From assembly GCA_017499595.2 (NCBI GenBank), contig CM039003.1, forward strand, positions 496,001-560,000: a stretch of 64,000 nucleotides of DNA. Reading direction: 5' to 3'. Positions 1 through 64,000 of the stretch are shown piece after piece. The notes beneath the pieces are model-generated. The model was not told the DNA's origin and did not search any database. It saw nothing but the letters and a program-made list of their open reading frames with translations. Within the stretch, counting starts at the first letter, position 1, and every line of letters begins with the position of its first letter. The DNA is from Psilocybe cubensis (Eukaryota). The translations under genes and the position numbers were made by a program.

Positions 1-549
1 CTTGAATTCGCCTCTCAAATGGATTCCCTCGCGAAGGAATCCGCTTCAGCGCTAAACCTCGCCGCTGATGCAATGAAGCGATCCTATGACACCTCTCACC
101 GCGCTCCACCCGTCTTCAATGTTGGCGACATGGTGATGCTCAGCGCCTCCGACATCAAGTCCTCACGTCCGTCTAAAAAGCTCGATGTTAAGCGTCACGG
201 ACCTTTTCCTGTGACGAAACGCGTTGGCATCCAGTCTTACACCCTCGACCTACCGGCCTCGTGGTCGATCCACCCTACTTTCCATGTCTCTAAACTCTCC
301 CGTTTCATACCAGCAGAATTCGATTCCCAAACTTCACCCGCGACACCAACACCTCCCCCCGCGTTACCACCCCCAGACATTGCAAGTGTGCTCGGCCACA
401 GGGCCCTGCGCAGTGGAACACAGTTCCTCGTGCTGCTCGATGGCTGCACAGAGGAAGACGCTTCGTGGTCAAGCCACTCATCCTTCCCTAACTCTGAAGT
501 ACTAAACAATTACATACGCCTCCACAACATCCCGGACGCCCACCTTTAA
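1..549 (+). mobile_element. Ty3/gypsy (chromovirus-like) retrotransposon, 3' end of pol: integrase C-terminus and degenerate chromodomain (5'-truncated by window)
   Basis: ORF 19-549 has the GPF/Y-type integrase tail (RHGPFPVTKRVG...YTLDLPASWSIHPTFHVSKL) and a chromodomain-like segment (IASVLGHR...FLVLLDG...EDASW); followed by a polypurine tract and an LTR. Confidence 0.9.
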
Positions 550-560
550 GAGGGGGGTGA

Positions 561-733
561 TGTTAGAGTTCCCTCTAACGTAGACACACACACGTGCCTG
601 TAGTCACATATCACACAGTATTTGTAGACACACCCGTAGCTACGTAGCCTCAGTTCCTTCTTTGTTAGCACACCCAACACGTTCTGGTCCTTCGTCTCTC
701 TCTCCCGCCTCGTCTCCGGGTCTCCTCCTAACA
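561..733 (+). repeat. 3' LTR of the gypsy element (173 bp)
   Basis: Starts TGTTAG at 561, ends CTAACA at 733 (6-bp inverted termini), preceded by PPT AAGAGGGGGG at 548-557. Confidence 0.85.
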
Positions 734-1476
734 AATTGTTGGTGACCACGATGTAGCAACCATCTCGTTACTCAGAGCCAATAAATTTTCATGTTTGTCG
801 GACTTCAATGTAGACATAATGCTTTGAGAAGAACTTGAGGATATGAGAGCGCTCCTGATTATTGTCAGTAAAGATGGTAGAATTTTAAAATAACTTCTAC
901 TTATATTACTTGACAGGCACCGGCGTTGCAGGATCATAAAACCACCAAGCGATACGCTTATTATGACGCCCCGGTTCTAACAGCAAATGTATTTGAGCGG
1001 TGTACATGATGAGCTATATGATTCCAGCCGAGGCATTTGTTGTTAAACAAATGGAGCGCTCTTCATGCCGACTTAATCGAGAGAAACACGAGTCAAGATA
1101 ATGAACTGCATAGGCTAGCATCTTATTTCTGTTCAATCGCTTCATAGTAGGCCACAGTAGTATGTTTTAACATATTAGAATTGCGCTCGCTCTGAATCTC
1201 TTCTATAGTGCCTGCAAGGCCAACCGTACACTCAACAAAATCTTTAGAAAGGAGATCGTTTCGGTCGCGATGGCAATCGGCTTCAATGAATTTCCATACG
1301 GACATTATAAATATCTTTACGGGCAATATACGCCTCAGTTTTGTTAAATTCCTAATTGAAAGTATGTTTGAAAGTCTATAAAGTAAAATTAGAATAGTGA
1401 AGAAAGGAATATAAACTGGCAAAAAACACGAACAAGGTATATCCTTTGGACAGCATACCCTTCAGCAAACTCGACC

Positions 1477-3654
1477 ATGCAATTAAAGCTTGCCGTAATT
1501 GCTGCAATTCTATATATAACTAGTGCCACTCGTGGTGGTCAAGTACCTGTCGTGGGCGGAGTCATTGGAGGGGTTCCATCCCCTATACGTACAACAAAAG
1601 AGTTTATCGCCTCGCCTCAAACAATAAGAAATGTGACGACCCCTGGTAAACTAAGGGTTGTCGAAAACTCAGGCGTATGCGGTAAGATTCAGATGCAGAA
1701 CTTACTGGGTTTTAAAACCATATGCTAACACAACATTAGAAACAACCCCCGGAATCTATCAGGCATCAGGATATGGAGACCTAACATCTACTGAGAGCAT
1801 CTGGTACATTTTTCTAGTGCATCACCTACTCATATGTAATGATTAATACGATTTTATAGGTTCTGGTTTTTCGCTTCTCGCAAGAATCCTGAAAATGCCC
1901 CTCTTGCGCTGTGGTTCAATGGAGGGGTAAGTCAGCTTTTGCGGGCGTGTACTGAGCATCACTTAAGCTGACACGAGAAAATTAAAAGCCTGGCAGCTCA
2001 AGTATGATTGGCCTCTTTCAAGAACACGGGCCATGCAGGATCACGAATGACAGTTCGTCCGTAACTCACAATCCATTTTCCTGGAACAACGAGGCGAATG
2101 TTCTGTATATTGACCAGCCAGTTGGGGTGGGCTTCTCTTACGGAGACACTAAGGTTGGTACATCGCAGGAGGCAGCAGCAGATGTTTGGTCATTCCTGCA
2201 AATTTTCCTCTCGGACAAGAGGTTCTCGCATTTGAAAGCAAACAAACTTGCCTTGTGGACCGAGTCGTGAGTTAATTTATGCATTTTGAGTCTCAGAACG
2301 GTGATTAATGGGATGTGTGTCTAGCTATGGTGGTCATTATGGCCCAACATTTGCAGCGTATGATACCTTATCAATTCGTCATAGATCTTTTAACATACAG
2401 CGATACACAGTCACTTTATCAAGCAAAATATGGCTATTCAGCAGGGAAAAATATCTGGTACGGTTCTCAACTTACAAGTACTCGGTATAGGTAATGGAAT
2501 CACGGTATGTACAGTCAAACATAGCTCAAATTAACGTGATAGCTCACATTCCACAGAATCCTCTGGTGCAATATCCTGGTTATCTTGAGTATGCTGCCTT
2601 TAACCCATACCATTATCCTCTGGTCGACGACGCGGTTCTGGACATGGCAAATCAATCGTGGACAACACCTGTAACTGGCTGCAGGGATCTGGTGAACATG
2701 CATCTATCATTTTCCTGATAAAACGAGCTAAATGCTAGCATTCAGATTATAGAGTGTAACGGGCCCAATGGTACCAACTTTATATGCTCAGAGGCTCAAG
2801 GATTCTGCAATGGCAATATTCTATCCCCTTTGGCGGGCAATTTCGATGTAATGGTGTTACATTTTAACTGGCCTTGGCTTCTTATTCATGAATTTAGGTG
2901 TACTATGTACCGGTTGAGAACCCTGACCCATACCCACCGCCGTTTGACGAATACATCAATAAAGTCGCATCAGCAATTGGAGGAGAGGTGACATGGATCC
3001 AATCTAGCGACGACGTTTACATCAATTTTGCGACAACAGGTGTGTTCATGACGCGATATTTGAGTTACGCCGCTTACCAACCTCTGTAACAGGTGACTGG
3101 ATGAGAGATTCCAGCCCAGACCTCGAGTTCGTTATCAATTCAGGAGTATGTCTGAAAATAACACGATTACACAAAATGGCTAACGAAAAGTAGGTTAGAA
3201 CGATCATCTACGATGGGGATGCGGTGAGTATTTATTTCAAGGCTCTTACATAACATCTCAGTAGTCCATGTAGGATTACATTCTGAATTTTAATGGGGTG
3301 GAAGCAATGGTATGTCAGACGTTCACATACCAATTGAACTCTGTCTGAATGATAAATAGGTCAATAATTTGAAAACGATTTGGTCCCCAATTTACAAGAC
3401 ACAGAAGTTTAAGCCCTACTCCGTGCACGGGACGCAGACCGGGATATACAAGAACGCCGGGAAGTTTTCCTATGTTCGTATCTTTGGAGCTGGACATGAA
3501 GTGCCTGCATATAAAGTAAGTTATTTGTCTGAAGGCTACTACCGCCCTCCATCATTAATTAAAATTATAAAAGTTTGGTAATTTAGACTACGGAGAGGCA
3601 GCAGCCCAGATGTTTACGCAGATTATGCGTGATGAATGCCTCTCAAGTACATAG
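1477..3654 (+). CDS. Secreted serine carboxypeptidase, peptidase family S10 (multi-exon), copy 1
   Basis: Signal peptide MQLKLAVIAAILYITSA; motifs [41 protein letters not shown] across GT-AG spliced exons; stop TAG 3652-3654. Confidence 0.92.
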
Positions 3655-4108
3655 GTATTGAGAATAAATTGGCTTGGATTCAGTGGCATGGCGGGCGGGA
3701 TATCTTGGTAACTCAAAACAGGCTATATCCGATGATTGATTATCTGTATACGTTATATTTTGCCATGGTTTGTTCAACTTAATGCTTCAAGCGTAAAAGT
3801 TACAAAATTTTACTAAGTCACTTTGGAGCGGTGTTTCATTCGGACCTTGAAATATCCAAATCCGCATACTTCCGAACGCAACCATGCTCATCTTGACCGA
3901 TCTCTGCTCTCAAAAGTCCATTATCTTGCACTCGCGGCTCTATTTTTTCTTAAAACACCGGATTTGGATCTGACGACCTGTAAAATTGAACCTGAATCAT
4001 TACCGACTGACCGCTCAAGTGGATGGAAAGAAGTTGTAACCAATATACTGTGTTTCGTAATAGACAAACTACATACGGCGATGAGTGAAAAAACTATTGG
4101 GCAGACAG

Positions 4109-5445
4109 CTATTTGACATTCCTCTTTGCCGCAGAGTCTATGTTAGCCACGAGACAAACATCTGCATATGTGAACTCGAGTGCAGGCTCGTTTCCATGGG
4201 CAAGGTAGTTTGTCTTGAAAAAATTGGACTTGGCGGGTTTCTTGATCCATACGATTGGGGTGCATTTAATGTATTTGTGGTGAATTACTTTGGCATTGTA
4301 CGCATGGGCAAGATATTCGACGATGTCATCTTCGTATAGACAATCCTGAAAGTCGACAAATTGGTCCACAAGGCAAGAGCCCGTCCTATATCCTTTGGGG
4401 GGATAGTAGATCGCTTTGAGGGAGACGTCGATTGAAAGGGATTTACAGATGCTCAGGGTATCGGCATCGCTTCCTTTGAGGCATTCAATGAGGTTAGAGA
4501 GTTCGGTCTTTTTGGGATCGATGGGGTAACGATGAGCCAGACTGAACCCTAATAGACCGCCATTAGGAAGCACGTTTGGATCGGCCAGGAGGGCGGCTAA
4601 CGACTGTTTGAGTTTTTCAATGTAGTCGGCAGTCATCGAAAGCGGCTTCAGGGGTTTGCTCGAGGTTTTTGTCAGATACAAGTTGTAAGTGAGGGTGACA
4701 CGGTAGCCAGAGGTAACAAGGGTCACTTCGTGTTCTACATCGCTGTAAAAGGCAACAAATGCGGCTTTGGGAATATTGTCTGAGCGCACTGCCAGTGCGG
4801 TATCGAACACTTGCTCGTTTCCCGCGTGTCGAACGATCAGGGATCCTCCCTCGTGAACGGTTGGCAGCACAACAACCAACGATCCAAACATATTCTCGTT
4901 ACGCGGGGTGTCTACATGGGATTTAAAGAATGATCCGGGGCCTTTGAGTTATTTGGTATGAGCATCTACAACGTAGTCCGCAACTTGAATTGCTTACCGT
5001 ATACATTGAGCTTGTACAACTCAACCTCAATAGAGTTACCCTCAATCTGTGAGCCTAGAAGAGAGTCCCGAATGGTATCGAGAATGCCGCCAGTCAAAGG
5101 AGAGAAATTTATGGCAAACTGGGTGGCGTCCAACTTGCCAGCCTTGCGATAGGTTTCGTCCAAGACGTCCTGTTTCTCGACGCCGAATGTGGCCTTTTGA
5201 CACGAACCAGCTAAAGCGGCCAGTTGATCATCTGTCGGCTTGCTGAAATCGATTTTTCTGATAATTTGTTAATCCCACAGTGAGCATAGCATTTGATATG
5301 GGACTCACCCTTCGGATCCGTTGATGGTGGTGTAGTAAAGCTTTGACGTCGTTTCAGTGAGTGATACCGCACCACTGCAGTAGGTTATGTGGTTAATATT
5401 GCTGAAAGCAGATTGGATGGCTTTGAGAGATTTGTTCGAGGACAT
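4109..5445 (-). CDS. 2-oxoglutarate/Fe(II)-dependent dioxygenase (prolyl-hydroxylase-like)
   Basis: Exons give YKLNVYG, FFKSHVDTPR (HxD), MFGSLVVVLPTVHEGG, FYSDVEHEV (distal His) and GYRVTLTYNL; ATG at 5445. Confidence 0.88.
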
Positions 5446-6831
5446 TGGTTAGCAAGGAATGAATTCCAATTCTACCCGTAATTTATACTGTTCTACCCCC
5501 GTAAAAAAGAATCGATAAACCCTGTGTTTTCTCATGCTCATGTGAGATACTCATAATATTCCTGCTCAAAGCCTGTCAATTTCTGGAACTTGCTGGTTGT
5601 CAGTTGGGATGTGAGTCTATTGGAACCGATTACGATGGAAGGCCAGTGTAAACTAGTCAGAATTCCAAACCATAACCATAACCTAACCCAACCCTAACCC
5701 TGTCGGGATCAAACCAATACATTCGAGCTGATTGTCCGCTACCAAGTTGCTCAAATTATCTAACTTCCCCGACGCGCTATGGATGAACATTTTCCAACGC
5801 GATTGACGACTACATACTCACCGTCTTATACCAGGATTTTCACCGACTAGCCCTGTACTAGTCCAGGAAAAAGCGGCGTCAACGATCGAGTTCTTATCTG
5901 TGGGATAACCCCGTCATTTGGAGAAGGTCCTGGGAAGGCTGATCTTGTTTGTCCATGTATGCAGCGTATGGAGGCAGTTTTCCTGGTTATGACCCTGAGT
6001 CTGCCATCTATTCTTCTGTTTGGCGTTTTTCATTTCCACCTATTGGCGCATGCTGGGCTTGCTGGACAGCTTAACGATATTTCTGTAAATCTGGTCAACC
6101 CCGTCTATTGATCTGCGCTGATTCCTGCCAGGACAGTACCCCATGTATGTTGTCGAGCAAGTGGAGAAGGTTGTTGTGGTATAACCGTCTTTTCTCGGCC
6201 CGTATATTCTACAATCAGTTCTACCCAGCGGTTTTGATGTGTGGAGATATGACGTGGCTCTCCGGCGATATGTAAGTGCTATGTTCTTCCTTTGATCAGA
6301 AGCTCACGATATCTTCTCAATTCCCTGTGTAGTGGTAGTGAAGCTTCTTTATTTTGCATAACTCCTCGTGTAAATATGATCACCGGGACGGCTTAAAAAT
6401 CTTCTTTCAGATTATCATAGTCACTGGGTCAAGTCCTATCAAATTCAGAATTATGCAGTGTTACGAATATGTCCATCGCCCCAACTGCTGGCTACATACT
6501 ACTCTGTTTGAAGAAATTTTCTACCTGGGTACTGACTTAGGTGAGCAATCCCGACTGAGGCAACGATACAATCAACCCTCACAACCAGGAGTTAGCACTA
6601 TTGCTGTTGTTTCATCTTGCGTTCAGACTAACGGAGTGTACGTCACAAATTATTCTTCGCTCTTATCATGCCATATGGCTTTTTTTCTGTCCTTTATCCG
6701 TGCAAAAACGCCACCGGAACCACTTCATTTCGGCCCGCAGACATGAAAAACGCGGTGAAGTCAGAAATAACTTGTGAAGACGATGAATAAAAGCCTTCGT
6801 GGATAGAGGGTAAGTACCCATACACCCATCT

Positions 6832-9034
6832 ATGCTTCTCTCTTTTGCAATCAGTGTTTTACTGCCCACGGCCAGGGTTTTTGGAGGCCAAATTCCTGTT
6901 GTAGAAGGCGTAATTGGCGGGGTACCCTCAGTGTCTTCCACAAATGAACTCCTCGAGTTCCCTCAAGTTACTTCCAATATTACGACTCCAGGAAAGTTGA
7001 GAGTTGTTGAAAACTCTGGAGTCTGTGGTGAGTAACAGATGACAGCTGGCCTTGATTTTGTAACGTTTTAATGTGATACTAGAAACTACGCCGGGAGTCT
7101 TTCAAGCATCTGGGTACGGTGATCTAACAGCTACGGAGAGTATATGGTACATTCATTTTTCTTGTTGTCGCATCTTCAGAAACTGAAGATTGTATATCAG
7201 GTTCTGGTTTTTTGCGTCTCGAAAAGATCCCGAGAACGCACCCCTCGCATTGTGGTTCAACGGAGGAGTGAGTTCATTCCGGGTTTAATGGGTGTCGTAT
7301 CTTGACCTCAGTGCTCCTCTAGCCCGGAAGCTCTAGTATGATTGGTCTGCTCCAGGAGAATGGCCCCTGTCGGATCACAAACGACAGCACATCCGTAACG
7401 CTGAATCCATTTTCATGGAACAACGAAGCCAATGTGCTTTACATCGATCAGCCTGTTGGCGTAGGCTTCTCCCATGGTGACACAAAAGTTGGCACTTCAG
7501 AGGCGGCAGCAGCAGATGTGTGGTCATTCTTACAGATCTTCCTCAACGACAAGCGTTTTTCGCATCTGAAGAAGAATAAGCTTGCGCTTTGGACTGAATC
7601 GTGAGTTATAGCTCTATTGTCATTATAATATTGGGATGAGACCCTGATTGGTGTATGTCGCACAAGTTACGGAGGCCATTATGGTCCCACATTCGCGGCG
7701 TAAGTTGTAGATAGTCACAGTGAAGAATTAGAGCTGACATGGGGTTCCCATTCAGTCACTTCCTCAAGCAAAACTCCGCAATCCTGGAGCGGAAGATTTC
7801 AGGAACGATCCTTAATTTACAGGTTCTCGGTATTGGTGATGGACTTACGGTATGACGTATGAATAGCTATAACAACCAAACATTTAGTCTGACATATTTG
7901 TATGGCGCTAGAATCCGCTAGCACAATATCCTGGATACCTCCAATATGCCGCTGTTAACCCTTACCACCCATTAGTAAACGAGACCGTTCTTGCAGCCGC
8001 CAATATTTCGTGGACGACACCCAAGACGGGTTGCAGGGATCTGGTCAGTAATAGAAAATAACTGTCGTTGGTCATGGGATTGATGCCGTTCCAAATATTA
8101 GATCATAGCGTGCAATGCACCCGTCTGGAACACTACCGTATGCTCACAGGCACAATCCTTTTGTAACAACAGAATTTTATCCCCTTTGGCTGGAATTTAC
8201 GATGTAAACGCTTCTGTTCACGCTTATTGTAACATTTAACTTGACTTTGCTACATGCAGGTGTATTATGTTTTGACACCCGATCCCGATCCGTATCCGCC
8301 TCAAATCTCTACTTATCTCAACAATGTAGCGTCAAAAATCGGAGGCGAGGTTCAATGGTCGCAGTCGAGCAGAGTTGTATATGCCAATTTTGCAAACACA
8401 GGTATGTCAGCCTCATTGTGGTCTGTTGTGGCTCAGACGTAAATTGATGAACTTGAAAGGCGATTGGATGAGGGATTCAAGCCCTGACCTTGAATTCGTT
8501 ATCAATTCCGGAGTATGTTTGAGCACCCCCATCATGTTCTTGTAGCTCACTCGCGCCGCTTTCGTAGGTCAGGACCATCATATACGACGGTGACGTTGTA
8601 AGTCCCAGTCGATTTATGGTTTCTTATACTAAGCTGTGTATTAGGACTACATTCTAAACTTCAATGGTGTAGAGGCAATGGTTGGTGATCTTCTCCGACG
8701 TGCCAGAGCTAATTGATGTTGAACTACGTTACGTATAGGTGGCCGACCTGAAGACTATTTGGTCTCCTCTTTTCAAGCAGCAAAAGTTCAAGTCTTTCTC
8801 CGTCCGTGGACAGGCTACTGGGCTCTACAAGAATGCCGGGAAGTTCTCTTACGTCCGAATCTTTGGAGCTGGGCACGAAGTACCGGCGTACAAGGTATGT
8901 CGTTTAGTATAGCGTGCTTGTCTGTCTTTTGTTGCTTAACAATCACATTACAGTACGGGAAACTTGAGTATGGAGAGGCTGCTGCTCAAATGTTTACGCA
9001 GATAATGCGTGACGAGAGTCTTTCGAGCACATGA
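6832..9034 (+). CDS. Secreted serine carboxypeptidase S10, copy 2 (tandem paralog)
   Basis: Signal peptide; same motifs ([35 protein letters not shown]) and matching intron positions as copy 1; stop TGA 9032-9034. Confidence 0.92.
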
Positions 9035-9249
9035 AACTTTGTACATATACCTATGGCGCGTCTATGTATACATATGCGTGAGCCGCTTTGTTGCACTACT
9101 CATCCAGATGGATGCCGTATAATTGACATTTCGCAAATGATTGACAAATCAACATGGTACAATGTCCGGAAGTGGCTGGTAGGTAGGGAAAGGTGCGTAG
9201 CCGAAAAAAAGGAATGGTTGATAGCATTTGATAATAGTAAGCAAAATGG

Positions 9250-10624
9250 CTAAAGGATGCCTTCATACATTGGTTCATTCAATGGGTCTAATATCGGTCT
9301 GTGGAGATCAATAGAGGGAGTTTTACGCAGGTAGTCATCAAGAGCTTTTAATGCACCACCAGCCATCAAACGTTCCTGAGGGTCAGGTACACAGAGAGGT
9401 AGCCATAATCGGTCGACCTCTTCCATGCCAGTCTGATAGGAAAGTCGTCATTAGTAATTCAGAAGATTATCTAGGTTTGCAGACTCACCACAAAGTTAAC
9501 ACGGAGATCTTCACCCAACTGCCACATGTCGAGTTTAAAGGGGCAATATGGCTCCTTCGTTCTGAGTTCTGGTGCAATGTAGCGACCGAACTGGTCTAAG
9601 TCCCGATGAAATGATGTGCACACCCTATCTGACTCTAAAGAGTCCTCTAGAAAGTCAACTGCAGTTTCAAAATCAATCATGTATACCCTGGGGCGAGTCA
9701 CAGATGTACGTTTGGACAATGATTCGGGCATCCATTCAACCATAAAGTTAGGTAGATACAAGTCCTAAAAAATCCGTAAAACAAGGAGACCTTGAGGTAA
9801 AAAGTAACTTACGCGATGCGCAATAAGTTTATCATGGATATATGCAGTTGTCTGTAAGGTTATTGGTAAATACATGTCGGATCTGGGGTAGAAAGAACGT
9901 GAACTCGCCTCGAGGGCCTGGAGCACCATGTACAAGGCATCTTCGACAGAGTTTGAATGTGTATAGTGAAGGACTTCACGGAGATCGAAAATAAGCTTTG
10001 GGACAGCGATAATGACGATATCTTCGAAAGAAAACTCGTGCAATATGGGCAGAATGTGATTGCTGCTTAACATATGATCCGGAGGGGACACTAGCCGCTT
10101 TAATATTCGCAGGTGGGTTTGGCCTTCGCCCGATATAGAGACAACACGCAGAACAACATCGCGAACACCGTTCATACGAGCAGCGTGGTGAAGGCATGCT
10201 GTCAAAACACTAAACGTGTTCCACCTTACCAAGGATTTATTCGGTTTGTCGTGTGAAGTCAGGTAGAGAAAGTTATCACCCTGTGGCGGAAGGTCATTAT
10301 TCCAAACTTGTTGAAAGGTTGTTGTCTTCCACAGCTGAAATCCATTCCGCTCGAAAAGAGGTCGAAGTTCGCCCCAGGCCTCAATGTAGTCTTCCAAGCT
10401 GAGAAATTTCCAAATTTCAAGATGTTTTGGTAACTGAAACAAACGCAGAATTGTCTGAACATGGTGCAATGAGCTGGATGGTTACATACCTTCTCGCGAC
10501 GGGGTAATTTTAGGTCCTTTTTACTTGACTGTTTAACAGAAGGTAGAAGAAGACTGCCGGCTGATACAGCCAAGGTCAGAGCACAAAGCGCCAGTAATGA
10601 GGTGTATCGATTGTCGTAAATCAT
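9250..10624 (-). CDS. Agaricomycete atypical protein-kinase-like protein (AgaK1-like), paralog 1
   Basis: N-terminal hydrophobic segment; RDVVLRVV, NHILPIL, IAHR/DLYLPNF, IDFETAV, IAPEL, CPFKLDMWQLG, ERL; stop TAG 9250-9252. Confidence 0.85.
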
Positions 10625-11212
10625 TGGTGGTCCGATAGAATCTTGCACGCGTTGCACTGTTGCTTCAAAACTGTCAACAAATATTCATCGGACTTGGAGT
10701 TTGGTCATATTGATGTCGTTAGGCTTTTCCGACTAATCCTGTTTTTCAAAGTCCGAAACGGGTTCGATTGGGATTCGCGTGATGTTTTATGTTGGCCATC
10801 AAAACATAATCCCAACAGTGCAAAAAACGGTATGGAGGCAACATGGAGGGTGGGCTCAAACCAACTGGATAAGATATACGCATACCATACTCGGCTTGAT
10901 TTGACTTGTGCCTCCTACCACCAGGAGCTTTCCCAAACGGGACAAGAGCAAGAAAGAATGCTGGAGGAACTACGAAAAACGCAGAGGTGAGCACAGATAT
11001 GTAAAGATCAATGTTCAATTGACTAATCTAACCACCTCTATACCTTGACCGCGTACCCAGGTGATGTCCCAGATGATCGAGAGTAGATAGAAAGACGTAC
11101 CTGGGGGTTAAAGCAGGAAAGACGTCTGGCAGGTAAAGGGAAAGCTGTGAGTAGCAAAATAGGCTGAAACTTCGTGGCTCGACACGGCGAGTGAGTGCAG
11201 AGATTTTCATAG

Positions 11213-11850
11213 GTCTACTTACGTGGGACAGATTATTCAGTCATCTACTATCTTTATTAGATAGAGATGGCAAGCTTCAGCACTGTGATGAGCACGGCGC
11301 CGCTATGCTCACGGAAACGCGCGCGCGCTGATCCAATTTCTGGTATTTTCCTTTTATTTACATATGTTTTTCCTTCATAGAATATTCTAGCACTGATCTC
11401 CGGGAATGAACTCCTATCCCAAGTCTATGTAGTACTTAAGGACTACGTACACAATTAATAACAACTTTTGGATTCCCCTCTCGGATTTTGTCTACGTCTC
11501 GCTCTCGCGCGCGCCCTCGTCGTCTTGTCCCCTGCGGTGATTCGAAGCTAGCGTGGTAGCTTGCACCGCCGTCCCCTCTCGTCGCGCTCCGCTTCGTTTC
11601 GTTTCGCTGTCGTTTGGCTAGAAGCCGTGTGGAGCACGCTCGCTCACACACGCGTTCTGCGAGTCTTGTAGGTGTTGTTGGGTTGTTTCCCACGCCCTCA
11701 GGAGCTCGTTGAGCGTATCAACTGTTTGGCCTGGGACCCTACACGTCCGGCTTGCCAGGGGTCCAAATTGCTTATGACACATGTGGTTTAGACACGGAGG
11801 GGGGATATCGCTTCCTCCTCTCCCACAGGTCAGAAATGATAGTAGAGTAT
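11213..11850 (+). pseudogene. Relic of the last exon of an MFS transporter paralog, interrupted by a solo LTR
   Basis: 11220-11285 and 11721-11840 align by eye with the last exon of the MFS gene at 15224-15437 (gtgggacagattatt, ctatctttattagata, ctgtttggcct, ggggtccaaattgc, atatcgcttcct), with deletions and stops. Confidence 0.8.
11286..11720. mobile_element. Solo LTR (435 bp)
   Basis: TGAT...ATCA termini, 4-bp duplication ACTG at 11282-11285 and 11721-11724; removing it rejoins the MFS-homologous flanks. Confidence 0.75.
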
Positions 11851-12378
11851 TCTGAGTGCAATGCGCATGGCCTTTTCCCATCTCAATGATAGTCATAGCA
11901 TGGGGTTGATTGTACACAAATAGTACAAGCAGACCGAAATCCAGATAAGACTCTGATACGCGCCCAAAAAGCTCACTTACTACCTAGGTTTAAAGCCACA
12001 GTCATCTGGATCTCTGTCGAGAAATACTCAAATGCTTTTTGGGACTACAAATATTACCACCGACCTGATTATTGCCTGCAATCCCCATGCTTTATGTTCT
12101 CTTCATCTGGGGACCTCATAGACTACAAAGTGATCACTTGTCTCACGGGAAAAATCCTACATGTGAAGATGTCAGTTGTTTGGGGCTCTACCATGAGGTC
12201 ATTGCTTAAAACCTATCAGATTACACATGGAGACCAGATATTCTTTGAGGACAGTGGCAGGCGCCTTCTGCATGAGTCTATTTTTAATTCAACACAGCTT
12301 CTTTGATATCATGAGGATGGTATCGTTTCGTTTCTTGAACATTATAAATGCCTGTAACCCTCCTATTCTTCAGTGAAA

Positions 12379-13235
12379 ATGCTTTTTCTGCTTCTTCTCT
12401 CGGTAACCCTTCTAGATACTGCTCTCGGTGCTGTAAATGACGCATGCACTGCCGGAAGTACTCCAGGAGTATGTTTGTCAACCAGTACCTGCTCTTCAGC
12501 AGGCGGAACATCACACGCAGGATTTTGTCCCAATGATCCATCGACAGTGCAATGTTGCACAAAAGCATGTGCAACCTCAGGAATTTGTCGCTTTTCCAAT
12601 ACATGTAGTAGCGGACTCACTGAAACTGGTAAATCTACTAGTATTGTGGAGTATAAATGTTTTTTGATGCCGCGTTATCAGGCTTGTGTCCCGGCCCCAG
12701 CAACTTTGTTTGTTGCTTCCCTTCCGCAACAAGCAGCTGTGCACCTCCGGCCGTAAACGCTGCCACACTTGCGCTTATCAAGCAATTTGAAGGATTTGTC
12801 GCGAGTCCCGCTCCCGATCCCATTGGTCTCCCGACTGTTGGTTATGGACACCTCTGCCAAACTACAAATTGTGGGGAAGTTCCATTTGCCTTCCCTCTCA
12901 CCCAAGCTCAGGCAACGAGCCTGCTCAACACCGATCTCAAGACGTTCACGGCATGCCTTACAAGTGATATCAGTAACGAAGTTATTTTGAACGACAACCA
13001 ATTTGGTGCCTTGAGCTCATGGGCATTCAATGAAGGATGTGGCAACGTTGGAAGCTCTACCCTGATATCGAGACTGAATGTAGGACAGGACCCTGACACA
13101 GTTGCTGCGCAAGAGTTACCAAAGTGGGATATAGCTGGAGGTTCTGTCCTTCCAGGGTTGGTGACCCGACGGGCAGCTGAAGTGAAGCTATTCCAGACGC
13201 CCTCCAATGTTATTGCTCATCCTCCACAATGTTAA
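12379..13235 (+). CDS. Secreted GH24 (phage/T4-type) lysozyme with two N-terminal Cys-rich modules
   Basis: Signal peptide; one intron 12629-12681; FEGFVASPAPDPIGLPTVGYGH (E-D-T motif), NQFGALSSWAFNEG, LPGLVTRRAAE; TATA-like TATAAA at 12343. Confidence 0.92.
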
Positions 13236-13639
13236 CCGCTCTAAATCCGTGAAAAAGCTTCTATCTCAGTGTCGCTTATACAAATAACTTCTTCATATTT
13301 AGAAATGTAACGATTTGATAAGTGACTGGCACAATTCCTTACTTTCAGATAACAAAATTTTGTCAAAACAGTGAGAAATATCATGTAACTGTCGTTATGA
13401 TCACCGTGCTGCCTATCATCAGTGTGCTCGTGTTTGCAAGTCCGGGCCGACTGATGAAAAGCTTCATCCATCTGACCTACATGTCATCCACCGTTTCAAT
13501 GTTTATCAAACCATACAACGACATATGAGCTATATTTAGCCTATTGATATTAAATGTACGTTAAATTGCTGGACTGAGGGTATACCAAATGATGCACGAC
13601 AGAACGCTATAAAATGTGGTCGCCCTCTTACAACCCAGT

Positions 13640-15437
13640 ATGGCCCCAGTAAAAATGGACAACAAACCAACTCTTTGTGCATGTAAAACAGATAGCTATG
13701 ATGCATCAAAGACGATAGCGGCTACCTATCCAACCAAAGATTTATGGATATTTTCAATACCATTGCACCTGCGATACAATCCCGACAAGCCATTTGGTTT
13801 CAGCTATGTAAAAACATTATTATATTCCGTGACTACAACACTCAGTGAGTATTTTATTCACGGTCTTGATAAGCAATAATGATTCGCTTATCGACACATA
13901 GTTGTGGCCAACCTGTATTACTGTCAACCGTTATTGAGTGAGGACATTCTTCATTCGGAGCTTCCAATATACTAGAATTTTTTCCGGTCGGCGTTAGTCC
14001 AGATGTCACAGTCATTTGAAGCATCCTACGAGGAGGTGTCTAGGTAGGATTTGTGGCGAAGGTGCATAATCCCACTCTAACAATTGTTTAGAATACCAAC
14101 GTGTGTCCAGGCAGGGTCAGTGCCACTGCTGACATTTCCCAGTCAAGACTCAATTGAGTTAACTAACGCCTTTGTAGCTATGCCGTCGGCCTTTTTCTCA
14201 TTTGTCCTCTTGGAGATAGTGTCCGCCGCCGGCAGCTGGTGTTGGGACTCATATTGTGCACAACACTGCTTTCTATCGGACTTGCAGTGACAAGAGATGT
14301 AATCGTCTTTGAGGTCCTGTCCTTCTTCGTCGGACTGGCGAATGTTGCACCACAGATCTTAATCCCACTTGTTGCTGAAATTGCCCCGCAGGAAATTCGG
14401 GCATTTGCATTCTCGCTTACCCTCACTGGATTGATGTTTGGCATTCTCCTTGCAAGGGTAGTGGCGGGACTGGTGGCTGAGTTCTTTCCGTGGCGTGTTG
14501 TATACTACGCTGCGATAATCATCCAGGCTCTCGTTCTGACAGGGCTATACTTCACGCTTCCGGATTACCCTGCAAAAGGAGCTGATCCCCCTTCGTGGCG
14601 ATTACACTGGTCCACTCTCGTACTGGCAGTCACTGAGCCTATTGCAGTACAGGTCATACTCATCAACATAGGAGCGAGTGCATGCTTTTCTTATTACTGG
14701 GTTACATTGACGTTCCTCCTCGGTGGACCACCGTATAACTATTCTACGTGAGTATATAATCTGTTTAATCATGTTGTTCTCGCATAGCCTGAGTGTGGGT
14801 CTGTAGAGTTGTGATAGGTCTTTTTGGATTGCTTGGAATGGCAGGGGTAGCTGCTGGACCTATCAGCGGGCGCCTCGTCGATCATATCCGCCCATGGCAC
14901 TCACTTCTTCTTTCAATAACCCTTCTACTGGTATTTCAGGCAGTGCAGGTTGTAGCCGGAGGTATCCATATATCAGCTGTGATAGTATCCTGCTTTGGTT
15001 TGGATTTTGTGCAGCAGATACAGACAGTTGCATTGGCGACCTACATCTTTAGGTGAGCATATGACTTGTGTACTAAGTTATATTCATTTATGAGTTCTTA
15101 ATTTCTTCTATCTCTAGTATATCTATAGCAGCAATTTCACGCTTGAATGCCCTATATATGATCTCGGTATGACCAATGCCATCACTTGATGTTTCGCTAA
15201 TGCCTCAATACTGCTTCTGCACAGTTCTATGTGGGGCAGATTATTGGGTCATCCGTTGGAACTGCTATCTTCATTAGATACGGATGGAGAGCATCAGCGC
15301 TGTTTGGCCTCGGACTCTACGGCTTCCAGCTATGCGTGGTACTCGCTAGGGGTCCAAATTGCACACGACACACGTGGTTGGGATACGAAGGGGGTATATC
15401 GTTTCCTTCTCTCTTACAGGTTCAAAATGAGGAATAA
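13640..15437 (+). CDS. MFS transporter (NepI-like, NLYYCQPLL type), copy A; start codon uncertain
   Basis: Exons encode VANLYYCQPLL, GLFLICPLGDSVRRRQL, GILLARVVAG, YWVTLTFLLGGPPYNYST, ARGPNC...WLGYEGG; many hydrophobic helices. Confidence 0.88.
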
Positions 15438-15754
15438 AGTGTCATAGAGGCCTTATTGGGGGTGTATGTGCGCAAAACTGCGCTTGTCCACTCTCTTTCA
15501 TGTGAAGAAGGGAGATCGGATGATGCCGAAACTGCGGGAAAGGTGGTACACGTATTACTTTATCGATGAAGTTCAAATTCCAAACTTCGACCTTCTATGA
15601 ATCTTATTCTCTTAACTATCAGCCTTAACACGACCGTTATCCAATAAGTGGGAGTCTATTGCATAGCAAACACTTGGGTATGAAGGGAATATGTCAATAC
15701 TTGAACACAGTTGATGAAACTGAGAGGTTGATGTAATGTTGAGAAGTCGCAGAG

Positions 15755-17017
15755 TCAGCGTAGTGCCCGAAGCTTGTCAATGACGTGTTGCATGTCGGGC
15801 TGGTTCCATTCACCGTTGAGGACGTTGGTGTGGTGAGCCCATCTATGGTTCTGATTACCACCAGGCGGAGGGCCTTCTTTGAAATTGTTTTTTATAACAT
15901 CAAATCCGTGTCCATCATGTTTACCGGTTTTGATGTATTGGTTGGAGGAAGGAAAGACATTGATGGTCATGCGACGTGATTTACCCTCTGAGATGGATTT
16001 GAAACTATGAGCCCCGCTACCAGAGTTAAGCGAATTGCTCGGGATAGAAGGAGGGATTGGGGATAATGATAGAGTGCCTCCAGATGGTATTGCCGTAGCT
16101 AATGCACATGAGAGATGAATTAACCTGTTGATGTTGATTAACTGCACGGCAAACGTACCAGAGTGCATATCCTCTGCAGCATAAACTCTACTTTGCTCCC
16201 TTTTTATGGTTGTACGCGTCGCGCTTGTGCCACAAACAACAGATTTCGATTGTGTGGTCCGAGGTTCAGTTGTGTCTTTTGTGAATTTATAATTCCGCTC
16301 ATTGGTCCCCTCCGGCAGTGTCGCATTCATTTTGTCTTCCGCTATCTCTACAGCTACCATATCACTCCTGTTCCGGTAATTTTCTGTTGAGCGAAGATGT
16401 ACGCTATCACTCCCGGACAGAAGAGGTGCTGATGAAGAGCTCGAACATATGCTTCTTGGACTGGATAGCAAGGTTGGAGAGGGCGGGGTATCCTGGAGCG
16501 GTAATTCATTTTTGTCTGGAAGCGATGGCAAACTTTTGGACATGTTTAGAGAAGAACGGGACGAAGGTGGTAAATTGTTAGAGGTTTCTAGTCGTTTTGA
16601 ACGTAGAAATTGGGAAGCGACGCTCTTTGCCCGCGACAATGTCGACTTTGAGGGTTTGGGGGTGCTGTAATCTTTGTTGAGTGTAGTGCACGACTGTGTC
16701 AGCAAGAACCTGTCAGCGGAAAATACTGGTTGATTTCTGAAACTCGTACTGACAGTACTTGAACTTGATTTTTTTGAATAGGATACTGAGCTCTCTGATC
16801 GTCTAGCTCTCAGAGGAGGATAGTCTCCATTAAGGGTTACATTGTGCACCGGATTCAGTGAATTCAGGATATTCACTGGAGGAGCAGGGCAGCATAAATG
16901 CGGCGGCAACGTAGCTGGTGAGCGGCTATGACTGTCGTACCGGTGAGAGCGAGGAGGGGCGAGTACGTCGAGAGCGCTGTGTGGGACTCCTCTTTTATGT
17001 GAGGTGTGAGTGGTCAT
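15755..17017 (-). CDS. Ser/Pro-rich, probably disordered hypothetical protein (420 aa ORF)
   Basis: Long uninterrupted ORF with low-complexity Ser-rich composition and a structured-looking tail GEWNQPDMQHVIDKLRALR. Confidence 0.65.
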   Translation of the reverse strand: MTTHTSHKRGVPHSALDVLAPPRSHRYDSHSRSPATLPPHLCCPAPPVNILNSLNPVHNVTLNGDYPPLRARRSESSVSYSKKSSSSTVSTSFRNQPVFSADRFLLTQSCTTLNKDYSTPKPSKSTLSRAKSVASQFLRSKRLETSNNLPPSSRSSLNMSKSLPSLPDKNELPLQDTPPSPTLLSSPRSICSSSSSAPLLSGSDSVHLRSTENYRNRSDMVAVEIAEDKMNATLPEGTNERNYKFTKDTTEPRTTQSKSVVCGTSATRTTIKREQSRVYAAEDMHSGTFAVQLININRLIHLSCALATAIPSGGTLSLSPIPPSIPSNSLNSGSGAHSFKSISEGKSRRMTINVFPSSNQYIKTGKHDGHGFDVIKNNFKEGPPPGGNQNHRWAHHTNVLNGEWNQPDMQHVIDKLRALR

Positions 17018-17570
17018 AAAGTGAAGACAACTGGGGGTGAGAGTAAGTGGTCAAGAGTAAAATACATCTATTTGTCACGCACTCCAAAGTTTCTTGAAGA
17101 AATTGATACTTTCCTCAATGTTGCGTCCCCGAGATTGAACCAAGATTTGGTTGCCATGATGTAACGTCATGATGGCTGATGTTGGTTTTGCAGTGAATGC
17201 AGGCTCTGTCAGTACTTATAAGCAGATGGTGATTGCCACCTTTCATTTTTAGGGCACAAGAGAAGGTATATCTGTTTCACAATCTGGCTTGTGGTTAGGC
17301 GCTAGGCCTTTGATTCGTCCTGTTTAACGTCAGATCTGCCGCGCATTGCCGAGAGGCGAACTTCATTTTTTTCCCACAAAGTTTTCCAATGCTGAAGTGA
17401 CGAACAGTTGCGGCATCAACTATCACTGTATCAGACCATTTCAACAGAACACGCTGCGCGGTGGCATTATTACGACAATCCATGTCGTGGGCTTCTGAGC
17501 TGGTTTGCGTCAAGACAATTTTATGTCGTGAGGTTCGAGATTCACAGTTTGAAAAAAGTCTAGTACAAAT

Positions 17571-20500
17571 CTAATGGGTAGGTAGGGTATTCAGCCAGGT
17601 GATACTCGGCATTGCATTTAGAATTGACTGCGTCAACTGGGTCCGCGAGACCTTGACGTCAGCTTTGGGGGCAAGGTTATTGTCCCAGGGGGCAGCTTTG
17701 TTTCCATTAAGGAAATCTGTCCAATAATCCAACTCTACGGGTAACGATAGCCGAACTTCCACAGTGTCTGCGTCGCCGCCATTAGGGTTAAAATTTTGGA
17801 TGTAATGGGTTATCTGGGACTTGAGGTATGGGACGACACCGTTGAGGATATTGTATATCTAGCCCGTGTGAGGTCAGTGAGTTCTTTTAGATGGTCACAT
17901 TGACGTACAAAGTTGTCATAGATATTGGGCACATTAACGTTGCCCGGATTGGGACCACGAAGGGGACTTAGTTGCACATAGCTATTGTACCAAGATACCC
18001 AGATATTACGTATACATGTATTGTCCTTCTTGAACAATCTTTTTGCCTAATTTATCTGATATTAACAGCTCTGGGGATTCGTTTAAGAAGTTAGGCACTC
18101 ACATCAAAACTGTTCAAGTACGAGGGGAGGCCTGCTGCTGCACGTAACCGCGCTACCTGCTTCGTTGGGCACATTTTATCCCACTTATCATCGTCTACCA
18201 GTTGGATCACATTTCTGTTTCCAGGAACAAGAAGGCGCTCTGTTGCAAAGTATGCATAATTCTTGAACACGTTTGCTTGTTGCTCCAGCATCACCATCTC
18301 GTCGGCTCCATTTGAGCCACCTTTGGTCTACTATTTAGCAAAAAAGGTACATAACAAGGGCCTGTAAGCTTACCGGGGTAACAATTTTGTATCTGCTCAA
18401 AGACCGAATTTGATCCTGACCTCAGATTCTGATTGACCCATTGACACCATGATCTATGGTTGAATGTATTAAGTATGACATTGCAAACCTGATTGAGTGA
18501 CTTACGGGCCCTTCTTGATCTGCCAGAGATCAGTGAACTGCTGTAGATGATCGATGAACAGCGATGCTAAAATGACAAATAAACTCGAGTTACAAAGGCG
18601 AAGACAAAGACAAGAATTCACCCATGCTAACTTCGTAGATGTGCTCCCGTCCGTAGATTGCTCCTCCACTTTCATCTGTCGTCAGAACTGGAATGCCGGC
18701 GGCGTTTAAAATGTTGGGTGGGTATGGGGTGTACGTCCCCAATGTAGGCTTTAGTTGTTCAGCAGGTTTTACGTCAAAGTATGTAACGATATCTGTGCCC
18801 GAGTAACCTGACATGTCCAGGGAGTATGCTGGACATGTGGTCATTGTGGCTGTCCCACTGGCACGCCGGAGTATTTGATCAGTTTGGTCATCCATTGTCT
18901 GATCATCCTTTGTGTATGTAGATGAATAATTGGCTGTGATATCTTCAATCCAACGCGCTTGAATATCAGCATATTGCCCTAGGATAGATAGTAGAAATGG
19001 TTGAATATAGAAAATTCGAAACAGTACTAGAGCACTCACCCGTGGCGCCTTGGTCATCAATATTATTATCCGAGTAGCAATAACAATCAGTGGCCCCGCC
19101 GACACCTGCAATCTCATCTCCTACAGTCGGGCAGGTAAGAAAACCGGGCAAGAAAGGTATAGCTCGGCGTTTCAAAGAAGGATCATGTTCGATTGCAGAG
19201 GCATCAGCGGATCCAACAGTCCATGAAGTCAGCGGCTTCTGAATTGTAACAGCCTCCAAATCATTCATACTGCGCTTTTGAGATGTCGGTGAGCGCTTGT
19301 TAATCACCGCATATGCCGGTATGTCCTGGTCATGGGTCATGAGAACGCTAGACCCGAGCTGTCCAGAGCCACGCGCTTCGTATGTGTAGGAAGATTCGTT
19401 GATGCTACGTCTGCTATTGCCTGATCCAGTGCCCTCATTGACGGAGTCGAAGCATGATCCTCCGAAGGGGAAATCAGCAGAGAAGAAGTTCTTTCTGTGA
19501 CATAAGTGAGCAATACGCATTTGAGCACAGAAACTAACACGCACACAACTGGGTCAGCCCTCCAGAATAATACAGAACCAGTTAGTCCAGCGTTAAGGTT
19601 GATTCCATAGTGCTGTTCAAATGTCAATCGCGATCCATGTAATAGTATTCAATTAATTACCGGATTCACGCAAAATGTGAGAGCCGACTTCCCGTAGGAT
19701 TTGTCAGTTCTGAAGGTACGAAATCATGAAATTGAAAGGCTTACAGACTGGCTCACGCTTCCAGAAATGGAAACTCCTGCATACATGTCTGCTTCCGCGA
19801 AAACCTGGAGAAGACATAAGCATTGACAGGACGGTGCAAAATAGGTTCGCCCTACCTCGGCATCTATCAAGGACCCTCCAAGTACGTTGACACCAAGTTG
19901 TAGTGACGGGATCTACAGAACTGGGGTGTCAGGGTATGCCTGAAAGGAGGGGCAGTTATACGAACAATATGAGCCTGACAAGGAAAGGTGAGTAGAATGA
20001 TAATTAAAAAAGTAGGGCTGCGTACCTGAAGAGAACCTTCCAAGTTGACGTTGTACCCTACAGCAAAATCATATCCCACGTTATCGCTCGTGGAATTAAC
20101 AGGAGACGATGGATCCTCCTAAAATGCGTGCGCAGGGTTATGTGTTGAAAATAAAGTTTGGTGAATCGAACATCAATGGAACTTGCCTCGTCAGGGTTGT
20201 CGTCTGCGAGACCAAAAGCATAGTTGATTGGCTATAAATGTGTATGATAAGTTCAAATCAACTGGAATGAAAAGGTTGAATTTGCATACCGGAAATGTAT
20301 ACCCAATAGTTGCAGTGTACCGTCCAGACAGACTCAGCTGCCCCGTGAGCTCCCCGTAGAGGTGAAGGGATGGACCAAGTGTCAAAAGACCAGGATAGTA
20401 AAGTCCTGGGAAACCAAATGTTGCCAGTTCACGCCTGCCACTGGTGTAGTGTGCCTCTGCAAGTCCAGAGATTGTAAATGACGCTTGGGCGCCTGCGCCT

Positions 20501-23500
20501 GCGTCAAAGAATACGTATGCCTGTTGAACTGCGGGAGGGACGATGGTCGCTTCGAGGTAATAACCGAATTGACTGGTGATCTGAGCCGTTCCAGTGACAC
20601 TGATATCGAGGCTGGATGAGAAATTCGGGCACTGTTGCTCTGCGTGGAATATCGTGTACGTATCTGACCACTGAATAATGCGTTAACGAAGCATTGTGAC
20701 ACAAATAAAGGCGTATACATACATGATAATCTCGGCTGACTGTCTTCGAAGAGCGGACAGTGTTAAGCTTCTTCAGCCATGCATCGAATGGTCCAAACCA
20801 CCTCTTATCGTACTCTAAGGGTTGGTGGAAATCACGTCTTCTCCTGGTGCTGGTGGTGCCAGAGTCAGGCGGACTGTTAACGATGGCGTCCCTGAATAAA
20901 AATATTAAATATAGCGAAATGAACGTCAGGCAAATAACGTGCCAGTAGCCAGGGATATCCGTCTGTGGATATGAAGTTAGTAAAAACAGATGTATACCCT
21001 GAAGTTACATACCACATCGGCTCTCATCCTACATTCAGACAAATCAGCGGCTTCCAAACCTATGTCAATGAAAGAAGCTTACAGGACAGGCCCGTTATCC
21101 TCCGGTATGGCAAGGAAATTGTAGTCAAACGACAGGGAATATACCATTTCATTGGTAGGCTTCTTCGCCTGATGTTCTTGGGACAAGGAATTCTGGTCCG
21201 TATGTTCAGTCAAAGAAACTACACGAGCGTAAGGTCCCAGACCACATGATTTGGGCATTTGGATAATGGTATGCTCAGCTTGGCCAATGAAAACGTGGCC
21301 ACAGCCGGAGTCATCATCGTCCATTGATTTTGAGCAATATGCCAGAACCTTCAAAATCGGGTCAAAGTTAAGCCCCCAACCAATAGACGTTTGACTAACC
21401 GTCTGTGGCTGATCACTGGTCGAATCGCAGCCAGTAACCACCCAATCAGATGCGATATCCATTGAGCTGACGGCACTGGGATTTGGGGATGAAATAAAAA
21501 GCTCTACCCGCTCAACCAATTAAACATTAGAAATTTAAATTGGGAAGCAAAGACGCTACCTCCAAATGGACTATCATTCTCTCTCCCGTCATCACCAATT
21601 CCACTTGAACCCGCACCGGTTGAAGATGTGCTCGAAGTGCCAGTGTTATCATCGAAGTCGACAGTAAAAGTGACCGGTTCATCTGCGTCCACAGTAGAAG
21701 GGAACACGTCGCTTACAGGAATGGGGACAAAAGACGACCCTATTTTTCACAATATAAATCATCAATATAGGGTCCGGAAATGGGTCAATGTTCAAGTTTA
21801 CCTGAGGGTGGGTCACAGCAATAATAACGTTTGTTATTTCCAAAGCATTGACTGCTTGCATCTCCCTGAATATCGCTAACTGATAGGTAGCGTGAGCAGG
21901 CCTATTGATGCAGTTTTACGACCTGTACTCACATATGGCAATCTGACCAGGGCTGCACACGGCATTTAAGCACGCAGGTGGGTCTCCAACCCATTTACAA
22001 TTTTTATAACCAGCTGATTGTCGAATTTATTTTATAGTTGAACTACATAGTTAAAGATGACTTACGTTTGCAGCAGACCGGTTTTGTGGGTTCCAAGCAC
22101 TCTACAGGGCATAGTGCAAACGGTCCTTGACCCGGGGGGGTATCAGCGCAGCCGTCGATGTCGATGGGCCCCAAATTTACGTGAGTTTGAGCAATAAATG
22201 GGGGATCACATGTCTGTGAATCACAAGCTGAGGAAAGGAAACAAAGTGGTTTGATATTCCAACTAACATGATCGAGAATTGCCACTCACGTCCGGTAGAA
22301 CACGCTCCAGCTTGTGGGTCCCCCGATGAGCAGCAGAATGCTTTAGAACCCTGAATGCATGTTGGATGTCCATCATCTCCAGTTTTATCCAGAGCGAGGA
22401 CGATTTCCCCAACATTGCATCGTCCATTACAACTTGTCCCCCCTCCTCCTCGCCACGAACATTTCTGAGGTTCGTCTCCTTTAGGACAGCAAAGGCGTGC
22501 GAGCTTGTTCTTCGGACATGATCCTCCGGTGGGTATTTGGCTCAATCTTGTCAGTGAATCGTATCCGGGGGGACATTGTTGACCACAGCCTATGAATGGT
22601 TGACGTTGAGGATTGAGTTGAATTGTGAGCCTAAAATTGAGCGTACCAGTTACTCGGCACTGATTGCCGGACTCGATCGAAGACGGCGTATTGATGCCGA
22701 TATCGGGATACAGGCCAGTTAGAGCGGTATACAAGTTGTCGTCCTGGTCAAGGGACCATATCATTGTCCCTTCAGGAGTGCAAGTAACCATCTATGTGAT
22801 TCTTTGGAAATATTGTATAACTAACCTCCTAGACAAATGCTATTTGCATAATTCAACTTCATTTGCAATGTTTGAGCGTCGTCGTACTATGGTTATGTGA
22901 GATGTGTGTTTCAATGGAGAGTAAATGCAACACATACAGATACCCATTGATTGTCATTCCACGTTATATACTTCACAGCCGCAGCCTCGTCAAATACAGG
23001 AATAGCGTTGCTGGTGCTGTCCAAGAGTTTCTGAATTTCTGAGAACATAAGTGTCCCAGAGTTAAGGGAGCACTCGCCCGGATCGCCTCCACCGGAGAAA
23101 GCACAGCCCGGGGAGCTGCATTGCTGATTTAACGAGCTTTTAATTAGCGTCGAAGATGGGTGTATAAATCTCGGATATGAAATCTTACCCCGTCCACAAG
23201 TGTGAAAGAACGCCCGTAAAAGCCTATCCCCATCACCATCTGGGATGGATCGATCTGAACATTTCGAAAAAGTTGCATGGTGTCCATAATCTCTGTTAAA
23301 TTTGTGTGAGCTAGGACGAACGGGCCGACATTTGTGTCGTTCTTATCCCAGACGCCATGTAGATCGTAGGTCATGATGTTGACCTAAAATACATTGAGGA
23401 ATAAACTCAAGACAAGTTGAACATTTACATACCCAATCAGCCGATTTTAAAAGAGCTGGAAGATCAAAGTGCTGAAGGTACCAGTAGCTTGAGGGTGCCG

Positions 23501-24759
23501 TAAAGGTTAATCCGTATCCTCGAGGGGAGAAGGCTGATTTAATTCTGGATAAGAAAATTGGGAAATTATCTTTATCTTCTGGTGCTCCTCCGCGCTCGGG
23601 TGCCACAGGATACTCCCAATCAATGTCAATTCCGTCAAATCCATAAGCCTGTAATACCCCAAGTGTGCTTTTAATAAATGTATTTGTCGCACTGAGGCTC
23701 CCTGCCAAATTGCTGAAGATATGTTGTGTCGGCTAAGGGGTGTTTAAATTTTATAAATAAAAATATCAGAAGCCTGTCAACCTACAGGATCGTTAAAGTT
23801 CCATCCGCCAATTGACAGGAAGACTTTAAGTGTTGGATTTCTCTCTTTTAAAGCCGTGGTTCGTATCCAAAGGGAACTGTCGTTTGCCGCCATTTCCTTC
23901 AGAGTGAAGTCCTCAGAAATAAGGGCAAATGCAAAGTTAACTGCCATCGTTGTTCAGTTCAATGGTTCTACCAAGGTAGTATTAAACTTACTATGCGTCA
24001 AAGTCTCCGCTGATATTAACTCTGGAGGGTACATATCACAAGCCCGACTGTCGCTAGCCACCGCCCACGCCTAGATGAGAGTAAATTATCTACCGGTAAC
24101 TCGGAGAATAAAGGAACTGACCTCATAGTATCCAATACGTCTGTGTAGAGCCGTTGCCTGGTTGTCCCCACAAGACTCTTGAGCTGGTGGCTTACAGAAA
24201 GACTGGCAACCAGTCTCACAGAAATCTAATTTATCACAATAGTCAGGTATGCCCATTCGAAGCGGTCCAAAATCTACCCTCTGTAGTTCCGCAGAAGCCA
24301 AACTATATCAAACATGGTTAAGCGTTAATCAATGCAATATACAAGCGGACTCAGACCTGACTGCAACAGACGTTCAACGGGCACGTAGAATTCGCAACAG
24401 CAGCAAATTTTCCGCACTCTGCTACGGCACCGCAGTTTGAGGTACAAGGTCCACCTGAAGACACAGGAGTGCAGAAATCAGGTCCAAATCTTTTTCACAT
24501 TATACATCATTCAACGGATAATATTTACTTCCAGTATGCTCGACTCACCCACAAAAACCGGACTCCGAGTTGCAACATGCCCCGTTTCCACATGGAATAG
24601 TTTTCGTGCAACTACCAACTGGTAGTCCTGTGGTGTTTCCCTGGGCATTAACTAGTCCCCAATGATATACGAACACTTGGAACAAAATGTCAGCATAGAG
24701 AAGTGCTGCAAGAGTCTTGGAAACCCACGAAAAAAAATTAATGCAGTATGAAGTAGCAT
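17571..24759 (-). CDS. Very large secreted subgroup-C (killer-toxin-like) GH18 chitinase: signal peptide, two hevein/CBM18-like domains, GH18, Cys-rich repeats, beta-rich domain, C-terminal extension
   Basis: Spliced N-terminus MLLHTALIFF/LFVYHWGLVNAQ; CCNSESGFCG and CPLNVCCS/FGFCGTTE; FLSIGGW, GFDGIDIDWEYP (intact DxxDxDxE), MTYDLHGVWD, WSLDQDD; downstream exons link through canonical splice sites to stop at 17571. The single-gene join of the 3' part is inferred. Confidence 0.85.
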
Positions 24760-25691
24760 GACAAGATACTGCAAAGAGATGCTTTGCCCACTTGCAAACT
24801 GGTGTCATTTTTAATCGACTCGAGACCAATGCAGCTGATACAACACGGTCCGATAAGTGACTGGGTCATGAGGGTGGCGATAAAAAGAATGTTGGCTCGG
24901 ATATTTACTAGCTACGGCATTCCTCACATTGAACCTCGAATCGAGAGGACCTCGCGGTCCATCGGTGCTGACAGTAGCTTCCATGAGCATGCTACACACG
25001 TGGAACTAAAACGAAATGCTTGCTCCATTCTTTTGTTGCGTACTTGTCGGTTGTCGTAGCCAGTTATAATGCATGAGTGGATACATATGTAACAATTGCA
25101 ACGCTGGATTCCTTTCTAATTAATAAGTTCTAAACCCTCATGACCTTTAACGTGCCACATCCTCCAACTTTGTTGAGCATCCAAGTCACCATCCCGGACC
25201 GACAGCATTTCCTCAGATGTAAACAATATTTCATTGAAACATGAACCTTCTAGGTAGTTAGAAGAACGGTCTTAGCCTAAATTTAAAATTGCCACAAAAC
25301 AGGTATAGAAACCTTTGTTCCAATTACAATGTGCCAGCTCAACCGCCGGATTGCCTATACCAGACTTCCGTGAAGCGAGGACCGAAGCATTGCTTGCTCA
25401 CTTATCAATAATTACGAGGTGAAGGCTATAAAAAGACGGTTTTGCCTTACTCTGCCGAATATCAAATTTGTCAAGAGGAAGCAACGCGCCTCGTGGTTCC
25501 CTGTCGAACTTTTTCCAACCTGACCGAGTCAGATTCTGATTGTAGCGTCAATAAACCGGTCTACACGGGTTTATCCACCGAGAAATAGCATGTACTTTAT
25601 AGTTTATAGTGGAACTGATTTGTATTCCAATTCCCCAGCCTTTTCGTCAACTCTGGCAATTGCAACGCTGCTGTGAGAGTCAAGGAAAACC
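24760..25691. promoter_or_regulatory. Putative bidirectional promoter between the chitinase and LysM genes
   Basis: 932-bp gap between divergent ATGs; TATAAAAA at ~25427; exact 14-bp direct repeat CAATTGCAACGCTG at 25093 and 25657. Confidence 0.5.
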
Positions 25692-28600
25692 ATGTCAATA
25701 ATACTGAGGCTCTCACTACTCGTCTTATTTTCTTTCCTACTCCCTGTTTATGCATCTGTGAACAAAATCAAGCAGAAGGAAATAATCCAGAATGAGAAAT
25801 TCCATTCCAGTTTACTCAAACAACTCGCCGACTCTCGGACAAAGACTGATGTATTCAACGATACATTGTCACCCTCAAATCCATCTTTGGATTTCAGCTC
25901 GTCAAATTCCTTACCTTTGCTTTCAACAAATGCCAGCGTCAGCCTGCAGATATACACATCGGACACACTCCCATCCAATCCAGCTCCCAATAGCGTCTGT
26001 GCAGCAGCCATGACAGCAGCAATACCTTGTAACTCATCAATTCCGCTCATGGCGTTAGTTGCGTATCTTATACTTCCAAGGATCACCTATTGATAATAGA
26101 TATTATATGCCTCTAGACTTGGCCCATATCTCTTCACTAACGACCTTCCCACTCTCTGCACCGACGATTGTTTACATGGACTTGTATCGTATCGTGCAGA
26201 TGTGGTTTCAGCTTGCGGGAACTACTTAATCACTGATACAGGGGGCAACTCGTATCCCCCAACACTGGCAGTGGACTATGTTTCTGGTCCTTATACCGTG
26301 CAGTGTCTCAAAGATCCCGACAGCGGAAATTTTTGCGGCACTGTCATTGAATCTTACAATACAACGGACGGGCTACTGTCGCTTCCAACAAATGAATTAT
26401 GCACATTTTGTACGCTGGAGACTCTGAATGCAACGTTATCCAACCCGACTAGCTTTTCGGATGACCTCGCTGATATCCTTTCAAGTGCCATCAACACGTG
26501 TGGGACGTGGGTATTTCAAAAAGCATCAATTTTGTTCCCTTAAGCTGACCTCATCCAGCGATTTTGAACAGTATAATGTCTCTTCAACGGGCGACCAAGT
26601 TGTCATATCAACACCGTTTGGGGTCAATTCTACGACCGCGCCTACTGTTGACTGCACAATCACCGGACAAAACATCTCGACGACTGAGGCGACAACCTGT
26701 GCGGATGTAGCTGCCCAATATAGCGTGAGCGAGTACGACATTTTCTCATCAAATCCTCTCCTCGACGCCGATTGCAACATTGAGTCTGGAACCGTGCTCT
26801 GTGTTCCTCAACAATGTACCACTTATGTTATTGCGGTTAACGATACGTGTCAGTCGGTCGCTCAGCTGGCGGGCACAGTTCCTGGCACAAGTCTCAACGT
26901 GACCGCGTCCCAAATCCAATCATTCAATCCCGACCTCGGAACGTACTGTCAATTGATTTCACTTCGTGTGGGGAAAGCAATCTGCTTGAGTCCAAATGGC
27001 GGGTGGCCTTCGGTAGGGGTGACTAGCGCAGGGAATCCATCTGGTACACCTACCGCCGCTGCACCTATCCCAACCCCCACTGTTAACGGCACAACATCCG
27101 CTTGCGGGAAATACTACCTTGTACAAGGCGGGGATATTTGCCAGACTATTTGTCTCACCAATTCCATCACGTTTAGTGATTTTCTTACCCTTAATCCGGG
27201 TGAGTAATTTAATTTTGCATACCTTTTCGCTGTGGTATTTAACTTGAGGCTCAGAGGTTGACGCCAACTGCACCAATTTATGGCTTGGATATAACTACTG
27301 TGTTGCTCCCTACCCACCATTCTCATCCGTAACTGCCGCACCACTCCCCACAACCAATTATACAAGCGCTACTATCTTCAGCTACCCTATTCCTACGGCG
27401 AATTACACCATTACCTATACGTCTAGTCGCGTCACACCTGCTGGAGTTCCAGCTCCAACAAATATTGCTAACGGAACACGACCCGTTGCTTGCGGGAGCT
27501 ATTACGATATACAGGTGAATATCGCCCGTTTTTTTAGGTTTCATGACGCTTTATTGCAAATCATTAATCTGAGTCACGATAGACCGGCGATACCCTCGAC
27601 TCTGTTTCTGAATCCGTTGGTGTTGATGCATCCCTCCTCGCAACATGGAATCTTGAACTCAGCAGTGGTGTTTTACCCCCTGTTGGCTCCGCTATCTGTG
27701 TGACCTTTCCAGAAGGCAATTACACTTTACTCGCCGCACCGCGTCCCACAAATACATATGCCAATGCCACCACAGAATGTGCACAATACTACACCGTCCA
27801 AAATGGGGATGGATGTAGCTCCATTGAAAGCTCATTTGCACTTACAAACTCACAATTTGACCAACTTAATCCCGGCTTAGCAAGCAGTTGTACGAATCTC
27901 GTCCTCGGGGATGCTTATTGTGTTCTCCCTACCGCTCCCTTCTCTTTATCCAATTCTACCGGCCTACCGGATAACGTTGCGCCGGGGACAATCACTGATG
28001 GATGCACCACCTACTACACCGTCAAGTCTGGAGATTCTTGTACTGTGGTGGAGGATAACTTTAACATAACCTTGGCGCAATTCACGACATGGAATCCAGA
28101 GATTGACAGCCAGTGCACCAACATTGAGGTTGGATTGGCGTATTGTGTTGCATCCTCCTCTTCCTCGTCAACTGGTCCGCCCAGTAATGTTGCGTCAGGG
28201 ACAATCACAGATGGATGCACTGATTATTACACTATCGTATCGGGAGACTCTTGCCCTGCTATTGAAACTAAATTCAACATTACTATGTCACAAATCACGA
28301 CGTGGAACCCTGAGATCAACAGCGAATGCACGAACATACAGCTCGGACTCGCATATTGTGTTGCATCCAGCCTGGCCCCACCAACCAGTGGACCTCCCAG
28401 TAATGTAGCATCCGGGACTGTCACATCCGGGTGTACATCATATTACACCGTAGTCTCAGGGGACTCCTGCTCCGTCATCGAGGCTAAATTTGGCATCACA
28501 TTGGCTCAGTTTACGACATGGAACCCCGAAATCAATAGCCAGTGCACAAATATTCAGGTTGGCCTGGCGTATTCATCAGAAAAACTACAACCTCTAGCAC

Positions 28601-30142
28601 TTGCGGGAGCTCACTTTCACTAGTAGCTTTTTTCCCTTCCACCACTTTCACCAACACTTTTCAAACCACTTTCATTACTTCCGACACTTTCATCAACTTT
28701 TTGCTCTTTCTTTAATTATCCAAAACAATTTTTCATATTTGGTTTAGTTTATCTCAGTACATGTTTCTTGTTTCTTTGTAGCACTACCGAATGCTTTGAA
28801 TTCATTGTGTTGTATACAATATCACTTGTTAGCAAAGGAGAAATTCAACATCAAATTTGTTGAAGTTCGTTCGGGCTCCGATTAAATATTCACGTGATGT
28901 TCAGATAACAATCATCGTATCGATTAATCTTTCTTTCTTCCCGTCCTCACACATCTCCGCAGTTATGTTTGTCAGTTTAGGTTAAAAATGTATTGTTCGT
29001 GAGTTATATTCCTGCTTCAATGCGTTCTGACATGACTTGCTGACTTGTTTTAATATGTTTAGAAGTATCTAGGTTCTACCCTTCGTCTATCTCCTCCCTC
29101 CATCTATCCCCCCTCCCCTCCCTCCCTTCAACAAACCAAACCAAACCTACTCCTCCTCTCCTCCTCTCCTTCTTCAAGCTTTGTTGCACGGCAGATTTGT
29201 AGTCATTGTACGGATGCTATGATGGTGGAAATGGTATGCATCTGCTATTGCTTGTGTTGCCTATGCTGACCTCAGTGACCTCAGGCCAATGACCATATCG
29301 CCGCTTTTGTGTCAATAGTAGGAGAAGTGGAAGGTGATATCTGATACGGTAGTTAACTGGTATGTCATTCTGCCGTTGGTCTTCTATACCCTCAAAGGTA
29401 GCGTTTCGTTGTATATCAATTGTTGGTTGGTAGTTTGTTATGTAGTTCTTATGTAGTTTCATGTATACCTATGATACCTGTCTTTCAGAATATAATATAT
29501 TATCTCAATTAATATCAACAATCAAGCGAAAAAATGAACTAGCTAACAACACTTCCGAAAGTGTGAACATCTAGTTTGTCGCTTTTGATCACCCTTTCAG
29601 TACTTTCGAAAGTGAAAACACTAGCTGTGAGAAATGGGGTCTGGGTAGCTGCAAGCGTCAAACACTTGCGCACTTTTGGCACTTTTTGGCCCTTTTCTCA
29701 CTTTTGAAAGGTGCGAAAGCGTCTGCTAGTGGGGTTGTACTTTTTCTGATGTTGTGTTACTTCAAGTTTTTTGGGGTCATCTACCTCGGGCCCTCCGTCC
29801 AACTTGGCTTCTGGGTCACTCGCGAATTGCACCAGCTATCATACTGTTGTTTCTGGAGACAATTGCCCCGCCATTGAGACATCTTCACATATCGCAGCAT
29901 CCGATTTCTTCAAGTGGAATCCCGAGGTATCGCATGACTGCTCAAACATCCAGGTTGGGGAGGCGTATTGCGTAGCAGGTGGTGGAAACCCGTGTAAAAA
30001 GATATACGTAGTTCAATCCGGAGACTTTTGCTTTGCGATCACGCAGAGTCAGAATATCACCCAGCAGCAGTTGATCGCGCTGAATTCTTTCTTAGACACT
30101 AATTGTGATTTGGTTGTCGGAGAAGGTATATGTGTTGGATAG
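25692..30142 (+). pseudogene. Secreted multi-LysM (CBM50) protein with a Cys-rich N-terminal domain and about 10 LysM domains, disrupted by a transposon at 28574-29751
   Basis: Signal peptide; repeated fungal LysM units (CxxYYTVxSGDxC...WNPEI...CTNIxxGxAYCV). Removing the insertion plus one TT restores AYCVTSSFLGSSTSGPPSN in frame to stop 30142; as is, translation stops at 28623. Confidence 0.88.
28574..29751. mobile_element. Non-autonomous TIR DNA transposon (1178 bp), CACTA/CMC-like
   Basis: 19-bp TIRs CATCAGAAAAACTACAACC / GGTTGTACTTTTTCTGATG (1 mismatch), 2-bp TSD TT, multiple subterminal CACTTT/AAAGTG repeats, no recognisable coding capacity. Confidence 0.88.
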
Positions 30143-30306
30143 TGGATACTTTGTAATTAACATTTTGTGTTTGTTGATTTAATCTGTAATGTAAAGCGCG
30201 ACCCTTATTACATGTTGTAGGATGTGCGTCTCAATGTCGCTAGTATAACTCGCAGATCACCAAAAATTTAATGCAAACATTTTTAGTCGGAGTTTAAAGG
30301 TAGATG

Positions 30307-31705
30307 TCACCTGCATTCGCATCCCTCTACCGGCTCATATCCATCTTCACAGCGCGCAGAGCGAGTAGACCATTGCTGGGCGGCGGCGGCGGTGCATGGT
30401 GAGAAGTAAACGCGCTGCTCAACGTGAATCACGGTTGACTTACCTGCTGGAGATACAGGTGTCTGCGCTGGCAACCCACACCTTGTTTCTACCCGTTGTT
30501 GGCACGGTAAGCCGGTACACCCTTCGCTCGTCGGGATTGACCCCAACTCTATCTGGTTCCGCAGGCTCCTCGTCGAGACGACGCGGACGCGAATATGTGC
30601 GTTGTAGGACACTTGCAGGTAAGTAAATACACTGTTCGATGTGGAGAATCATTGACTGACCTGGAAGCGCAGTTGTTTGCGCTGGAAGCAACCCTCTAAA
30701 AGCGGCGGATCCGTTGGCAACACTGTAAGTTGGTATAGCCTTTGCTCTTCGTGATTGACCTCAACTCCCTCTTTCTCTGCAGTCTACTCGTCAAGACAAC
30801 GCGGACACGAATATAAGCGTTGTAGAACACTGTTTCAGGTAAGTACATGGGCTGCTCGACGTGGAGAATCGTTGACTGACCTGGAAGCAACAGTGTGCTC
30901 TGTATCACGACTGGCAGGGTGGACTGACTAGACGTGCGGATGGCGGGAGTTGTGGGCAATGCTGAGTTATGGCGGGAGTGGGGGCATGCAAGGGATTGCA
31001 GAAGGCGGTTGAGCTGCAGTCGGCCGTTCGTTTGGATTCTCGTTTGTCCATAGCAGGCATTGGTGAGTGGTTCAGCTGGCTGCTCACCGTCCCGTCTTCA
31101 GTTTCAGTCGCGTCGGCAGGGCTCTGACTCACTATGTCTGCATTCCTGCCAATGTTGCCAGGATCGCAAGGTGGGGTAGGACAAACCGGTTGTGAAATGA
31201 GGAGAGCAGTTGTTTTAGTACGTACTGCGACCTTCATAACGTCCTATTTTTCTTTGTATGCTTGCAGATCGTTCAAGCCTAGGGATAAGCCAAGGTTGCA
31301 GACCTTGAGCTGTTGGATTTCCAGTTTCTCATTCGGACTGGCTTTCGACCATCATGTGTTGGTCAAGTTGAAACGGCGACAGGATTGCTTTGACACGGGA
31401 TTCTCAAGGGTCTCGAAAGACGTCAGCTCCTGAGCAGTGGTCGTCCATCAGTCCTCAGCCTCGGCTCTAGAAAAATCATCAGCCTGGGTACAACGTTTTT
31501 TCATCTATATTCCAGCATGTTTTACAACCTTGCTGTATCTCGAGCAGGTCATACCCTGGTGCTCTAGTGTACAACTCACCTGCGCAACAGTTTCACTTTG
31601 GGGAACCTTGAGTTTGTGCACCATGTCGAACTTGCACAGTGGACTCTTCAATGTTCGATCAACCGCTGCACATACGTACCATTTACGTTCCCGGTCTCTC
31701 GGCAC
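30307..31705 (-). pseudogene. Degenerate gene relic containing tandemly repeated exon-intron units
   Basis: Three related intron-like segments (~30395-30447, 30625-30660, 30830-30880) and two related exons (VLQRxYSxPRxLDE); in-frame stops upstream. Confidence 0.35.
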
Positions 31706-32342
31706 AGGAAGTCACGATTAACCTCACAGATCGAACGAGCTGAGTGCACCTAGATTTTTGTGGGTGCGTAGGGCGTGTATGAATTTGCCGTGATGCTGTC
31801 TGCCGTCTACAGAATCTACATCATTGTGGCTCTTACACTGCCTATTTTAATTATATAAAGGCCTCATGATTAGGCTCTGGGTGTAGGTTTGTCGGTATGT
31901 TTCAATACATGACCTATCTCTGGAACAGCCCAGCTCGTGTGATTTTTACGCGAGCTGCGTCAAAGAAAAGCCATGTTCTTTTTATCGACACCGAAGGCAA
32001 AGATATTTTTGAATACCGTTGGCATCTATAATGGTACGGGAGCGTTATCGACGACAAAATCTTGATAGATGACCTATACGACATCCTTTGTGCCGCCGGA
32101 AACCCTTAGAGTTGAGCGTACCATGTGCAGTCAGTTGTCGCATTTTCATACCGTTAAACTTTGACTTTAATTCTATAGGCTGGAACCGTGGGCACCTGGA
32201 AAATTATTTCCGTCCGTTCGGAGAAGTATACCGAACTTTTAATTAGTGGCTGCCGCGTTTTTCACCGTATGAAAGGAAGACAAAAAGTCGTTGAACATCC
32301 GCATCCACTTTCCTACTTCTCTGTAGAAATCTGCTACCTGGT

Positions 32343-34127
32343 ATGTCTTCGAACTCTACTCTCAACGGAGACATCGAGGTCGCCTCCAAAGAGCAAGAAA
32401 AACCTTTCCATGGTAGTGTTCTCCCAACCGACCTATCCGACGGTCCCTCCAAGGACTTCAATTTTCTCCCCATTCCAAAACGGCTTCGATATCATCCCGC
32501 AAAACCATTTAATTTCAATATATGGATGAACTGGGGGCTTAGCTTTGCTGCTACGTTCCGTAGGTTGCCCATGCATATCCGCAGCAGTAATCACTCATCA
32601 CCATGTCTTATTTTTAGTAATCTCAAACATGTATTATTGTCAACCATTACTCAGTACGTTCACCGGCTCGCTCAATATCTGAGAGAGTAAATAGGCCGAT
32701 AATGACTGTACTAAACAGTTCAAATGTCGATTACGTTCGGGGCTTCCTACGAGGCCGTCTCCAAGTAAGCTCAATTTTCAATTTGAAGTTTTGTTCTAAC
32801 AGTCTTCAAGAGTCCCGACTTTGATACAGGCAGGGTAAGCAAGTTGTTGCTTTGCCGCAGTAGCTCAATCCCGTATTCAAAAAATGTTTAGATATGCAGT
32901 GGGGCTGTTCTTCATCTGTCCATTAGGAGACCTTGTGCGACGGCGGCAGCTGTTGTTGCTCCTCGTATTCGTCACAGCCACACTAACCATCGGGTTGGCA
33001 ATTACACGGAGTATCTTGGTGTTTCAAATCCTGAATTTTCTGATTGGCCTGGCCAACATCTCCCCGCAGATTCTGGTACCTCTCGCTGCTGATCTCGCGC
33101 GTCCTGAGCAAAGAGCATTTGCCTATTCCATTGTGCTCACCGGCATGTTGTCAGGTGTCCTCATTGCTCGAGTGCTCTCTGGGGTGATAGCACAGTTTTC
33201 TTCCTGGCGTGTCGTGTATTATATGGCAATCGGTGCCCAATACCTCATTCTCCTTGTCAGTTATGCCGTGATTCCGGACTATCCCGCAAAGAACAAGGAT
33301 ATGACTTATCAGGGTATTCTCTGGAGTATGATAAAGTACTCGGTGACGGAACCACTCGTCGTACAAGTCGAAATCATGTCAATAATGACAAGCGCGTGCT
33401 TTTCGAGCTACTGGGTTACGTTAACCTTTCTACTAGGAGGACCGCCATACAATTATTCAACGTAAGTTATAATCTATAAACCCATTTTATTAACAATCGT
33501 AGTGCTCACGTCTTGTTTAGTCTGGTGATTGGACTCTTCGGTCTACTAGGCCTTGCTGGAATGGCCATGGGTCCATTTGCTGGTAGAATTGTGGATAACA
33601 TCGCACCTTGGTATGGAATGCTCGTATCGACCATTCTGCTTCTGGTTTTCCAGTCTATACAGACTGCTGCTGCAGGCTTTAGCATTGCAGCCGTCATTAT
33701 AGCGTGCATTGGGTTGGATGCCATTCGGCAAATGCAAAATGTCTCGTTGACTACAGCAGTTTTCAGGTATGTGATCTTCAATTTGTCCTCTCCGATCCAG
33801 CGGATTGATCATTTGCTTTCAATATAGTATTGAAATGGGAGCTGTATCCCGACTTAACGCCCTGTTTGTACTCGCTGTGAGTATGATTTATCCCAAAAAA
33901 AATTATTCTCAATTTTATTCTCATTGCTTCTTTAGTATTACGTAGGGCAGCTAATGGGGACGTCTGTTGGCACAAAGATTTTTGTTGACCATGGCTGGAG
34001 AGCATGTGCTCTCTTTGCTATGGCTCTTTACGGGTGCCAACTTCTTGTCCTTTTTGCCCGGGGACCGCACTGCCCGAGGCGAAAGTGGCTTGGTTATGAA
34101 GGGGGATTCAGGATGAGGAAATCATAA
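32343..34127 (+). CDS. MFS transporter (NepI-like), copy B
   Basis: NMYYCQPLL, GLFFICPLGDLVRRRQL, GVLIARVLSG, YWVTLTFLLGGPPYNYST, ARGPHC...WLGYEGG; intron positions match copy A; stop TAA 34125-34127. Confidence 0.9.
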
Positions 34128-34690
34128 AGGACAATGTTTTTATAACGAGGTGACACTAAACCATGCTTCTTATGGTGTTGAACGTCTTTTTACTCGCATT
34201 TTATATCTAATGGAGTTAAGTTATGTGCAGTATCAATACATTTAAATCATATAAATGCTCTGTGATTTCACTTCCCTCTTGTTCAATTTATTATACAACT
34301 TGAAGGCTATTCAATCGTCTCGCAGGACAGTATTATGACCTGGAATAATCTTCTGTTTTTTGCAACAACCGCCTCCCCAAAATGTACAGGTTAATGCGAA
34401 CGTAGTTAACGTGGTACCTCTACCTCAATGTCTTGTCGCGCCTGATATTTCTTTTACAAATCAACATGCATATGTGCGTTATAACTCAGAATTTATTACA
34501 GTGAACCTGTCGACCTGTATGGTCCCCCTTGATTTACCCCGAATAGCACAGCAGGTTAGCGCTCCTGTTGTAGAATAGGTCAAATTTGAGTATTTCTCAA
34601 CTAATGTCATCAACCGTGAGAATAAAGAGCGAAGGGGTTTACGTGGCGCGATAAGTCTAGGGTTTGTTGAACTCGAACCTACTTTCTATC

Positions 34691-36056
34691 ATGGCCCAAA
34701 CCGTTTCTTCCACGCATGCCTATTACAGCATTATATCCATTGCAGCAGCAGCTAGCATCATTCTTTTCCCCTTCATAGGACTTCGACACAAGCCGAGATA
34801 CCCAAACCGCAAAAAGGTTTACTCTAAAACTACGAATGTACCATATGTTCTTGACATATCGCCTACAGCTTCCTAGCAGTCTTGAAAGCTGGAGAAAACT
34901 TCATGATGTACCGTATAACGTGGTCTGGGACGAGCTGCGCTATTTTCTCGAAAGCCATGGATTCCAGCTCTGGAGAAGAGGCTTTGGGGCCCAGAAATGG
35001 GACGGCGACTTTCCGCAATGTGATAATTTCATGTTTCTGACCTCACACAAACCACGAAACATGTCTTTGGTCAATTGGAAGTCTTTTGCTACGACTGAAG
35101 TTGGACTTCGTCATGCGGCGCGCATGAATGGCGTGCGCGATGTTGTGCTTCGTGTCATTGTCAATTTGGGGGAAGGCCATGCACATTTGAATCTGCTGAA
35201 GCGTCTAGCGCGTCCGCCGGATAGTCTACTGAGTAGCAATCATATCTTGCCCATTTTATACGAGGTTGTCTTTGAAGATATCATAATTTTGGCAGTTCCG
35301 AAACTTATTTTTGATCTGGACGATGCCTGCCGCCCTGGAAAATTCTCAAACTCCATCGAAGACGTGCTGTACATGATTGTTCAGGCTTTGGAAGTGAGGC
35401 GCCAGCAGTTATATCTTGAACTTTGTATGATGCTAAAGCTCACACAGGGTGTTTCATACCTCCATCAAAATCTTATAGCACATCAGGTGCAGTGAACATG
35501 TTTCTTTCCCGTGGATAATCTTGATTGGCTCATGCACATGTTGTAGGATCTATTTCTGAATAACTTTATGGTCGAATGGGTCCCAGAGTCGCTTGCGGAG
35601 AGAACGTCCGTGACTCGGCCCAGGGTGTACATCATCGATTTAGAGACTGCTGTTGAATTCCCTGAACATTCAAAGGTGTCGGAAAGGCTATGCTCCAAAT
35701 TTCACCGCTCGCTAGACGACTATGGCAGATATGTGGCCCCTGAGCTCAAGACACTTCAACCTTACTGTCCTTTCCGGCTAGATATGTGGCAGCTGGGTAT
35801 GAACTTGAATATGGCTGTTGAGGTGAGTTTGTATGAAGTGGACTGTGGTTAAATTTATTTTACTCAATGGTATTTGTATCAGACTGACTTGAAGGAAATA
35901 GACGAGATCTGGCTGGGACTCTGTGCACATGCTCCCGAAGAACGCTTAACCGCAGATGAAGCTTTAAAGGCCCTTGATGAATATCTTCGGAGGACGCCAT
36001 CGACAGCACTCCATCGAAAGCTGCTCACTCCCAAAGACAAGAATTTAGTGTTTTGA
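34691..36056 (+). CDS. AgaK1-like atypical kinase, paralog 2
   Basis: Hydrophobic N-anchor; RDVVLRVI, IAHQ/DLFLNNF, IDLETAV, VAPEL, CPFRLDMWQLG, ERLTADEAL. Confidence 0.85.
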
Positions 36057-37058
36057 TCATTGAACTGTATGTACTTTTATCGCTTATCATCATTACAGTT
36101 GTTGTTATCTTCGTACTTCTTTCTATATGGCATAAGACAATAATGAATTTTGAAAAACTCAGGACTGCCTTACTCAAGAGTCAAATAACCGAATACAAGC
36201 AAAAAGCGACAGATCTGAAAATAAAAAAATGTATACTAGTCTACTGGGATTAGGAAAGTGGACCAGACCAAACGGCGAACAGTCTGCCAACCTTGGGAGC
36301 ACTGGCGAGCTGTCTGTGGCCATCAACTAAACATAGTGTAAATTACAAAGCAATTTAAGCCAATACAATAATTTTCTACATACCCAAACAATTTTTGGGG
36401 ACGGTTTACAATGTCAAGAAAAGCATCAGACTGCTCCCAAAGCTCAAGCTCCAACACGGACTCGGAAGCAGCTACATGCACGTGATGGATATGCTATCTG
36501 AACGTGGCGTCTGGTTGCCACCACACCCCTTGGAAAGCGGGACACCGACAATCTTGGGCGGTTTACCTCCAGCGGGAACACTGGTGGATGCAGACTCATG
36601 AAGGCATTTTGGACGAAGAGAGCACGGATGAGGGCCGCGACGTGGACGCGCGAGTTTGGAGGAAATAATCGTTTTGACATGGTTAATCAAGATAAGCACG
36701 TTTTCAGGTTTGGGGTCTGTCTATTTCGTCGATTGGTTAAACAACATGCGCGTGCGTCTTTGAGTCCATCCACTAGCCACTCAGCCAGTCACAACACACT
36801 CCACCCACAATGCAAGATCCGTCACGGAATAGCACAAGGAAAAGTCCACAATGCACAAAAGAGCAGCAAGGCTCCCCGTTTTCGTCAACCTGGCAACCAA
36901 CCGGCCAGTCACAATAGAAATTCCAGGAGCTCAAAGAGAAACACTCACCAGTATGTACAACGCCGCAGCACCGATGCATATCATCCAGCCAGATCCTGCA
37001 CGAGCAAAATCTACTTTGTGATCTGCTTGGAAAACGGCATAGGTGCACCCTTGTTTTA

Positions 37059-37316
<258 letters not shown>

Positions 37317-38706
37317 TTATTCTAATGCATCACCGGGTGAATACATAAAGAGAAGACGGCACCAGATACAATATCTGCACAGCACTTTTGATCCTTTGCA
37401 AGCCAGACGGTGGAACAATGTCCCCATCCGTAGTATACTCTCCCTCGTTGTCCCTCTGTGTTTTTTATTCACGATGAATGCTTGTCATAGTTGGTGGACT
37501 GGATGAGTCCTGAGTAAGAAAGCCTACTGATAGGTAGATGGCAGTGGCGAGGGGAGAAATGTGTTCAAGGGTGCGCGAAAGTTGTTTCTAGAGGATTATG
37601 TATCGATGATGTTGGCAATGAAGAATTGATTCAGATCACGCACCTTTGCGTCTCCGCGCTCTGTTTGTTTTCCTACCTCTGCACCATCTCTTTAATTCAC
37701 ATGTTAAGAACTTCAGATCCACAATTTGTGTGTGTGCCTTATTTGACTATCCAAGCTATGAGCCTGGATAATAGGGTGCTAGCGCGTTTGGACTTGGAAG
37801 AGTTTCGACGAAATCAGAAAGAGATCAGGCAGATATCGGAGCTTGAAAATAAAATCAGGCGGAGCCTGAACTCACTCAAAGTCGAAACGAGTAAACGAAA
37901 CTAGATAACTGATAAAACTGTAGATTTTTGTTATCCAAGCATCGCGCAGCTGCAGAGTCAACAATTATGGAAGCAGTTAATTGGCAGATTTACGACTTTT
38001 AATCCCTGAGTTCGTATAAAAATAGAAGCCAGCGAAGCCAGAGTCAGAGAGTCTAGTGTGTATCCACTCATTAGATTCATCTGTATCTCTTCAGTGTTGC
38101 TTCATCTATAACGCATAGATCATGAGATATACCAGTGTTCGATGTTACAGCTCCATTTTTATTAATTTGTATGGGCACATGGGCTGAAGAAGCCTTGACC
38201 CAGTTCAGATAATCGCGCTGAGAAACAATTATAGCCGTATTCCGCGTAGCATCACATTTCCCATGAAACGGGATCCGTAAGGTGTATATATCTGCGGTAT
38301 ACACAACGGAAATAACATGGATGTAACATGTGTTAATTTAGGCGTTTCGGGACCCCGGCACCACTGTTGTGGCCACAGACTGAATTATTGTAGTTTGTTG
38401 GATTTGACCTGTAGCCCCTCAAAGGTATGATAGTCCAATCTATCAGATCTATCACTGACGGAAGGACTATGTCATTTCACAAATTATAGCAAAAACATCA
38501 TTATCCCTTAAAATTATAATCATGGGCGCTTAATGTTGATTTATAGTGGCAGGACCAAAGTAGTACCATTGCAATGCAGAAAATGAGCGAGGAAGAGGCA
38601 GGGAGAGGCGTGGATTAAAAGCGGCGTTGAAATCGTGAGAAATCGATGTGATGACCACATTCTGCTACGTGGCAACTCAAATATCTGAGAGTTGCTGCCT
38701 TCCTCT

Positions 38707-40070
38707 ATGCCGAGCAGCTACCCATCTAGCATTCATATAACCTTTGGACTTCTTACTGTCGTTGTAGCAGCAAGTCTGGCCTGGAATGCATTTCGTGACT
38801 TTCGGGTAAAAAAAATAAGGTGCCCTAAAAGAGAGAAGGTTCGTTCATGTACTCTATCTTTGAGAAGTCCAATAAATTCTAGTTGTGGACAGCTACCTTA
38901 TACTTTATCGTCTTGGAGGGGACTTCACGACGAGCAGGAATATAATGATGTGTGGGACGAATTACGCCCTCTTCTCGAGAAACATGGATTTCGGCTTTGG
39001 AGAAGAGGCTTTGGCGCACAGAAATGGGATGAAGATTACCCTCAATGCGACAATTTTTTATATCTTACCCCACACAAATTGACGCGAAACATATCCTTGG
39101 TCAAGTGGAAATCGTTCCTTACAGCTCCTATTGGTTTACGACACGCAGCGCGCATGAATGGTGTACGCGACGTCGTTCTTCGTGTCATAGTAACCTCTGG
39201 AGAAGGTCAGGGACATTTACAAATATTAAAGCGTCTTTCTTCACCTCCAGATATTTTAATGAGCAACAACCATATTTTGCCCATACTATATGAGATTATC
39301 TTCCAGGACATCATTATCTTGGCTGTTCCCAAGCTCATTTTTAACCTGGAGGATGCCTGTCGGCCTGACAAATTCTCAAACTCGGTTGAAGACTTGTTGT
39401 ACATGGTTGTGCAGGCATTCGAAGTGAGTTGTTGTCATGGTCCATTTGGAAATTTCGATTTATCGTGCAATGTCATCTAGGGTACTGCATACCTTCATCG
39501 AAACCTCATCGCGCACCAGGTAAGTTTTCCAACCTTATCGGGGTCGATGCGTAATACAATCAATTTTAGGATCTTTTTTTAAACAATTTTATGGTCGAAT
39601 GGATGCCTGGGTCGCTCGCTGAGAGGACTTCAATGCTTCGACCACGAGTATACATCATTGACTTTGAGGTGGCTGTCGAGTTTCCCGAGGACTCAGAAGA
39701 GGCCGAGAGACTGTGTGATAAGTTTCCTTATCCCCTCGACATCTATGCTCGGTACGTTGCTCCGGAACTGGAGACTAATCAGGCATACTGTCCTTTCCGA
39801 CTGGACATGTGGCAGTTGGGTATGAATCTGAATATGGCTGTTGAGGTAAGCTCTCTTTGTCTTATGCCTTCATTGTAGCAAGCAGTGATAAATATTCATC
39901 AGACTGGATTGGAAGAAATTGACGCAATATGGCTAGGACTCTGTGCCCCATCTCCTAAAGATCGTTTGGATGCTGAAAACGCCTTGAAGGCCCTTGATGA
40001 GTATCTTAGAAAAACACCCTCCTTATATCTCCATAGAGAGCTACTGCCCCCCAAGGATGAAGATCTTTAG
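38707..40070 (+). CDS. AgaK1-like atypical kinase, paralog 3
   Basis: Hydrophobic N-anchor; RDVVLRVI, IAHQ/DLFLNNF, IDFEVAV, VAPEL, CPFRLDMWQLG, DRLDAENAL. Confidence 0.85.
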
Positions 40071-40452
40071 TCTATACATTGTTGTTGTCTGTTTTGTTGT
40101 CATTTTATTGTCAACTTATTTTTTACATTGTTATCTTCCTGACTCCGTGAGCCACTCAAAAGGCTTAAGTTTGGTGTCTGGATCGTGGAGGTACGTAGAC
40201 ACGGCAGGAATTCTCCATCTCAAACCAAGGACGTGAATACGGGATCATTAACCAACTCTGGAGATAAGCAATCGTAAATCATTATTCATCAGTAATGGTG
40301 ATACACGGGTATTCGAAGTTCAAATGAGGGAGATCTGAGACGGGAGAAAAAATGGCGGGTGAGGAACATGGCGAGGTATATGGGAGGGAATGCATGAGTA
40401 CAAATATAACGTGAGGATGGGACAATATAAAGATAAAAATGCCGGATATGAA

Positions 40453-45014
<4,562 letters not shown>

Positions 45015-45526
45015 CTTCACCTACGCCTTCAGAAAGCCCCCTTGTATTCAGTTATAGGTGCAAGGGATCTAATGGAAGATGGCAAGCAATGGGAGAGGGA
45101 AATGGTCGTAGTAGATTTCGGCAGTTTTGGTTGGGTTTGGGCAAACAATGAAATGAGGTCACGTCTGTGACAGACGCGACCGTGACGATGGTAGCGTGCT
45201 TCTAATTCCCGCGCTCGTGATACCATTGCCACCCGATCAACGGTTACCGGTTAAGCTTTAAGTTCGTCAGACATTTCGTTGAGGTTTAACTTCACACAAC
45301 TATATTTCTGGCTTAGCATTCGCGAAGTTTCACTCTGCCGCAGGCCCTGTTGGCATCTCAACAAAATTCATCAATGTTTATCAAATGTTCATTAATGTTC
45401 TGTCTGGCAGAGGTTACTTTCATTTTCACAATCCGATGTAGTAGTTCTTCTGGATACGATCTGGCTTTCTGGTCTTGTTCAACTAATCATATTTACACGT
45501 GAGACCGTCGTTTACTCGAATAGTTC

Positions 45527-45872
45527 CACGCCGGACAAAAATGCTGACCAGTTAGCCTGGGTGTTGTCCTGACCAGTGACGTGACTAGTACCGTGACCAA
45601 TTTCATAGTGTCACACATATGTTGTCACGCTAATTCATCATTAGCAGGCTCAACAGTAAATAACATATTACTTGATTGTTTAACATTTCTTCTTACTCCG
45701 CACTGAATTAAAACGCAAGACAATCAAATAATTTGCCATTTACTGTCGAGCCTACTAATAATGAATTAGCGTGACAATATATGTGTGACACTATGTAATT
45801 GGTCACGGTACTAGTCATGTCACTGGTCAGGACAACACCCAGGCTAACTGGTCAGCATTTTTGTCCGGCGTG
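45527..45872. mobile_element. MITE (346 bp) with ~134-bp terminal inverted repeats, CACTA/CMC-like
   Basis: CACGCCGGACAAAAATGCTGACC... and ...GGTCAGCATTTTTGTCCGGCGTG form near-perfect long TIRs; 3-bp TSD TTC at 45524-45526 and 45873-45875. Confidence 0.93.
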
Positions 45873-45875
45873 TTC

Positions 45876-46667
45876 TACTTTGGGTGGACTCGGCTCAATG
45901 CGTCTATTTGAATATAACACTATCGGAGTATAGAGGATCACTGCTCGGAACCAATAAGCTCTCTTTTTGTAGTTCAAGTGTGAGTTCGAAGTAGAAGAGG
46001 GACTTACGTGGTTTTCTGGAATGTTCGATTTAAGCAAGGGATCTTTGCATAAGTCCCGTCTGCGAATTCCAAACAATAGTATGCCTAAGAGACAGTGATT
46101 AGTTCGCGAAATAACAGGGGATGTTCATAGAACGTTATAACCACTGACCCCAGGTTTCTTGGAGCTCTCGAGTAAGCGTAGAAACTTTCCAACATAATAT
46201 TTTCCGTCCCATTTGAACTTTACATGCTCCTAACAAGGTGAGTTAACGTCAGTAAACGCTTCACTGAGATGAATGCAACCACTCACACCCTGGGACGGTT
46301 TAATCAAGTGAGAGTACTGTAGAGGAAAATCAGTACCCGTAGGTTATTTAGAATATGATGAGTGGATGGGTGCTTACCATCGTAAAACAATGGTATGGAT
46401 AAAGGTATGCTTGCTCAAAACCGGATGAGCGAAAAGGACAGAAAGGATCCCTCTTATATACTTTTTTTCTTCAAAATCAGGTCCTTGAAAATGAGAGTGT
46501 GTGTGATCAGAGAAAATCATAAAGGGAAAAAAGTTGTGAGCTCACACGCCCGTCAGAAGAAAGGGACATCCGACAGGTGGAGAATCAGATAGAAGTCGCT
46601 ATCTTCGAGACTCCCTCCTAGTGCTGGATCTGGCGTTCATAAAGCGGTCAATTAATATGTTATTCAT
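45876..46667 (-). pseudogene. Small multi-exon gene relic of unknown function
   Basis: A run of five ~55-60 bp GT...AG intron-like segments separating short coding-like exons (e.g. PDFEEKKYIRGILSVLFAHPVLSKHTFIHTIVLR), with in-frame TGA stops. Confidence 0.35.
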
Positions 46668-48053
46668 GCAGATTGACTCTATTCCATTGTAAAAAATTTG
46701 TTAGATAGGTAGTTTCACGATCTGTTACGTCCAACGTAATTAAAAATCACTGACTTTGTTCAATTTGGCACGAATTTACCAGAGGAAAGTAAACCTAAGC
46801 CAAGTCACCCAACCCAGCCCAACCCTAACCTGATTACCTCCGCTAGTCCGCCGCAACTGAGTCATTCACATCATTTTCACACACACCATTAGGTGTACCT
46901 TCAGTTATCGCTCAGGGAAAAAGAAAAATTAGTGATAGGTAGCTATAATCATCTCCACCACATTGCTAATATGCTGCAAAATATAGTCCGTGCATGCCAA
47001 AGTTTGAGCTTTCACATTAGTTCTCCCTTTAAGCGCCCACTGATGATGTACGTGTTAAATATGACTCGATCCTAACGAATCCCGTCCGTGATTCATTTCT
47101 CTTAAACTTTCTTTTTTCACGGTATTATAGCATCTAAACATCTCAATTTCTGATCAAGGTTGTATTCATGAACGCTCACACACTGATTTGATGGATTAAC
47201 TGGTAGGCATTCTTATTGTACGCCGCAAAAAATTAAATAGGGATGGAAGCTCGCTTATCATGCCACTGTTCACTGAATCACGGAGAAAGAGTGTTCCAGA
47301 AGTGCATAAAATCCAAACTGCGATTGGAATCGTGTCAAAAGAGACTGATTACGATATTTCTGCAGTCCTTTCCATATGATACATTCACAGCGTTCTTGTT
47401 TTTGGGTTCTTTGATTTCCATGATGACAGACGTATGTAAATCCATAGTAAGGTGTACGACGGTATTATACTTATATAACTGCGCTTCTTTTTCTGTAAAC
47501 CAATCATATGTAGTAACATTTTATGTCCACCGTTAGTTATTAAAGTAAGTCGGCGGACATAAGGGAGTGACCGTTTCGCCACTCAACCAACTTCTAGAGA
47601 CCATTGTACCGTAACTGAATGTTTGACTCATAGGGGTGGCCCTGCAAGTCGTAGACTCATCTTCCCACATGATAATGCACGCCGTTGCAGCCGGTTGTCT
47701 CAATGGCGTGAATGCGGCCGTCGCTTAGCAGTCCATTCGACATGCAATAACAATGTTGCAAAGTAGAGATGCACCTGCACCTTTAATCTATGGGAGTAGC
47801 CTTTCTGTTGGAAAGAGGTTGAATACTCTTAGCAATGGCAATCTAATTTTCTCCTTCAATTCGAATCCCTATTCTGACGCGAAGTTGTCTGATGTGATCA
47901 ACATCACAAAAGTTACTTTTAGTCGAAATTTAACCTAACGTAAACCGTCAAAGCCAACCAAAATCCGATCAATCAATACCCCAATCAATTGTTAAATAAG
48001 ATTCAACACTTTTTGCAGACGTGGCAATTAATAGCTAACTCGTCCGTTTTCCT

Positions 48054-49410
48054 ATGCCTGACAACAATTCTACCTATGCATACGTTCATCTTGGATTGCT
48101 CACCGTCGCCACTCTCGTCTGCCTATTTTCATCCGGAATAGCCACGTTCACTGAGCCGGAGAAGCTGGTTCGCCGAAGTAAGGTATGCCTGTAGTTCATT
48201 TGTGTAATTTAACCTTTATTTACTGAACGCAACTAGTTACCTACTGAACTACGAGACTGGAGAAACCTTGACGAAGAAGACTACGATGCTGCATGGGATG
48301 AACTCCTTCCCTTGTTCAAGAAGCATGGTTATCAGCTATGGAAAAGAGGACCCGGTTTACAATCACATAGTGGAGGGCATTTGCCTTGCGATAATTTTCT
48401 TTTCCTGACTCCAGACAAAACCAAAAACATTTCCATTGTCAGATGGCCCCACTTTATAAACTTCAATGGACTCTCACATGCCGCACGCAGCATAAATGCA
48501 AAGCGGGATGCTATTCTGCGTCTAGTAGCTTCTGGTGGCCAGGGCGGGACCCATTTACGAATCATGCGACGGTTGTCTTCTCCTCCGGACATCCTCATGA
48601 GCAACAACCACATCCTCCCTTTCATAGACGAGATCTCGTATCAAGATATAGTTGTTCTTTCGTTCCCGAAGCTTATATCCTCTCTGCAAGAGTGCCTCGA
48701 TACCGCAAGAGACAATTCCGTTGAAGATATTCTTTACATGGTCGCGCAAACCTTTGAGGTACATTCTGTTTCAAATTACAATCCAATATTTACTCATGCA
48801 CTCACAGGGCGCAGCTTACTTGCATCGAAAGTTGATAGGTCATCGGGTAAGAGTACTGTCCATTGAGAAGAAGGGGTTCGCTGCACAACATCATTCTCCA
48901 GGACTTGTTCCTGAACAACATCATGGTTGAATGGATGCCGGCTTCCTTACGGGAAAGAAGAATCAACAGACCCCGTGTATACATCATAGACTTCGAGACT
49001 GCTGTAGATTTTAGTGATGACAGTGCAGAGTCGGAGCGCCTGTGCAAGGAACATCCTTTCGCTGGTATTGTTGACATCGATACATATGGCCGACCAGTTG
49101 CCCCAGAGCTAAGTGGCGAGATCCAGCCTTACTGCCCTTTCAAGCTTGATATGTGGCAACTTGGCTCCGACCTGAATGACTACGTGCAAGTTCGTATCAT
49201 CTATTTCTTTTTTTACTCGATGGACCTAACCCTTTGATGTAGACGGGGCTCAAGGAAGTAGATGAGTTTTGGACGACTTTAGTCTCACCGATACCCGATA
49301 GTCGAGTGACAGCTGCAGATGCACTGACATTTCTTCATGAATATTTACTCAGGACCTCTCCCTCCGAGCTTCATCGACCGCTGCCTGAACAGGTTTCTGT
49401 GACCCAGTAA
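48054..49410 (+). CDS. AgaK1-like atypical kinase, paralog 4
   Basis: Hydrophobic N-anchor; KRDAILRLV, NHILPF, IGHR/DLFLNNI, IDFETAV, VAPEL, CPFKLDMWQLG; stop TAA 49408-49410. Confidence 0.85.
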
Positions 49411-49965
49411 GCGCATCAGATATTTTTCTGAATCGTAAATATTGTTATCTCTCGAGGTTGTTACCGTAGAGCCCCTGTCGTTCTTGGGTGTATCGCAGTC
49501 AGAGACAAGGGCAGTGGTTAGCATTACAATTCAATGATCATTGTTAAGCAAGTGCCTACCAAATTTGTATTATAAACAAGTCTATGAAGTAAACCCTTCC
49601 TCAACTTATTTCTGAGATTGTCCAAATGCACCATATCCGAATTGGAAGCAAGGGTGGGTTTGGGTCTTGGCCAAACAATCTGCTTCAGGTGGGTTCAACG
49701 CAACAATCATTGATATTTTTCGACGTCAGATTTTTATCGATTAAGGTATATCAAGAATAAACGGTGTATTTGAATGTTATAGTGTTTACATATTTTATGA
49801 AGGTTGCATATTTTATGGAATTCGTTGACCCATGATGCATGGCGTTCTACTAGTACTTGCGAATAAAATAGTGATTCTTTTCTACATCTGTGGAAGCCTA
49901 ATTCCTTAAACACAAATAGCATAGATAGACATAGATATCTGCAAGTAAAAAGACAAATTTTAATG

Positions 49966-52423
49966 TCAAGTGAGGGGAAAGCTTAATTTGGCGTACCAAT
50001 TAGGGGGTGTGCTTGATCTTGTGCTAGAGAAGGTAGCAGTATCAAAGCGCGCAGCATGGCGCTTTTCGCGTGCCTCGGCGTTTTCGCGCCACTTTGTCCC
50101 TTTCAACCAGACTAAGACGACAATCGCACTGTTGAGCAGCAGGATGCCAGTCCAAATGGTGTACATCAAACCTAAATAAAACGTTAGGATAAGTTGGACA
50201 CCTTTCTTGTAAGAAGCAGCTCACCGTCACCAACGCCGCTCTGTAACAAAGAATTAGAAAGTTGAATGTTTAACGATGTCTTTTAACCGAACCTGAAGAG
50301 GAACAGCAACTTCTGTGCCGATAAAGGCAAAAATTCCACGGAAACAACTGTTTGCTGCCACAGCGGTCGACGAACGTCCAACATTTGCATCAACAACATA
50401 TGCTAGTGTACTCGAGTAGATCCAACTAAATAATGGGAGTTAGGTACCACATGTCGGATTGAACAAAGCGCTATACTTACATGTAGACAAAACCTCCGAA
50501 GAACAGAAAGAAAGAAATCGCGACAACATTATGGATCTTGTCGCAAAGCCACCCAAATCCAAGTACAATACATGGGAGCATAATCAAACCCGGGAGTGTA
50601 CTCTTGAGTCTCATCTAATTGTGGCGAGCCTTAGTGAATTGGGATTGGGAAAAGCCAGACAATGAATTCTCACCTCTGCGTAGGCTTTCCCGCCATTGGC
50701 TTCCCGGATAAGTCTGAGTTGGCGGTCAGACCACCTTCCTCCAAGAAGGCTGCCCATAACGCTCCCTAGGGATGTGTGAGAGATCAATACGAGATTTGTT
50801 AAAAGAACAACAAACGTACCAGCTCCGTAGCTGATGGTGACAAGACCGATTTTTAGAGGGCTGTATCCATAGGTATCACCAAGCCTCCTTGAAGTTGCAT
50901 ATGACAACTGGAATCCGAAGGCGTAGAGAAGACCTAAAGTTTGTTAGACGATTGATGCCCTAGAAATCTGCCATACACATACCAGATGTAAGGAGAATGA
51001 GGAAATTGTTAGGCCTTCGAAGGACAAGCCACATTGGCTTGAGGGGATTAACATCCCTCAGAGTTAGGGTTATCTTTGGCAGTTCGTTGAAGTCTTGAGT
51101 GTTTTCTTCGGTTTTGACGGTGGTCTTTTCAATGTCGATGACATTGATATCCGATTTGTTGGCTTGCACAACCTTTCCAACCATTGGCGAGGGCTTGCCC
51201 TTGATCAGGTCGCCGCTAATAGCAGCAGCATACAAACGTTGTTTAAGAACATTTTGGTAGGTTAGACTACGCTCCGGTCGGAAGGTATCGTGGAAGAAAA
51301 GCACGAAAGCTATCAAGCATGTGCCGCATAGAATAGCAAGGAACCAGAAAATAGCGCGCCAGCTCCAGATTGTCGTAAGAATACCACCGAAGATCGGCCC
51401 AAGAGCCTGATATACCGGGTTGACGTCAATAGTGAACGGGGAAGTAATTGAGTCAGGAACAACTTACCGGACCCAGCAAAGGCGCAACGTAATAGATACC
51501 CATCTGTGTAGTATTAACGGTATCAGTACCAAATTCGTCCCATGATGCAATTCTAATTCAAACCTTTCGACCACGTTCTTCTGGTTCAAAAATATCTGCA
51601 AGTGATGCGGCGCCTATCGCCATCACCGCGCTTGACCTGGTTAAGACCGTTAGTTTAATGAAAGTGCATTGTGAATTGAGATTACGTTACCCTGCAGCTT
51701 GAAGGCATCGAAATCCAATAACACTATCGATATCGCGTTAAATAATTTCTGGTTAGAGATTTCTATTGACTTACGGGCCAATGTGCTGACTCAGAGCGAC
51801 AACGATACTTCCAAGTGCGAAGAGAGCCAGGGAGAGGGAGTAGACAAGCTGACGAGCGTGGTTTGTAAGGAACTAGACTACGCGATAGTGAGAGTGTACA
51901 CACCTTGCGACCCTTAACTTCACTGATCGAACTCCAAATGACTGGCATGAGACCTTGAACCAAAATAAACATGGAAATGCTCAAACTAAATTGAGCAGGA
52001 GTTGCAGGAAGCTCCGCTTCCATTTGCTCAACAGCCGCTACCCAACCCGGATGTTAGACACGATCTGGAGACATAAAATTAGCAGCTTACGATTCTGAAT
52101 ATTTGCGGCCAGCGCAGCAACCATCGCGGCAACGGCAATGAGGAACAAGATGCAATTCTAATGTAGGCAACTTAAGGTTTGAATATAGCGTAGACGAAAA
52201 AGTAAAGTTTGCTGACCTTTCGGAGTGAAGACCAAGTACGCGGGTCGTTCTCGACAGGCATATGCTCGATATCAAAGGTCGGGACCGGCGGAACTACAAC
52301 TGTCGAAGTGGTACTAAGAGCCATAGATGCTACCGTTGCAGATTTGACAAGAGGCGGCCGAGCGGGTTCTACAGTCGCCATAGCTGGCACCTGGGTAATG
52401 CTATTTGATTGCTTGATGGGCAT
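49966..52423 (-). CDS. MFS drug:H+ antiporter (DHA1-like)
   Basis: ENDPRTWSSLRK, FILVQGLMPVIWSSISEVKGRK, ASLADIFEPEERGR, GSLLGGRWSDR, AYVVDANVGRSS...NSCFRG; 12-TM-like profile. Confidence 0.88.
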
Positions 52424-54178
52424 GATGAGTCGTAAATGAAGTCGTTTCGTAAAGAGAAGAATAGAACGAATATGATATGCGAGAATAAAGGAGCCCACAG
52501 GGCCCTTTTGTTGGTGGGGAAGTTTGTGAGGAGAAAAAGTCTCGAAGACTAGTCCAGAATTTATAGACGTTTCCCTGAACAAAACTAGAAGTATCCGCGT
52601 TTTGCGCACACCAGGATGATTGAAGCATTCCGGTATCGACGCCGCCAACTGGTAAAGCAGAAAGGAATACGAGCTTGTCACCACAAAACACTGGCGATCG
52701 ACTCGTATTCCCCACTGTCTGTCGGCCTTGAGGTATGAGAATACGTTACAACAGGCTATCCTGGAGGTCCAGGGACCATGTCATCAGCACAAATGGCGCC
52801 TATGCGACTTTTCTCCACCTACGGGTCAGTATTGCGTCAGACAGGAAGAATACGGAACGAGACGCATCACTGCTTGCAGGCTCTCAAGAACCTGAAACAT
52901 CCTTCAGTAAGAGAAAAGTGCTGGATAACAATTTTCACAAAAAGGTTCTCGGTTCCTTACAAGTTTAAGCAGCGCCGAAGGGGTTGGCGTAGCATGCGGT
53001 CAATCTTCGGATATGAACGGCAATCCTGCAGTAGAGTCGTGTGCAGTAAGTGTGGCTAGTTCTGCGGAAAGCGCTGGAGATTCACCTGAGTTCTACAAAA
53101 AAGCGAGGAGCAATCCGGCAGCCGGCATGAAAGAGTCGTCGATAATAATAGAAACTAACATTGTAACCTCAAGCCAGATCGTACACCTATAATTATAATA
53201 GCTACGGTGCTGCCTTCGCAATGTTTAGTAATAAGGCAGCAATGATGCCGAAATGAATCAAGAAACACCCAATCATCGTGAAGTAAAATGAAGAATGTTC
53301 GAACGTGCGCAATATTGTTAAAGAGACATGTACTGCGCTCGTCGAATCTAGCGTTGCCCAGAGGGATTGGGGGATACATGTTGAGGTATTGAAGCAGTAT
53401 CCAGTGCAACCTCAGTGACAGTCGTGGAGCGCTATTTTTGCCGGGACTCTTTAGTCGCCCATGCCCACGCGCAATGACTGATGAAATCCATGGGATCCTA
53501 GGAAGTGGAGGTTTTCAGCACGGCATCCATCCTGTGCACCCACTTACAAGCTCACCGACGCACGAAGGTAACCTTTCTGCCTTGAAACACAATCCGATCC
53601 ACCACATCGGAATCCAAATTTGCAGCCTGCATAAGGATATCAGTCAAGTAGAGCGCACTCAGCAAAACCCGAATCCAAAGTGAGATCTGAAATGATGACT
53701 TCAAGATCACGCTCAGGCGGTGGACAACAGTGAGCATGACCGATTTCACCCGATTTTCAACACAGGTCAGTAGTAATGTAGCAGTTAGCTATGCACGTCA
53801 CAAAGAAAGATTGAAGAAAGGCTAAAAATCAGCCTACCACGCGCCACGGCAAAGATTAAACCGATTTTTTACACTTGACACACTGGAAAGAAAAGAAGTG
53901 CATGCAACAATTCATCCCGCGCTGGCGACGTCAGGTCAATGGCATTACATAATTTGAAAGATAAATCAAAGTGTTGGGCGTCGTAAGAAGTCGGAAGGGT
54001 AGGGTGCTGCTGCTTATCAAAATGAGGCAGAAAATATGAGAAACGGCAACCACGTTTGGTAGTGCACAGGGAGCTTCGACGCGTGTGCCAAATAAGCGGC
54101 TTGGTCGTGTGCACAGTTCGTGATCATTTCTCAAAGTTAGCAGCCGGTCCGACGGTCCACAAAAAGTAGAATCTGTCG

Positions 54179-57100
54179 TCACTTGAAAGTATGCGACTGA
54201 TTTCCACTTTTTAATTCACTGTGTGCTTTTGGGGGTGCGGGGAAATCGCCATAGAAAGTTCCTGCTATAAAAAAGCGAGAGGAAGATATTAAGTGTCACA
54301 TACACGCAAAAGTAACTGAAAGCAACACACCTTTGGCAGGTTGCTTCCTTTGTCGCTTCTTTTTCCTATCTTCAAGATCAGGATTATCGTCAAGGATGTT
54401 AGGTACAGCCGAGAAGTCGAAATGCTCCATCTCTGCTGGTTTGTCAGAGTCTAACTTAGCTACTCTCTCATCTTTGCTCGCAGAGTCGTTGAGATCGCCT
54501 CCCGCTGTAAAGGTAGCTTTGGCTTCTTTACGTTTACGCTTCTGCCTGGCTTGACCGACAACGACGATGGTATCCTTTTCCTCTTTGATTGGTTTGCTTT
54601 GACGCTGAGCCGGAGCCACGTATGGAATCTCAACCTGCATGCCTGATGCTCCTTCTTCCTTGATGGAAGGCTCAGCTGGGGTATCGACAGCCGCTTGGAG
54701 CGAGGCAATTCCCACCTAATATATCATACATCAATTAACATTTCCTGATATCCGGGGGTGCTAGGAATGGGAGGGGAAAAATACCTGAGGAATAGCAGGG
54801 GCCATGGAGAAGCTGCGATTAATTTTTGCTACTAAATCGTCAAATTGGGGGTGGCCAGAACGATGTCCCGAAGATGCAGCAGACGACTGGACATTTGGGA
54901 ACGAGTTTAATTTGGGAACAATTTGCAATGGATGAAAACAATCGCACTTGCCTTCTTTCCAACTCCGTTGCCGAACAACGTGCTCACAGATGTTGCGAAC
55001 CTAGCAGAAGCAATAGGAACTTTCGAGGAGGATCTGGTGGTCCCAAACAACGTAGAACGAGACGTCGAATGTCCTTGGTCCACCGCTGTTGCAATATTAG
55101 CTCCACGCGCACCGAAATGGGAAGGTATAAACGACACACATTGACCCCAGATACTCGTCGAGGGTGTTTCGTCTTTCTCTAAATTCTTCATTTCTGCCTC
55201 GAGCATTACGACGTCTTTCCTTTTTTCTTCTGCTTGGGGCACGGGCTCTGGTCGATCATCTGCGCTACCCTGACCACTCATACGGGACACGACCATGCCT
55301 CGCTTTACCGAATCTTTGATGACACTCAATAATTCTCTGGCTCGTCTTTTCACAACAGGCGGAACAGACGATCTGAATAGAGCCAGTAATGCTGCCATAT
55401 CCGCGGGAGGTTGCTCCGCAATGAGAAACAAGGCATGGTTCTGTAACACGTATCTGCAAGGGTCGAGAATGGTTAGGTGAAAGGGAAAAGGGAAGAGAAG
55501 GGAAGAGAAGGAGTGAAGGTAACCATCGCACCTTGTACTTTCATCTTCCTCTCGAGCAACACGCTCTCTCCATCCATGTACGCTCTTGTAAACCTCTCTC
55601 TGCAGAGCACCGACACCAACCCCGGGTCCCCCCGCAGTCAACGCGACTTTGTTCCACTTTTTTGCAAGTGTGTCCCAACCTCCGCTGCCGGTCCCATCTG
55701 TAGCGTCGTAAGGTTCTTTCGAATAAACTCTCAGCGAAGTTTCAGCTGAGCGCGATAAAGTTTCATCGAGCAGCCCCTGTGGTGGTGATGGTGTCGAAGA
55801 GGAAGCGAGTGGCGGTGGCGACGCCGAGGCCGCTCGGGACTGGGACTGGGACCTCGACCGGTCCAAAAGTGCGTTCCGAAGGTTGTCGTAGATGTACAAC
55901 AAGAAGTGAGTGTCTGAGCGAGCATACTTGAGCATGTCTTCGGGAAGAGGGCGAATTCGCCAATCGGCCAGTTGATATCGTTTGTCTGGGACGAAATCGC
56001 AATACATTTCGAGGAGGTTGGCCAGTCCATGTCGAGGGAATTCTGTGAGAAAAGCGATGAGAAATTTGTAGTCACATAAGGTTCGTTGTTGTACCTAGAA
56101 GTTTGGATGCATGGAACGTATCGAAGAGGTTGACGATGTATACGTTGAAGTCTTGCTGCAACCACACGATATCGCTATCTGCACCATGGAAGACCTGAAA
56201 CTCTCACGACAAAGTTTTTTTCTTGCCAACGGGAAGTTAACTCACCTTAACAATTTCTGGATTCGTAAACACCTCGTTCAAGCTCTCAATCTCACTCCGC
56301 AGTGTCAAAAGATCGATTATCCAATCCTCCTCTCTGTCGCTGATCTGCATGAGGCACAGGAATCCCGAGTACGAGCGGTAGCTGTGGTGTTCCAGATCGA
56401 CTGCAATTTCCGTTGCCTTGCGCAATTTGTCCAACATGCGAGCGAAGTCTTCTTTAGTTCCGACCCATGTTGCTTGGGTATCCTCAAGAGATGGTGGTTG
56501 AATGGGCGTGCACTGGGTGAACATCCGCGGGGGGTAATTGAGGTGTGTGATTTCGTATCGATACGGATGGTTGGAACTGAATACTTGACGTCAATCTGGT
56601 TACTTGCACTGTATTAAAAATGCTCACATAATTCCGGTGTCGTTTTCGTCAGTATAGATGTGTCCGAGAGGTACTTTTGCGTTGTATTTGTGGGACAGTG
56701 TTGGATACCATGGCGAATCGGAGTTGTCAGCTTTCTTGGGGAAAAGTAGCTGTGGTTTTGAAAGGTTGGCAGCGTGCTGCACGACATGTCCTTTTTCTCC
56801 AGTATGGGATTTCTGCATCATGGTTTATTATATGAACTTTGGAGTCGTTATTCCGCGAACCTTTGGTTTAGGCGGGTTAATGGCGATCGCAGGGGCCTTG
56901 TTTTTTCCCCAGAATTCATCGAGGCAGATATCCTGGAATGTTATATTAGTTACTATTTTAACCAATTCCAAAAACAACGCACCGTCCTTTCCAGTAATTG
57001 ATCCATCGAGTCCACAACAAGAGCATGAAAGTTGTCCACCACATCGTCTTCATTCTCCAATTTGGCCTTTCCTTTACGACTCTGCGTTGATACAAGCCCA

Positions 57101-57288
57101 AGAAGCTTGTTGGTTACGCCAAGGACTCGTTGAGAAAATGCGTCCAGTTCTTGTTCGAGATCTCTGTCCATTGATCGATGAAAAGCAAGGTCAGCTGGTA
57201 GACCCGCAGATTTGCGCGTCGCGGTCAATGCTGATGCTTGAAGACGTGCATTGTAGGCATCAAAAGAGGTGGAAGCGAGTGAGTCCAT
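54179..57288 (-). CDS. RRP6: Nuclear exosome 3'-5' exonuclease Rrp6 (PMC2NT, DEDD exonuclease, HRDC)
   Basis: [59 protein letters not shown]...[26 protein letters not shown]; stop TGA 54179-54181. Confidence 0.95.
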
Positions 57289-58696
57289 CTGGGCGTTTTC
57301 TGTCGTTGCGAGATGTCCTTATGACCCAGTTTGACGCTGGGACGAATGGTGAACAACGGTGAAAGCTTGACGATAGGTGTTGGCGTCGGCCATTCGACGA
57401 CAAAAAAATGGATGTCACGTGAGATATATTGCTCGTGTGAACCGCGACGGAGATTTCCGACGGCGTACACATTGGCTGCAAGTTGGCTTATTTCAAGGTC
57501 ATTTTGACCTGTGGGTTCTACAGTTCAAATTCGAATTTTCTGAGACCGTCGTGATTTTAAAGGTTTACCGATTTTATTACCCAATTTGTTAAACAGATTG
57601 CGAGCTGCTGAATCTGATCGTGACGCATAGATTGGGACAAACACTATTCAACTGCAACTTGCGGTATTACTACGTGGATTGGACAGCTTTCGAAGAATAA
57701 TCAACAGAAACCAACCAAAAATGAATTATATTATACAATATACGTTGACTTTGAGCTTAGTAGTACAGGGGCAGGCCGTCTCTCCAAGTTTCCTTCACCG
57801 TTAAAGTATGTTTCCGAATCCATCGTCGCAGGTGTTCCAGGTACCGGATGAGAAAACACCAATTCATTACCCGGCCCAGTGATCGTTCCAATTTGGCTTA
57901 TAATTGTTGTAGGAAGGGCGGGGGCGGGAAGGGTAGAGATAGTAAATGATGGGTTGTCGAGCAGGTGAGATGACCGCCTGCGCTTGCGGGCTCGGTCAAA
58001 GAGGAGAGACTTGGGCTTAGAGCTCGTGATTCCGTCAGAATGCGATAGTTGCTCTCCTGCTTTCTTGAGGTTAAGAGTTATCCTCGACATCATTGCAACC
58101 TGGACGTTCGGGAAATCTCAATCGATGATTAGGGGCTAAGGGGATCTAGGCGGGCGTACCGTGATTCTGCAGATGACGGGCCGGATCAGTTACTAGATGA
58201 GAAAGGTCCACTTCATAAACCAGCAAGACACTTACAGTTGCTCCATTCTGCACCTGATTTTCAGCCTCGTTATTCAAAATAAAAATTTAGTTGAACTTAC
58301 TGAGCCGCGATGTTCTTCGTACCAGGTGGTGCGGCGACGATCATAAATGTTAACACACAGGTGACGGTGAATATCACGCTACAATTAAACGTTCGATGTC
58401 GATGTCAACAGAAGCAAGAAAACTGTGCTGTAGCCGGACGATATCCCCCCGAAAGGGTGACAGCCCGTCAGCGGCGACTGACCTGTAATAGAGTAGGCCA
58501 TCCTCGAGCAGTCGTTTGATAATGTAGCTTGCTTCTTCGCGGCGGATAGGAGGCACAGTGCGGTATAGAGTCAGTCCGAAAATAATCGTGTCGTAAAGGA
58601 GGGGGATCCATGCAGACGATGACGCGGCAGCGCTTCTGTAGTTTTGTGAGATCATAAAGGTTACTGCAGCTACAGGGGAACTTACATCGATGGATC

Positions 58697-58877
58697 TGTT
58701 GTAAGTATAATGCGCAGTGGTGGTAAAAGATGTAGATTCACGACGTAGCTACACGGTTGTACCTACAGTAACTACGGAACCTATAGTAGAATAATCTAGA
58801 AAAAATATGATAAGATAAACTACAAGAGGAAGATAACGACTTAGCGACCAAGTCGCTCGCCGACTATCATTCCAACA
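58697..58877 (-). repeat. Copia 3' LTR
   Basis: TGTTG...CAACA termini; appears identical by eye to 63150-63330. Confidence 0.97.
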
Positions 58878-58884
58878 CTCCCCC

Positions 58885-61800
58885 TTAGTCGGCCAAAACT
58901 CCCAACTGCAACGTGAAACCATCGTGTGCAACGCGAGGTAAAGCCTTTGTGAAAACGTCTGCCAAATTGTTTGAAGTGTTGATGTAAACCGTGTCGAGCG
59001 TCTTCTTCTCCACCAAGTCGCGTAGGAAATGAAATGCAATGTCAATGTGCTTCGTACGGGCATGGAATTCTGGATGATGCGCAATCGAAATGGCTGCCGT
59101 ATTGTCGGTAAAGATGGTTGACGTTGATGGAATGTGGAAACCGAGCTCCGTGAAGAGTGAGCGGTGCCATAAGACTTGCTTCGCCGCATGCGTTGTGGAA
59201 ACGTATTCGGCTTCAGCGGTTGAAAGTGCGACCGTATTCTGTTTCTTCGAGCTCCATGCCACAGCGCCGCCTGCTATCGTAACCACGTATCCGCTAGTTG
59301 ATTTCCGATCGTAGTTTTCAGCCCAATCGGCGTCGCAATAAACATTGAGATTTACGTCCAAAACTTGCGAATCGCCGCCGTAAGTAAGTTTGTGATTGCG
59401 CGTGCCCTTCAGATAACGAAATATACGTTTGACAGCGGTCCAATGAGTCGATTTCGGCTTGCTGGTGAATTGCGCGAGTTTGTATACCGCAAACGCGATG
59501 TCTGGACGAGTTCCGAGTGCCAGATACATGAGCGAGCCGATGACCGTTGCATAACTGAATCCTAAACGCGAATTAACCTCCCCCTGACCGTCTCCATCCT
59601 CCCGAACACCTTCATCCTTATCCAATCGCACGTTCGGGTCCATAGGCGTCGAAACGGGGTTCGCGTCTTGTAAACCAAACTTCTCGAGGAGTTTGTCGAT
59701 GTAGTGTGCTTGCGAGAGCGAAATGTAATGGTCCTTTTGCTCGAGCTTGAATCCTAGCATCATCGAGGGCTGACCCATCGATTTAACGTCGAATTTCGAG
59801 CCTAATTCTCGCTCCAGCTGGTCGTTGAGCGAGTCGTTTGTTGAGAAACTGATTATGTCGTCCACCCAGGTAACCAAAATCGTAAAATCGCCGTTTTCAG
59901 CTCGACGGATGTAGCAGCAGTAATCGCTCTTGAGTTTCGTAAAACCGAATGAAGTGAGAGCGTTATCGAGTTCATGGTTCCATACGTTTCCTGCCTGCTT
60001 GAGACCGTAAAGCGAACGAATGAGACGGCATGCCTGACCAGTGCCATCGTCATAACCGGGTGGTTGGACCATATATATCTCCTCCGAGATGTAACCATGC
60101 AAATATGCACCCTTTATATCGAATTGACGCATCTTGAGATTGTGTACGGCCGAATATGCGAGTAGCGAGCGTAGCGTGTCGAATCGCATGACTGGTGCGA
60201 ATGTTCCGTCCTCGCTGTAGTCTGTACCAGGTCTCTGAGAGCATCCCTGAACGACTAGTCGGGCCTTGTACTTGATGACGTTCCCGTTTTCGTCCCGTTT
60301 CTTCGCGTAGACCCAACGGCATCCAACCAGTTTCCTTCCATCCGGAATCTTCATCATCTCCCAAGTACCCATCCGTAAAAGCGTCTCAATTTCTTCGTCC
60401 ATAGCTGCCTTCCACGCAGCTGCCTCACAGCTTTCCAAAGCTTCTTCAAGTGTCCGAGGTACGTCCAATTCGCGCATGGCAAAGACACGTTCCGAATCGT
60501 CTAAAATCGCGCCCCACAGCTGTTCTTTGACAATGTTTGCTTGCTCCGTTGCTGTAGACTTTGCGCTCGAGGTCTCGGTCGATTTTGTAGCGATTTGTGG
60601 TGCGTTTAGAGTCGTTTGGGATCGTGTAGTCGGTAAACGAGCATTCGGGTTGTTTGCCTTCTTGTAATCAACAAAATTGTGTTCACGAGCTGATCGACGT
60701 ATGCTGGGCTGTGGAATCGATGCTGTAGACGAAATAGGTTCGTTCTTGACGGTTTCTGGCTCGTTTTCGCTGGATTTAACGTCTGTCGATTCGTTACGCT
60801 CCCCCTCAGACGATAATCCAGGAATTTCGACGTTCTGCGGCGTTTCGTTTTCGTTAAACGATACGTTTCGCGATGACTTCACTGTGCGCGATTTGGGATC
60901 GTAATAACGCACAGACTTCGAGCCTTCGTTAAAACCAACGAATACCATCTTCTTCGACCGTGGCTTGAGCTTCGAAAGCCCCTTCGTCTCGTCTAACACC
61001 CATACATCGCATCCGAACTCCCGAAGGTGAGAAACATCCGGTTTCTTGTTGTGCCAGCCTTCATATGGTGTCTTGTCGTCGAGTGCTCGAGTAGGCGCGC
61101 GGTTGCGTAAATAATTCGCGTAATTGACCGCCTCGTCCCAGAGAAAGAGAGGTAAATTCTTCGCAATAATCATCGCACGTGCTAGCTCCAACAGCGTACG
61201 ATTGTAGCGCTCTGCGACGCCGTTCTGAGATGGGGAATATGGCGCCGTCGTCTCGATTTCAATGCCTCTCTCCGCCGCCCACTTCTTAATCCGCTCGTTC
61301 ACGAGTTCCTTGCCATTGTCCATGCGAATGTACCTCGGATACTGCCCAAACCTCCTCTTCACTCGCTCCCCATGATTCTCAATCGCCTTCGCCGCCTCCT
61401 TCTTGTCCTTCAAGAAAACCACGCCGTTGTATCGCTTCGCGTCGTCCATAAACGTAATGTAGTAATAAAATCCATTTACCGAGCGTGTTCCGATAGGACC
61501 CCATACGTCGCTCATGGTTCGCTCTCCAGGAACCGTGGATCGATTTTCTGCTTCTCCAGGGAAAGGTTTATGCGTCTGCTTCGCTTGGATGCACGCCTCG
61601 CACGATGGGGATGGAATAGACGTTTCGTCCACGGAAAGACCGACGACAAGATCGTTCCGGACGAGTTTCTGCAACGACGACACTGAGATATGGCCAAAAC
61701 GACGATGCCATTGATCCCAGGTGAGTTTTGGCGAGACGTAGTTGACCTGTTCCCCTGAATTAAGCTGAGCGCGAGCGTGAAGAATATACATCTGACCGCG

Positions 61801-63054
61801 TTTCGACCCTTTTCCAATAACCTTATCCTTCGCATCCATCAAAAGAACCTTCCCATTCTTAAACGACGAGCTCCTCCCATCCCTCTCAAACCTTCCGAGC
61901 GACATCAAAGCATTTTCGGCTTCAGGGATGTGTAAAACGTCTTTCAAACGATGAGTAATCGTCTGCCCGTCGACATCGAAGTTGAGGATGACTGTTCCGC
62001 GGCCTGCAATGATAGCTGGACTCTTTCCGACACCACGAACGGAGGAATTAACGAGTGGCGTATACTCGATGAAGGCTTCACGGACGGGACAAACGTGACT
62101 GGTGGTTGCAGAATCGTAAAGCCAGTCGTAACGAGAGAAGTTTGACGTCGAGTACGTGTGGTACGCAACCTCATCGTTGAGCGTAGTGTTGACGTCCTCC
62201 CGAGCCTGATTCGTCCGCCCTCTATTCTTCGTCTTCCGCCCCCTCGGACCCTTTCCTTCACGACCTCCGCCCTTCGCCCAGCAATCCTTCGAAATGTGCC
62301 CCATCTTGTGGCAATTATAGCACTCCTTCCCGCCGCTGCCATCCCTCGAACCATTACCCTTTCCATCCGACGACCCTTGACCTCCACGAACTTGAAGCGT
62401 AGTCCCTCCGGCACCATCACCTCCACGCTCCTTCCGACGACGAGCTTCTTCAAGGAGAACACCAACGAGCTCTTGCGAAGTGAGCGTAGGACGATTCCCG
62501 CTCGAGCCCAAAAAGGATGACGCATAATTCTCCCAAGATTCCGGCAACGAGGTGAGCAAAATCATGACGAAATCTTCGTCCGATACAATGCTGCCCATGA
62601 TGTGCAGCTCCTCCTGGAATTGACGTAGCTTTGCGATATGCTCTGCCATGTCGCATCCCTCCTCTGCGGTTGCCCGGAAAAGTGCTCGTCGTGTCGCCAA
62701 AACACCGAGTCGTCCCTTGGATTCCTTCACTGTGCACAACTGCGTCCACATCTCGCGCGCCGTGCGCGCTCCCAGGACGTGTACCATCTCCGCATCGCTT
62801 AACGCGAGTTCGATCCTGCATCGCGCTTTCGCATCTCCCTTATCCCACGCTGTCTGAGCTGCGATTTCTTCCGCCGTGGGTGCGTTCGGTTTCGCTGATC
62901 CTGGTCGAAGCGACGTGCCGTCCACGTATTTCTCCAGTCCGAGGTCCACCAGTACTGCTAGCATGCGCCGCTTCCACGGCATCCAATTGTGGGCCTTCAG
63001 TGTGTCGATGCGATATCCGCCGATGTTGACTTCCGCGGTTGTCGAGTCAGCCAT
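58885..63054 (-). CDS. Copia gag-pol polyprotein, 1389 aa (Gag, zinc knuckle, protease, integrase, RT, RNase H)
   Basis: CYNCHKMGHISKDC; WLYDSATTSH; WHRRFGH...CEAC; DVWGP/DNGKE/QNGVAER; FDIKGAYLHG, SLYGLKQA, WVDD; YCDADWA, STAEAE, KHID, ADVFTK, in copia order INT-RT-RH. Confidence 0.97.
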   Translation of the reverse strand: MADSTTAEVNIGGYRIDTLKAHNWMPWKRRMLAVLVDLGLEKYVDGTSLRPGSAKPNAPTAEEIAAQTAWDKGDAKARCRIELALSDAEMVHVLGARTAREMWTQLCTVKESKGRLGVLATRRALFRATAEEGCDMAEHIAKLRQFQEELHIMGSIVSDEDFVMILLTSLPESWENYASSFLGSSGNRPTLTSQELVGVLLEEARRRKERGGDGAGGTTLQVRGGQGSSDGKGNGSRDGSGGKECYNCHKMGHISKDCWAKGGGREGKGPRGRKTKNRGRTNQAREDVNTTLNDEVAYHTYSTSNFSRYDWLYDSATTSHVCPVREAFIEYTPLVNSSVRGVGKSPAIIAGRGTVILNFDVDGQTITHRLKDVLHIPEAENALMSLGRFERDGRSSSFKNGKVLLMDAKDKVIGKGSKRGQMYILHARAQLNSGEQVNYVSPKLTWDQWHRRFGHISVSSLQKLVRNDLVVGLSVDETSIPSPSCEACIQAKQTHKPFPGEAENRSTVPGERTMSDVWGPIGTRSVNGFYYYITFMDDAKRYNGVVFLKDKKEAAKAIENHGERVKRRFGQYPRYIRMDNGKELVNERIKKWAAERGIEIETTAPYSPSQNGVAERYNRTLLELARAMIIAKNLPLFLWDEAVNYANYLRNRAPTRALDDKTPYEGWHNKKPDVSHLREFGCDVWVLDETKGLSKLKPRSKKMVFVGFNEGSKSVRYYDPKSRTVKSSRNVSFNENETPQNVEIPGLSSEGERNESTDVKSSENEPETVKNEPISSTASIPQPSIRRSAREHNFVDYKKANNPNARLPTTRSQTTLNAPQIATKSTETSSAKSTATEQANIVKEQLWGAILDDSERVFAMRELDVPRTLEEALESCEAAAWKAAMDEEIETLLRMGTWEMMKIPDGRKLVGCRWVYAKKRDENGNVIKYKARLVVQGCSQRPGTDYSEDGTFAPVMRFDTLRSLLAYSAVHNLKMRQFDIKGAYLHGYISEEIYMVQPPGYDDGTGQACRLIRSLYGLKQAGNVWNHELDNALTSFGFTKLKSDYCCYIRRAENGDFTILVTWVDDIISFSTNDSLNDQLERELGSKFDVKSMGQPSMMLGFKLEQKDHYISLSQAHYIDKLLEKFGLQDANPVSTPMDPNVRLDKDEGVREDGDGQGEVNSRLGFSYATVIGSLMYLALGTRPDIAFAVYKLAQFTSKPKSTHWTAVKRIFRYLKGTRNHKLTYGGDSQVLDVNLNVYCDADWAENYDRKSTSGYVVTIAGGAVAWSSKKQNTVALSTAEAEYVSTTHAAKQVLWHRSLFTELGFHIPSTSTIFTDNTAAISIAHHPEFHARTKHIDIAFHFLRDLVEKKTLDTVYINTSNNLADVFTKALPRVAHDGFTLQLGVLAD

Positions 63055-63149
63055 TTGACGTCGAGTACAAGTTTAGATATAGATCGATAAGAATAGAACG
63101 AGTTTAGAACAAAGCGAGCTTTAGTTATGACCTCTCGGGGCCCATAACC

Positions 63150-63330
63150 TGTTGTAAGTATAATGCGCAGTGGTGGTAAAAGATGTAGATTCACGACGTA
63201 GCTACACGGTTGTACCTACAGTAACTACGGAACCTATAGTAGAATAATCTAGAAAAAATATGATAAGATAAACTACAAGAGGAAGATAACGACTTAGCGA
63301 CCAAGTCGCTCGCCGACTATCATTCCAACA
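63150..63330 (-). repeat. Copia 5' LTR
   Basis: TGTTG...CAACA termini; followed on the minus strand by the PBS. Confidence 0.97.
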
Positions 63331-64000
63331 GGATCGAAAACCATACTACAAGCTATAAATCTATTATCATCCTCAGCTTCTTGGAGATAAGGAAAATTGG
63401 AGTACCATGTATCCCAGAGGCAGGGTTGTGCACCACGGCTATTATCAAATTTCTTTAAGCGCCCGTGCGATTTGGGCAGGTCATACAGAAAGGGACGCGT
63501 ACGTTCAGCTCGGCTGATAAGCCAGACATTCATTGCTGTCTCTATCGCCAGTATCGTGGCGAGGCCGCGAGTTATCCATTTCTGGAGAGGATACAATGCG
63601 TGAATTCGTAGTAGCATCATCAGGCCAACGACTTCGACGGCAATTGCAACGGTGCAACCTTCGTATCGTACAAATCTTCCGCATCTGGAATATTAGAATA
63701 CTGTAAGCATGATTAAGAAAGAACATGAGGCTGTATACCTACCTCTGGATTCAGTTGGGAATTGAAAGGAGCAAAATTCCGTCAACAATCTGGTTTGACG
63801 TTAGGATTACACTTGGCATACCTCTGGAGTCCACGTTGGAGATAAATAAGCTGATAAACAAATTTAAGGCTAACGCAATGCGGAACGTTAATGTTTCATA
63901 CCAAATAAATTCAAGATGAATCCAAGAGGTGTGAAATAGCGATTCTAAGGAAGCGCAATTAGCAAAATGTAGAAACTTGAATTAATTCTGGTAACTGCAT

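Follow-up and report, generated by a model that had tools for sequence, protein, structure and literature searches.

A head-to-head chitinase/LysM gene pair as the conserved part of a proposed antagonism island in Psilocybe cubensis

The window, a stretch of 64,000 nucleotides from Psilocybe cubensis, holds a crowd of genes for secreted proteins between positions 1,477 and 30,142, and it raises the question of whether they belong together. The original prediction joined them into one linked 29-kb island directed against other microbes. This was only partly supported: there is no support for the island as a unit, and what is conserved beyond chance is a pair of neighbouring genes, for a giant chitinase and a multi-LysM protein.

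The chitinase gene and its LysM neighbour

The pair, its spacer and the element inserted in it are laid out as follows.

17571-24808, minus strand: gene for a giant secreted chitinase of about 1,750 aa, with a tentative start codon and signal peptide
22824-24703, minus strand: head of the chitinase, with two hevein-type (CBM18) modules and a GH18 catalytic domain
24809-25691: spacer of 883 bp, shared upstream of the divergent chitinase and LysM genes
25692-30142, plus strand: multi-LysM gene, whole span including the insert
25692-28623, plus strand: the LysM gene as present in this strain, with signal peptide, conserved Cys-rich N-domain and eight LysM units
28574-29751: non-autonomous TIR element of 1,178 bp within LysM unit 8, with 19-nt inverted ends and TT on both flanks
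29752-30142, plus strand: LysM units 9 and 10, the severed 3' end of the gene (LysM E 7.6e-14, two stretches)

The giant GH18 chitinase held up as a single gene: it aligns colinearly with residues 2-1731 of the homologue P0005, which is 1731 aa long and from which its size was estimated. Its GH18 domain reads FDGIDIDWEYP and so contains DxxDxDxE, given as the catalytic motif of GH18 chitinases in the accessible text of PMC13348850; by this motif the domain is catalytically complete. Pfam found Glyco_hydro_18 on the exons (E 7.5e-18 and 1.1e-9) and PF00704 on the homologue P0001 (E 1.8e-61), to which the query exon is 100% identical. The two hevein modules are intact as read in the sequence, and homologues bear both PF00187 and PF00704. 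There are 85 homologues from many Agaricomycete orders, most of them with GH18 and CBM18, and the family has expanded in some lineages (11 of the 85 matches are from Mycena sanguinolenta and six from Roridomyces). LysM (PF01476) was found in none of the 28 family members scanned (0/6 and 0/22), nor in the exons of this gene. A PDB profile search with the chitinase alignment returned GH18 chitinases or chitinase-like proteins for all of the best 60 of 193 matches, each through the GH18 part and none through the tail.

Runs X10 and X11 were guessed to be RNA, which their spliced contigs confirm; they leave 13.9-17.0 kb and most of 21.1-26.9 kb uncovered. The spliced contigs span the chitinase tail and the LysM gene, with seven minus-strand introns listed for the chitinase and support for the LysM intron at 27200-27254. 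One further RNA contig contains a 34-nt chitinase exon between 20892 and 21082. Spliced RNA is also seen at 30.3-31.1 kb, where there is no long ORF.

The LysM gene had been described as encoding ten units. LysM units are indeed present (LysM E 7.7e-39 on the 5' part, Pfam), and ten are obtained only when 1,180 bp are skipped: once the insert is removed in silico, the frame stays open to 30142. As the gene stands, the frame stops at 28623, inside the element and after eight units, and the deposited protein P0206 ends at the same point. The inverted repeat of the element is 95% complementary, and the element is missing from other strains, in which 28571 is joined to 29752 (DNA runs X5 and X6). 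Transcripts of the gene run into the element, which shortens the product from ten units to eight. Compared with LysM effectors, the gene has the signal peptide and several LysM units, but its reading frame is not intact. The N-domain and eight units still remain despite the truncation. This natural insertion allele offers a ready comparison between strains.

Linkage of the two genes recurs well beyond this species. After the self match P0206 and a distant Hypoxylon protein were set aside from 22 matches, 20 LysM homologues were left, and 14 of them, from 13 species, lie on a contig equal in size to that of the chitinase homologue of the same species, which is an indirect sign of linkage. The other six are on short contigs or come from species that have no listed chitinase match. 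Locus numbers of the two genes are adjacent in Coniferiporia (001222/001223), Clathrus (001266/001267) and Mycena latifolia (1340516/1340517). Three metagenome loci (L002, L004 and L009) extend 5 kb or more upstream of the chitinase, and in all three a LysM homologue is found there on the opposite strand. The spacer in the window holds no ORF of at least 70 aa except the first exons of the two genes. Taken as sequence comparison, these results show that the head-to-head pair is conserved across Agaricomycetes. A literature search that covered journals other than subscription ones found no published account of an Agaricomycete pair of this kind.

The pair resembles tac6/tal6 of Trichoderma subgroup C, which is likewise a very large secreted GH18 protein with CBM18 and a neighbouring non-catalytic multi-LysM gene; the two genes are adjacent and co-regulated, according to the available part of PMC4392113. 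The likeness is one of size, modules and neighbour gene. The giant chitinase falls within the 150-250 kDa range of that subgroup and has its CBM18, and a LysM-only gene adjoins it here and in homologues. The described subgroup-C chitinases carry LysM (CBM50) units inside the enzyme, whereas the agaric family has none. The lineage also differs, being basidiomycete here, and the LysM partner carries in addition a conserved Cys-rich N-domain.

The long tail of the chitinase

Behind the GH18 domain follows a tail of about 1,250 aa, which has no Pfam family. In the AF2 model it consists of a small domain, a (K/R)R|W dibasic site, an all-beta domain of the DUF7223 type, a disordered linker and a C-terminal domain. 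Two of these parts are referred to below.

19480-20860, minus strand: all-beta tail domain (DUF7223 type), which begins at the dibasic site in EYDKR|WFG
17574-18840, minus strand: C-terminal tail domain, with a near-invariant R-E-H-x-Y followed by E, N and K

The (K/R)R|W site is near-invariant, found in 40, 41 and 42 of 42 sequences. DUF7223 matches the beta domain of this gene at E 0.0045 and profile relatives of the tail at E 1e-7 to 8e-12; it is carried by 16 of 48 profile relatives, and the tail has an atlas score of 0.97 to clusters with DUF7029 and DUF7223. A literature search for DUF7223 returned 0 papers. The strands of the beta domain are 20-27 residues long in the model, and its fold matches are weak (the best by VIA, an autotransporter barrel, has Z 5.7 and rmsd 9.8). 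Foldseek gave no match for the whole tail at E<=0.001.

The C-terminal domain is modelled confidently (pLDDT 90.6, pTM 0.89) and has no solved relative by Foldseek (best E 0.79) or VIA (best Z 4.3). Pfam, Foldseek and VIA matched neither it nor the tail as a whole to a known toxin family or fold, contrary to the description of the tail as "toxin-like". Assignments as GmrSD_C, AHH or HNH were considered and rejected, their atlas scores of 0.77-0.78 being too weak.

A different C-terminal domain is seen in relatives. DNase_NucA_NucB occurs in 10 of the 48 profile relatives scanned, five of which have a full GH18, and hhalign of the DNase-type subfamily against the present one (E 1.6e-51) is confined to the beta domain and the first domain of the tail. 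The C-terminal domain differs between the subfamilies, with a NucA/NucB DNase in the sister group. PF14040, which has a CDE[FY]PFA motif near the C-terminus, was found neither in the chitinase exons here nor in 28 family members. The DNase-type subfamily seems to be mostly from Ascomycota, on the basis of one atlas row. A scan of viral contigs with the alignment of the DNase type gave no match, and the 10 metagenome loci include none of that type.

What the pair may do

On balance we lean towards a conserved chitinase/LysM module, not an island, in which the chitinase tail is cut to free a candidate effector and the LysM protein coats chitin. By analogy with the zymocin alpha/beta precursor, a Kex2-type protease would cut the chitinase precursor at (K/R)R|W. 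The head would bind and open the chitin-containing walls of other fungi, and the freed tail would deliver its C-terminal domain as the candidate effector. The LysM partner may coat chitin and so shield the wall of the producer, or it may regulate the enzyme, as has been proposed for Tal6 of Trichoderma. A complex prediction for the LysM N-domain with the chitinase C-terminal domain of the Coniferiporia pair, in which alignments were not used, scored 0.00 and gave no verdict.

The pair may instead serve the fungus's own wall, in branching, fruit-body growth or autolysis, the tail being an anchor or regulator of the enzyme rather than an effector; we regard this as possible and give it a minority share of our confidence. 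The same gene anatomy also fits wall remodelling. The pair is widespread whether the fungi are saprotrophic, mycorrhizal or wood-decaying, transcripts of the tail occur in runs without known competitors, and in the accessible portion of PMC4392113 Tal6 acted on Trichoderma's own spores and tac6/tal6 were expressed during hyphal network formation. However, lineage expansion and the swap of a C-terminal domain to a DNase are patterns commoner in conflict genes than in housekeeping genes. The LysM partner also tolerates truncation in this strain; since the LysM gene is truncated while the chitinase is seemingly intact, a full-length LysM partner does not seem to be indispensable.

The proposed module with a cleaved tail also has counterparts among known killer systems. 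In zymocin of K. lactis (pGKL1) and zymocin-like clusters, a chitin-binding GH18 precursor is proteolytically processed, and the precursor here would be comparable. LysM-only genes are present in some Pezizomycotina zymocin-like clusters (Heneghan et al., 10.1101/2024.10.25.620242, in the part available), and the chitinase precursor of a Debaryomyces killer plasmid has ChtBD1, GH18 and a NucA/NucB fragment, going by the accessible text of PMC8472843. NucA/NucB is thus common to that plasmid chitinase, as far as it is described there, and the sister-group relatives of the agaric family. Zymocin clusters have separate genes for the gamma-toxin and immunity, whereas none was recognised beside the chitinase by ORF length in the spacer and by Pfam match of the flanking 431-aa ORF. 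Basidiomycota zymocin-like clusters are reported only as rare transfers, in Panaeolus, Mycena and Trichosporon, in the available text of 10.1101/2024.10.25.620242; in contrast to the rare transfers described there, the agaric chitinase family occurs widely among Agaricomycetes and has many introns. In bacterial polymorphic toxins a targeting head is followed by a translocation part and an exchangeable C-terminal toxin. The chitinase family has a similar modular order, and its C-terminal domain is exchanged between related proteins, one variant being a NucA/NucB DNase. This is a likeness of layout only: the protein here is eukaryotic and secreted, no immunity gene was identified, and its C-terminal domain is only a candidate toxin.

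A bolder version of the module, which we consider doubtful, would make each giant chitinase of the Agaricomycetes a modular killer toxin complete in itself, made up of a chitin-binding GH18 head that breaches a rival's wall, a Kex2 site, a beta translocator and an exchangeable warhead, with the divergent LysM neighbour as self-protection of the producer. In such a toxin the DUF7223 beta domain would help with crossing the membrane, and the exchangeable C-terminal domain would kill the target, the sister clade using a NucA/NucB DNase for this. If that were true, zymocin-type systems would have in this family an ancient counterpart among basidiomycetes, and not a recent transfer. Known chitinase/LysM pairs and killer-toxin-like chitinases come from ascomycetes and yeast plasmids, and the sources, in the parts available, treat basidiomycetes as lacking them apart from a few transfers. 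A pair found in many Agaricomycete orders, with a long tail that has no known function and an exchangeable end domain, is a testable candidate for the means by which mushrooms combat or keep in check other fungi.

The surrounding genes and the island

The remaining features lie upstream of the pair.

1-549, plus strand: Ty3/gypsy-type retrotransposon relic, integrase C-terminal SH3-like part (SH3_Tf2-1 E 2.4e-19)
1477-3654, plus strand: S10 carboxypeptidase gene A (Peptidase_S10, PF00450, E 3e-29 and 7.6e-5 on exons)
4109-5268, minus strand: 2OG-Fe(II) oxygenase-like gene (2OG-FeII_Oxy_3 E 2e-7), with no cell-wall link
6832-9034, plus strand: S10 carboxypeptidase gene B (Peptidase_S10 E 5.8e-28)
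9250-10624, minus strand: divergent kinase-like gene with a hydrophobic stretch at its N-terminus
10990-12300: zone of repeats and relics, containing multi-copy DNA and part of the 3' end of an MFS gene
12379-13235, plus strand: LYS-type GH24 lysozyme gene in two exons (12379-12628 and 12682-13235), with signal peptide, two 6-Cys modules and a GH24 domain
about 14081-15447, plus strand: MFS_1 transporter gene (MFS_1 E 4e-16)
15755-17050, minus strand: Ser/Pro-rich ORF of 431 aa

The GH24 muramidase of the original prediction is well matched, by Phage_lysozyme (PF00959, E 1.2e-37) and by the Trichophaea saccata GH24 muramidase 8b2s (E 8.9e-79 over 174 aligned residues), to whose domain it is closely related. 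Its signal peptide, Cys-rich N-terminal module and GH24 domain are those of the LYS type, and contigs of run X11 cover exon 2. The E/D/T catalytic positions were read by comparison with T4 lysozyme. The closest known enzymes are LYS1-3 of Coprinopsis cinerea and the T. saccata muramidase. The N-terminus, with its double 6-Cys module, is colinear with C. cinerea lysozyme homologues and differs from the SH3-like wall-binding domain that the T. saccata enzyme has in the available part of PMC10394673. In C. cinerea the family was shown by experiment to act against bacteria and to be induced by them, according to the accessible text of PMC6461984, and the gene here encodes a separate enzyme, an ordinary member of that family.

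The two predicted secreted peptidases are tandem S10 genes, and their Pfam matches are joined by a split Ser motif (WTES|YGG) and a GAGHEVP His motif in both; the signal peptides of both were read by eye. The last exon of gene A ends at 3654. The genes are 77% identical in DNA over 290 bp, and gene B seems to be an old tandem paralogue of gene A.

Two further gene calls stood in part. The proposed MFS exporter is an MFS_1 gene, but the direction of export is not borne out: its nearest solved relative is the glucose transporter GlcP (E 1.3e-5). The gene proposed as membrane-anchored and kinase-like has the N-terminal hydrophobic stretch and, read by eye, HRD, DFE, APE and DxWxxG motifs, but its three exon pieces have no Pfam match at E<=1, Pkinase included, and its best PDB match is TSSK6 at E 0.24. 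The earlier gene list had omitted the 2OG oxygenase gene, which has no solved relative at E<=0.01, and the 431-aa ORF, which has no Pfam match at E<=1.

Co-regulation of the entire 1.5-30 kb stretch as an antagonism island against bacteria and fungi now seems to us improbable. The idea has a precedent in C. cinerea, whose bacteria-induced genes cluster loosely: in the part of PMC6461984 available, 62 of 108 co-localise within 100 kb, and one example region has an MFS gene with a GH24 lysozyme. Targeting of GlcNAc polymers, predicted for the locus, is plausible for three products (GH24, GH18 and LysM), and five products have signal peptides read by eye. GH24, MFS, chitinase and LysM genes are colinear in other strains (runs X5 and X6), but colinearity within a species is trivial. 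Between species the linkage breaks: GH24 and chitinase homologues are on different contigs in 4/4 species (Collybia nuda, Agrocybe pediades, Panaeolus cyanescens and Mycena pura) among the best 120 of 589 GH24 matches. Homologues of the GH24, MFS, 431-aa ORF, kinase-like, S10 and 2OG genes were found in 0/10 related metagenome loci, whose flanks are short. The stretch also contains unrelated genes, the 2OG oxygenase and the Ser-rich ORF. Only the chitinase/LysM pair is conserved among the proposed members, most of which are unlinked in relatives; the GH24, peptidase, MFS and kinase-like genes appear to be neighbours here without conserved linkage, and most of the proposed island would be an ordinary neighbourhood.

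It is very improbable that the grouping as a whole is chance and annotation bias, with secreted-enzyme genes simply being common in TE-rich agaric regions: the window was chosen after the fact from a large scan and has TE relics and a copia element around it, but the link between chitinase and LysM genes is found again in 13 species and three environmental loci in the same orientation, which chance does not explain. The other genes may still be together by chance.

Transposable element insertions and relics are present as predicted, namely the gypsy integrase tail, the multi-copy DNA, the MFS fragment and the TIR element. The multi-copy DNA spans about 11000-11700 (read depth 449 versus 82 in run X5 at 11000-11663), and the MFS fragment at 11751-11839 is 81% identical to 15342-15430. 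The gypsy relic sits just outside the 1477-30142 region, and the nearby copia element is recent, with LTRs that are 100% identical.

The chitinase/LysM pair and its neighbours

The killer-toxin-like chitinase/LysM arrangement is present here in a basidiomycete variant, made up of the chitinase gene and the divergent LysM gene beside it. The original prediction had joined them to their neighbours in a 29-kb microbial-antagonism island (1477..30142) attacking GlcNAc polymers, a reading that is unsupported beyond this pair. The window is intron-rich fungal DNA. DNA runs of other strains contain 81-87% of the words sampled from it. Its chitinase and LysM exon queries match UniRef P0001 and P0206, both labelled Psilocybe cubensis, at 100% identity. 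Pfam was run on the stop-to-stop ORFs of the window for the inventory below.

Features of the window (from Pfam unless stated otherwise)
1-549: gypsy-type relic
1477-3654: S10 carboxypeptidase gene A, Ser and His motifs both present
4109-5268: 2OG-Fe(II) oxygenase gene
6832-9034: S10 carboxypeptidase gene B, Ser and His motifs both present
9250-10624, minus: kinase-like gene, with HRD, DFE, APE and DxWxxG motifs read in the sequence
12379-13235: GH24 gene
about 14081-15447: MFS_1 gene
23144-23732: GH18 exons, within the chitinase gene (17571-24808, minus)
26428-28623 and 29750-30142: LysM exons
25692-26053, 26117-26506, 26559-27199, 27255-27514, 27583-28623: exons of the LysM gene model (plus)
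28574-29751: TIR element in the LysM gene, from its 19-nt inverted ends (28574-28592 and 29733-29751, 95% complementary)

The genes first listed were largely the right ones (two S10, GH24, GH18, LysM and MFS by Pfam), with corrections. The kinase-like gene has its motifs, but Pfam gave no match at E<=1 and the best PDB match was only at E 0.24. An MFS gene is there, but calling its product an exporter is unsupported because a glucose transporter, matched at E 1.3e-5, is the closest solved relative. The GH24 gene is an ordinary member of an already known family; 174 of its residues align with the T. saccata muramidase, whose structure is solved, at E 8.9e-79. Its N-terminus consists of two 6-Cys modules, colinear with C. 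cinerea lysozyme homologues, and is not the SH3-like domain described for T. saccata (PMC10394673). In C. cinerea, the LYS proteins are described as lytic and induced by bacteria (PMC6461984).

The chitinase tail exon 20290-20670 was used as a homologue query and matched 85 longer proteins from Agaricales, Polyporales, Corticiales, Hymenochaetales, Phallales and others. Most of these proteins are 1,400-1,790 aa long and have GH18, often together with CBM18. In tblastn, residues 2-1731 of the Phlegmacium protein were colinear with the window from 24703 down to 17574; the chitinase is a single gene, very long and conserved. It contains the GH18 motif FDGIDIDWEYP, and both hevein modules are intact after correct reading of two short introns. 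Homologues have a plain signal peptide; the start codon of the window gene is uncertain. Contigs from X10 and X11, two runs taken to be RNA, are spliced at seven CT..AC joints in the tail, and one further RNA contig has an exon of 34 nt located between 20892 and 21082. The tail is thus expressed as minus-strand RNA and spliced. A second chitinase-tail protein with the P. cubensis label, P0002, is 75% identical, and Mycena sanguinolenta has 11 chitinase-family matches.

The LysM product has a signal peptide followed by a conserved Cys-rich N-domain and then LysM units, and RNA contigs confirm one intron of the model. Contigs from X5 and X6, DNA runs of other strains, run straight from 28571 to 29752 and omit 1,180 bp of the window, where the TIR element lies with TT on either side. 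Loose ends that diverge in X5 and X6 show that those genomes carry the element elsewhere. With the element removed, the frame is open to 30142 and holds the 10 units first described, but with the element present it ends at 28623 after 8. The deposited P0206, the self match of this gene, terminates with identical foreign residues, and an RNA contig spans the left junction.

Several minor observations concern this gene and its surroundings. The 2-bp TT flank is unusual. RNA contigs show that the element is itself spliced on the plus strand, with introns at about 28999-29062 and 29233-29283, and they reach greater depth over it than over the LysM exons. Just 3' of the gene, at 30300-31100 (plus), a tandem ~110-bp repeat has four short GT..AG introns in X11 contigs; no long ORF is left after splicing, so the product may be a spliced non-coding or repeat-derived RNA. 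Orthologues differ in unit count by tandem gain or loss of near-identical units (alignment A5). The Cys-rich N-domain and N-terminal helix (FH..LL.QLA.SR) are conserved and fall outside every known family. A second LysM protein with the P. cubensis label, P0207, is 78% identical.

Linkage in relatives

The LysM exon 26560-27198 matched 22 longer proteins, and linkage was counted over 20 of them, leaving out the self match and a distant Hypoxylon protein. For fourteen of the 20, the contig has exactly the same length as the one listed for a chitinase homologue from that species: Phlegmacium, Punctularia, Coniferiporia, Mycena crocata, M. vulgaris, M. sp. CBHHK59/15, M. indigotica, M. amicta, M. 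latifolia, Agrocybe pediades, Clathrus, Fomitopsis serialis and Favolaschia (two). Locus numbers are adjacent in three chitinase/LysM pairs. The six unmatched homologues are on very short contigs or in species with no listed chitinase match. A metagenome scan gave 10 related loci. Three of them (L002, L004, L009) include 5 kb or more of upstream DNA, and all three have a LysM homologue there on the opposite strand.

The linkage proposed for the island held in relatives for this pair, but for the other genes it was not found in the species and loci compared. GH24 homologues are frequent in Agaricales (589 matches, best 120 listed), and among those best 120 they are on separate contigs from the chitinase in all four species having both. 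Homologues of the GH24, MFS, kinase-like, S10 and 2OG genes and of ORF431, a Ser/Pro-rich ORF at 15755-17050 (minus), were absent from the 10 metagenome loci, whose flanks are short. Favolaschia has two linked chitinase/LysM pairs, and the P. cubensis label has a second protein of each family (P0002 and P0207); the two genes may be duplicated together.

The chitinase tail and known systems

The tail is conserved, modular and unexplained. Pfam found nothing significant in it; in 5 of 22 family members it gave DUF7223 at E 0.004-0.07. AF2 was used to model a 1,067-aa tail-only paralogue (42-sequence alignment, mean pLDDT 63.5). In the model, residues 93-220 form a small alpha/beta domain and 257-550 an all-beta domain with strands of 20-27 residues; a disordered linker then leads to a C-terminal domain, largely of helices, at about 730-1067. 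At the start of the beta domain is a dibasic site and then Trp (K/R in 40, R in 41 and W in 42 of 42 sequences); two additional RR/KR sites in the tail are conserved less than (K/R)R|W.

Foldseek with the tail model gave zero matches at E<=0.001. The top VIA match, not significant, was the NalP autotransporter barrel (Z 5.7, rmsd 9.8 over 167 aligned residues), and further outer-membrane barrels came next (Z 4.8-5.2); the modelled likeness may reflect only the long antiparallel strands. The C-terminal domain, modelled separately (45-sequence alignment, pLDDT 90.6, pTM 0.89), had no solved relative (Foldseek best E 0.79, VIA best Z 4.3). Nearly invariant in it are R-E-H-x-Y and, after these, E, N and K. 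As a lead only, the first tail domain (P0002 residues 100-209; window about 21082-21504, minus) weakly resembles phage tail-tip and baseplate hub proteins in six structural matches (Z 3.8-4.2, rmsd 3.4-4.0, 72-80 residues aligned).

A profile built from the tail, beginning at the dibasic site, matched 638 representative proteins at E<=0.001, and 48 of the best 150 were scanned with Pfam. GH18 was found in 13 of the 48, DUF7223 in 16 (down to E 8e-12) and DNase_NucA_NucB near the C-terminus in 10, five of which are full CBM18-GH18 giants of 1,640-1,783 aa. The DNase-type relatives align with a CDEFPFAS signature. By hhalign the two subfamilies match (probability 100, E 1.6e-51, 399 columns) over the first tail domain, dibasic site and beta domain; the match ends ahead of the C-terminal domains, so related proteins have exchanged their end domain. 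In one atlas row, a GH18 cluster bearing the NucA/NucB DNase is mostly Ascomycota.

Subgroup-C chitinases are described as 150-250 kDa with CBM18 and LysM, and tal6 (seven LysM units) as adjoining tac6 and co-regulated with it (PMC4392113). The window family resembles them in size, CBM18 modules and LysM neighbour, but has no internal LysM units. An ORF on a Debaryomyces killer plasmid is described as having ChtBD1, GH18 and a NucA/NucB fragment (PMC8472843), and its DNase end is paralleled in the window family's sister group. Zymocin alpha/beta is reported to be a processed chitinase precursor; Pezizomycotina nuclear clusters hold chitinase and gamma-toxin, sometimes with immunity and LysM-only genes, and in Basidiomycota such clusters are reported only from Panaeolus, Mycena and Trichosporon and are ascribed to transfer (10.1101/2024.10.25.620242; PMC13348850). 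By comparison, a gamma-toxin gene was not found here in a search made without reference toxins. We would infer proteolytic processing of the chitinase, an effector function and a role for the LysM partner.

Duplications and mobile elements

The two S10 genes are 77% identical over 290 bp. Multi-copy DNA at 11000-11840 (run X5 depth 449 vs 82) holds a 90-bp fragment, 81% identical to the MFS gene 3' end at 15342-15430, which is a relic of MFS duplication. Past 30 kb the window has ordinary genes (second MFS, SMC, Rrp6-like exonuclease) and an intact copia element at 58696-63330 (minus), with a 1,395-aa gag-pol ORF and 182-bp LTRs that are 100% identical, so it inserted recently. Tandem paralogues of an uncharacterised gene lie at 34779-39878 (plus); 34914-35398 and 38941-39428 are 74% identical and belong to no Pfam family.

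Follow-up and report, generated by a model that had tools for sequence, protein, structure and literature searches.

A putative clade C killer-toxin-like chitinase gene in the basidiomycete Psilocybe cubensis, predicted to encode a kexin-processed pro-protein with a conserved three-module layout

The link between fungal chitinases and killer toxins has been studied mainly in ascomycete subgroup C-II enzymes, which are accompanied by separate toxin genes. In zymocin, specified by pGKL1 of Kluyveromyces lactis, subunits alpha and beta measure 99 and 30 kDa. Clade C chitinases are described as proteins of 140-170 kDa or more, a size due to their C-terminal extension, and by the account of a 2020 survey none of them had yet received a functional characterisation (PMC8042737). 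A recent preprint distinguishes a C-I type, without LysM in the protein, from the LysM-bearing C-II type; in its account toxin clusters are tied to C-II and not to C-I chitinases, most Basidiomycota are without such clusters, LysM-only genes accompany the ascomycete clusters, and the carriers of the known toxin systems share a conserved cysteine close to their C-terminus (bioRxiv 10.1101/2024.10.25.620242). A chitinase-LysM gene pair, tac6/tal6, has been described in Trichoderma, where Tal6 has an inhibitory effect on the fungus's own germination (PMC4392113). The K1 and K28 preprotoxins of Saccharomyces are single precursors whose two functional pieces are separated by a spacer that Kex2p cuts out (PMC13442484). 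The published descriptions of subgroup C consulted here do not dissect the C-terminal extension.

The locus described here lies in a window of 64,000 nucleotides of P. cubensis DNA (GCA_017499595.2, contig CM039003.1, positions 496,001 to 560,000), and all coordinates below are positions in that window. An initial annotation had proposed a single gene for a giant killer-toxin-like chitinase, and this extent, on the minus strand, is upheld by homology: the 1731-amino-acid orthologue P0004 aligns by tblastn from residue 2 to residue 1731 in 18 collinear pieces over 24703..17574, and the 1062 aligned pieces of 85 homologues, retrieved with a 3'-half exon query, all fall on the minus strand within 17-24 kb. 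PF00704 is present in 66 of the 85, 28 of which are at least 1600 amino acids long, and the window protein is collinear from end to end with these 28 full-length homologues. Our model, built against the homologues, places the whole gene at 17571..24808 (-) in 37 exons, with the stop codon at 17573..17571, 35 introns of 44-68 nt and a doubtful first intron of 84 nt. This working model encodes 1753 amino acids (189.7 kDa) without an in-frame stop, or 1749 amino acids if the alternative and better placed junction 21560/21503 is used. The start had to be moved: the ATG chosen previously, at 24759, opens a different frame from that of the first chitin-binding exon and meets a stop after 35 codons, and an in-frame ATG is found at 24808, the first junction being provisional.

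Transcript support came from contigs of two sources (X1 and X2) that are only presumed to be RNA, spliced joints being present in their contigs. They bear out 14 of 18 introns of the 3' half, with exons joined from domain X through the RRRR site, beta domain and spacer to the C-terminus. A candidate intron at 19235-19308 was contradicted by the RNA and rejected. The contigs are biased towards the 3' end, with coverage upstream of 21082 confined to 22290..22443 and none over the GH18 half. This bias would suit two genes, with the 3' half transcribed on its own. The paralogue P0002 (1067 amino acids, extension only) is drawn in this way in its public model, and some other database entries likewise begin inside the Cys-rich region. 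However, both halves are joined in 28 models of at least 1600 amino acids from many genera, the frame is open over every junction, one RNA piece stops exactly at the exon border at 22290 in the Cys-rich part, and introns of only 44-68 nt leave no space in which a second promoter could lie; we regard a division into two genes as highly improbable. From the sequence, we read the locus as a single gene whose product is a secreted pro-protein of about 190 kDa, the RNA contigs covering the 3' half and 22290..22443.

The predicted protein opens with an N-terminal signal-like segment (24644..24808, minus strand; ...LLYADILFQVFVYHWGLVNA/QG). The signal peptide called previously is retained as signal-like: its hydrophobic stretch, ending ...LVNA/QG, aligns with the signal peptides of orthologues. 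A possible 84-nt in-frame intron (24799..24716) has a weak donor, GTTTGC, and both its removal and its retention are possible. Two hevein-type Cys motifs follow at 24197..24619 (-), where two chitin-binding domains had been claimed. One of these, a canonical CBM18 (Chitin_bind_1, 24434..24197), passes Pfam as PF00187 in orthologue P0004 (E 1.8e-12) and scores E 3.2e-4 and 21.3 bits on a partial window exon, under the 27.8 cut-off; the first (24619..24477) is degenerate, a hevein-like Cys pattern without a Pfam match.

The GH18 catalytic domain (22738..24157, minus strand) is matched by PF00704 on two window exons (E 7.5e-18 and 1.1e-09; 65.7 and 38.8 bits, cut-off 29.6) and in P0004 (E 7.7e-67, 226.6 bits), and its catalytic DxxDxDxE motif is intact, as had been reported, reading DGIDIDWE at 23636..23613. 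Behind it lie two Cys-rich repeats (21809..22521, minus strand; repeat 1 at 22521..22306 and repeat 2 at 22111..21809), a segment with 26 Cys in 218 amino acids. Their local alignment score of 79, against 33.5 +/- 6.1 for shuffles with a maximum of 55, identifies the noted repeats as a genuine internal duplication; Pfam gave no family on the exon with repeat 1. Outside the N-terminus no 19-residue window exceeded a hydrophobicity of 1.28, hence no transmembrane helix was seen there, and a GPI-anchored or membrane protein was set aside on these hydrophobicity windows.

The 1753-residue, 189.7 kDa model with its long C-terminal extension has the size expected of clade C, and PF00187 lies N-terminal to GH18 as in that clade; together with the collinear homologues, these features sustain the proposal of a killer-toxin-like (clade C) chitinase encoded as one gene. 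By its architecture and by the literature, the chitinase resembles the C-I type, having CBM18 and no LysM. Like the subgroup C-I enzymes, it is predicted to be secreted, carries CBM18 before a class-V GH18 with intact DxxDxDxE and a long extension, and is adjoined by a LysM-only gene, as in tac6/tal6 of Trichoderma, while being itself without LysM; unlike them, it belongs to a Basidiomycota lineage (Agaricomycetes and Ustilaginomycotina).

Full-length members are also found in Ustilaginomycotina (Violaceomyces, Tilletia). Median identity to the 28 homologues is 0.65 for GH18, 0.64 for domain X, 0.60 for the beta domain and 0.32 for the C-terminus, with coverage in all 28, and on these alignments we consider the tail to be conserved across mushrooms and smuts. 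Among the long GH18-fused matches of a C-terminal profile, all ten whose names were checked are basidiomycete, and extension profiles match 2 of 80 related metagenome loci. The role of the clade C extension, a long-standing question, thus becomes directly testable in a conserved basidiomycete branch, where conserved dibasic sites allow the whole extension to be divided into three modules that can each be tested, two of which lack a matching solved structure or family.

The extension begins at 20846..21731 (-) with an acidic Ser/Gly/Thr linker (21731..21502) followed by the conserved domain X (21501..20846). Two micro-exons in this region, 16 and 20 nt long, are confirmed by RNA, and the RNA joint 20892/21082 has 34 letters in between. 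Domain X, which was included in the fold search as part of a 528-residue model that gave no significant match, has a predicted beta-rich fold with pLDDT of about 74-93 over mid-model blocks 61-190.

After the first dibasic cluster comes the beta domain (19413..20800, minus strand; about 300 amino acids, about 32 kDa). In keeping with the beta-type part posited earlier, its model shows a helix and then antiparallel, amphipathic strands that are long, at 18-28 residues, amphipathicity having been computed as the dyad hydrophobic moment of the predicted strands. PF23865 (DUF7223) matches it recurrently (E 0.0045, 0.012 and 0.011; 16.7, 15.2 and 15.4 bits), under the cut-off of 27. Among family-bearing hits in the ESM Atlas a cluster of DUF7223 proteins ranks first (score 0.92, with 203 features in common), and the ten best such hits all fall in its family or clan. 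These sub-threshold Pfam matches and the language-model look-alike search point to a remote likeness to DUF7223, whose Ascomycota proteins differ in being stand-alone and 184-477 amino acids long. A literature search found no paper on DUF7223, DUF7029 or PF23865. The best fold-search match of the beta piece reaches Z 5.9 (rmsd 5.9, 101 aligned), and BrkA reaches Z 5.7 (rmsd 6.1, 93 aligned), both under the Z of 8 below which the tool calls a match not meaningful; most of the weak matches are to membrane beta-barrels or to pore-forming toxins. Foldseek returned nothing significant for this piece (E 0.03 or worse), and a PDB sequence search with paralogue P0002 gave 0 matches at E<=1.

Dibasic motifs do lie where they had been listed along the extension: RRRR at 20845, KR(W) at 20806, SRRS at 19412, NKRS at 19298, QKRS at 19277, KRR(A) at 19172 and LRRA at 18868. 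Their reading as processing sites fared unevenly. Four are dibasic in 25, 27, 23 and 25 of the 28 homologues (model residues 935, 948, 1250 and 1330, respectively), whereas LRRA is kept in 11 of 28, NKRS in 5 and QKRS in 3. As to other dibasic pairs, seven are kept in 0-5 of the 28, and those at residues 140, 880 and 710 in 26, 21 and 13. The four conserved sites form two processing candidates on the minus strand. The first (20801..20845) consists of RRRR (20845..20834), an 11-residue peptide and KR (20806..20801), which immediately precedes a conserved WFGPF; the second (19164..19412) consists of RR (19412..19407), a 78-amino-acid spacer and KRR (19172..19164), which immediately precedes a conserved AIPFLPG. 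All four sites are in predicted disordered loops (pLDDT <50) with invariant residues alongside; at the first site the AlphaFold loop spans mid-model residues 207-225, flanked by the invariant R226 and W227.

The spacer between the third and fourth sites is the least conserved part of the protein (median identity 0.22) and is retained in the mRNA, an RNA contig being unbroken over 19039..19494. Its placement between two conserved dibasic sites recalls the Saccharomyces K1 and K28 toxins, although these are small, dsRNA-encoded and without wall enzymes, and bear no sequence or size relation to the mushroom protein. Because basic pairs alone are kept inside otherwise variable, disordered loops, which is hard to explain otherwise, kexin processing is likely on comparative grounds, and the predicted pieces after cutting would be 97, 32 and 47 kDa.

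The explanation that we favour, and that taken as a whole we hold to be somewhat probable, is that these proteins are an uncharacterised Basidiomycota-wide branch (Agaricomycetes and Ustilaginomycotina) of clade C killer-toxin-like GH18 chitinases, made as secreted pro-proteins of about 190 kDa and cut by a kexin into pieces that act jointly; here we infer the cleavage, the association of the pieces, any activity of pieces B and C, and the target. The signal peptide would route the pro-protein into the secretory pathway, where a Kex2-type kexin would cleave the four conserved dibasic sites in exposed loops. This would yield piece A (about 97 kDa: CBM18, GH18, Cys-rich repeats and domain X), piece B (about 32 kDa: the DUF7223-like amphipathic beta-sheet) and piece C (about 47 kDa: a folded core with an invariant polar cluster), while the 11-residue peptide would be discarded, as would an 81-residue fragment (8.9 kDa) with the variable spacer. 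The pieces and the divergently encoded LysM protein may then work jointly on chitin-containing walls.

An ordinary wall-remodelling or nutritional chitinase, with the dibasic motifs uncut and the extension staying attached in a structural, anchoring or folding role, would also be compatible with an extension conserved under purifying selection in a housekeeping-like manner. Agaricomycete chitinases are described as broadly expressed during development (PMC10282164), and the LysM partner may act in the fungus's own wall biology, given the effect of Tal6 on germination in Trichoderma (PMC4392113). This reading has difficulty accounting for the conservation of basic pairs alone within variable disordered loops, and no transmembrane helix was found beyond the N-terminus; we give it rather little credence.

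The C-terminal piece (17574..19163, minus strand) starts with a stretch of poor conservation and low model confidence that contains LRRA (19163..18848), followed by a folded alpha/beta domain (18847..17574; pLDDT 81.7, pTM 0.83). The distinct terminal domain recognised earlier is predicted to fold separately. It is an autonomous module, since it also occurs in stand-alone homologues, of which one has its own signal peptide, and one profile of the domain matches 129 library proteins. Eighteen residues are invariant across 11 diverse members, including Y150, R152, E153, H154 and E157; these carry the motif YxREHxYE (here YGREHIYE at 18655..18632), and the invariant polar cluster in the folded core comprises Y, R-E-H, E, N, K and R. 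Pfam assigned no family to the domain, a PDB profile search gave 0 matches at E<=10, Foldseek gave no match at E<=1e-3, and the VIA Z reached 4.8 at best, with no likeness to a toxin or nuclease; a near-length search with the piece returned 1 match, a fragment.

The suggestion of a polymorphic toxin with swapped C-termini has to be abandoned, since the domain is homologous and collinear in all 28 full-length homologues, each aligned at >50% coverage, and has the invariant residues described above. The collected homologues show no swap, and across three assemblies of the species the domain hardly varies: in two other assemblies it shows 12 coding differences, 2 of them non-synonymous, so that diversifying selection is not visible within the species. 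We conclude from these comparisons that the domain is probably a conserved catalytic or ligand-binding module and not an exchangeable warhead. Its faster evolution (median identity 0.32) would also suit an arms-race effector.

A self-contained AB-type killer toxin without polymorphism, in which the chitinase binds to the target wall and opens it, the beta piece enters the membrane and translocates, and a cytotoxic C-terminal enzyme is released by Kex2, has several of these observations in its favour: the borders are conserved as dibasic sites, the predicted 97 and 32 kDa pieces are near the zymocin alpha and beta sizes, the long amphipathic strands find their weak fold-search rows mostly among barrels and pore formers (Z 5.9, Foldseek E about 0.03), and the C-terminal domain combines an invariant Arg-Glu-His-Glu cluster with evolution twice as fast as the rest. 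A distant ascomycete homologue is also named 'Killer toxin subunits alpha/beta 4' in its source. Yet the C-terminal domain shows no likeness to a toxin or nuclease in Pfam, PDB or Foldseek, every structural match of the beta piece is below Z 8, dyad amphipathicity suits an ordinary beta sandwich equally, the flanks of the chitinase gene yielded no recognisable immunity gene, only 2 of the 12 coding differences within the species are non-synonymous, and the published clusters are linked to C-II and not to C-I (bioRxiv 10.1101/2024.10.25.620242). We rate this reading as unlikely. A bolder form of it, which we also think unlikely, is that basidiomycetes have in this old nuclear gene a one-gene equivalent of the yeast killer toxin with its three subunits: a wall-opening chitinase, a beta piece for membrane passage and a C-terminal enzyme acting in or on the target cell, all released by kexin. 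If that were true, the ascomycete proteins that resemble piece B or C and stand alone would belong to the same toolkit, and zymocin-like killing would extend to mushrooms in fused form; if the toxin reading were false, the public gene model would still be corrected and a chitinase-LysM pairing across two phyla still shown. A search for relatives longer than the ascomycete protein P0206 found none, and gave no bridge to full-length ascomycete or zymocin sequences.

Like the zymocin alpha/beta precursor, which is cut in the secretory pathway, the mushroom protein holds chitin-binding and GH18 domains in one chain, and its predicted 97 and 32 kDa pieces come near 99 and 30 kDa. Unlike zymocin, which uses a separate gene, it carries in the same chain a further conserved domain, third in order and about 47 kDa in size, and unlike zymocin and the C-II systems it is without LysM and without a Cys near the C-terminus: the last Cys is C291 of the 421-amino-acid C-terminal piece, 130 residues from the end. 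The ORFs flanking the chitinase gene match LysM, MFS or GH24 or have no Pfam family, one of the latter being Ser-rich, and no toxin or immunity gene was recognised among them by Pfam, for which gamma toxins may be too divergent.

These flanks bear on whether the protein is a carrier only, delivering a gamma-type toxin encoded elsewhere in the genome as zymocin alpha/beta does. The architecture is analogous to alpha/beta precursors, and LysM-only genes occur at ascomycete toxin clusters too (bioRxiv 10.1101/2024.10.25.620242). Against this, the flanks hold the LysM gene and the Ser-rich ORF without a recognised toxin or immunity gene, the last 130 residues lack the Cys that is conserved in carriers, and such clusters are described as missing from most Basidiomycota (both in bioRxiv 10.1101/2024.10.25.620242); we consider a pure carrier very unlikely.

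Divergently upstream of the chitinase gene lie one or more genes for a secreted multi-LysM protein (25677..30142, plus strand; PF01476), the partner proposed in our favoured explanation. A signal-like exon, MSIILRLSLLVLFSFLLPVYA, lies within the ORF at 25677..26093 (+), and LysM repeats are found in the ORFs at 26428-27207, 27583-28623 and 29750-30142 (PF01476 at E 2.5e-09, 7.7e-39 in 5 stretches, and 7.6e-14, respectively). Pfam assigned no family to one ORF of locus L065 and three ORFs of L004. The divergent chitinase-LysM pairing is present in all seven related metagenome loci examined and, with tac6/tal6 of Trichoderma, makes this a gene pair common to two fungal phyla.

The interval from 24808 to 17571 on the minus strand is a single intron-rich gene, and among the killer-toxin-like (clade C) chitinases it belongs to an undescribed branch conserved in basidiomycetes. 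In a stop-to-stop ORF scan the gene appears as a chain of short open frames on the minus strand, whose translations carry, in order, a signal-like segment, Cys motifs of the hevein type, the GH18 domain, blocks rich in Cys and a long remainder. We searched for homologues with one exon of the 3' half (20191-20682), which matched 85 proteins, 66 of them containing PF00704. The named matches are nearly all from Agaricomycetes, and the top one (98% identity) is P0001, the public Psilocybe cubensis model of this gene. Residues 2-1731 of P0004, a complete orthologue of 1731 aa, aligned collinearly by TBLASTN, in 18 pieces between 24703 and 17574. With the full set of 85 proteins we obtained 1062 pieces; every one of them maps to 17-24 kb on the minus strand, and this mapping revealed no second copy of the gene in the 64-kb window.

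The spliced model was built by homology and then corrected against RNA and orthologues. This working model, whose residue numbering we use throughout, has 37 exons and encodes 1753 aa (189.7 kDa) without an internal stop; its introns are 44-68 nt, with the exception of the first, which is 84 nt long and doubtful. An alternative junction, 21560/21503, fits better and yields 1749 aa. As splice evidence we used contigs with spliced joints from two small public runs, presumed to be RNA. Downstream of 21083, 14 of the 18 model introns are matched by RNA joints (11 simple and one compound, the latter carrying micro-exons of 16 and 20 nt), and the remaining four were placed from orthologues only; among these four are the GC-AG intron that follows 20187 and the two introns around a 9-nt micro-exon (19974-19966). 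Splicing is unusual across 19966-21028 (minus strand), with the two RNA-confirmed micro-exons, the orthologue-based one and the GC-AG intron. Another GC donor of the model, GCACGT, follows 20943 and lies inside the RNA-confirmed compound joint. An unbroken RNA contig across 19039-19494 establishes that the variable spacer is coding, and a draft intron within this interval, contradicted by the contig, was discarded as false. Upstream of 21082, RNA coverage is confined to 22290-22443. A single transcript is predicted by the model, whose introns are too short to accommodate a second promoter.

The public model P0001 (1563 aa) lacks the first ~170 residues (24808-23941), reads the first Cys-rich repeat in the wrong frame (22263-22541, minus strand), and adds the residues ASSID by taking a GT donor in place of the GC donor. 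The initial annotation had started the protein at the ATG at 24759, which is out of frame and meets a stop after 35 codons; the ATG at 24808 is in frame. The observation made in that annotation was otherwise real, except for the number of Pfam-grade chitin-binding domains. The working model comprises a signal-like segment (residues 1-27), a degenerate hevein-type motif (36-63), a canonical CBM18 (78-121), GH18 with DGIDIDWE (135-482), two Cys-rich repeats (536-607 and 652-717; alignment score 79 versus 33.5 +/- 6.1 in shuffles) and an acidic linker (723-784). There follow domain X (785-934), RRRR (935-938), KR (948-949), the beta domain (950-1249), RR (1250-1251), the variable spacer (1252-1329), KRR (1330-1332), a poorly conserved stretch (1333-1417) and the C-terminal domain (1418-1753).

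The model holds 15 dibasic clusters, and we asked which are kept among the 28 full-length homologues (at least 1600 aa). At the four border sites a dibasic is present in 25/28 (residue 935), 27/28 (948), 23/28 (1250) and 25/28 (1330). Other kept clusters are at 140, inside GH18 (26/28), 880 (21/28) and 710 (13/28); LRRA at 1411 is found in 11/28, NKRS in 5/28 and QKRS in 3/28. All four border sites fall within AlphaFold stretches of pLDDT below 50 (residues 207-225 of the mid-model; residues 1-21 and 42-81 of the C-terminal model), and invariant residues adjoin them, namely R226 and W227 of the mid-model (KR|W) and AIPFLPG. The spacer between the third and fourth sites has a median identity of 0.22, the lowest of all parts. 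Border sites that are kept, in low-pLDDT loops and beside invariant residues, together with a least-conserved spacer, form the pattern expected of kexin sites, and a three-piece design processed by kexin is probable. We infer cleavage at the border sites; it would release fragments of 97.1 kDa (the chitinase part), 32.4 kDa (the beta domain) and 47.0 kDa (the C-terminal piece), the last becoming 38.2 kDa if LRR|A were cut too. The available text of four papers provides the zymocin background and, in K1 and K28, a precedent for a Kex2-excised spacer (PMC13556262, PMC13348850, PMC11848437, PMC13442484).

It had been proposed that the gene may encode a polymorphic toxin, with swapped C-termini among homologues as the check. 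This is refuted by the homologues, all 28 of which are collinear in the C-terminal domain, aligned at >50% coverage in each. Median identity is 0.32 in this domain versus 0.65 in GH18, 0.64 in domain X and 0.60 in the beta domain; judged from these alignments, the C-terminal domain is faster-evolving, not exchanged. Two further Psilocybe cubensis assemblies differ at 19 sites, 12 of them coding and 2 non-synonymous (S393A and N1718D). The AB-toxin reading is possible, without support from any toxin similarity.

The C-terminal model is a confident one, with a pLDDT of 81.7, a pTM of 0.83 and a folded core (residues 82-421 of the piece) mostly above 85. For this domain we found no Pfam family, no PDB sequence even with a profile at E<=10, and no resembling solved fold: the best Foldseek E was 0.22, and the best VIA Z was 4.8 (rmsd 8.7, 162 residues aligned). 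Across 11 diverse members 18 residues are invariant, including Y150, R152, E153, H154, E157, N224, K227 and R267 (numbering of the 421-aa piece), and this invariance suggests a candidate catalytic or binding site; the window copy of the motif is YGREHIYE (18655-18632). A profile of the domain searched against 1.84 billion representatives matched only 129 proteins at E<=1e-3. The long matches that we looked up were basidiomycete in 10 cases of 10, from sources including Violaceomyces and Tilletia (both Ustilaginomycotina), Exidia, Sistotremastrum and Ganoderma. There are also stand-alone relatives: P0152 of Pholiota conissans (371 aa), with its own signal peptide and a degenerate REH motif, and the ascomycete P0206 (572 aa), which matches the C-terminal profile at 93% probability (E 3e-7, 194 columns) and retains EHxxE. 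The source name of P0206, "Killer toxin subunits alpha/beta 4", is a depositor's label and not a tested function. P0152 and a full-length member, P0099, are encoded on one Pholiota conissans contig of 158098 bases. Many homologues have in common a W-x-N-x-L-P-x-H motif at the extreme C-terminus (17574-17600, minus strand), running up to the stop codon.

The beta-domain model has a pLDDT of 69.9 overall and ~63-86 across the strand region; the predicted fold is a helix followed by antiparallel strands 18-28 residues long. Seven long strands have a dyad hydrophobic moment of 1.25-2.32 versus ~0.4-0.6 in shuffles, a predicted amphipathicity that would fit a sandwich or a membrane sheet alike. Pfam matches to DUF7223 are recurrent but sub-threshold (E 0.0045, 0.012 and 0.011), and one homologue has a weak match to an OMP beta-barrel family. 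In the ESM Atlas the top family-bearing match is an ascomycete DUF7223 cluster (score 0.92), and the 10 best matches of this kind all share a family or clan with it. Our literature search on DUF7223 found no paper. Foldseek with the beta-domain model returned nothing at E<=1e-3, and a fold search gave top Z values of 5.9 and 5.6, none significant; most of the weak matches in these searches were to membrane beta-barrels or pore formers, a modelled likeness that we take as a lead only.

About 0.9 kb upstream of the chitinase and divergent from it, ORFs within 25677-30142 (plus strand) represent one or more secreted multi-LysM genes, with at least 8 LysM stretches spread over three ORFs. LysM repeats likewise lie upstream in 7/7 related metagenome loci examined (of 80 fetched), which stand for no more than 5 independent sequences; in six of these loci the repeats occupy the opposite strand, and in locus L010 they occupy both. 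Extension-domain profiles matched only two of the 80 loci: L001 is a close orthologue, whereas L065 is more distant and poor in introns. In L065 an unbroken 449-aa frame (9441-10787, plus strand), at which the contig ends, follows the distant GH18 relative; domain X is complete in this frame (E 7e-26), and the beta domain is matched weakly.

Clade C is described in the available text of PMC8042737 as chitinases of 140-170 kDa that bear a C-terminal extension and of which, as of that paper, none had a characterised function, and the chitinase-LysM pairing is already known from Trichoderma tac6/tal6 (PMC4392113, available text). According to the accessible part of bioRxiv 10.1101/2024.10.25.620242, C-II and plasmid-encoded chitinases carry LysM, with gamma-toxin and immunity genes adjoining; C-I chitinases are without LysM; and toxin clusters in Basidiomycota are rare transfers only. 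The window protein resembles the C-I chitinases in the absence of LysM. Toxin-cluster carriers have, in the same source, a conserved Cys near the C-terminus, whereas the window protein has 0 Cys in its last 130 residues. We recognised no toxin or immunity gene among the flank ORFs, and found no published description of this chitinase extension in the portions of the literature available; supplementary tables may list members of the family.

The chitinase is followed immediately, on its own strand, by a Ser-rich 431-aa open frame without a Pfam family (15755-17050, minus strand). An ORF at 12657-13235 (plus strand) matches phage-type lysozymes strongly (GH24, PF00959; E 1.2e-37), here in the genome of a mushroom, and is adjoined by ORFs without a family. 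Two MFS transporter fragments (PF07690, E ~1e-16), at 14167-14751 and 32839-33465 (both plus strand) and ~18 kb apart, flank the chitinase-LysM pair on both sides.

Follow-up and report, generated by a model that had tools for sequence, protein, structure and literature searches.

The window analysed here, a stretch of 64,000 nucleotides of the Psilocybe cubensis contig CM039003.1 (positions 496,001 to 560,000), contains a chitinase gene on the (-) strand that extends over 17571..24865, with an approximate 5′ end and a TAG stop codon at 17573-17571. We delimited the gene with tblastn, using P0001, P0002 and P0003 as queries on the window; the exons obtained form one colinear series between 24655 and 17574. 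P0001 (UniRef A0A8H7XM16_PSICU) is the 1563-aa database protein from this gene, and P0002 (1067 aa) is the model of a P. cubensis paralogue that begins after the GH18 domain. The product is a secreted precursor of about 1700 aa, in which a signal region is followed by a CBM18, a GH18 domain, a Cys-rich region, a beta-rich middle region, and a C-terminal domain; the same architecture is present in several Agaricomycetes. The exon with the start of the CBM18 (Chitin_bind_1, Pfam PF00187) lies at 24354..24494 (-) and scores 21.3 bits by itself, below the cut-off, while full-length homologues score 45.8-50.3 bits, and an additional Cys-rich stretch, CGNGACCNSESGFCG, is located at 24592-24548 (-). 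The GH18 catalytic domain (PF00704) is encoded by exons within 23147..23953 (-), with E values of 7e-07 to 7.5e-18 on the exons and 1.8e-61 on P0001, and its DxxDxDxE catalytic motif is found as FDGIDIDWEYP at 23639-23607 (-). Both modules were detected in five of the six homologues scanned, the sixth being the truncated model P0002, which has neither.

The core of the C-terminal domain comprises 343 aa (P0001 1221-1563; 17574..18868, (-) strand) and is delimited by splicing, by spliced contigs, and by metagenome loci. Its exons, all on the (-) strand, are 18978-18622, 18566-18506, 18453-18374, 18320-18103, 18046-17909, and 17858-17574. Once spliced manually, they reproduced the C-terminus of P0001 letter for letter. 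The region belongs to the chitinase as its C-terminal domain, as the preliminary description had stated. All six introns among the last seven exons were confirmed by spliced contigs from runs X1 and X2, two putative RNA runs of a single study; the six joints, with CT..AC ends, were present in these contigs and none was present in the DNA run X3. From 18622 the contigs cross the intron to 19344 (X1) and 19494 (X2) and thus reach the exon that carries the KRR site described below. The GH18 exons had no cover in X1 or X2. An identical exon pattern was observed in the metagenome loci L001-L003. The P0001 model itself is truncated at its N-terminus, reads residues ~343-428 in a frame other than the Cys-rich one supported by the homologues, and probably reads through an intron at ~725.

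Two invariant dibasic sites, about 400 residues apart, divide the precursor. The first, RRRR immediately followed by DFHQ (20822..20845, (-) strand), is a putative Kex2-type cleavage site between the chitinase part and the middle part, and the pattern [KR]R-[DN][FY]H[QR] was conserved in 11/11 homologues. The second, KRR (19164..19172, (-) strand), is followed by AIPFLPG from 19163, and all 16 sequences that cover the place show [KR]R-x(0-2)-[IV]PFLxG. The presence of two such sites suggests that the precursor is cut into three parts, probably by a Kex2-type protease of the secretory pathway. The first part would be the one that binds and cleaves chitin (CBM18, GH18, and Cys-rich region), the second would be the beta-rich middle of about 400 aa, and the third would be a C-terminal fragment with AIPFLPG as its putative N-terminus, which from there to the stop codon measures 421 aa and holds the 343-aa core. 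Downstream of the cleavage site there are seven invariant Cys and a variable one, and the last conserved Cys is placed 130 residues before the C-terminus. In P0001 the 19-residue Kyte-Doolittle mean peaks at 1.28, within the middle region.

Upstream of the chitinase and divergent from it, a gene with many LysM repeats occupies approximately 25692..30142 on the (+) strand. It has a signal-peptide-like start at 25692, and Pfam LysM matched three of its ORF pieces (E 5e-32, 2.5e-09, and 6.1e-14); its product is a possible partner of the chitinase. An ORF of the lysozyme-like GH24 type is found 4.3 kb away. Pfam searches of the larger ORFs of the window returned no candidate for a small toxin.

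The preliminary description had singled out two motifs in the C-terminal domain as an HNH-nuclease-like signature, and both are where it had placed them: YGREHIYEVSM at 18655-18623 and MVMLEQQANVFK at 18297-18262, both on the (-) strand and in different exons. The distance between them, given as 60-65 residues, was roughly right; in the protein, after removal of three introns, 70 residues separate the His from the Asn, and the distance is 70-84 residues in relatives. Within the first motif, REHIYE (18649-18632, (-) strand) contains E75, a putative metal ligand, and H76 (18643-18641), the putative general base, and the second (18262..18297, (-) strand) contains N146 (18273-18271), another putative metal ligand, and K149 (18264-18262). 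MVML would be strand 2, with a helix beginning at E142. This arrangement fits the pattern of the beta-beta-alpha-metal nucleases, [DE]H-h-h followed by L-x4-N-x2-K. The motifs are conserved well above the domain average: REHxYE was found in 19/19 and MxxxExxANxxK in 16/16 of the sequences that cover them, so that, at the level of sequence, the His is invariably preceded by an acidic residue (E75-H76, 19/19) and the Asn of the helix is likewise invariant (N146, 16/16). One element of the canonical signature is absent, the structural Asn of strand 2 (the middle N of H-N-H), as relatives have E, S, A, R, or P at the aligned position, residue 137. Some His-Me families lack this Asn as well.

For a view of the whole domain we used a 10-sequence alignment (A1) with 37-77% identity to the query, a shallow profile with a Neff of 2.3. 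In the motifs, R74, E75, H76, Y78, E79, S81, M82, M138, E142, A145, N146, and K149 are invariant in A1, and invariance extends across the 343 aa to D88, D246, D292, W97, W108, W218, W221, and W336, and, among the Tyr residues, to Y78, Y128, Y225, and Y245. Thirteen of the 15 sequences that reach the C-terminus end in LPxH, and the other two end in LPTW. The domain is mildly acidic, with a pI of 4.5-7.0 in 10/10 members. Many toxin nucleases are basic.

The domain is absent from all the curated families we searched. At E values up to 10, Pfam gave no match to the 10 members of A1, apart from NGF, which matched a single one at E 0.16, and the gathering score of GmrSD_C (PF07510; 23 bits) was not reached by these members, again at E up to 10, or by P0001 at E up to 1. 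PF07510 gives just 19.7 bits to the GmrSD-type protein from pEFER, and it matched at E <= 1e-8 in 34 of 201 sampled genomes. In NCBIfam, PADLOC, and PHROGs the only matches were two that involved single members (E 0.17-0.38), and the PDB gave none by single sequence and one at chance level by profile, a dynein light chain with E 1.4. When the last exon was run with HMMER against the full library we obtained 11 matches, six of them close fungal fragments. The remaining five (P0013, P0016, P0017, P0019, and P0021) were dropped as repeat-protein artefacts, P0016 without inspection of its sequence. Word-indexed searches returned relatives from Agaricomycetes only, and the metagenome scan returned four close loci. 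The scan of bacterial and archaeal species genomes found no relatives, and the A1 profile gave, over 401 Pseudomonadota genomes, one match at chance level (E 0.019) interrupted by three stop codons. Among the titles and abstracts of the literature matches listed, nothing dealt with the domain or with this architecture in Agaricomycetes.

The preliminary description had proposed a check of the structure with AlphaFold and Foldseek. The check was run, and the quality of the two AlphaFold2 models does not allow the fold to be either shown or excluded: model 1 (the 343-aa core, 10 rows) has a pLDDT of 55.1, and model 2 (a 231-aa crop, 22 rows including metagenome exons) has one of 45.0, with hardly any residue above 60. 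A confident beta hairpin was not found at either motif in the two models (pLDDT 55 and 45). A strand at residues 71-75, ending at E75, is weakly predicted in both, and in model 2 a helix starts at E142 with low confidence. The helical segments said to follow the motifs do appear in both models, at about residues 173-343 of the domain and with moderate confidence only (pLDDT 63-85). Foldseek against the PDB and a wide VIA-align search with model 1 gave weak, generic matches only.

In a search based on protein-language-model features, for the motif region (residues 1270-1400), all the named families among the matches listed were of the His-Me finger type (DUF1524/GmrSD_C, GH-E, HNH_4, AHH, and Endonuclease_1), with scores of 0.76-0.81, all below the reliability line of 0.9 set by the tool, and, according to the tool, all of the 10 best family-bearing matches share one clan. 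With the whole domain as query, GmrSD_C, HNH_4, and AHH appeared at 0.77-0.78. The first rank belonged to Ascomycota proteins of ~344 aa (0.93, 192 shared features), and the third, in the whole-domain search, to a cluster of bacterial proteins labelled ‘Chitin-binding protein’ (0.88, 159 shared features).

We compared the domain with GmrSD_C by two means. In the best local hhalign alignment of A1 with 32 GmrSD_C domains, residues 137-160 fall on NLtLL..N and N146 on the conserved Asn, with P 0.17 for the full alignment, P 0.09 for a sub-alignment, and a probability <1%; the extended alignments place the E-H of GmrSD_C on D88-H89, whose His is not conserved. Alignment of A1 with a single GmrSD-type protein gave nothing, and a result of ‘probability 76%’, obtained with slackened gap penalties, was discarded as uncalibrated and as having aligned the wrong His. 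With family-averaged matrices, the His block of GmrSD_C scored best at 73-80 (1.78; next -3.63) and the Asn block at 135-150 (-3.06; next -7.16), at MVMLEQQAN. Jointly, in the right order and register, the two blocks gave a column-permutation P of 0.006, or 0.021 with longer blocks, values to be read as post hoc, given that the family was picked after the language-model matches and the blocks were shortened between tests; a control with reversed columns gave a joint P of 0.61. Scans with single-sequence matrices were not significant (P 0.034-0.67), and the expected positions ranked first in only 3/10 sequences per block. For Endonuclease_1, the His block was best at 72-81 (YGREHIYEVS; P 0.009), the second block (DLHNL..N..RSN) found no match (P 0.60; joint P 0.15), and hhalign against 13 domains was not significant (P 0.93 and 0.25). 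The nuclease interpretation of the preliminary description is partly supported, by the conserved His and Asn, the language-model matches, and the GmrSD_C register; no library match and no confirmed fold were obtained.

Taken as a whole, these observations point, tentatively and with something short of an even chance, to a core domain that is a nuclease effector of the His-Me (beta-beta-alpha-metal) type, closest in its motifs to DUF1524/GmrSD_C. If so, E75 and N146 would be the ligands of a divalent metal and H76 the activator of the water, K149 and R74 would contact the phosphate, and an insertion of about 60 residues with a disulfide would separate the two strands. By means of the chitinase part the domain would reach targets with chitin walls, for example competing fungi, and would cut nucleic acid there. 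The LysM gene next to the chitinase and the GH24 ORF nearby are a context that agrees with this. The role of a ‘warhead’ assigned to the domain is suggested by the architecture, and the conserved dibasic sites add some weight to it.

There is a considerable possibility that the domain is instead some other enzyme or a binding module, acting for example on cell-wall polymers, with E-H and N-x2-K serving a chemistry other than phosphodiester cleavage and a coincidental likeness to HNH. Such a module would be at home in a carbohydrate-active protein adjoined by a LysM gene, the many invariant acidic and aromatic residues over 343 aa exceed the needs of a compact nuclease finger, and the acidic pI, the lack of significant similarity to any nuclease family, and the ‘Chitin-binding protein’ in the third rank of the language-model search agree with it. 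Carbohydrate-active and other families, however, went equally without a match, whereas every named neighbour of the motif region in the language-model search is a nuclease and the order and register of the motifs are right for GmrSD_C.

It is rather improbable that the domain is a non-catalytic part for delivery or docking, similar to the beta subunit of zymocin, which after the Kex2 cut would aid the chitinase or another protein in reaching or crossing the membrane and might carry a separate toxin. The conservation of the dibasic site is in keeping with this idea, and so is the count of seven invariant Cys plus a variable one, which may leave one Cys free for a partner. Nevertheless, the hydrophobic segment expected of a zymocin beta-like part was not found in P0001 (the maximal 19-residue mean, given above, belongs to the middle region), the last conserved Cys is far from the C-terminus and not near-terminal as in zymocin-type chitinases, the invariant polar run R-E-H-x-Y-E looks catalytic, and our non-systematic look at the window revealed no candidate gene for a small toxin. 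Finally, the imperfections of P0001 (N-terminus, frame, and intron) and the late start of P0002 would agree with a region that is no functional part of the chitinase, being either a separate gene fused by annotation or a discarded folding pro-region, but this is very unlikely, as six full-length homologues with GH18 and CBM18 from other genera and four more models with GH18 only share the C-terminus in one frame, the spliced contigs of X1 and X2 join the domain to the KRR-site exon, and conservation reaches the last residue, which is unusual for a discarded pro-region.

Returning to the putative nuclease effector, a bolder extension, which we regard as speculative and unlikely as a complete account, is that mushroom-forming fungi possess a three-part killer toxin encoded by one gene. 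The chitinase would dock to the wall and open it, the middle part would help entry, and a His-Me nuclease of a new family would kill, with two Kex2 cuts separating the parts and the LysM protein shielding the producer's own wall. Killer-toxin-like chitinases are thought to deliver ribonucleases that are encoded separately; a conserved family of giant Agaricomycete chitinases, with two invariant processing sites and a tail that matches no curated family but has nuclease-like catalytic residues, would meet the same need by another route. Were the domain a nuclease, it would add a new branch to the His-Me finger superfamily and found a new class of factors for antagonism among fungi; were it not, it would still be an uncharacterised, enzyme-like domain of ~340 aa that is easily expressed and assayed.

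Among known nucleases, the closest likeness is to DUF1524/GmrSD_C (PF07510). Both have an acidic residue and His in a [DE]-H-[IV]-x-[PE] strand, followed later by a hydrophobic strand and L-E-x3-N-x2-K, in equal order and register. A GmrSD-family gene of pEFER (L005:18711-20474) reads VDHIYPK ... NLQLLEGTINNQK where the P. cubensis domain reads REHIYEV ... EMVMLEQQANVFK, both with the L-E-x3-N-x2-K spacing. This DUF262-DUF1524 protein of the pEFER BREX locus, recorded as ‘DUF262 domain-containing protein’, we take to be BrxU. Unlike GmrSD_C, the P. cubensis domain has no Pro behind the His and no Gly-Asn in strand 2, its His and Asn are 70-84 residues apart versus ~35-45 in most of the set (about twofold), its inter-motif stretch has two conserved Cys, and it is attached to a secreted chitinase rather than to a DUF262 partner domain. 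A published account of His-Me fingers notes that eukaryotes also have members of the DUF1524 group, among them close homologues from Agaricomycetes, and that the inter-strand loop of these nucleases can be highly elaborate (PMC5714182). A long, elaborate loop is also described there for Endonuclease I/Vvn (PF04231; PMC5714182), which resembles the P. cubensis domain in its E-H-[IV] strand, its extracellular location, and its disulfides, and differs in the DLHNL..N..RSN block and in the hhalign comparison, as reported above. Bacterial polymorphic toxins (AHH, GH-E, WHH, and Colicin-DNase) likewise consist of a large part for delivery and, at the C-terminus, a small nuclease-like domain, and their HNH-type families appear among the language-model neighbours of the domain; they differ in that no sequence similarity was found in our comparisons and no immunity gene was identified at this locus.

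The last comparison is with the zymocin of Kluyveromyces lactis and the zymocin-like chitinase and toxin clusters of filamentous fungi, whose carrier also consists of a chitin-binding module and GH18 (Heneghan, Salzberg and Wolfe, bioRxiv 10.1101/2024.10.25.620242). Dibasic processing of the precursor is another common trait, here as sites in the sequence with putative cleavage, and like the zymocin-like clusters this locus has a gene for a LysM protein nearby and a proposed role of fungus against fungus. In those systems a gene of its own encodes the toxin, a small anticodon nuclease whose mature form has Glu at position 8, and the chitinases belong to the C-II type, which bears LysM (bioRxiv 10.1101/2024.10.25.620242). 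Here, in contrast, chitinase and putative effector are encoded as one fusion protein, neither dibasic site of P0001 is followed by Glu at the eighth position, and LysM was not found within the chitinase at E <= 0.01 in the six homologues scanned, unlike the C-II and yeast plasmid types. The C subgroups of killer-toxin-like chitinases are presented as apparently unique to filamentous ascomycetes by Karlsson and Stenlid (2008, PMC2614207), and the only Basidiomycota for which the preprint lists such clusters are Panaeolus, Mycena, and Trichosporon (bioRxiv 10.1101/2024.10.25.620242). The three-part toxin, if it exists, would correspond to the yeast zymocin with its three subunits, but in fused form and with a different nuclease fold.

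The window is intron-rich and eukaryotic, and a tblastn search with P0001 (UniRef A0A8H7XM16_PSICU) and with homologs from P. cubensis and Amanita resolved the minus-strand exons from about 24655 to 17574 into one colinear series. P0001 (1563 aa), a Psilocybe cubensis database entry titled GH18 domain-containing protein, came up as an identical match to one exon translation. Using Pfam, we identified a CBM18 fragment and a GH18 domain in the upstream exons, both of which are also found on full-length relatives; the GH18 catalytic motif FDGIDIDWEYP lies at 23639-23607 (-). The 3′ exons, set by manual reading of GT..AG introns, are located at 19494-19040, 18978-18622, 18566-18506, 18453-18374, 18320-18103, 18046-17909 and 17858-17574 (all -), followed by the stop codon at 17573-17571 (-), and the C-terminus of P0001 equals the manually spliced protein letter for letter. 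Contigs from X1 and X2, two public runs of one study that are presumed RNA only by guess and whose contigs are unsuited to ranking expression, carry joints at 17858/17909, 18045/18102, 18318/18372, 18453/18506, 18566/18622 and 18977/19039, with CT..AC ends that correspond to GT..AG on the minus strand. The DNA run X3 covers the same stretch in one unbroken piece with no joints. Transcription and splicing of the 3′ part of the gene thus agree with the model, in which the core domain (the last 343 residues, whose numbering we use below) is linked to the exon upstream of it. The peptides YGREHIYEVSM (18655-18623) and MVMLEQQANVFK (18297-18262), both on the minus strand, were found exactly where the preliminary description had placed them. 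P0001 itself appears to be mis-spliced in three ways: its N-terminus is missing, and with it the CBM18 and the beginning of GH18; its residues ~343-428 follow a reading frame unsupported by homologs, unlike the Cys-rich frame with GCGQQCPPGYDS (22590-22555, -), which agrees with them; and the string HVICLT near residue 725 resembles the read-through of a probable intron. The suspected places are 22180-22791 and 20858-20962 (-).

A dibasic pair stands directly before the (A/G)(I/V)PFLPG segment in 16 of 16 sequences (KRR, 19172-19164, -), and about 400 residues upstream of it the pattern [KR]R-[DN][FY]H[QR] is present in all 11 homologs, here as the invariant multibasic site RRRR|DFHQ (20845-20822, -). 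In fungal secretion, such dibasic sites are cut by Kex2-type proteases. From these residues we infer Kex2-type cleavage at both sites, which would divide the protein in three: the chitinase, a beta-rich middle piece, and a C-terminal piece of 421 aa. The middle region (P0001 744-1142, ~400 aa) is highly conserved, Gly/Ser/Thr-rich and strand-like; its resemblance to Pfam DUF7223 is weak and below threshold (16.7 bits), and we found no mention of that family in the literature searched. Five Cys are invariant in the core and two in the segment after KRR, which has one more, variable Cys; this count supports the view that the segment is part of the same unit as the core.

A search with residues 1140-1563 retrieved ten other proteins at 35-71% identity, those with names all from Agaricomycetes (Psilocybe, as a paralog, Amanita, Flammula, Phlegmacium, Coniferiporia, Mycena, Punctularia and Favolaschia). 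GH18 is present in nine of the ten, and CBM18 as well in five. P. cubensis has at least one such paralog: P0002, 69% identical across the last 424 residues, is 1067 aa long in its database model, which begins downstream of the GH18 domain. All that further searches brought in were fragments and four metagenome loci that share the exon pattern. Five candidates (P0013, P0016, P0017, P0019 and P0021) were discarded as repeat-protein artefacts. Species genomes of bacteria and archaea yielded no match, and 401 sampled Pseudomonadota genomes gave one, at chance level. In the alignment of the core (A1, 10 rows), 62 columns are invariant, including R74, E75, H76, Y78, E79, S81, M82, M138, E142, A145, N146 and K149. 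Both the His and the Asn of the proposed motif are invariant; REHxYE occurs in 19/19 and MxxxExxANxxK in 16/16 of the sequences covering the respective place. Among the 15 sequences reaching the C-terminus (17574-17585, -), 13 end in LPxH (LPTH in nine) and two in LPTW; conservation thus extends to the final residue, which suggests a role for the terminal His or the free carboxylate.

The observation of the motif is real, and its conservation striking. The core had no matches in Pfam, NCBIfam, PADLOC or PHROGs, nor in the PDB by sequence or profile search. In a language-model feature search with the whole domain, two unnamed Ascomycota clusters came first (0.93 and 0.92), then a bacterial "chitin-binding protein" cluster (0.88) and, later in the list, GmrSD_C, HNH_4 and AHH clusters (0.77-0.78). 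With residues 1270-1400 and named clusters only, all matches listed fell within one superfamily, the His-Me fingers (DUF1524/GmrSD_C, GH-E, HNH_4, AHH and Endonuclease_1; 0.76-0.81). The tool treats scores below 0.9 as leads only and cautions that ten same-clan matches also arise for a third of shuffled proteins.

The Endonuclease_1 His block has its top score at YGREHIYEVS (P 0.009), but the second block of that family finds no match (P 0.60; joint 0.15). For GmrSD_C we used the GmrSD-type gene in the BREX locus of pEFER, a plasmid, and 31 further domains out of sampled genomes. The pEFER protein reads VDHIYPK ... NLQLLEGTINNQK and the chitinase domain REHIYEV ... EMVMLEQQANVFK, with identical L-E-x3-N-x2-K spacing. 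Averaged over the family, the top-scoring position for the GmrSD_C His block is 73-80 (GREHIYEV; 1.78 vs. -3.63 for the runner-up) and that for the Asn block 135-150 (-3.06 vs. -7.16); column permutation gave P values of 0.044 and 0.10 for the blocks taken one at a time and a joint P of 0.006 (0.021 with the longer blocks of the single-sequence scans; 0.61 for a reversed-column control). These block tests, those with Endonuclease_1 included, are post hoc, the family having been picked after the language-model matches and the block limits altered once. Single-sequence motif-matrix scans gave a less clear picture and were not significant (P 0.034-0.67), the expected site ranking top in three of ten sequences for each block. 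In the best local hhalign alignment of A1 to GmrSD_C, residues 137-160 pair with the NLtLL..N segment and N146 with its conserved Asn (P 0.17; sub-alignment, 0.09), while in extended alignments the GmrSD_C E-H falls on D88-H89, where the His is not conserved.

Several features speak against a nuclease. Strand 2 has no conserved structural Asn; His and Asn lie 70-84 residues apart, as opposed to ~35-45 in most of the GmrSD_C set (in His-Me fingers the inter-strand loop can be very elaborate, according to PMC5714182); the core is mildly acidic (pI 4.5-7.0); and conserved polar and aromatic residues are spread across all 343 positions, which suggests a functional surface larger than a bare finger. 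AlphaFold2 gave no usable model for the core (pLDDT 55.1) or a 231-aa crop (pLDDT 45.0), likely because the alignment is shallow (Neff 2.3), and fold searches with the former returned generic helical matches only. Both low-confidence models predict a short strand over residues 71-75, followed by a helix that begins at 80; the helix that begins at E142 in the crop is compatible with a strand-helix unit at the second motif, but far from showing one.

The core domain represents an uncharacterised family that very probably has a function and probably is catalytic. Of the readings considered, we find a His-Me finger nuclease the likeliest, but give it somewhat less than even chances because the evidence in its favor is weak, in part not independent, and post hoc, and because the test of the fold failed. 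A toxin-warhead role, read from the architecture, is putative, and is strengthened by the two invariant processing sites and the neighboring genes.

Head to head with the chitinase, ~830 bp off its 5′ end, lies a divergent gene for a multi-LysM protein with Cys-containing repeats (~25692-30142, +; Pfam LysM E 5e-32, 2.5e-09 and 6.1e-14 on three ORF pieces), whose first exon is signal-peptide-like. Two MFS-type transporter genes (14239-15447 and 32884-33827, +; MFS_1 on ORF pieces) flank the pair. Downstream, 4.3 kb past the chitinase 3′ end, this mushroom genome carries a T4-type-like GH24 Phage_lysozyme ORF of 192 aa (12657-13235, +; E 1.2e-37). Farther off are a polyprotein ORF of 1389 aa from a copia-type LTR retrotransposon, which appears to be intact (58885-63054, -; gag, integrase, RVT_2), and, at the window start, a Tf2-type fragment (19-549, +). 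The preprint 10.1101/2024.10.25.620242 describes killer-toxin-like chitinases of the LysM-bearing C-II kind with separately encoded anticodon-nuclease toxins; the only Basidiomycota it names are Panaeolus, Mycena and Trichosporon. The present chitinase family differs in having CBM18 and no LysM. Together with its neighbors, the chitinase recalls the chitinase-LysM pairs of that system.
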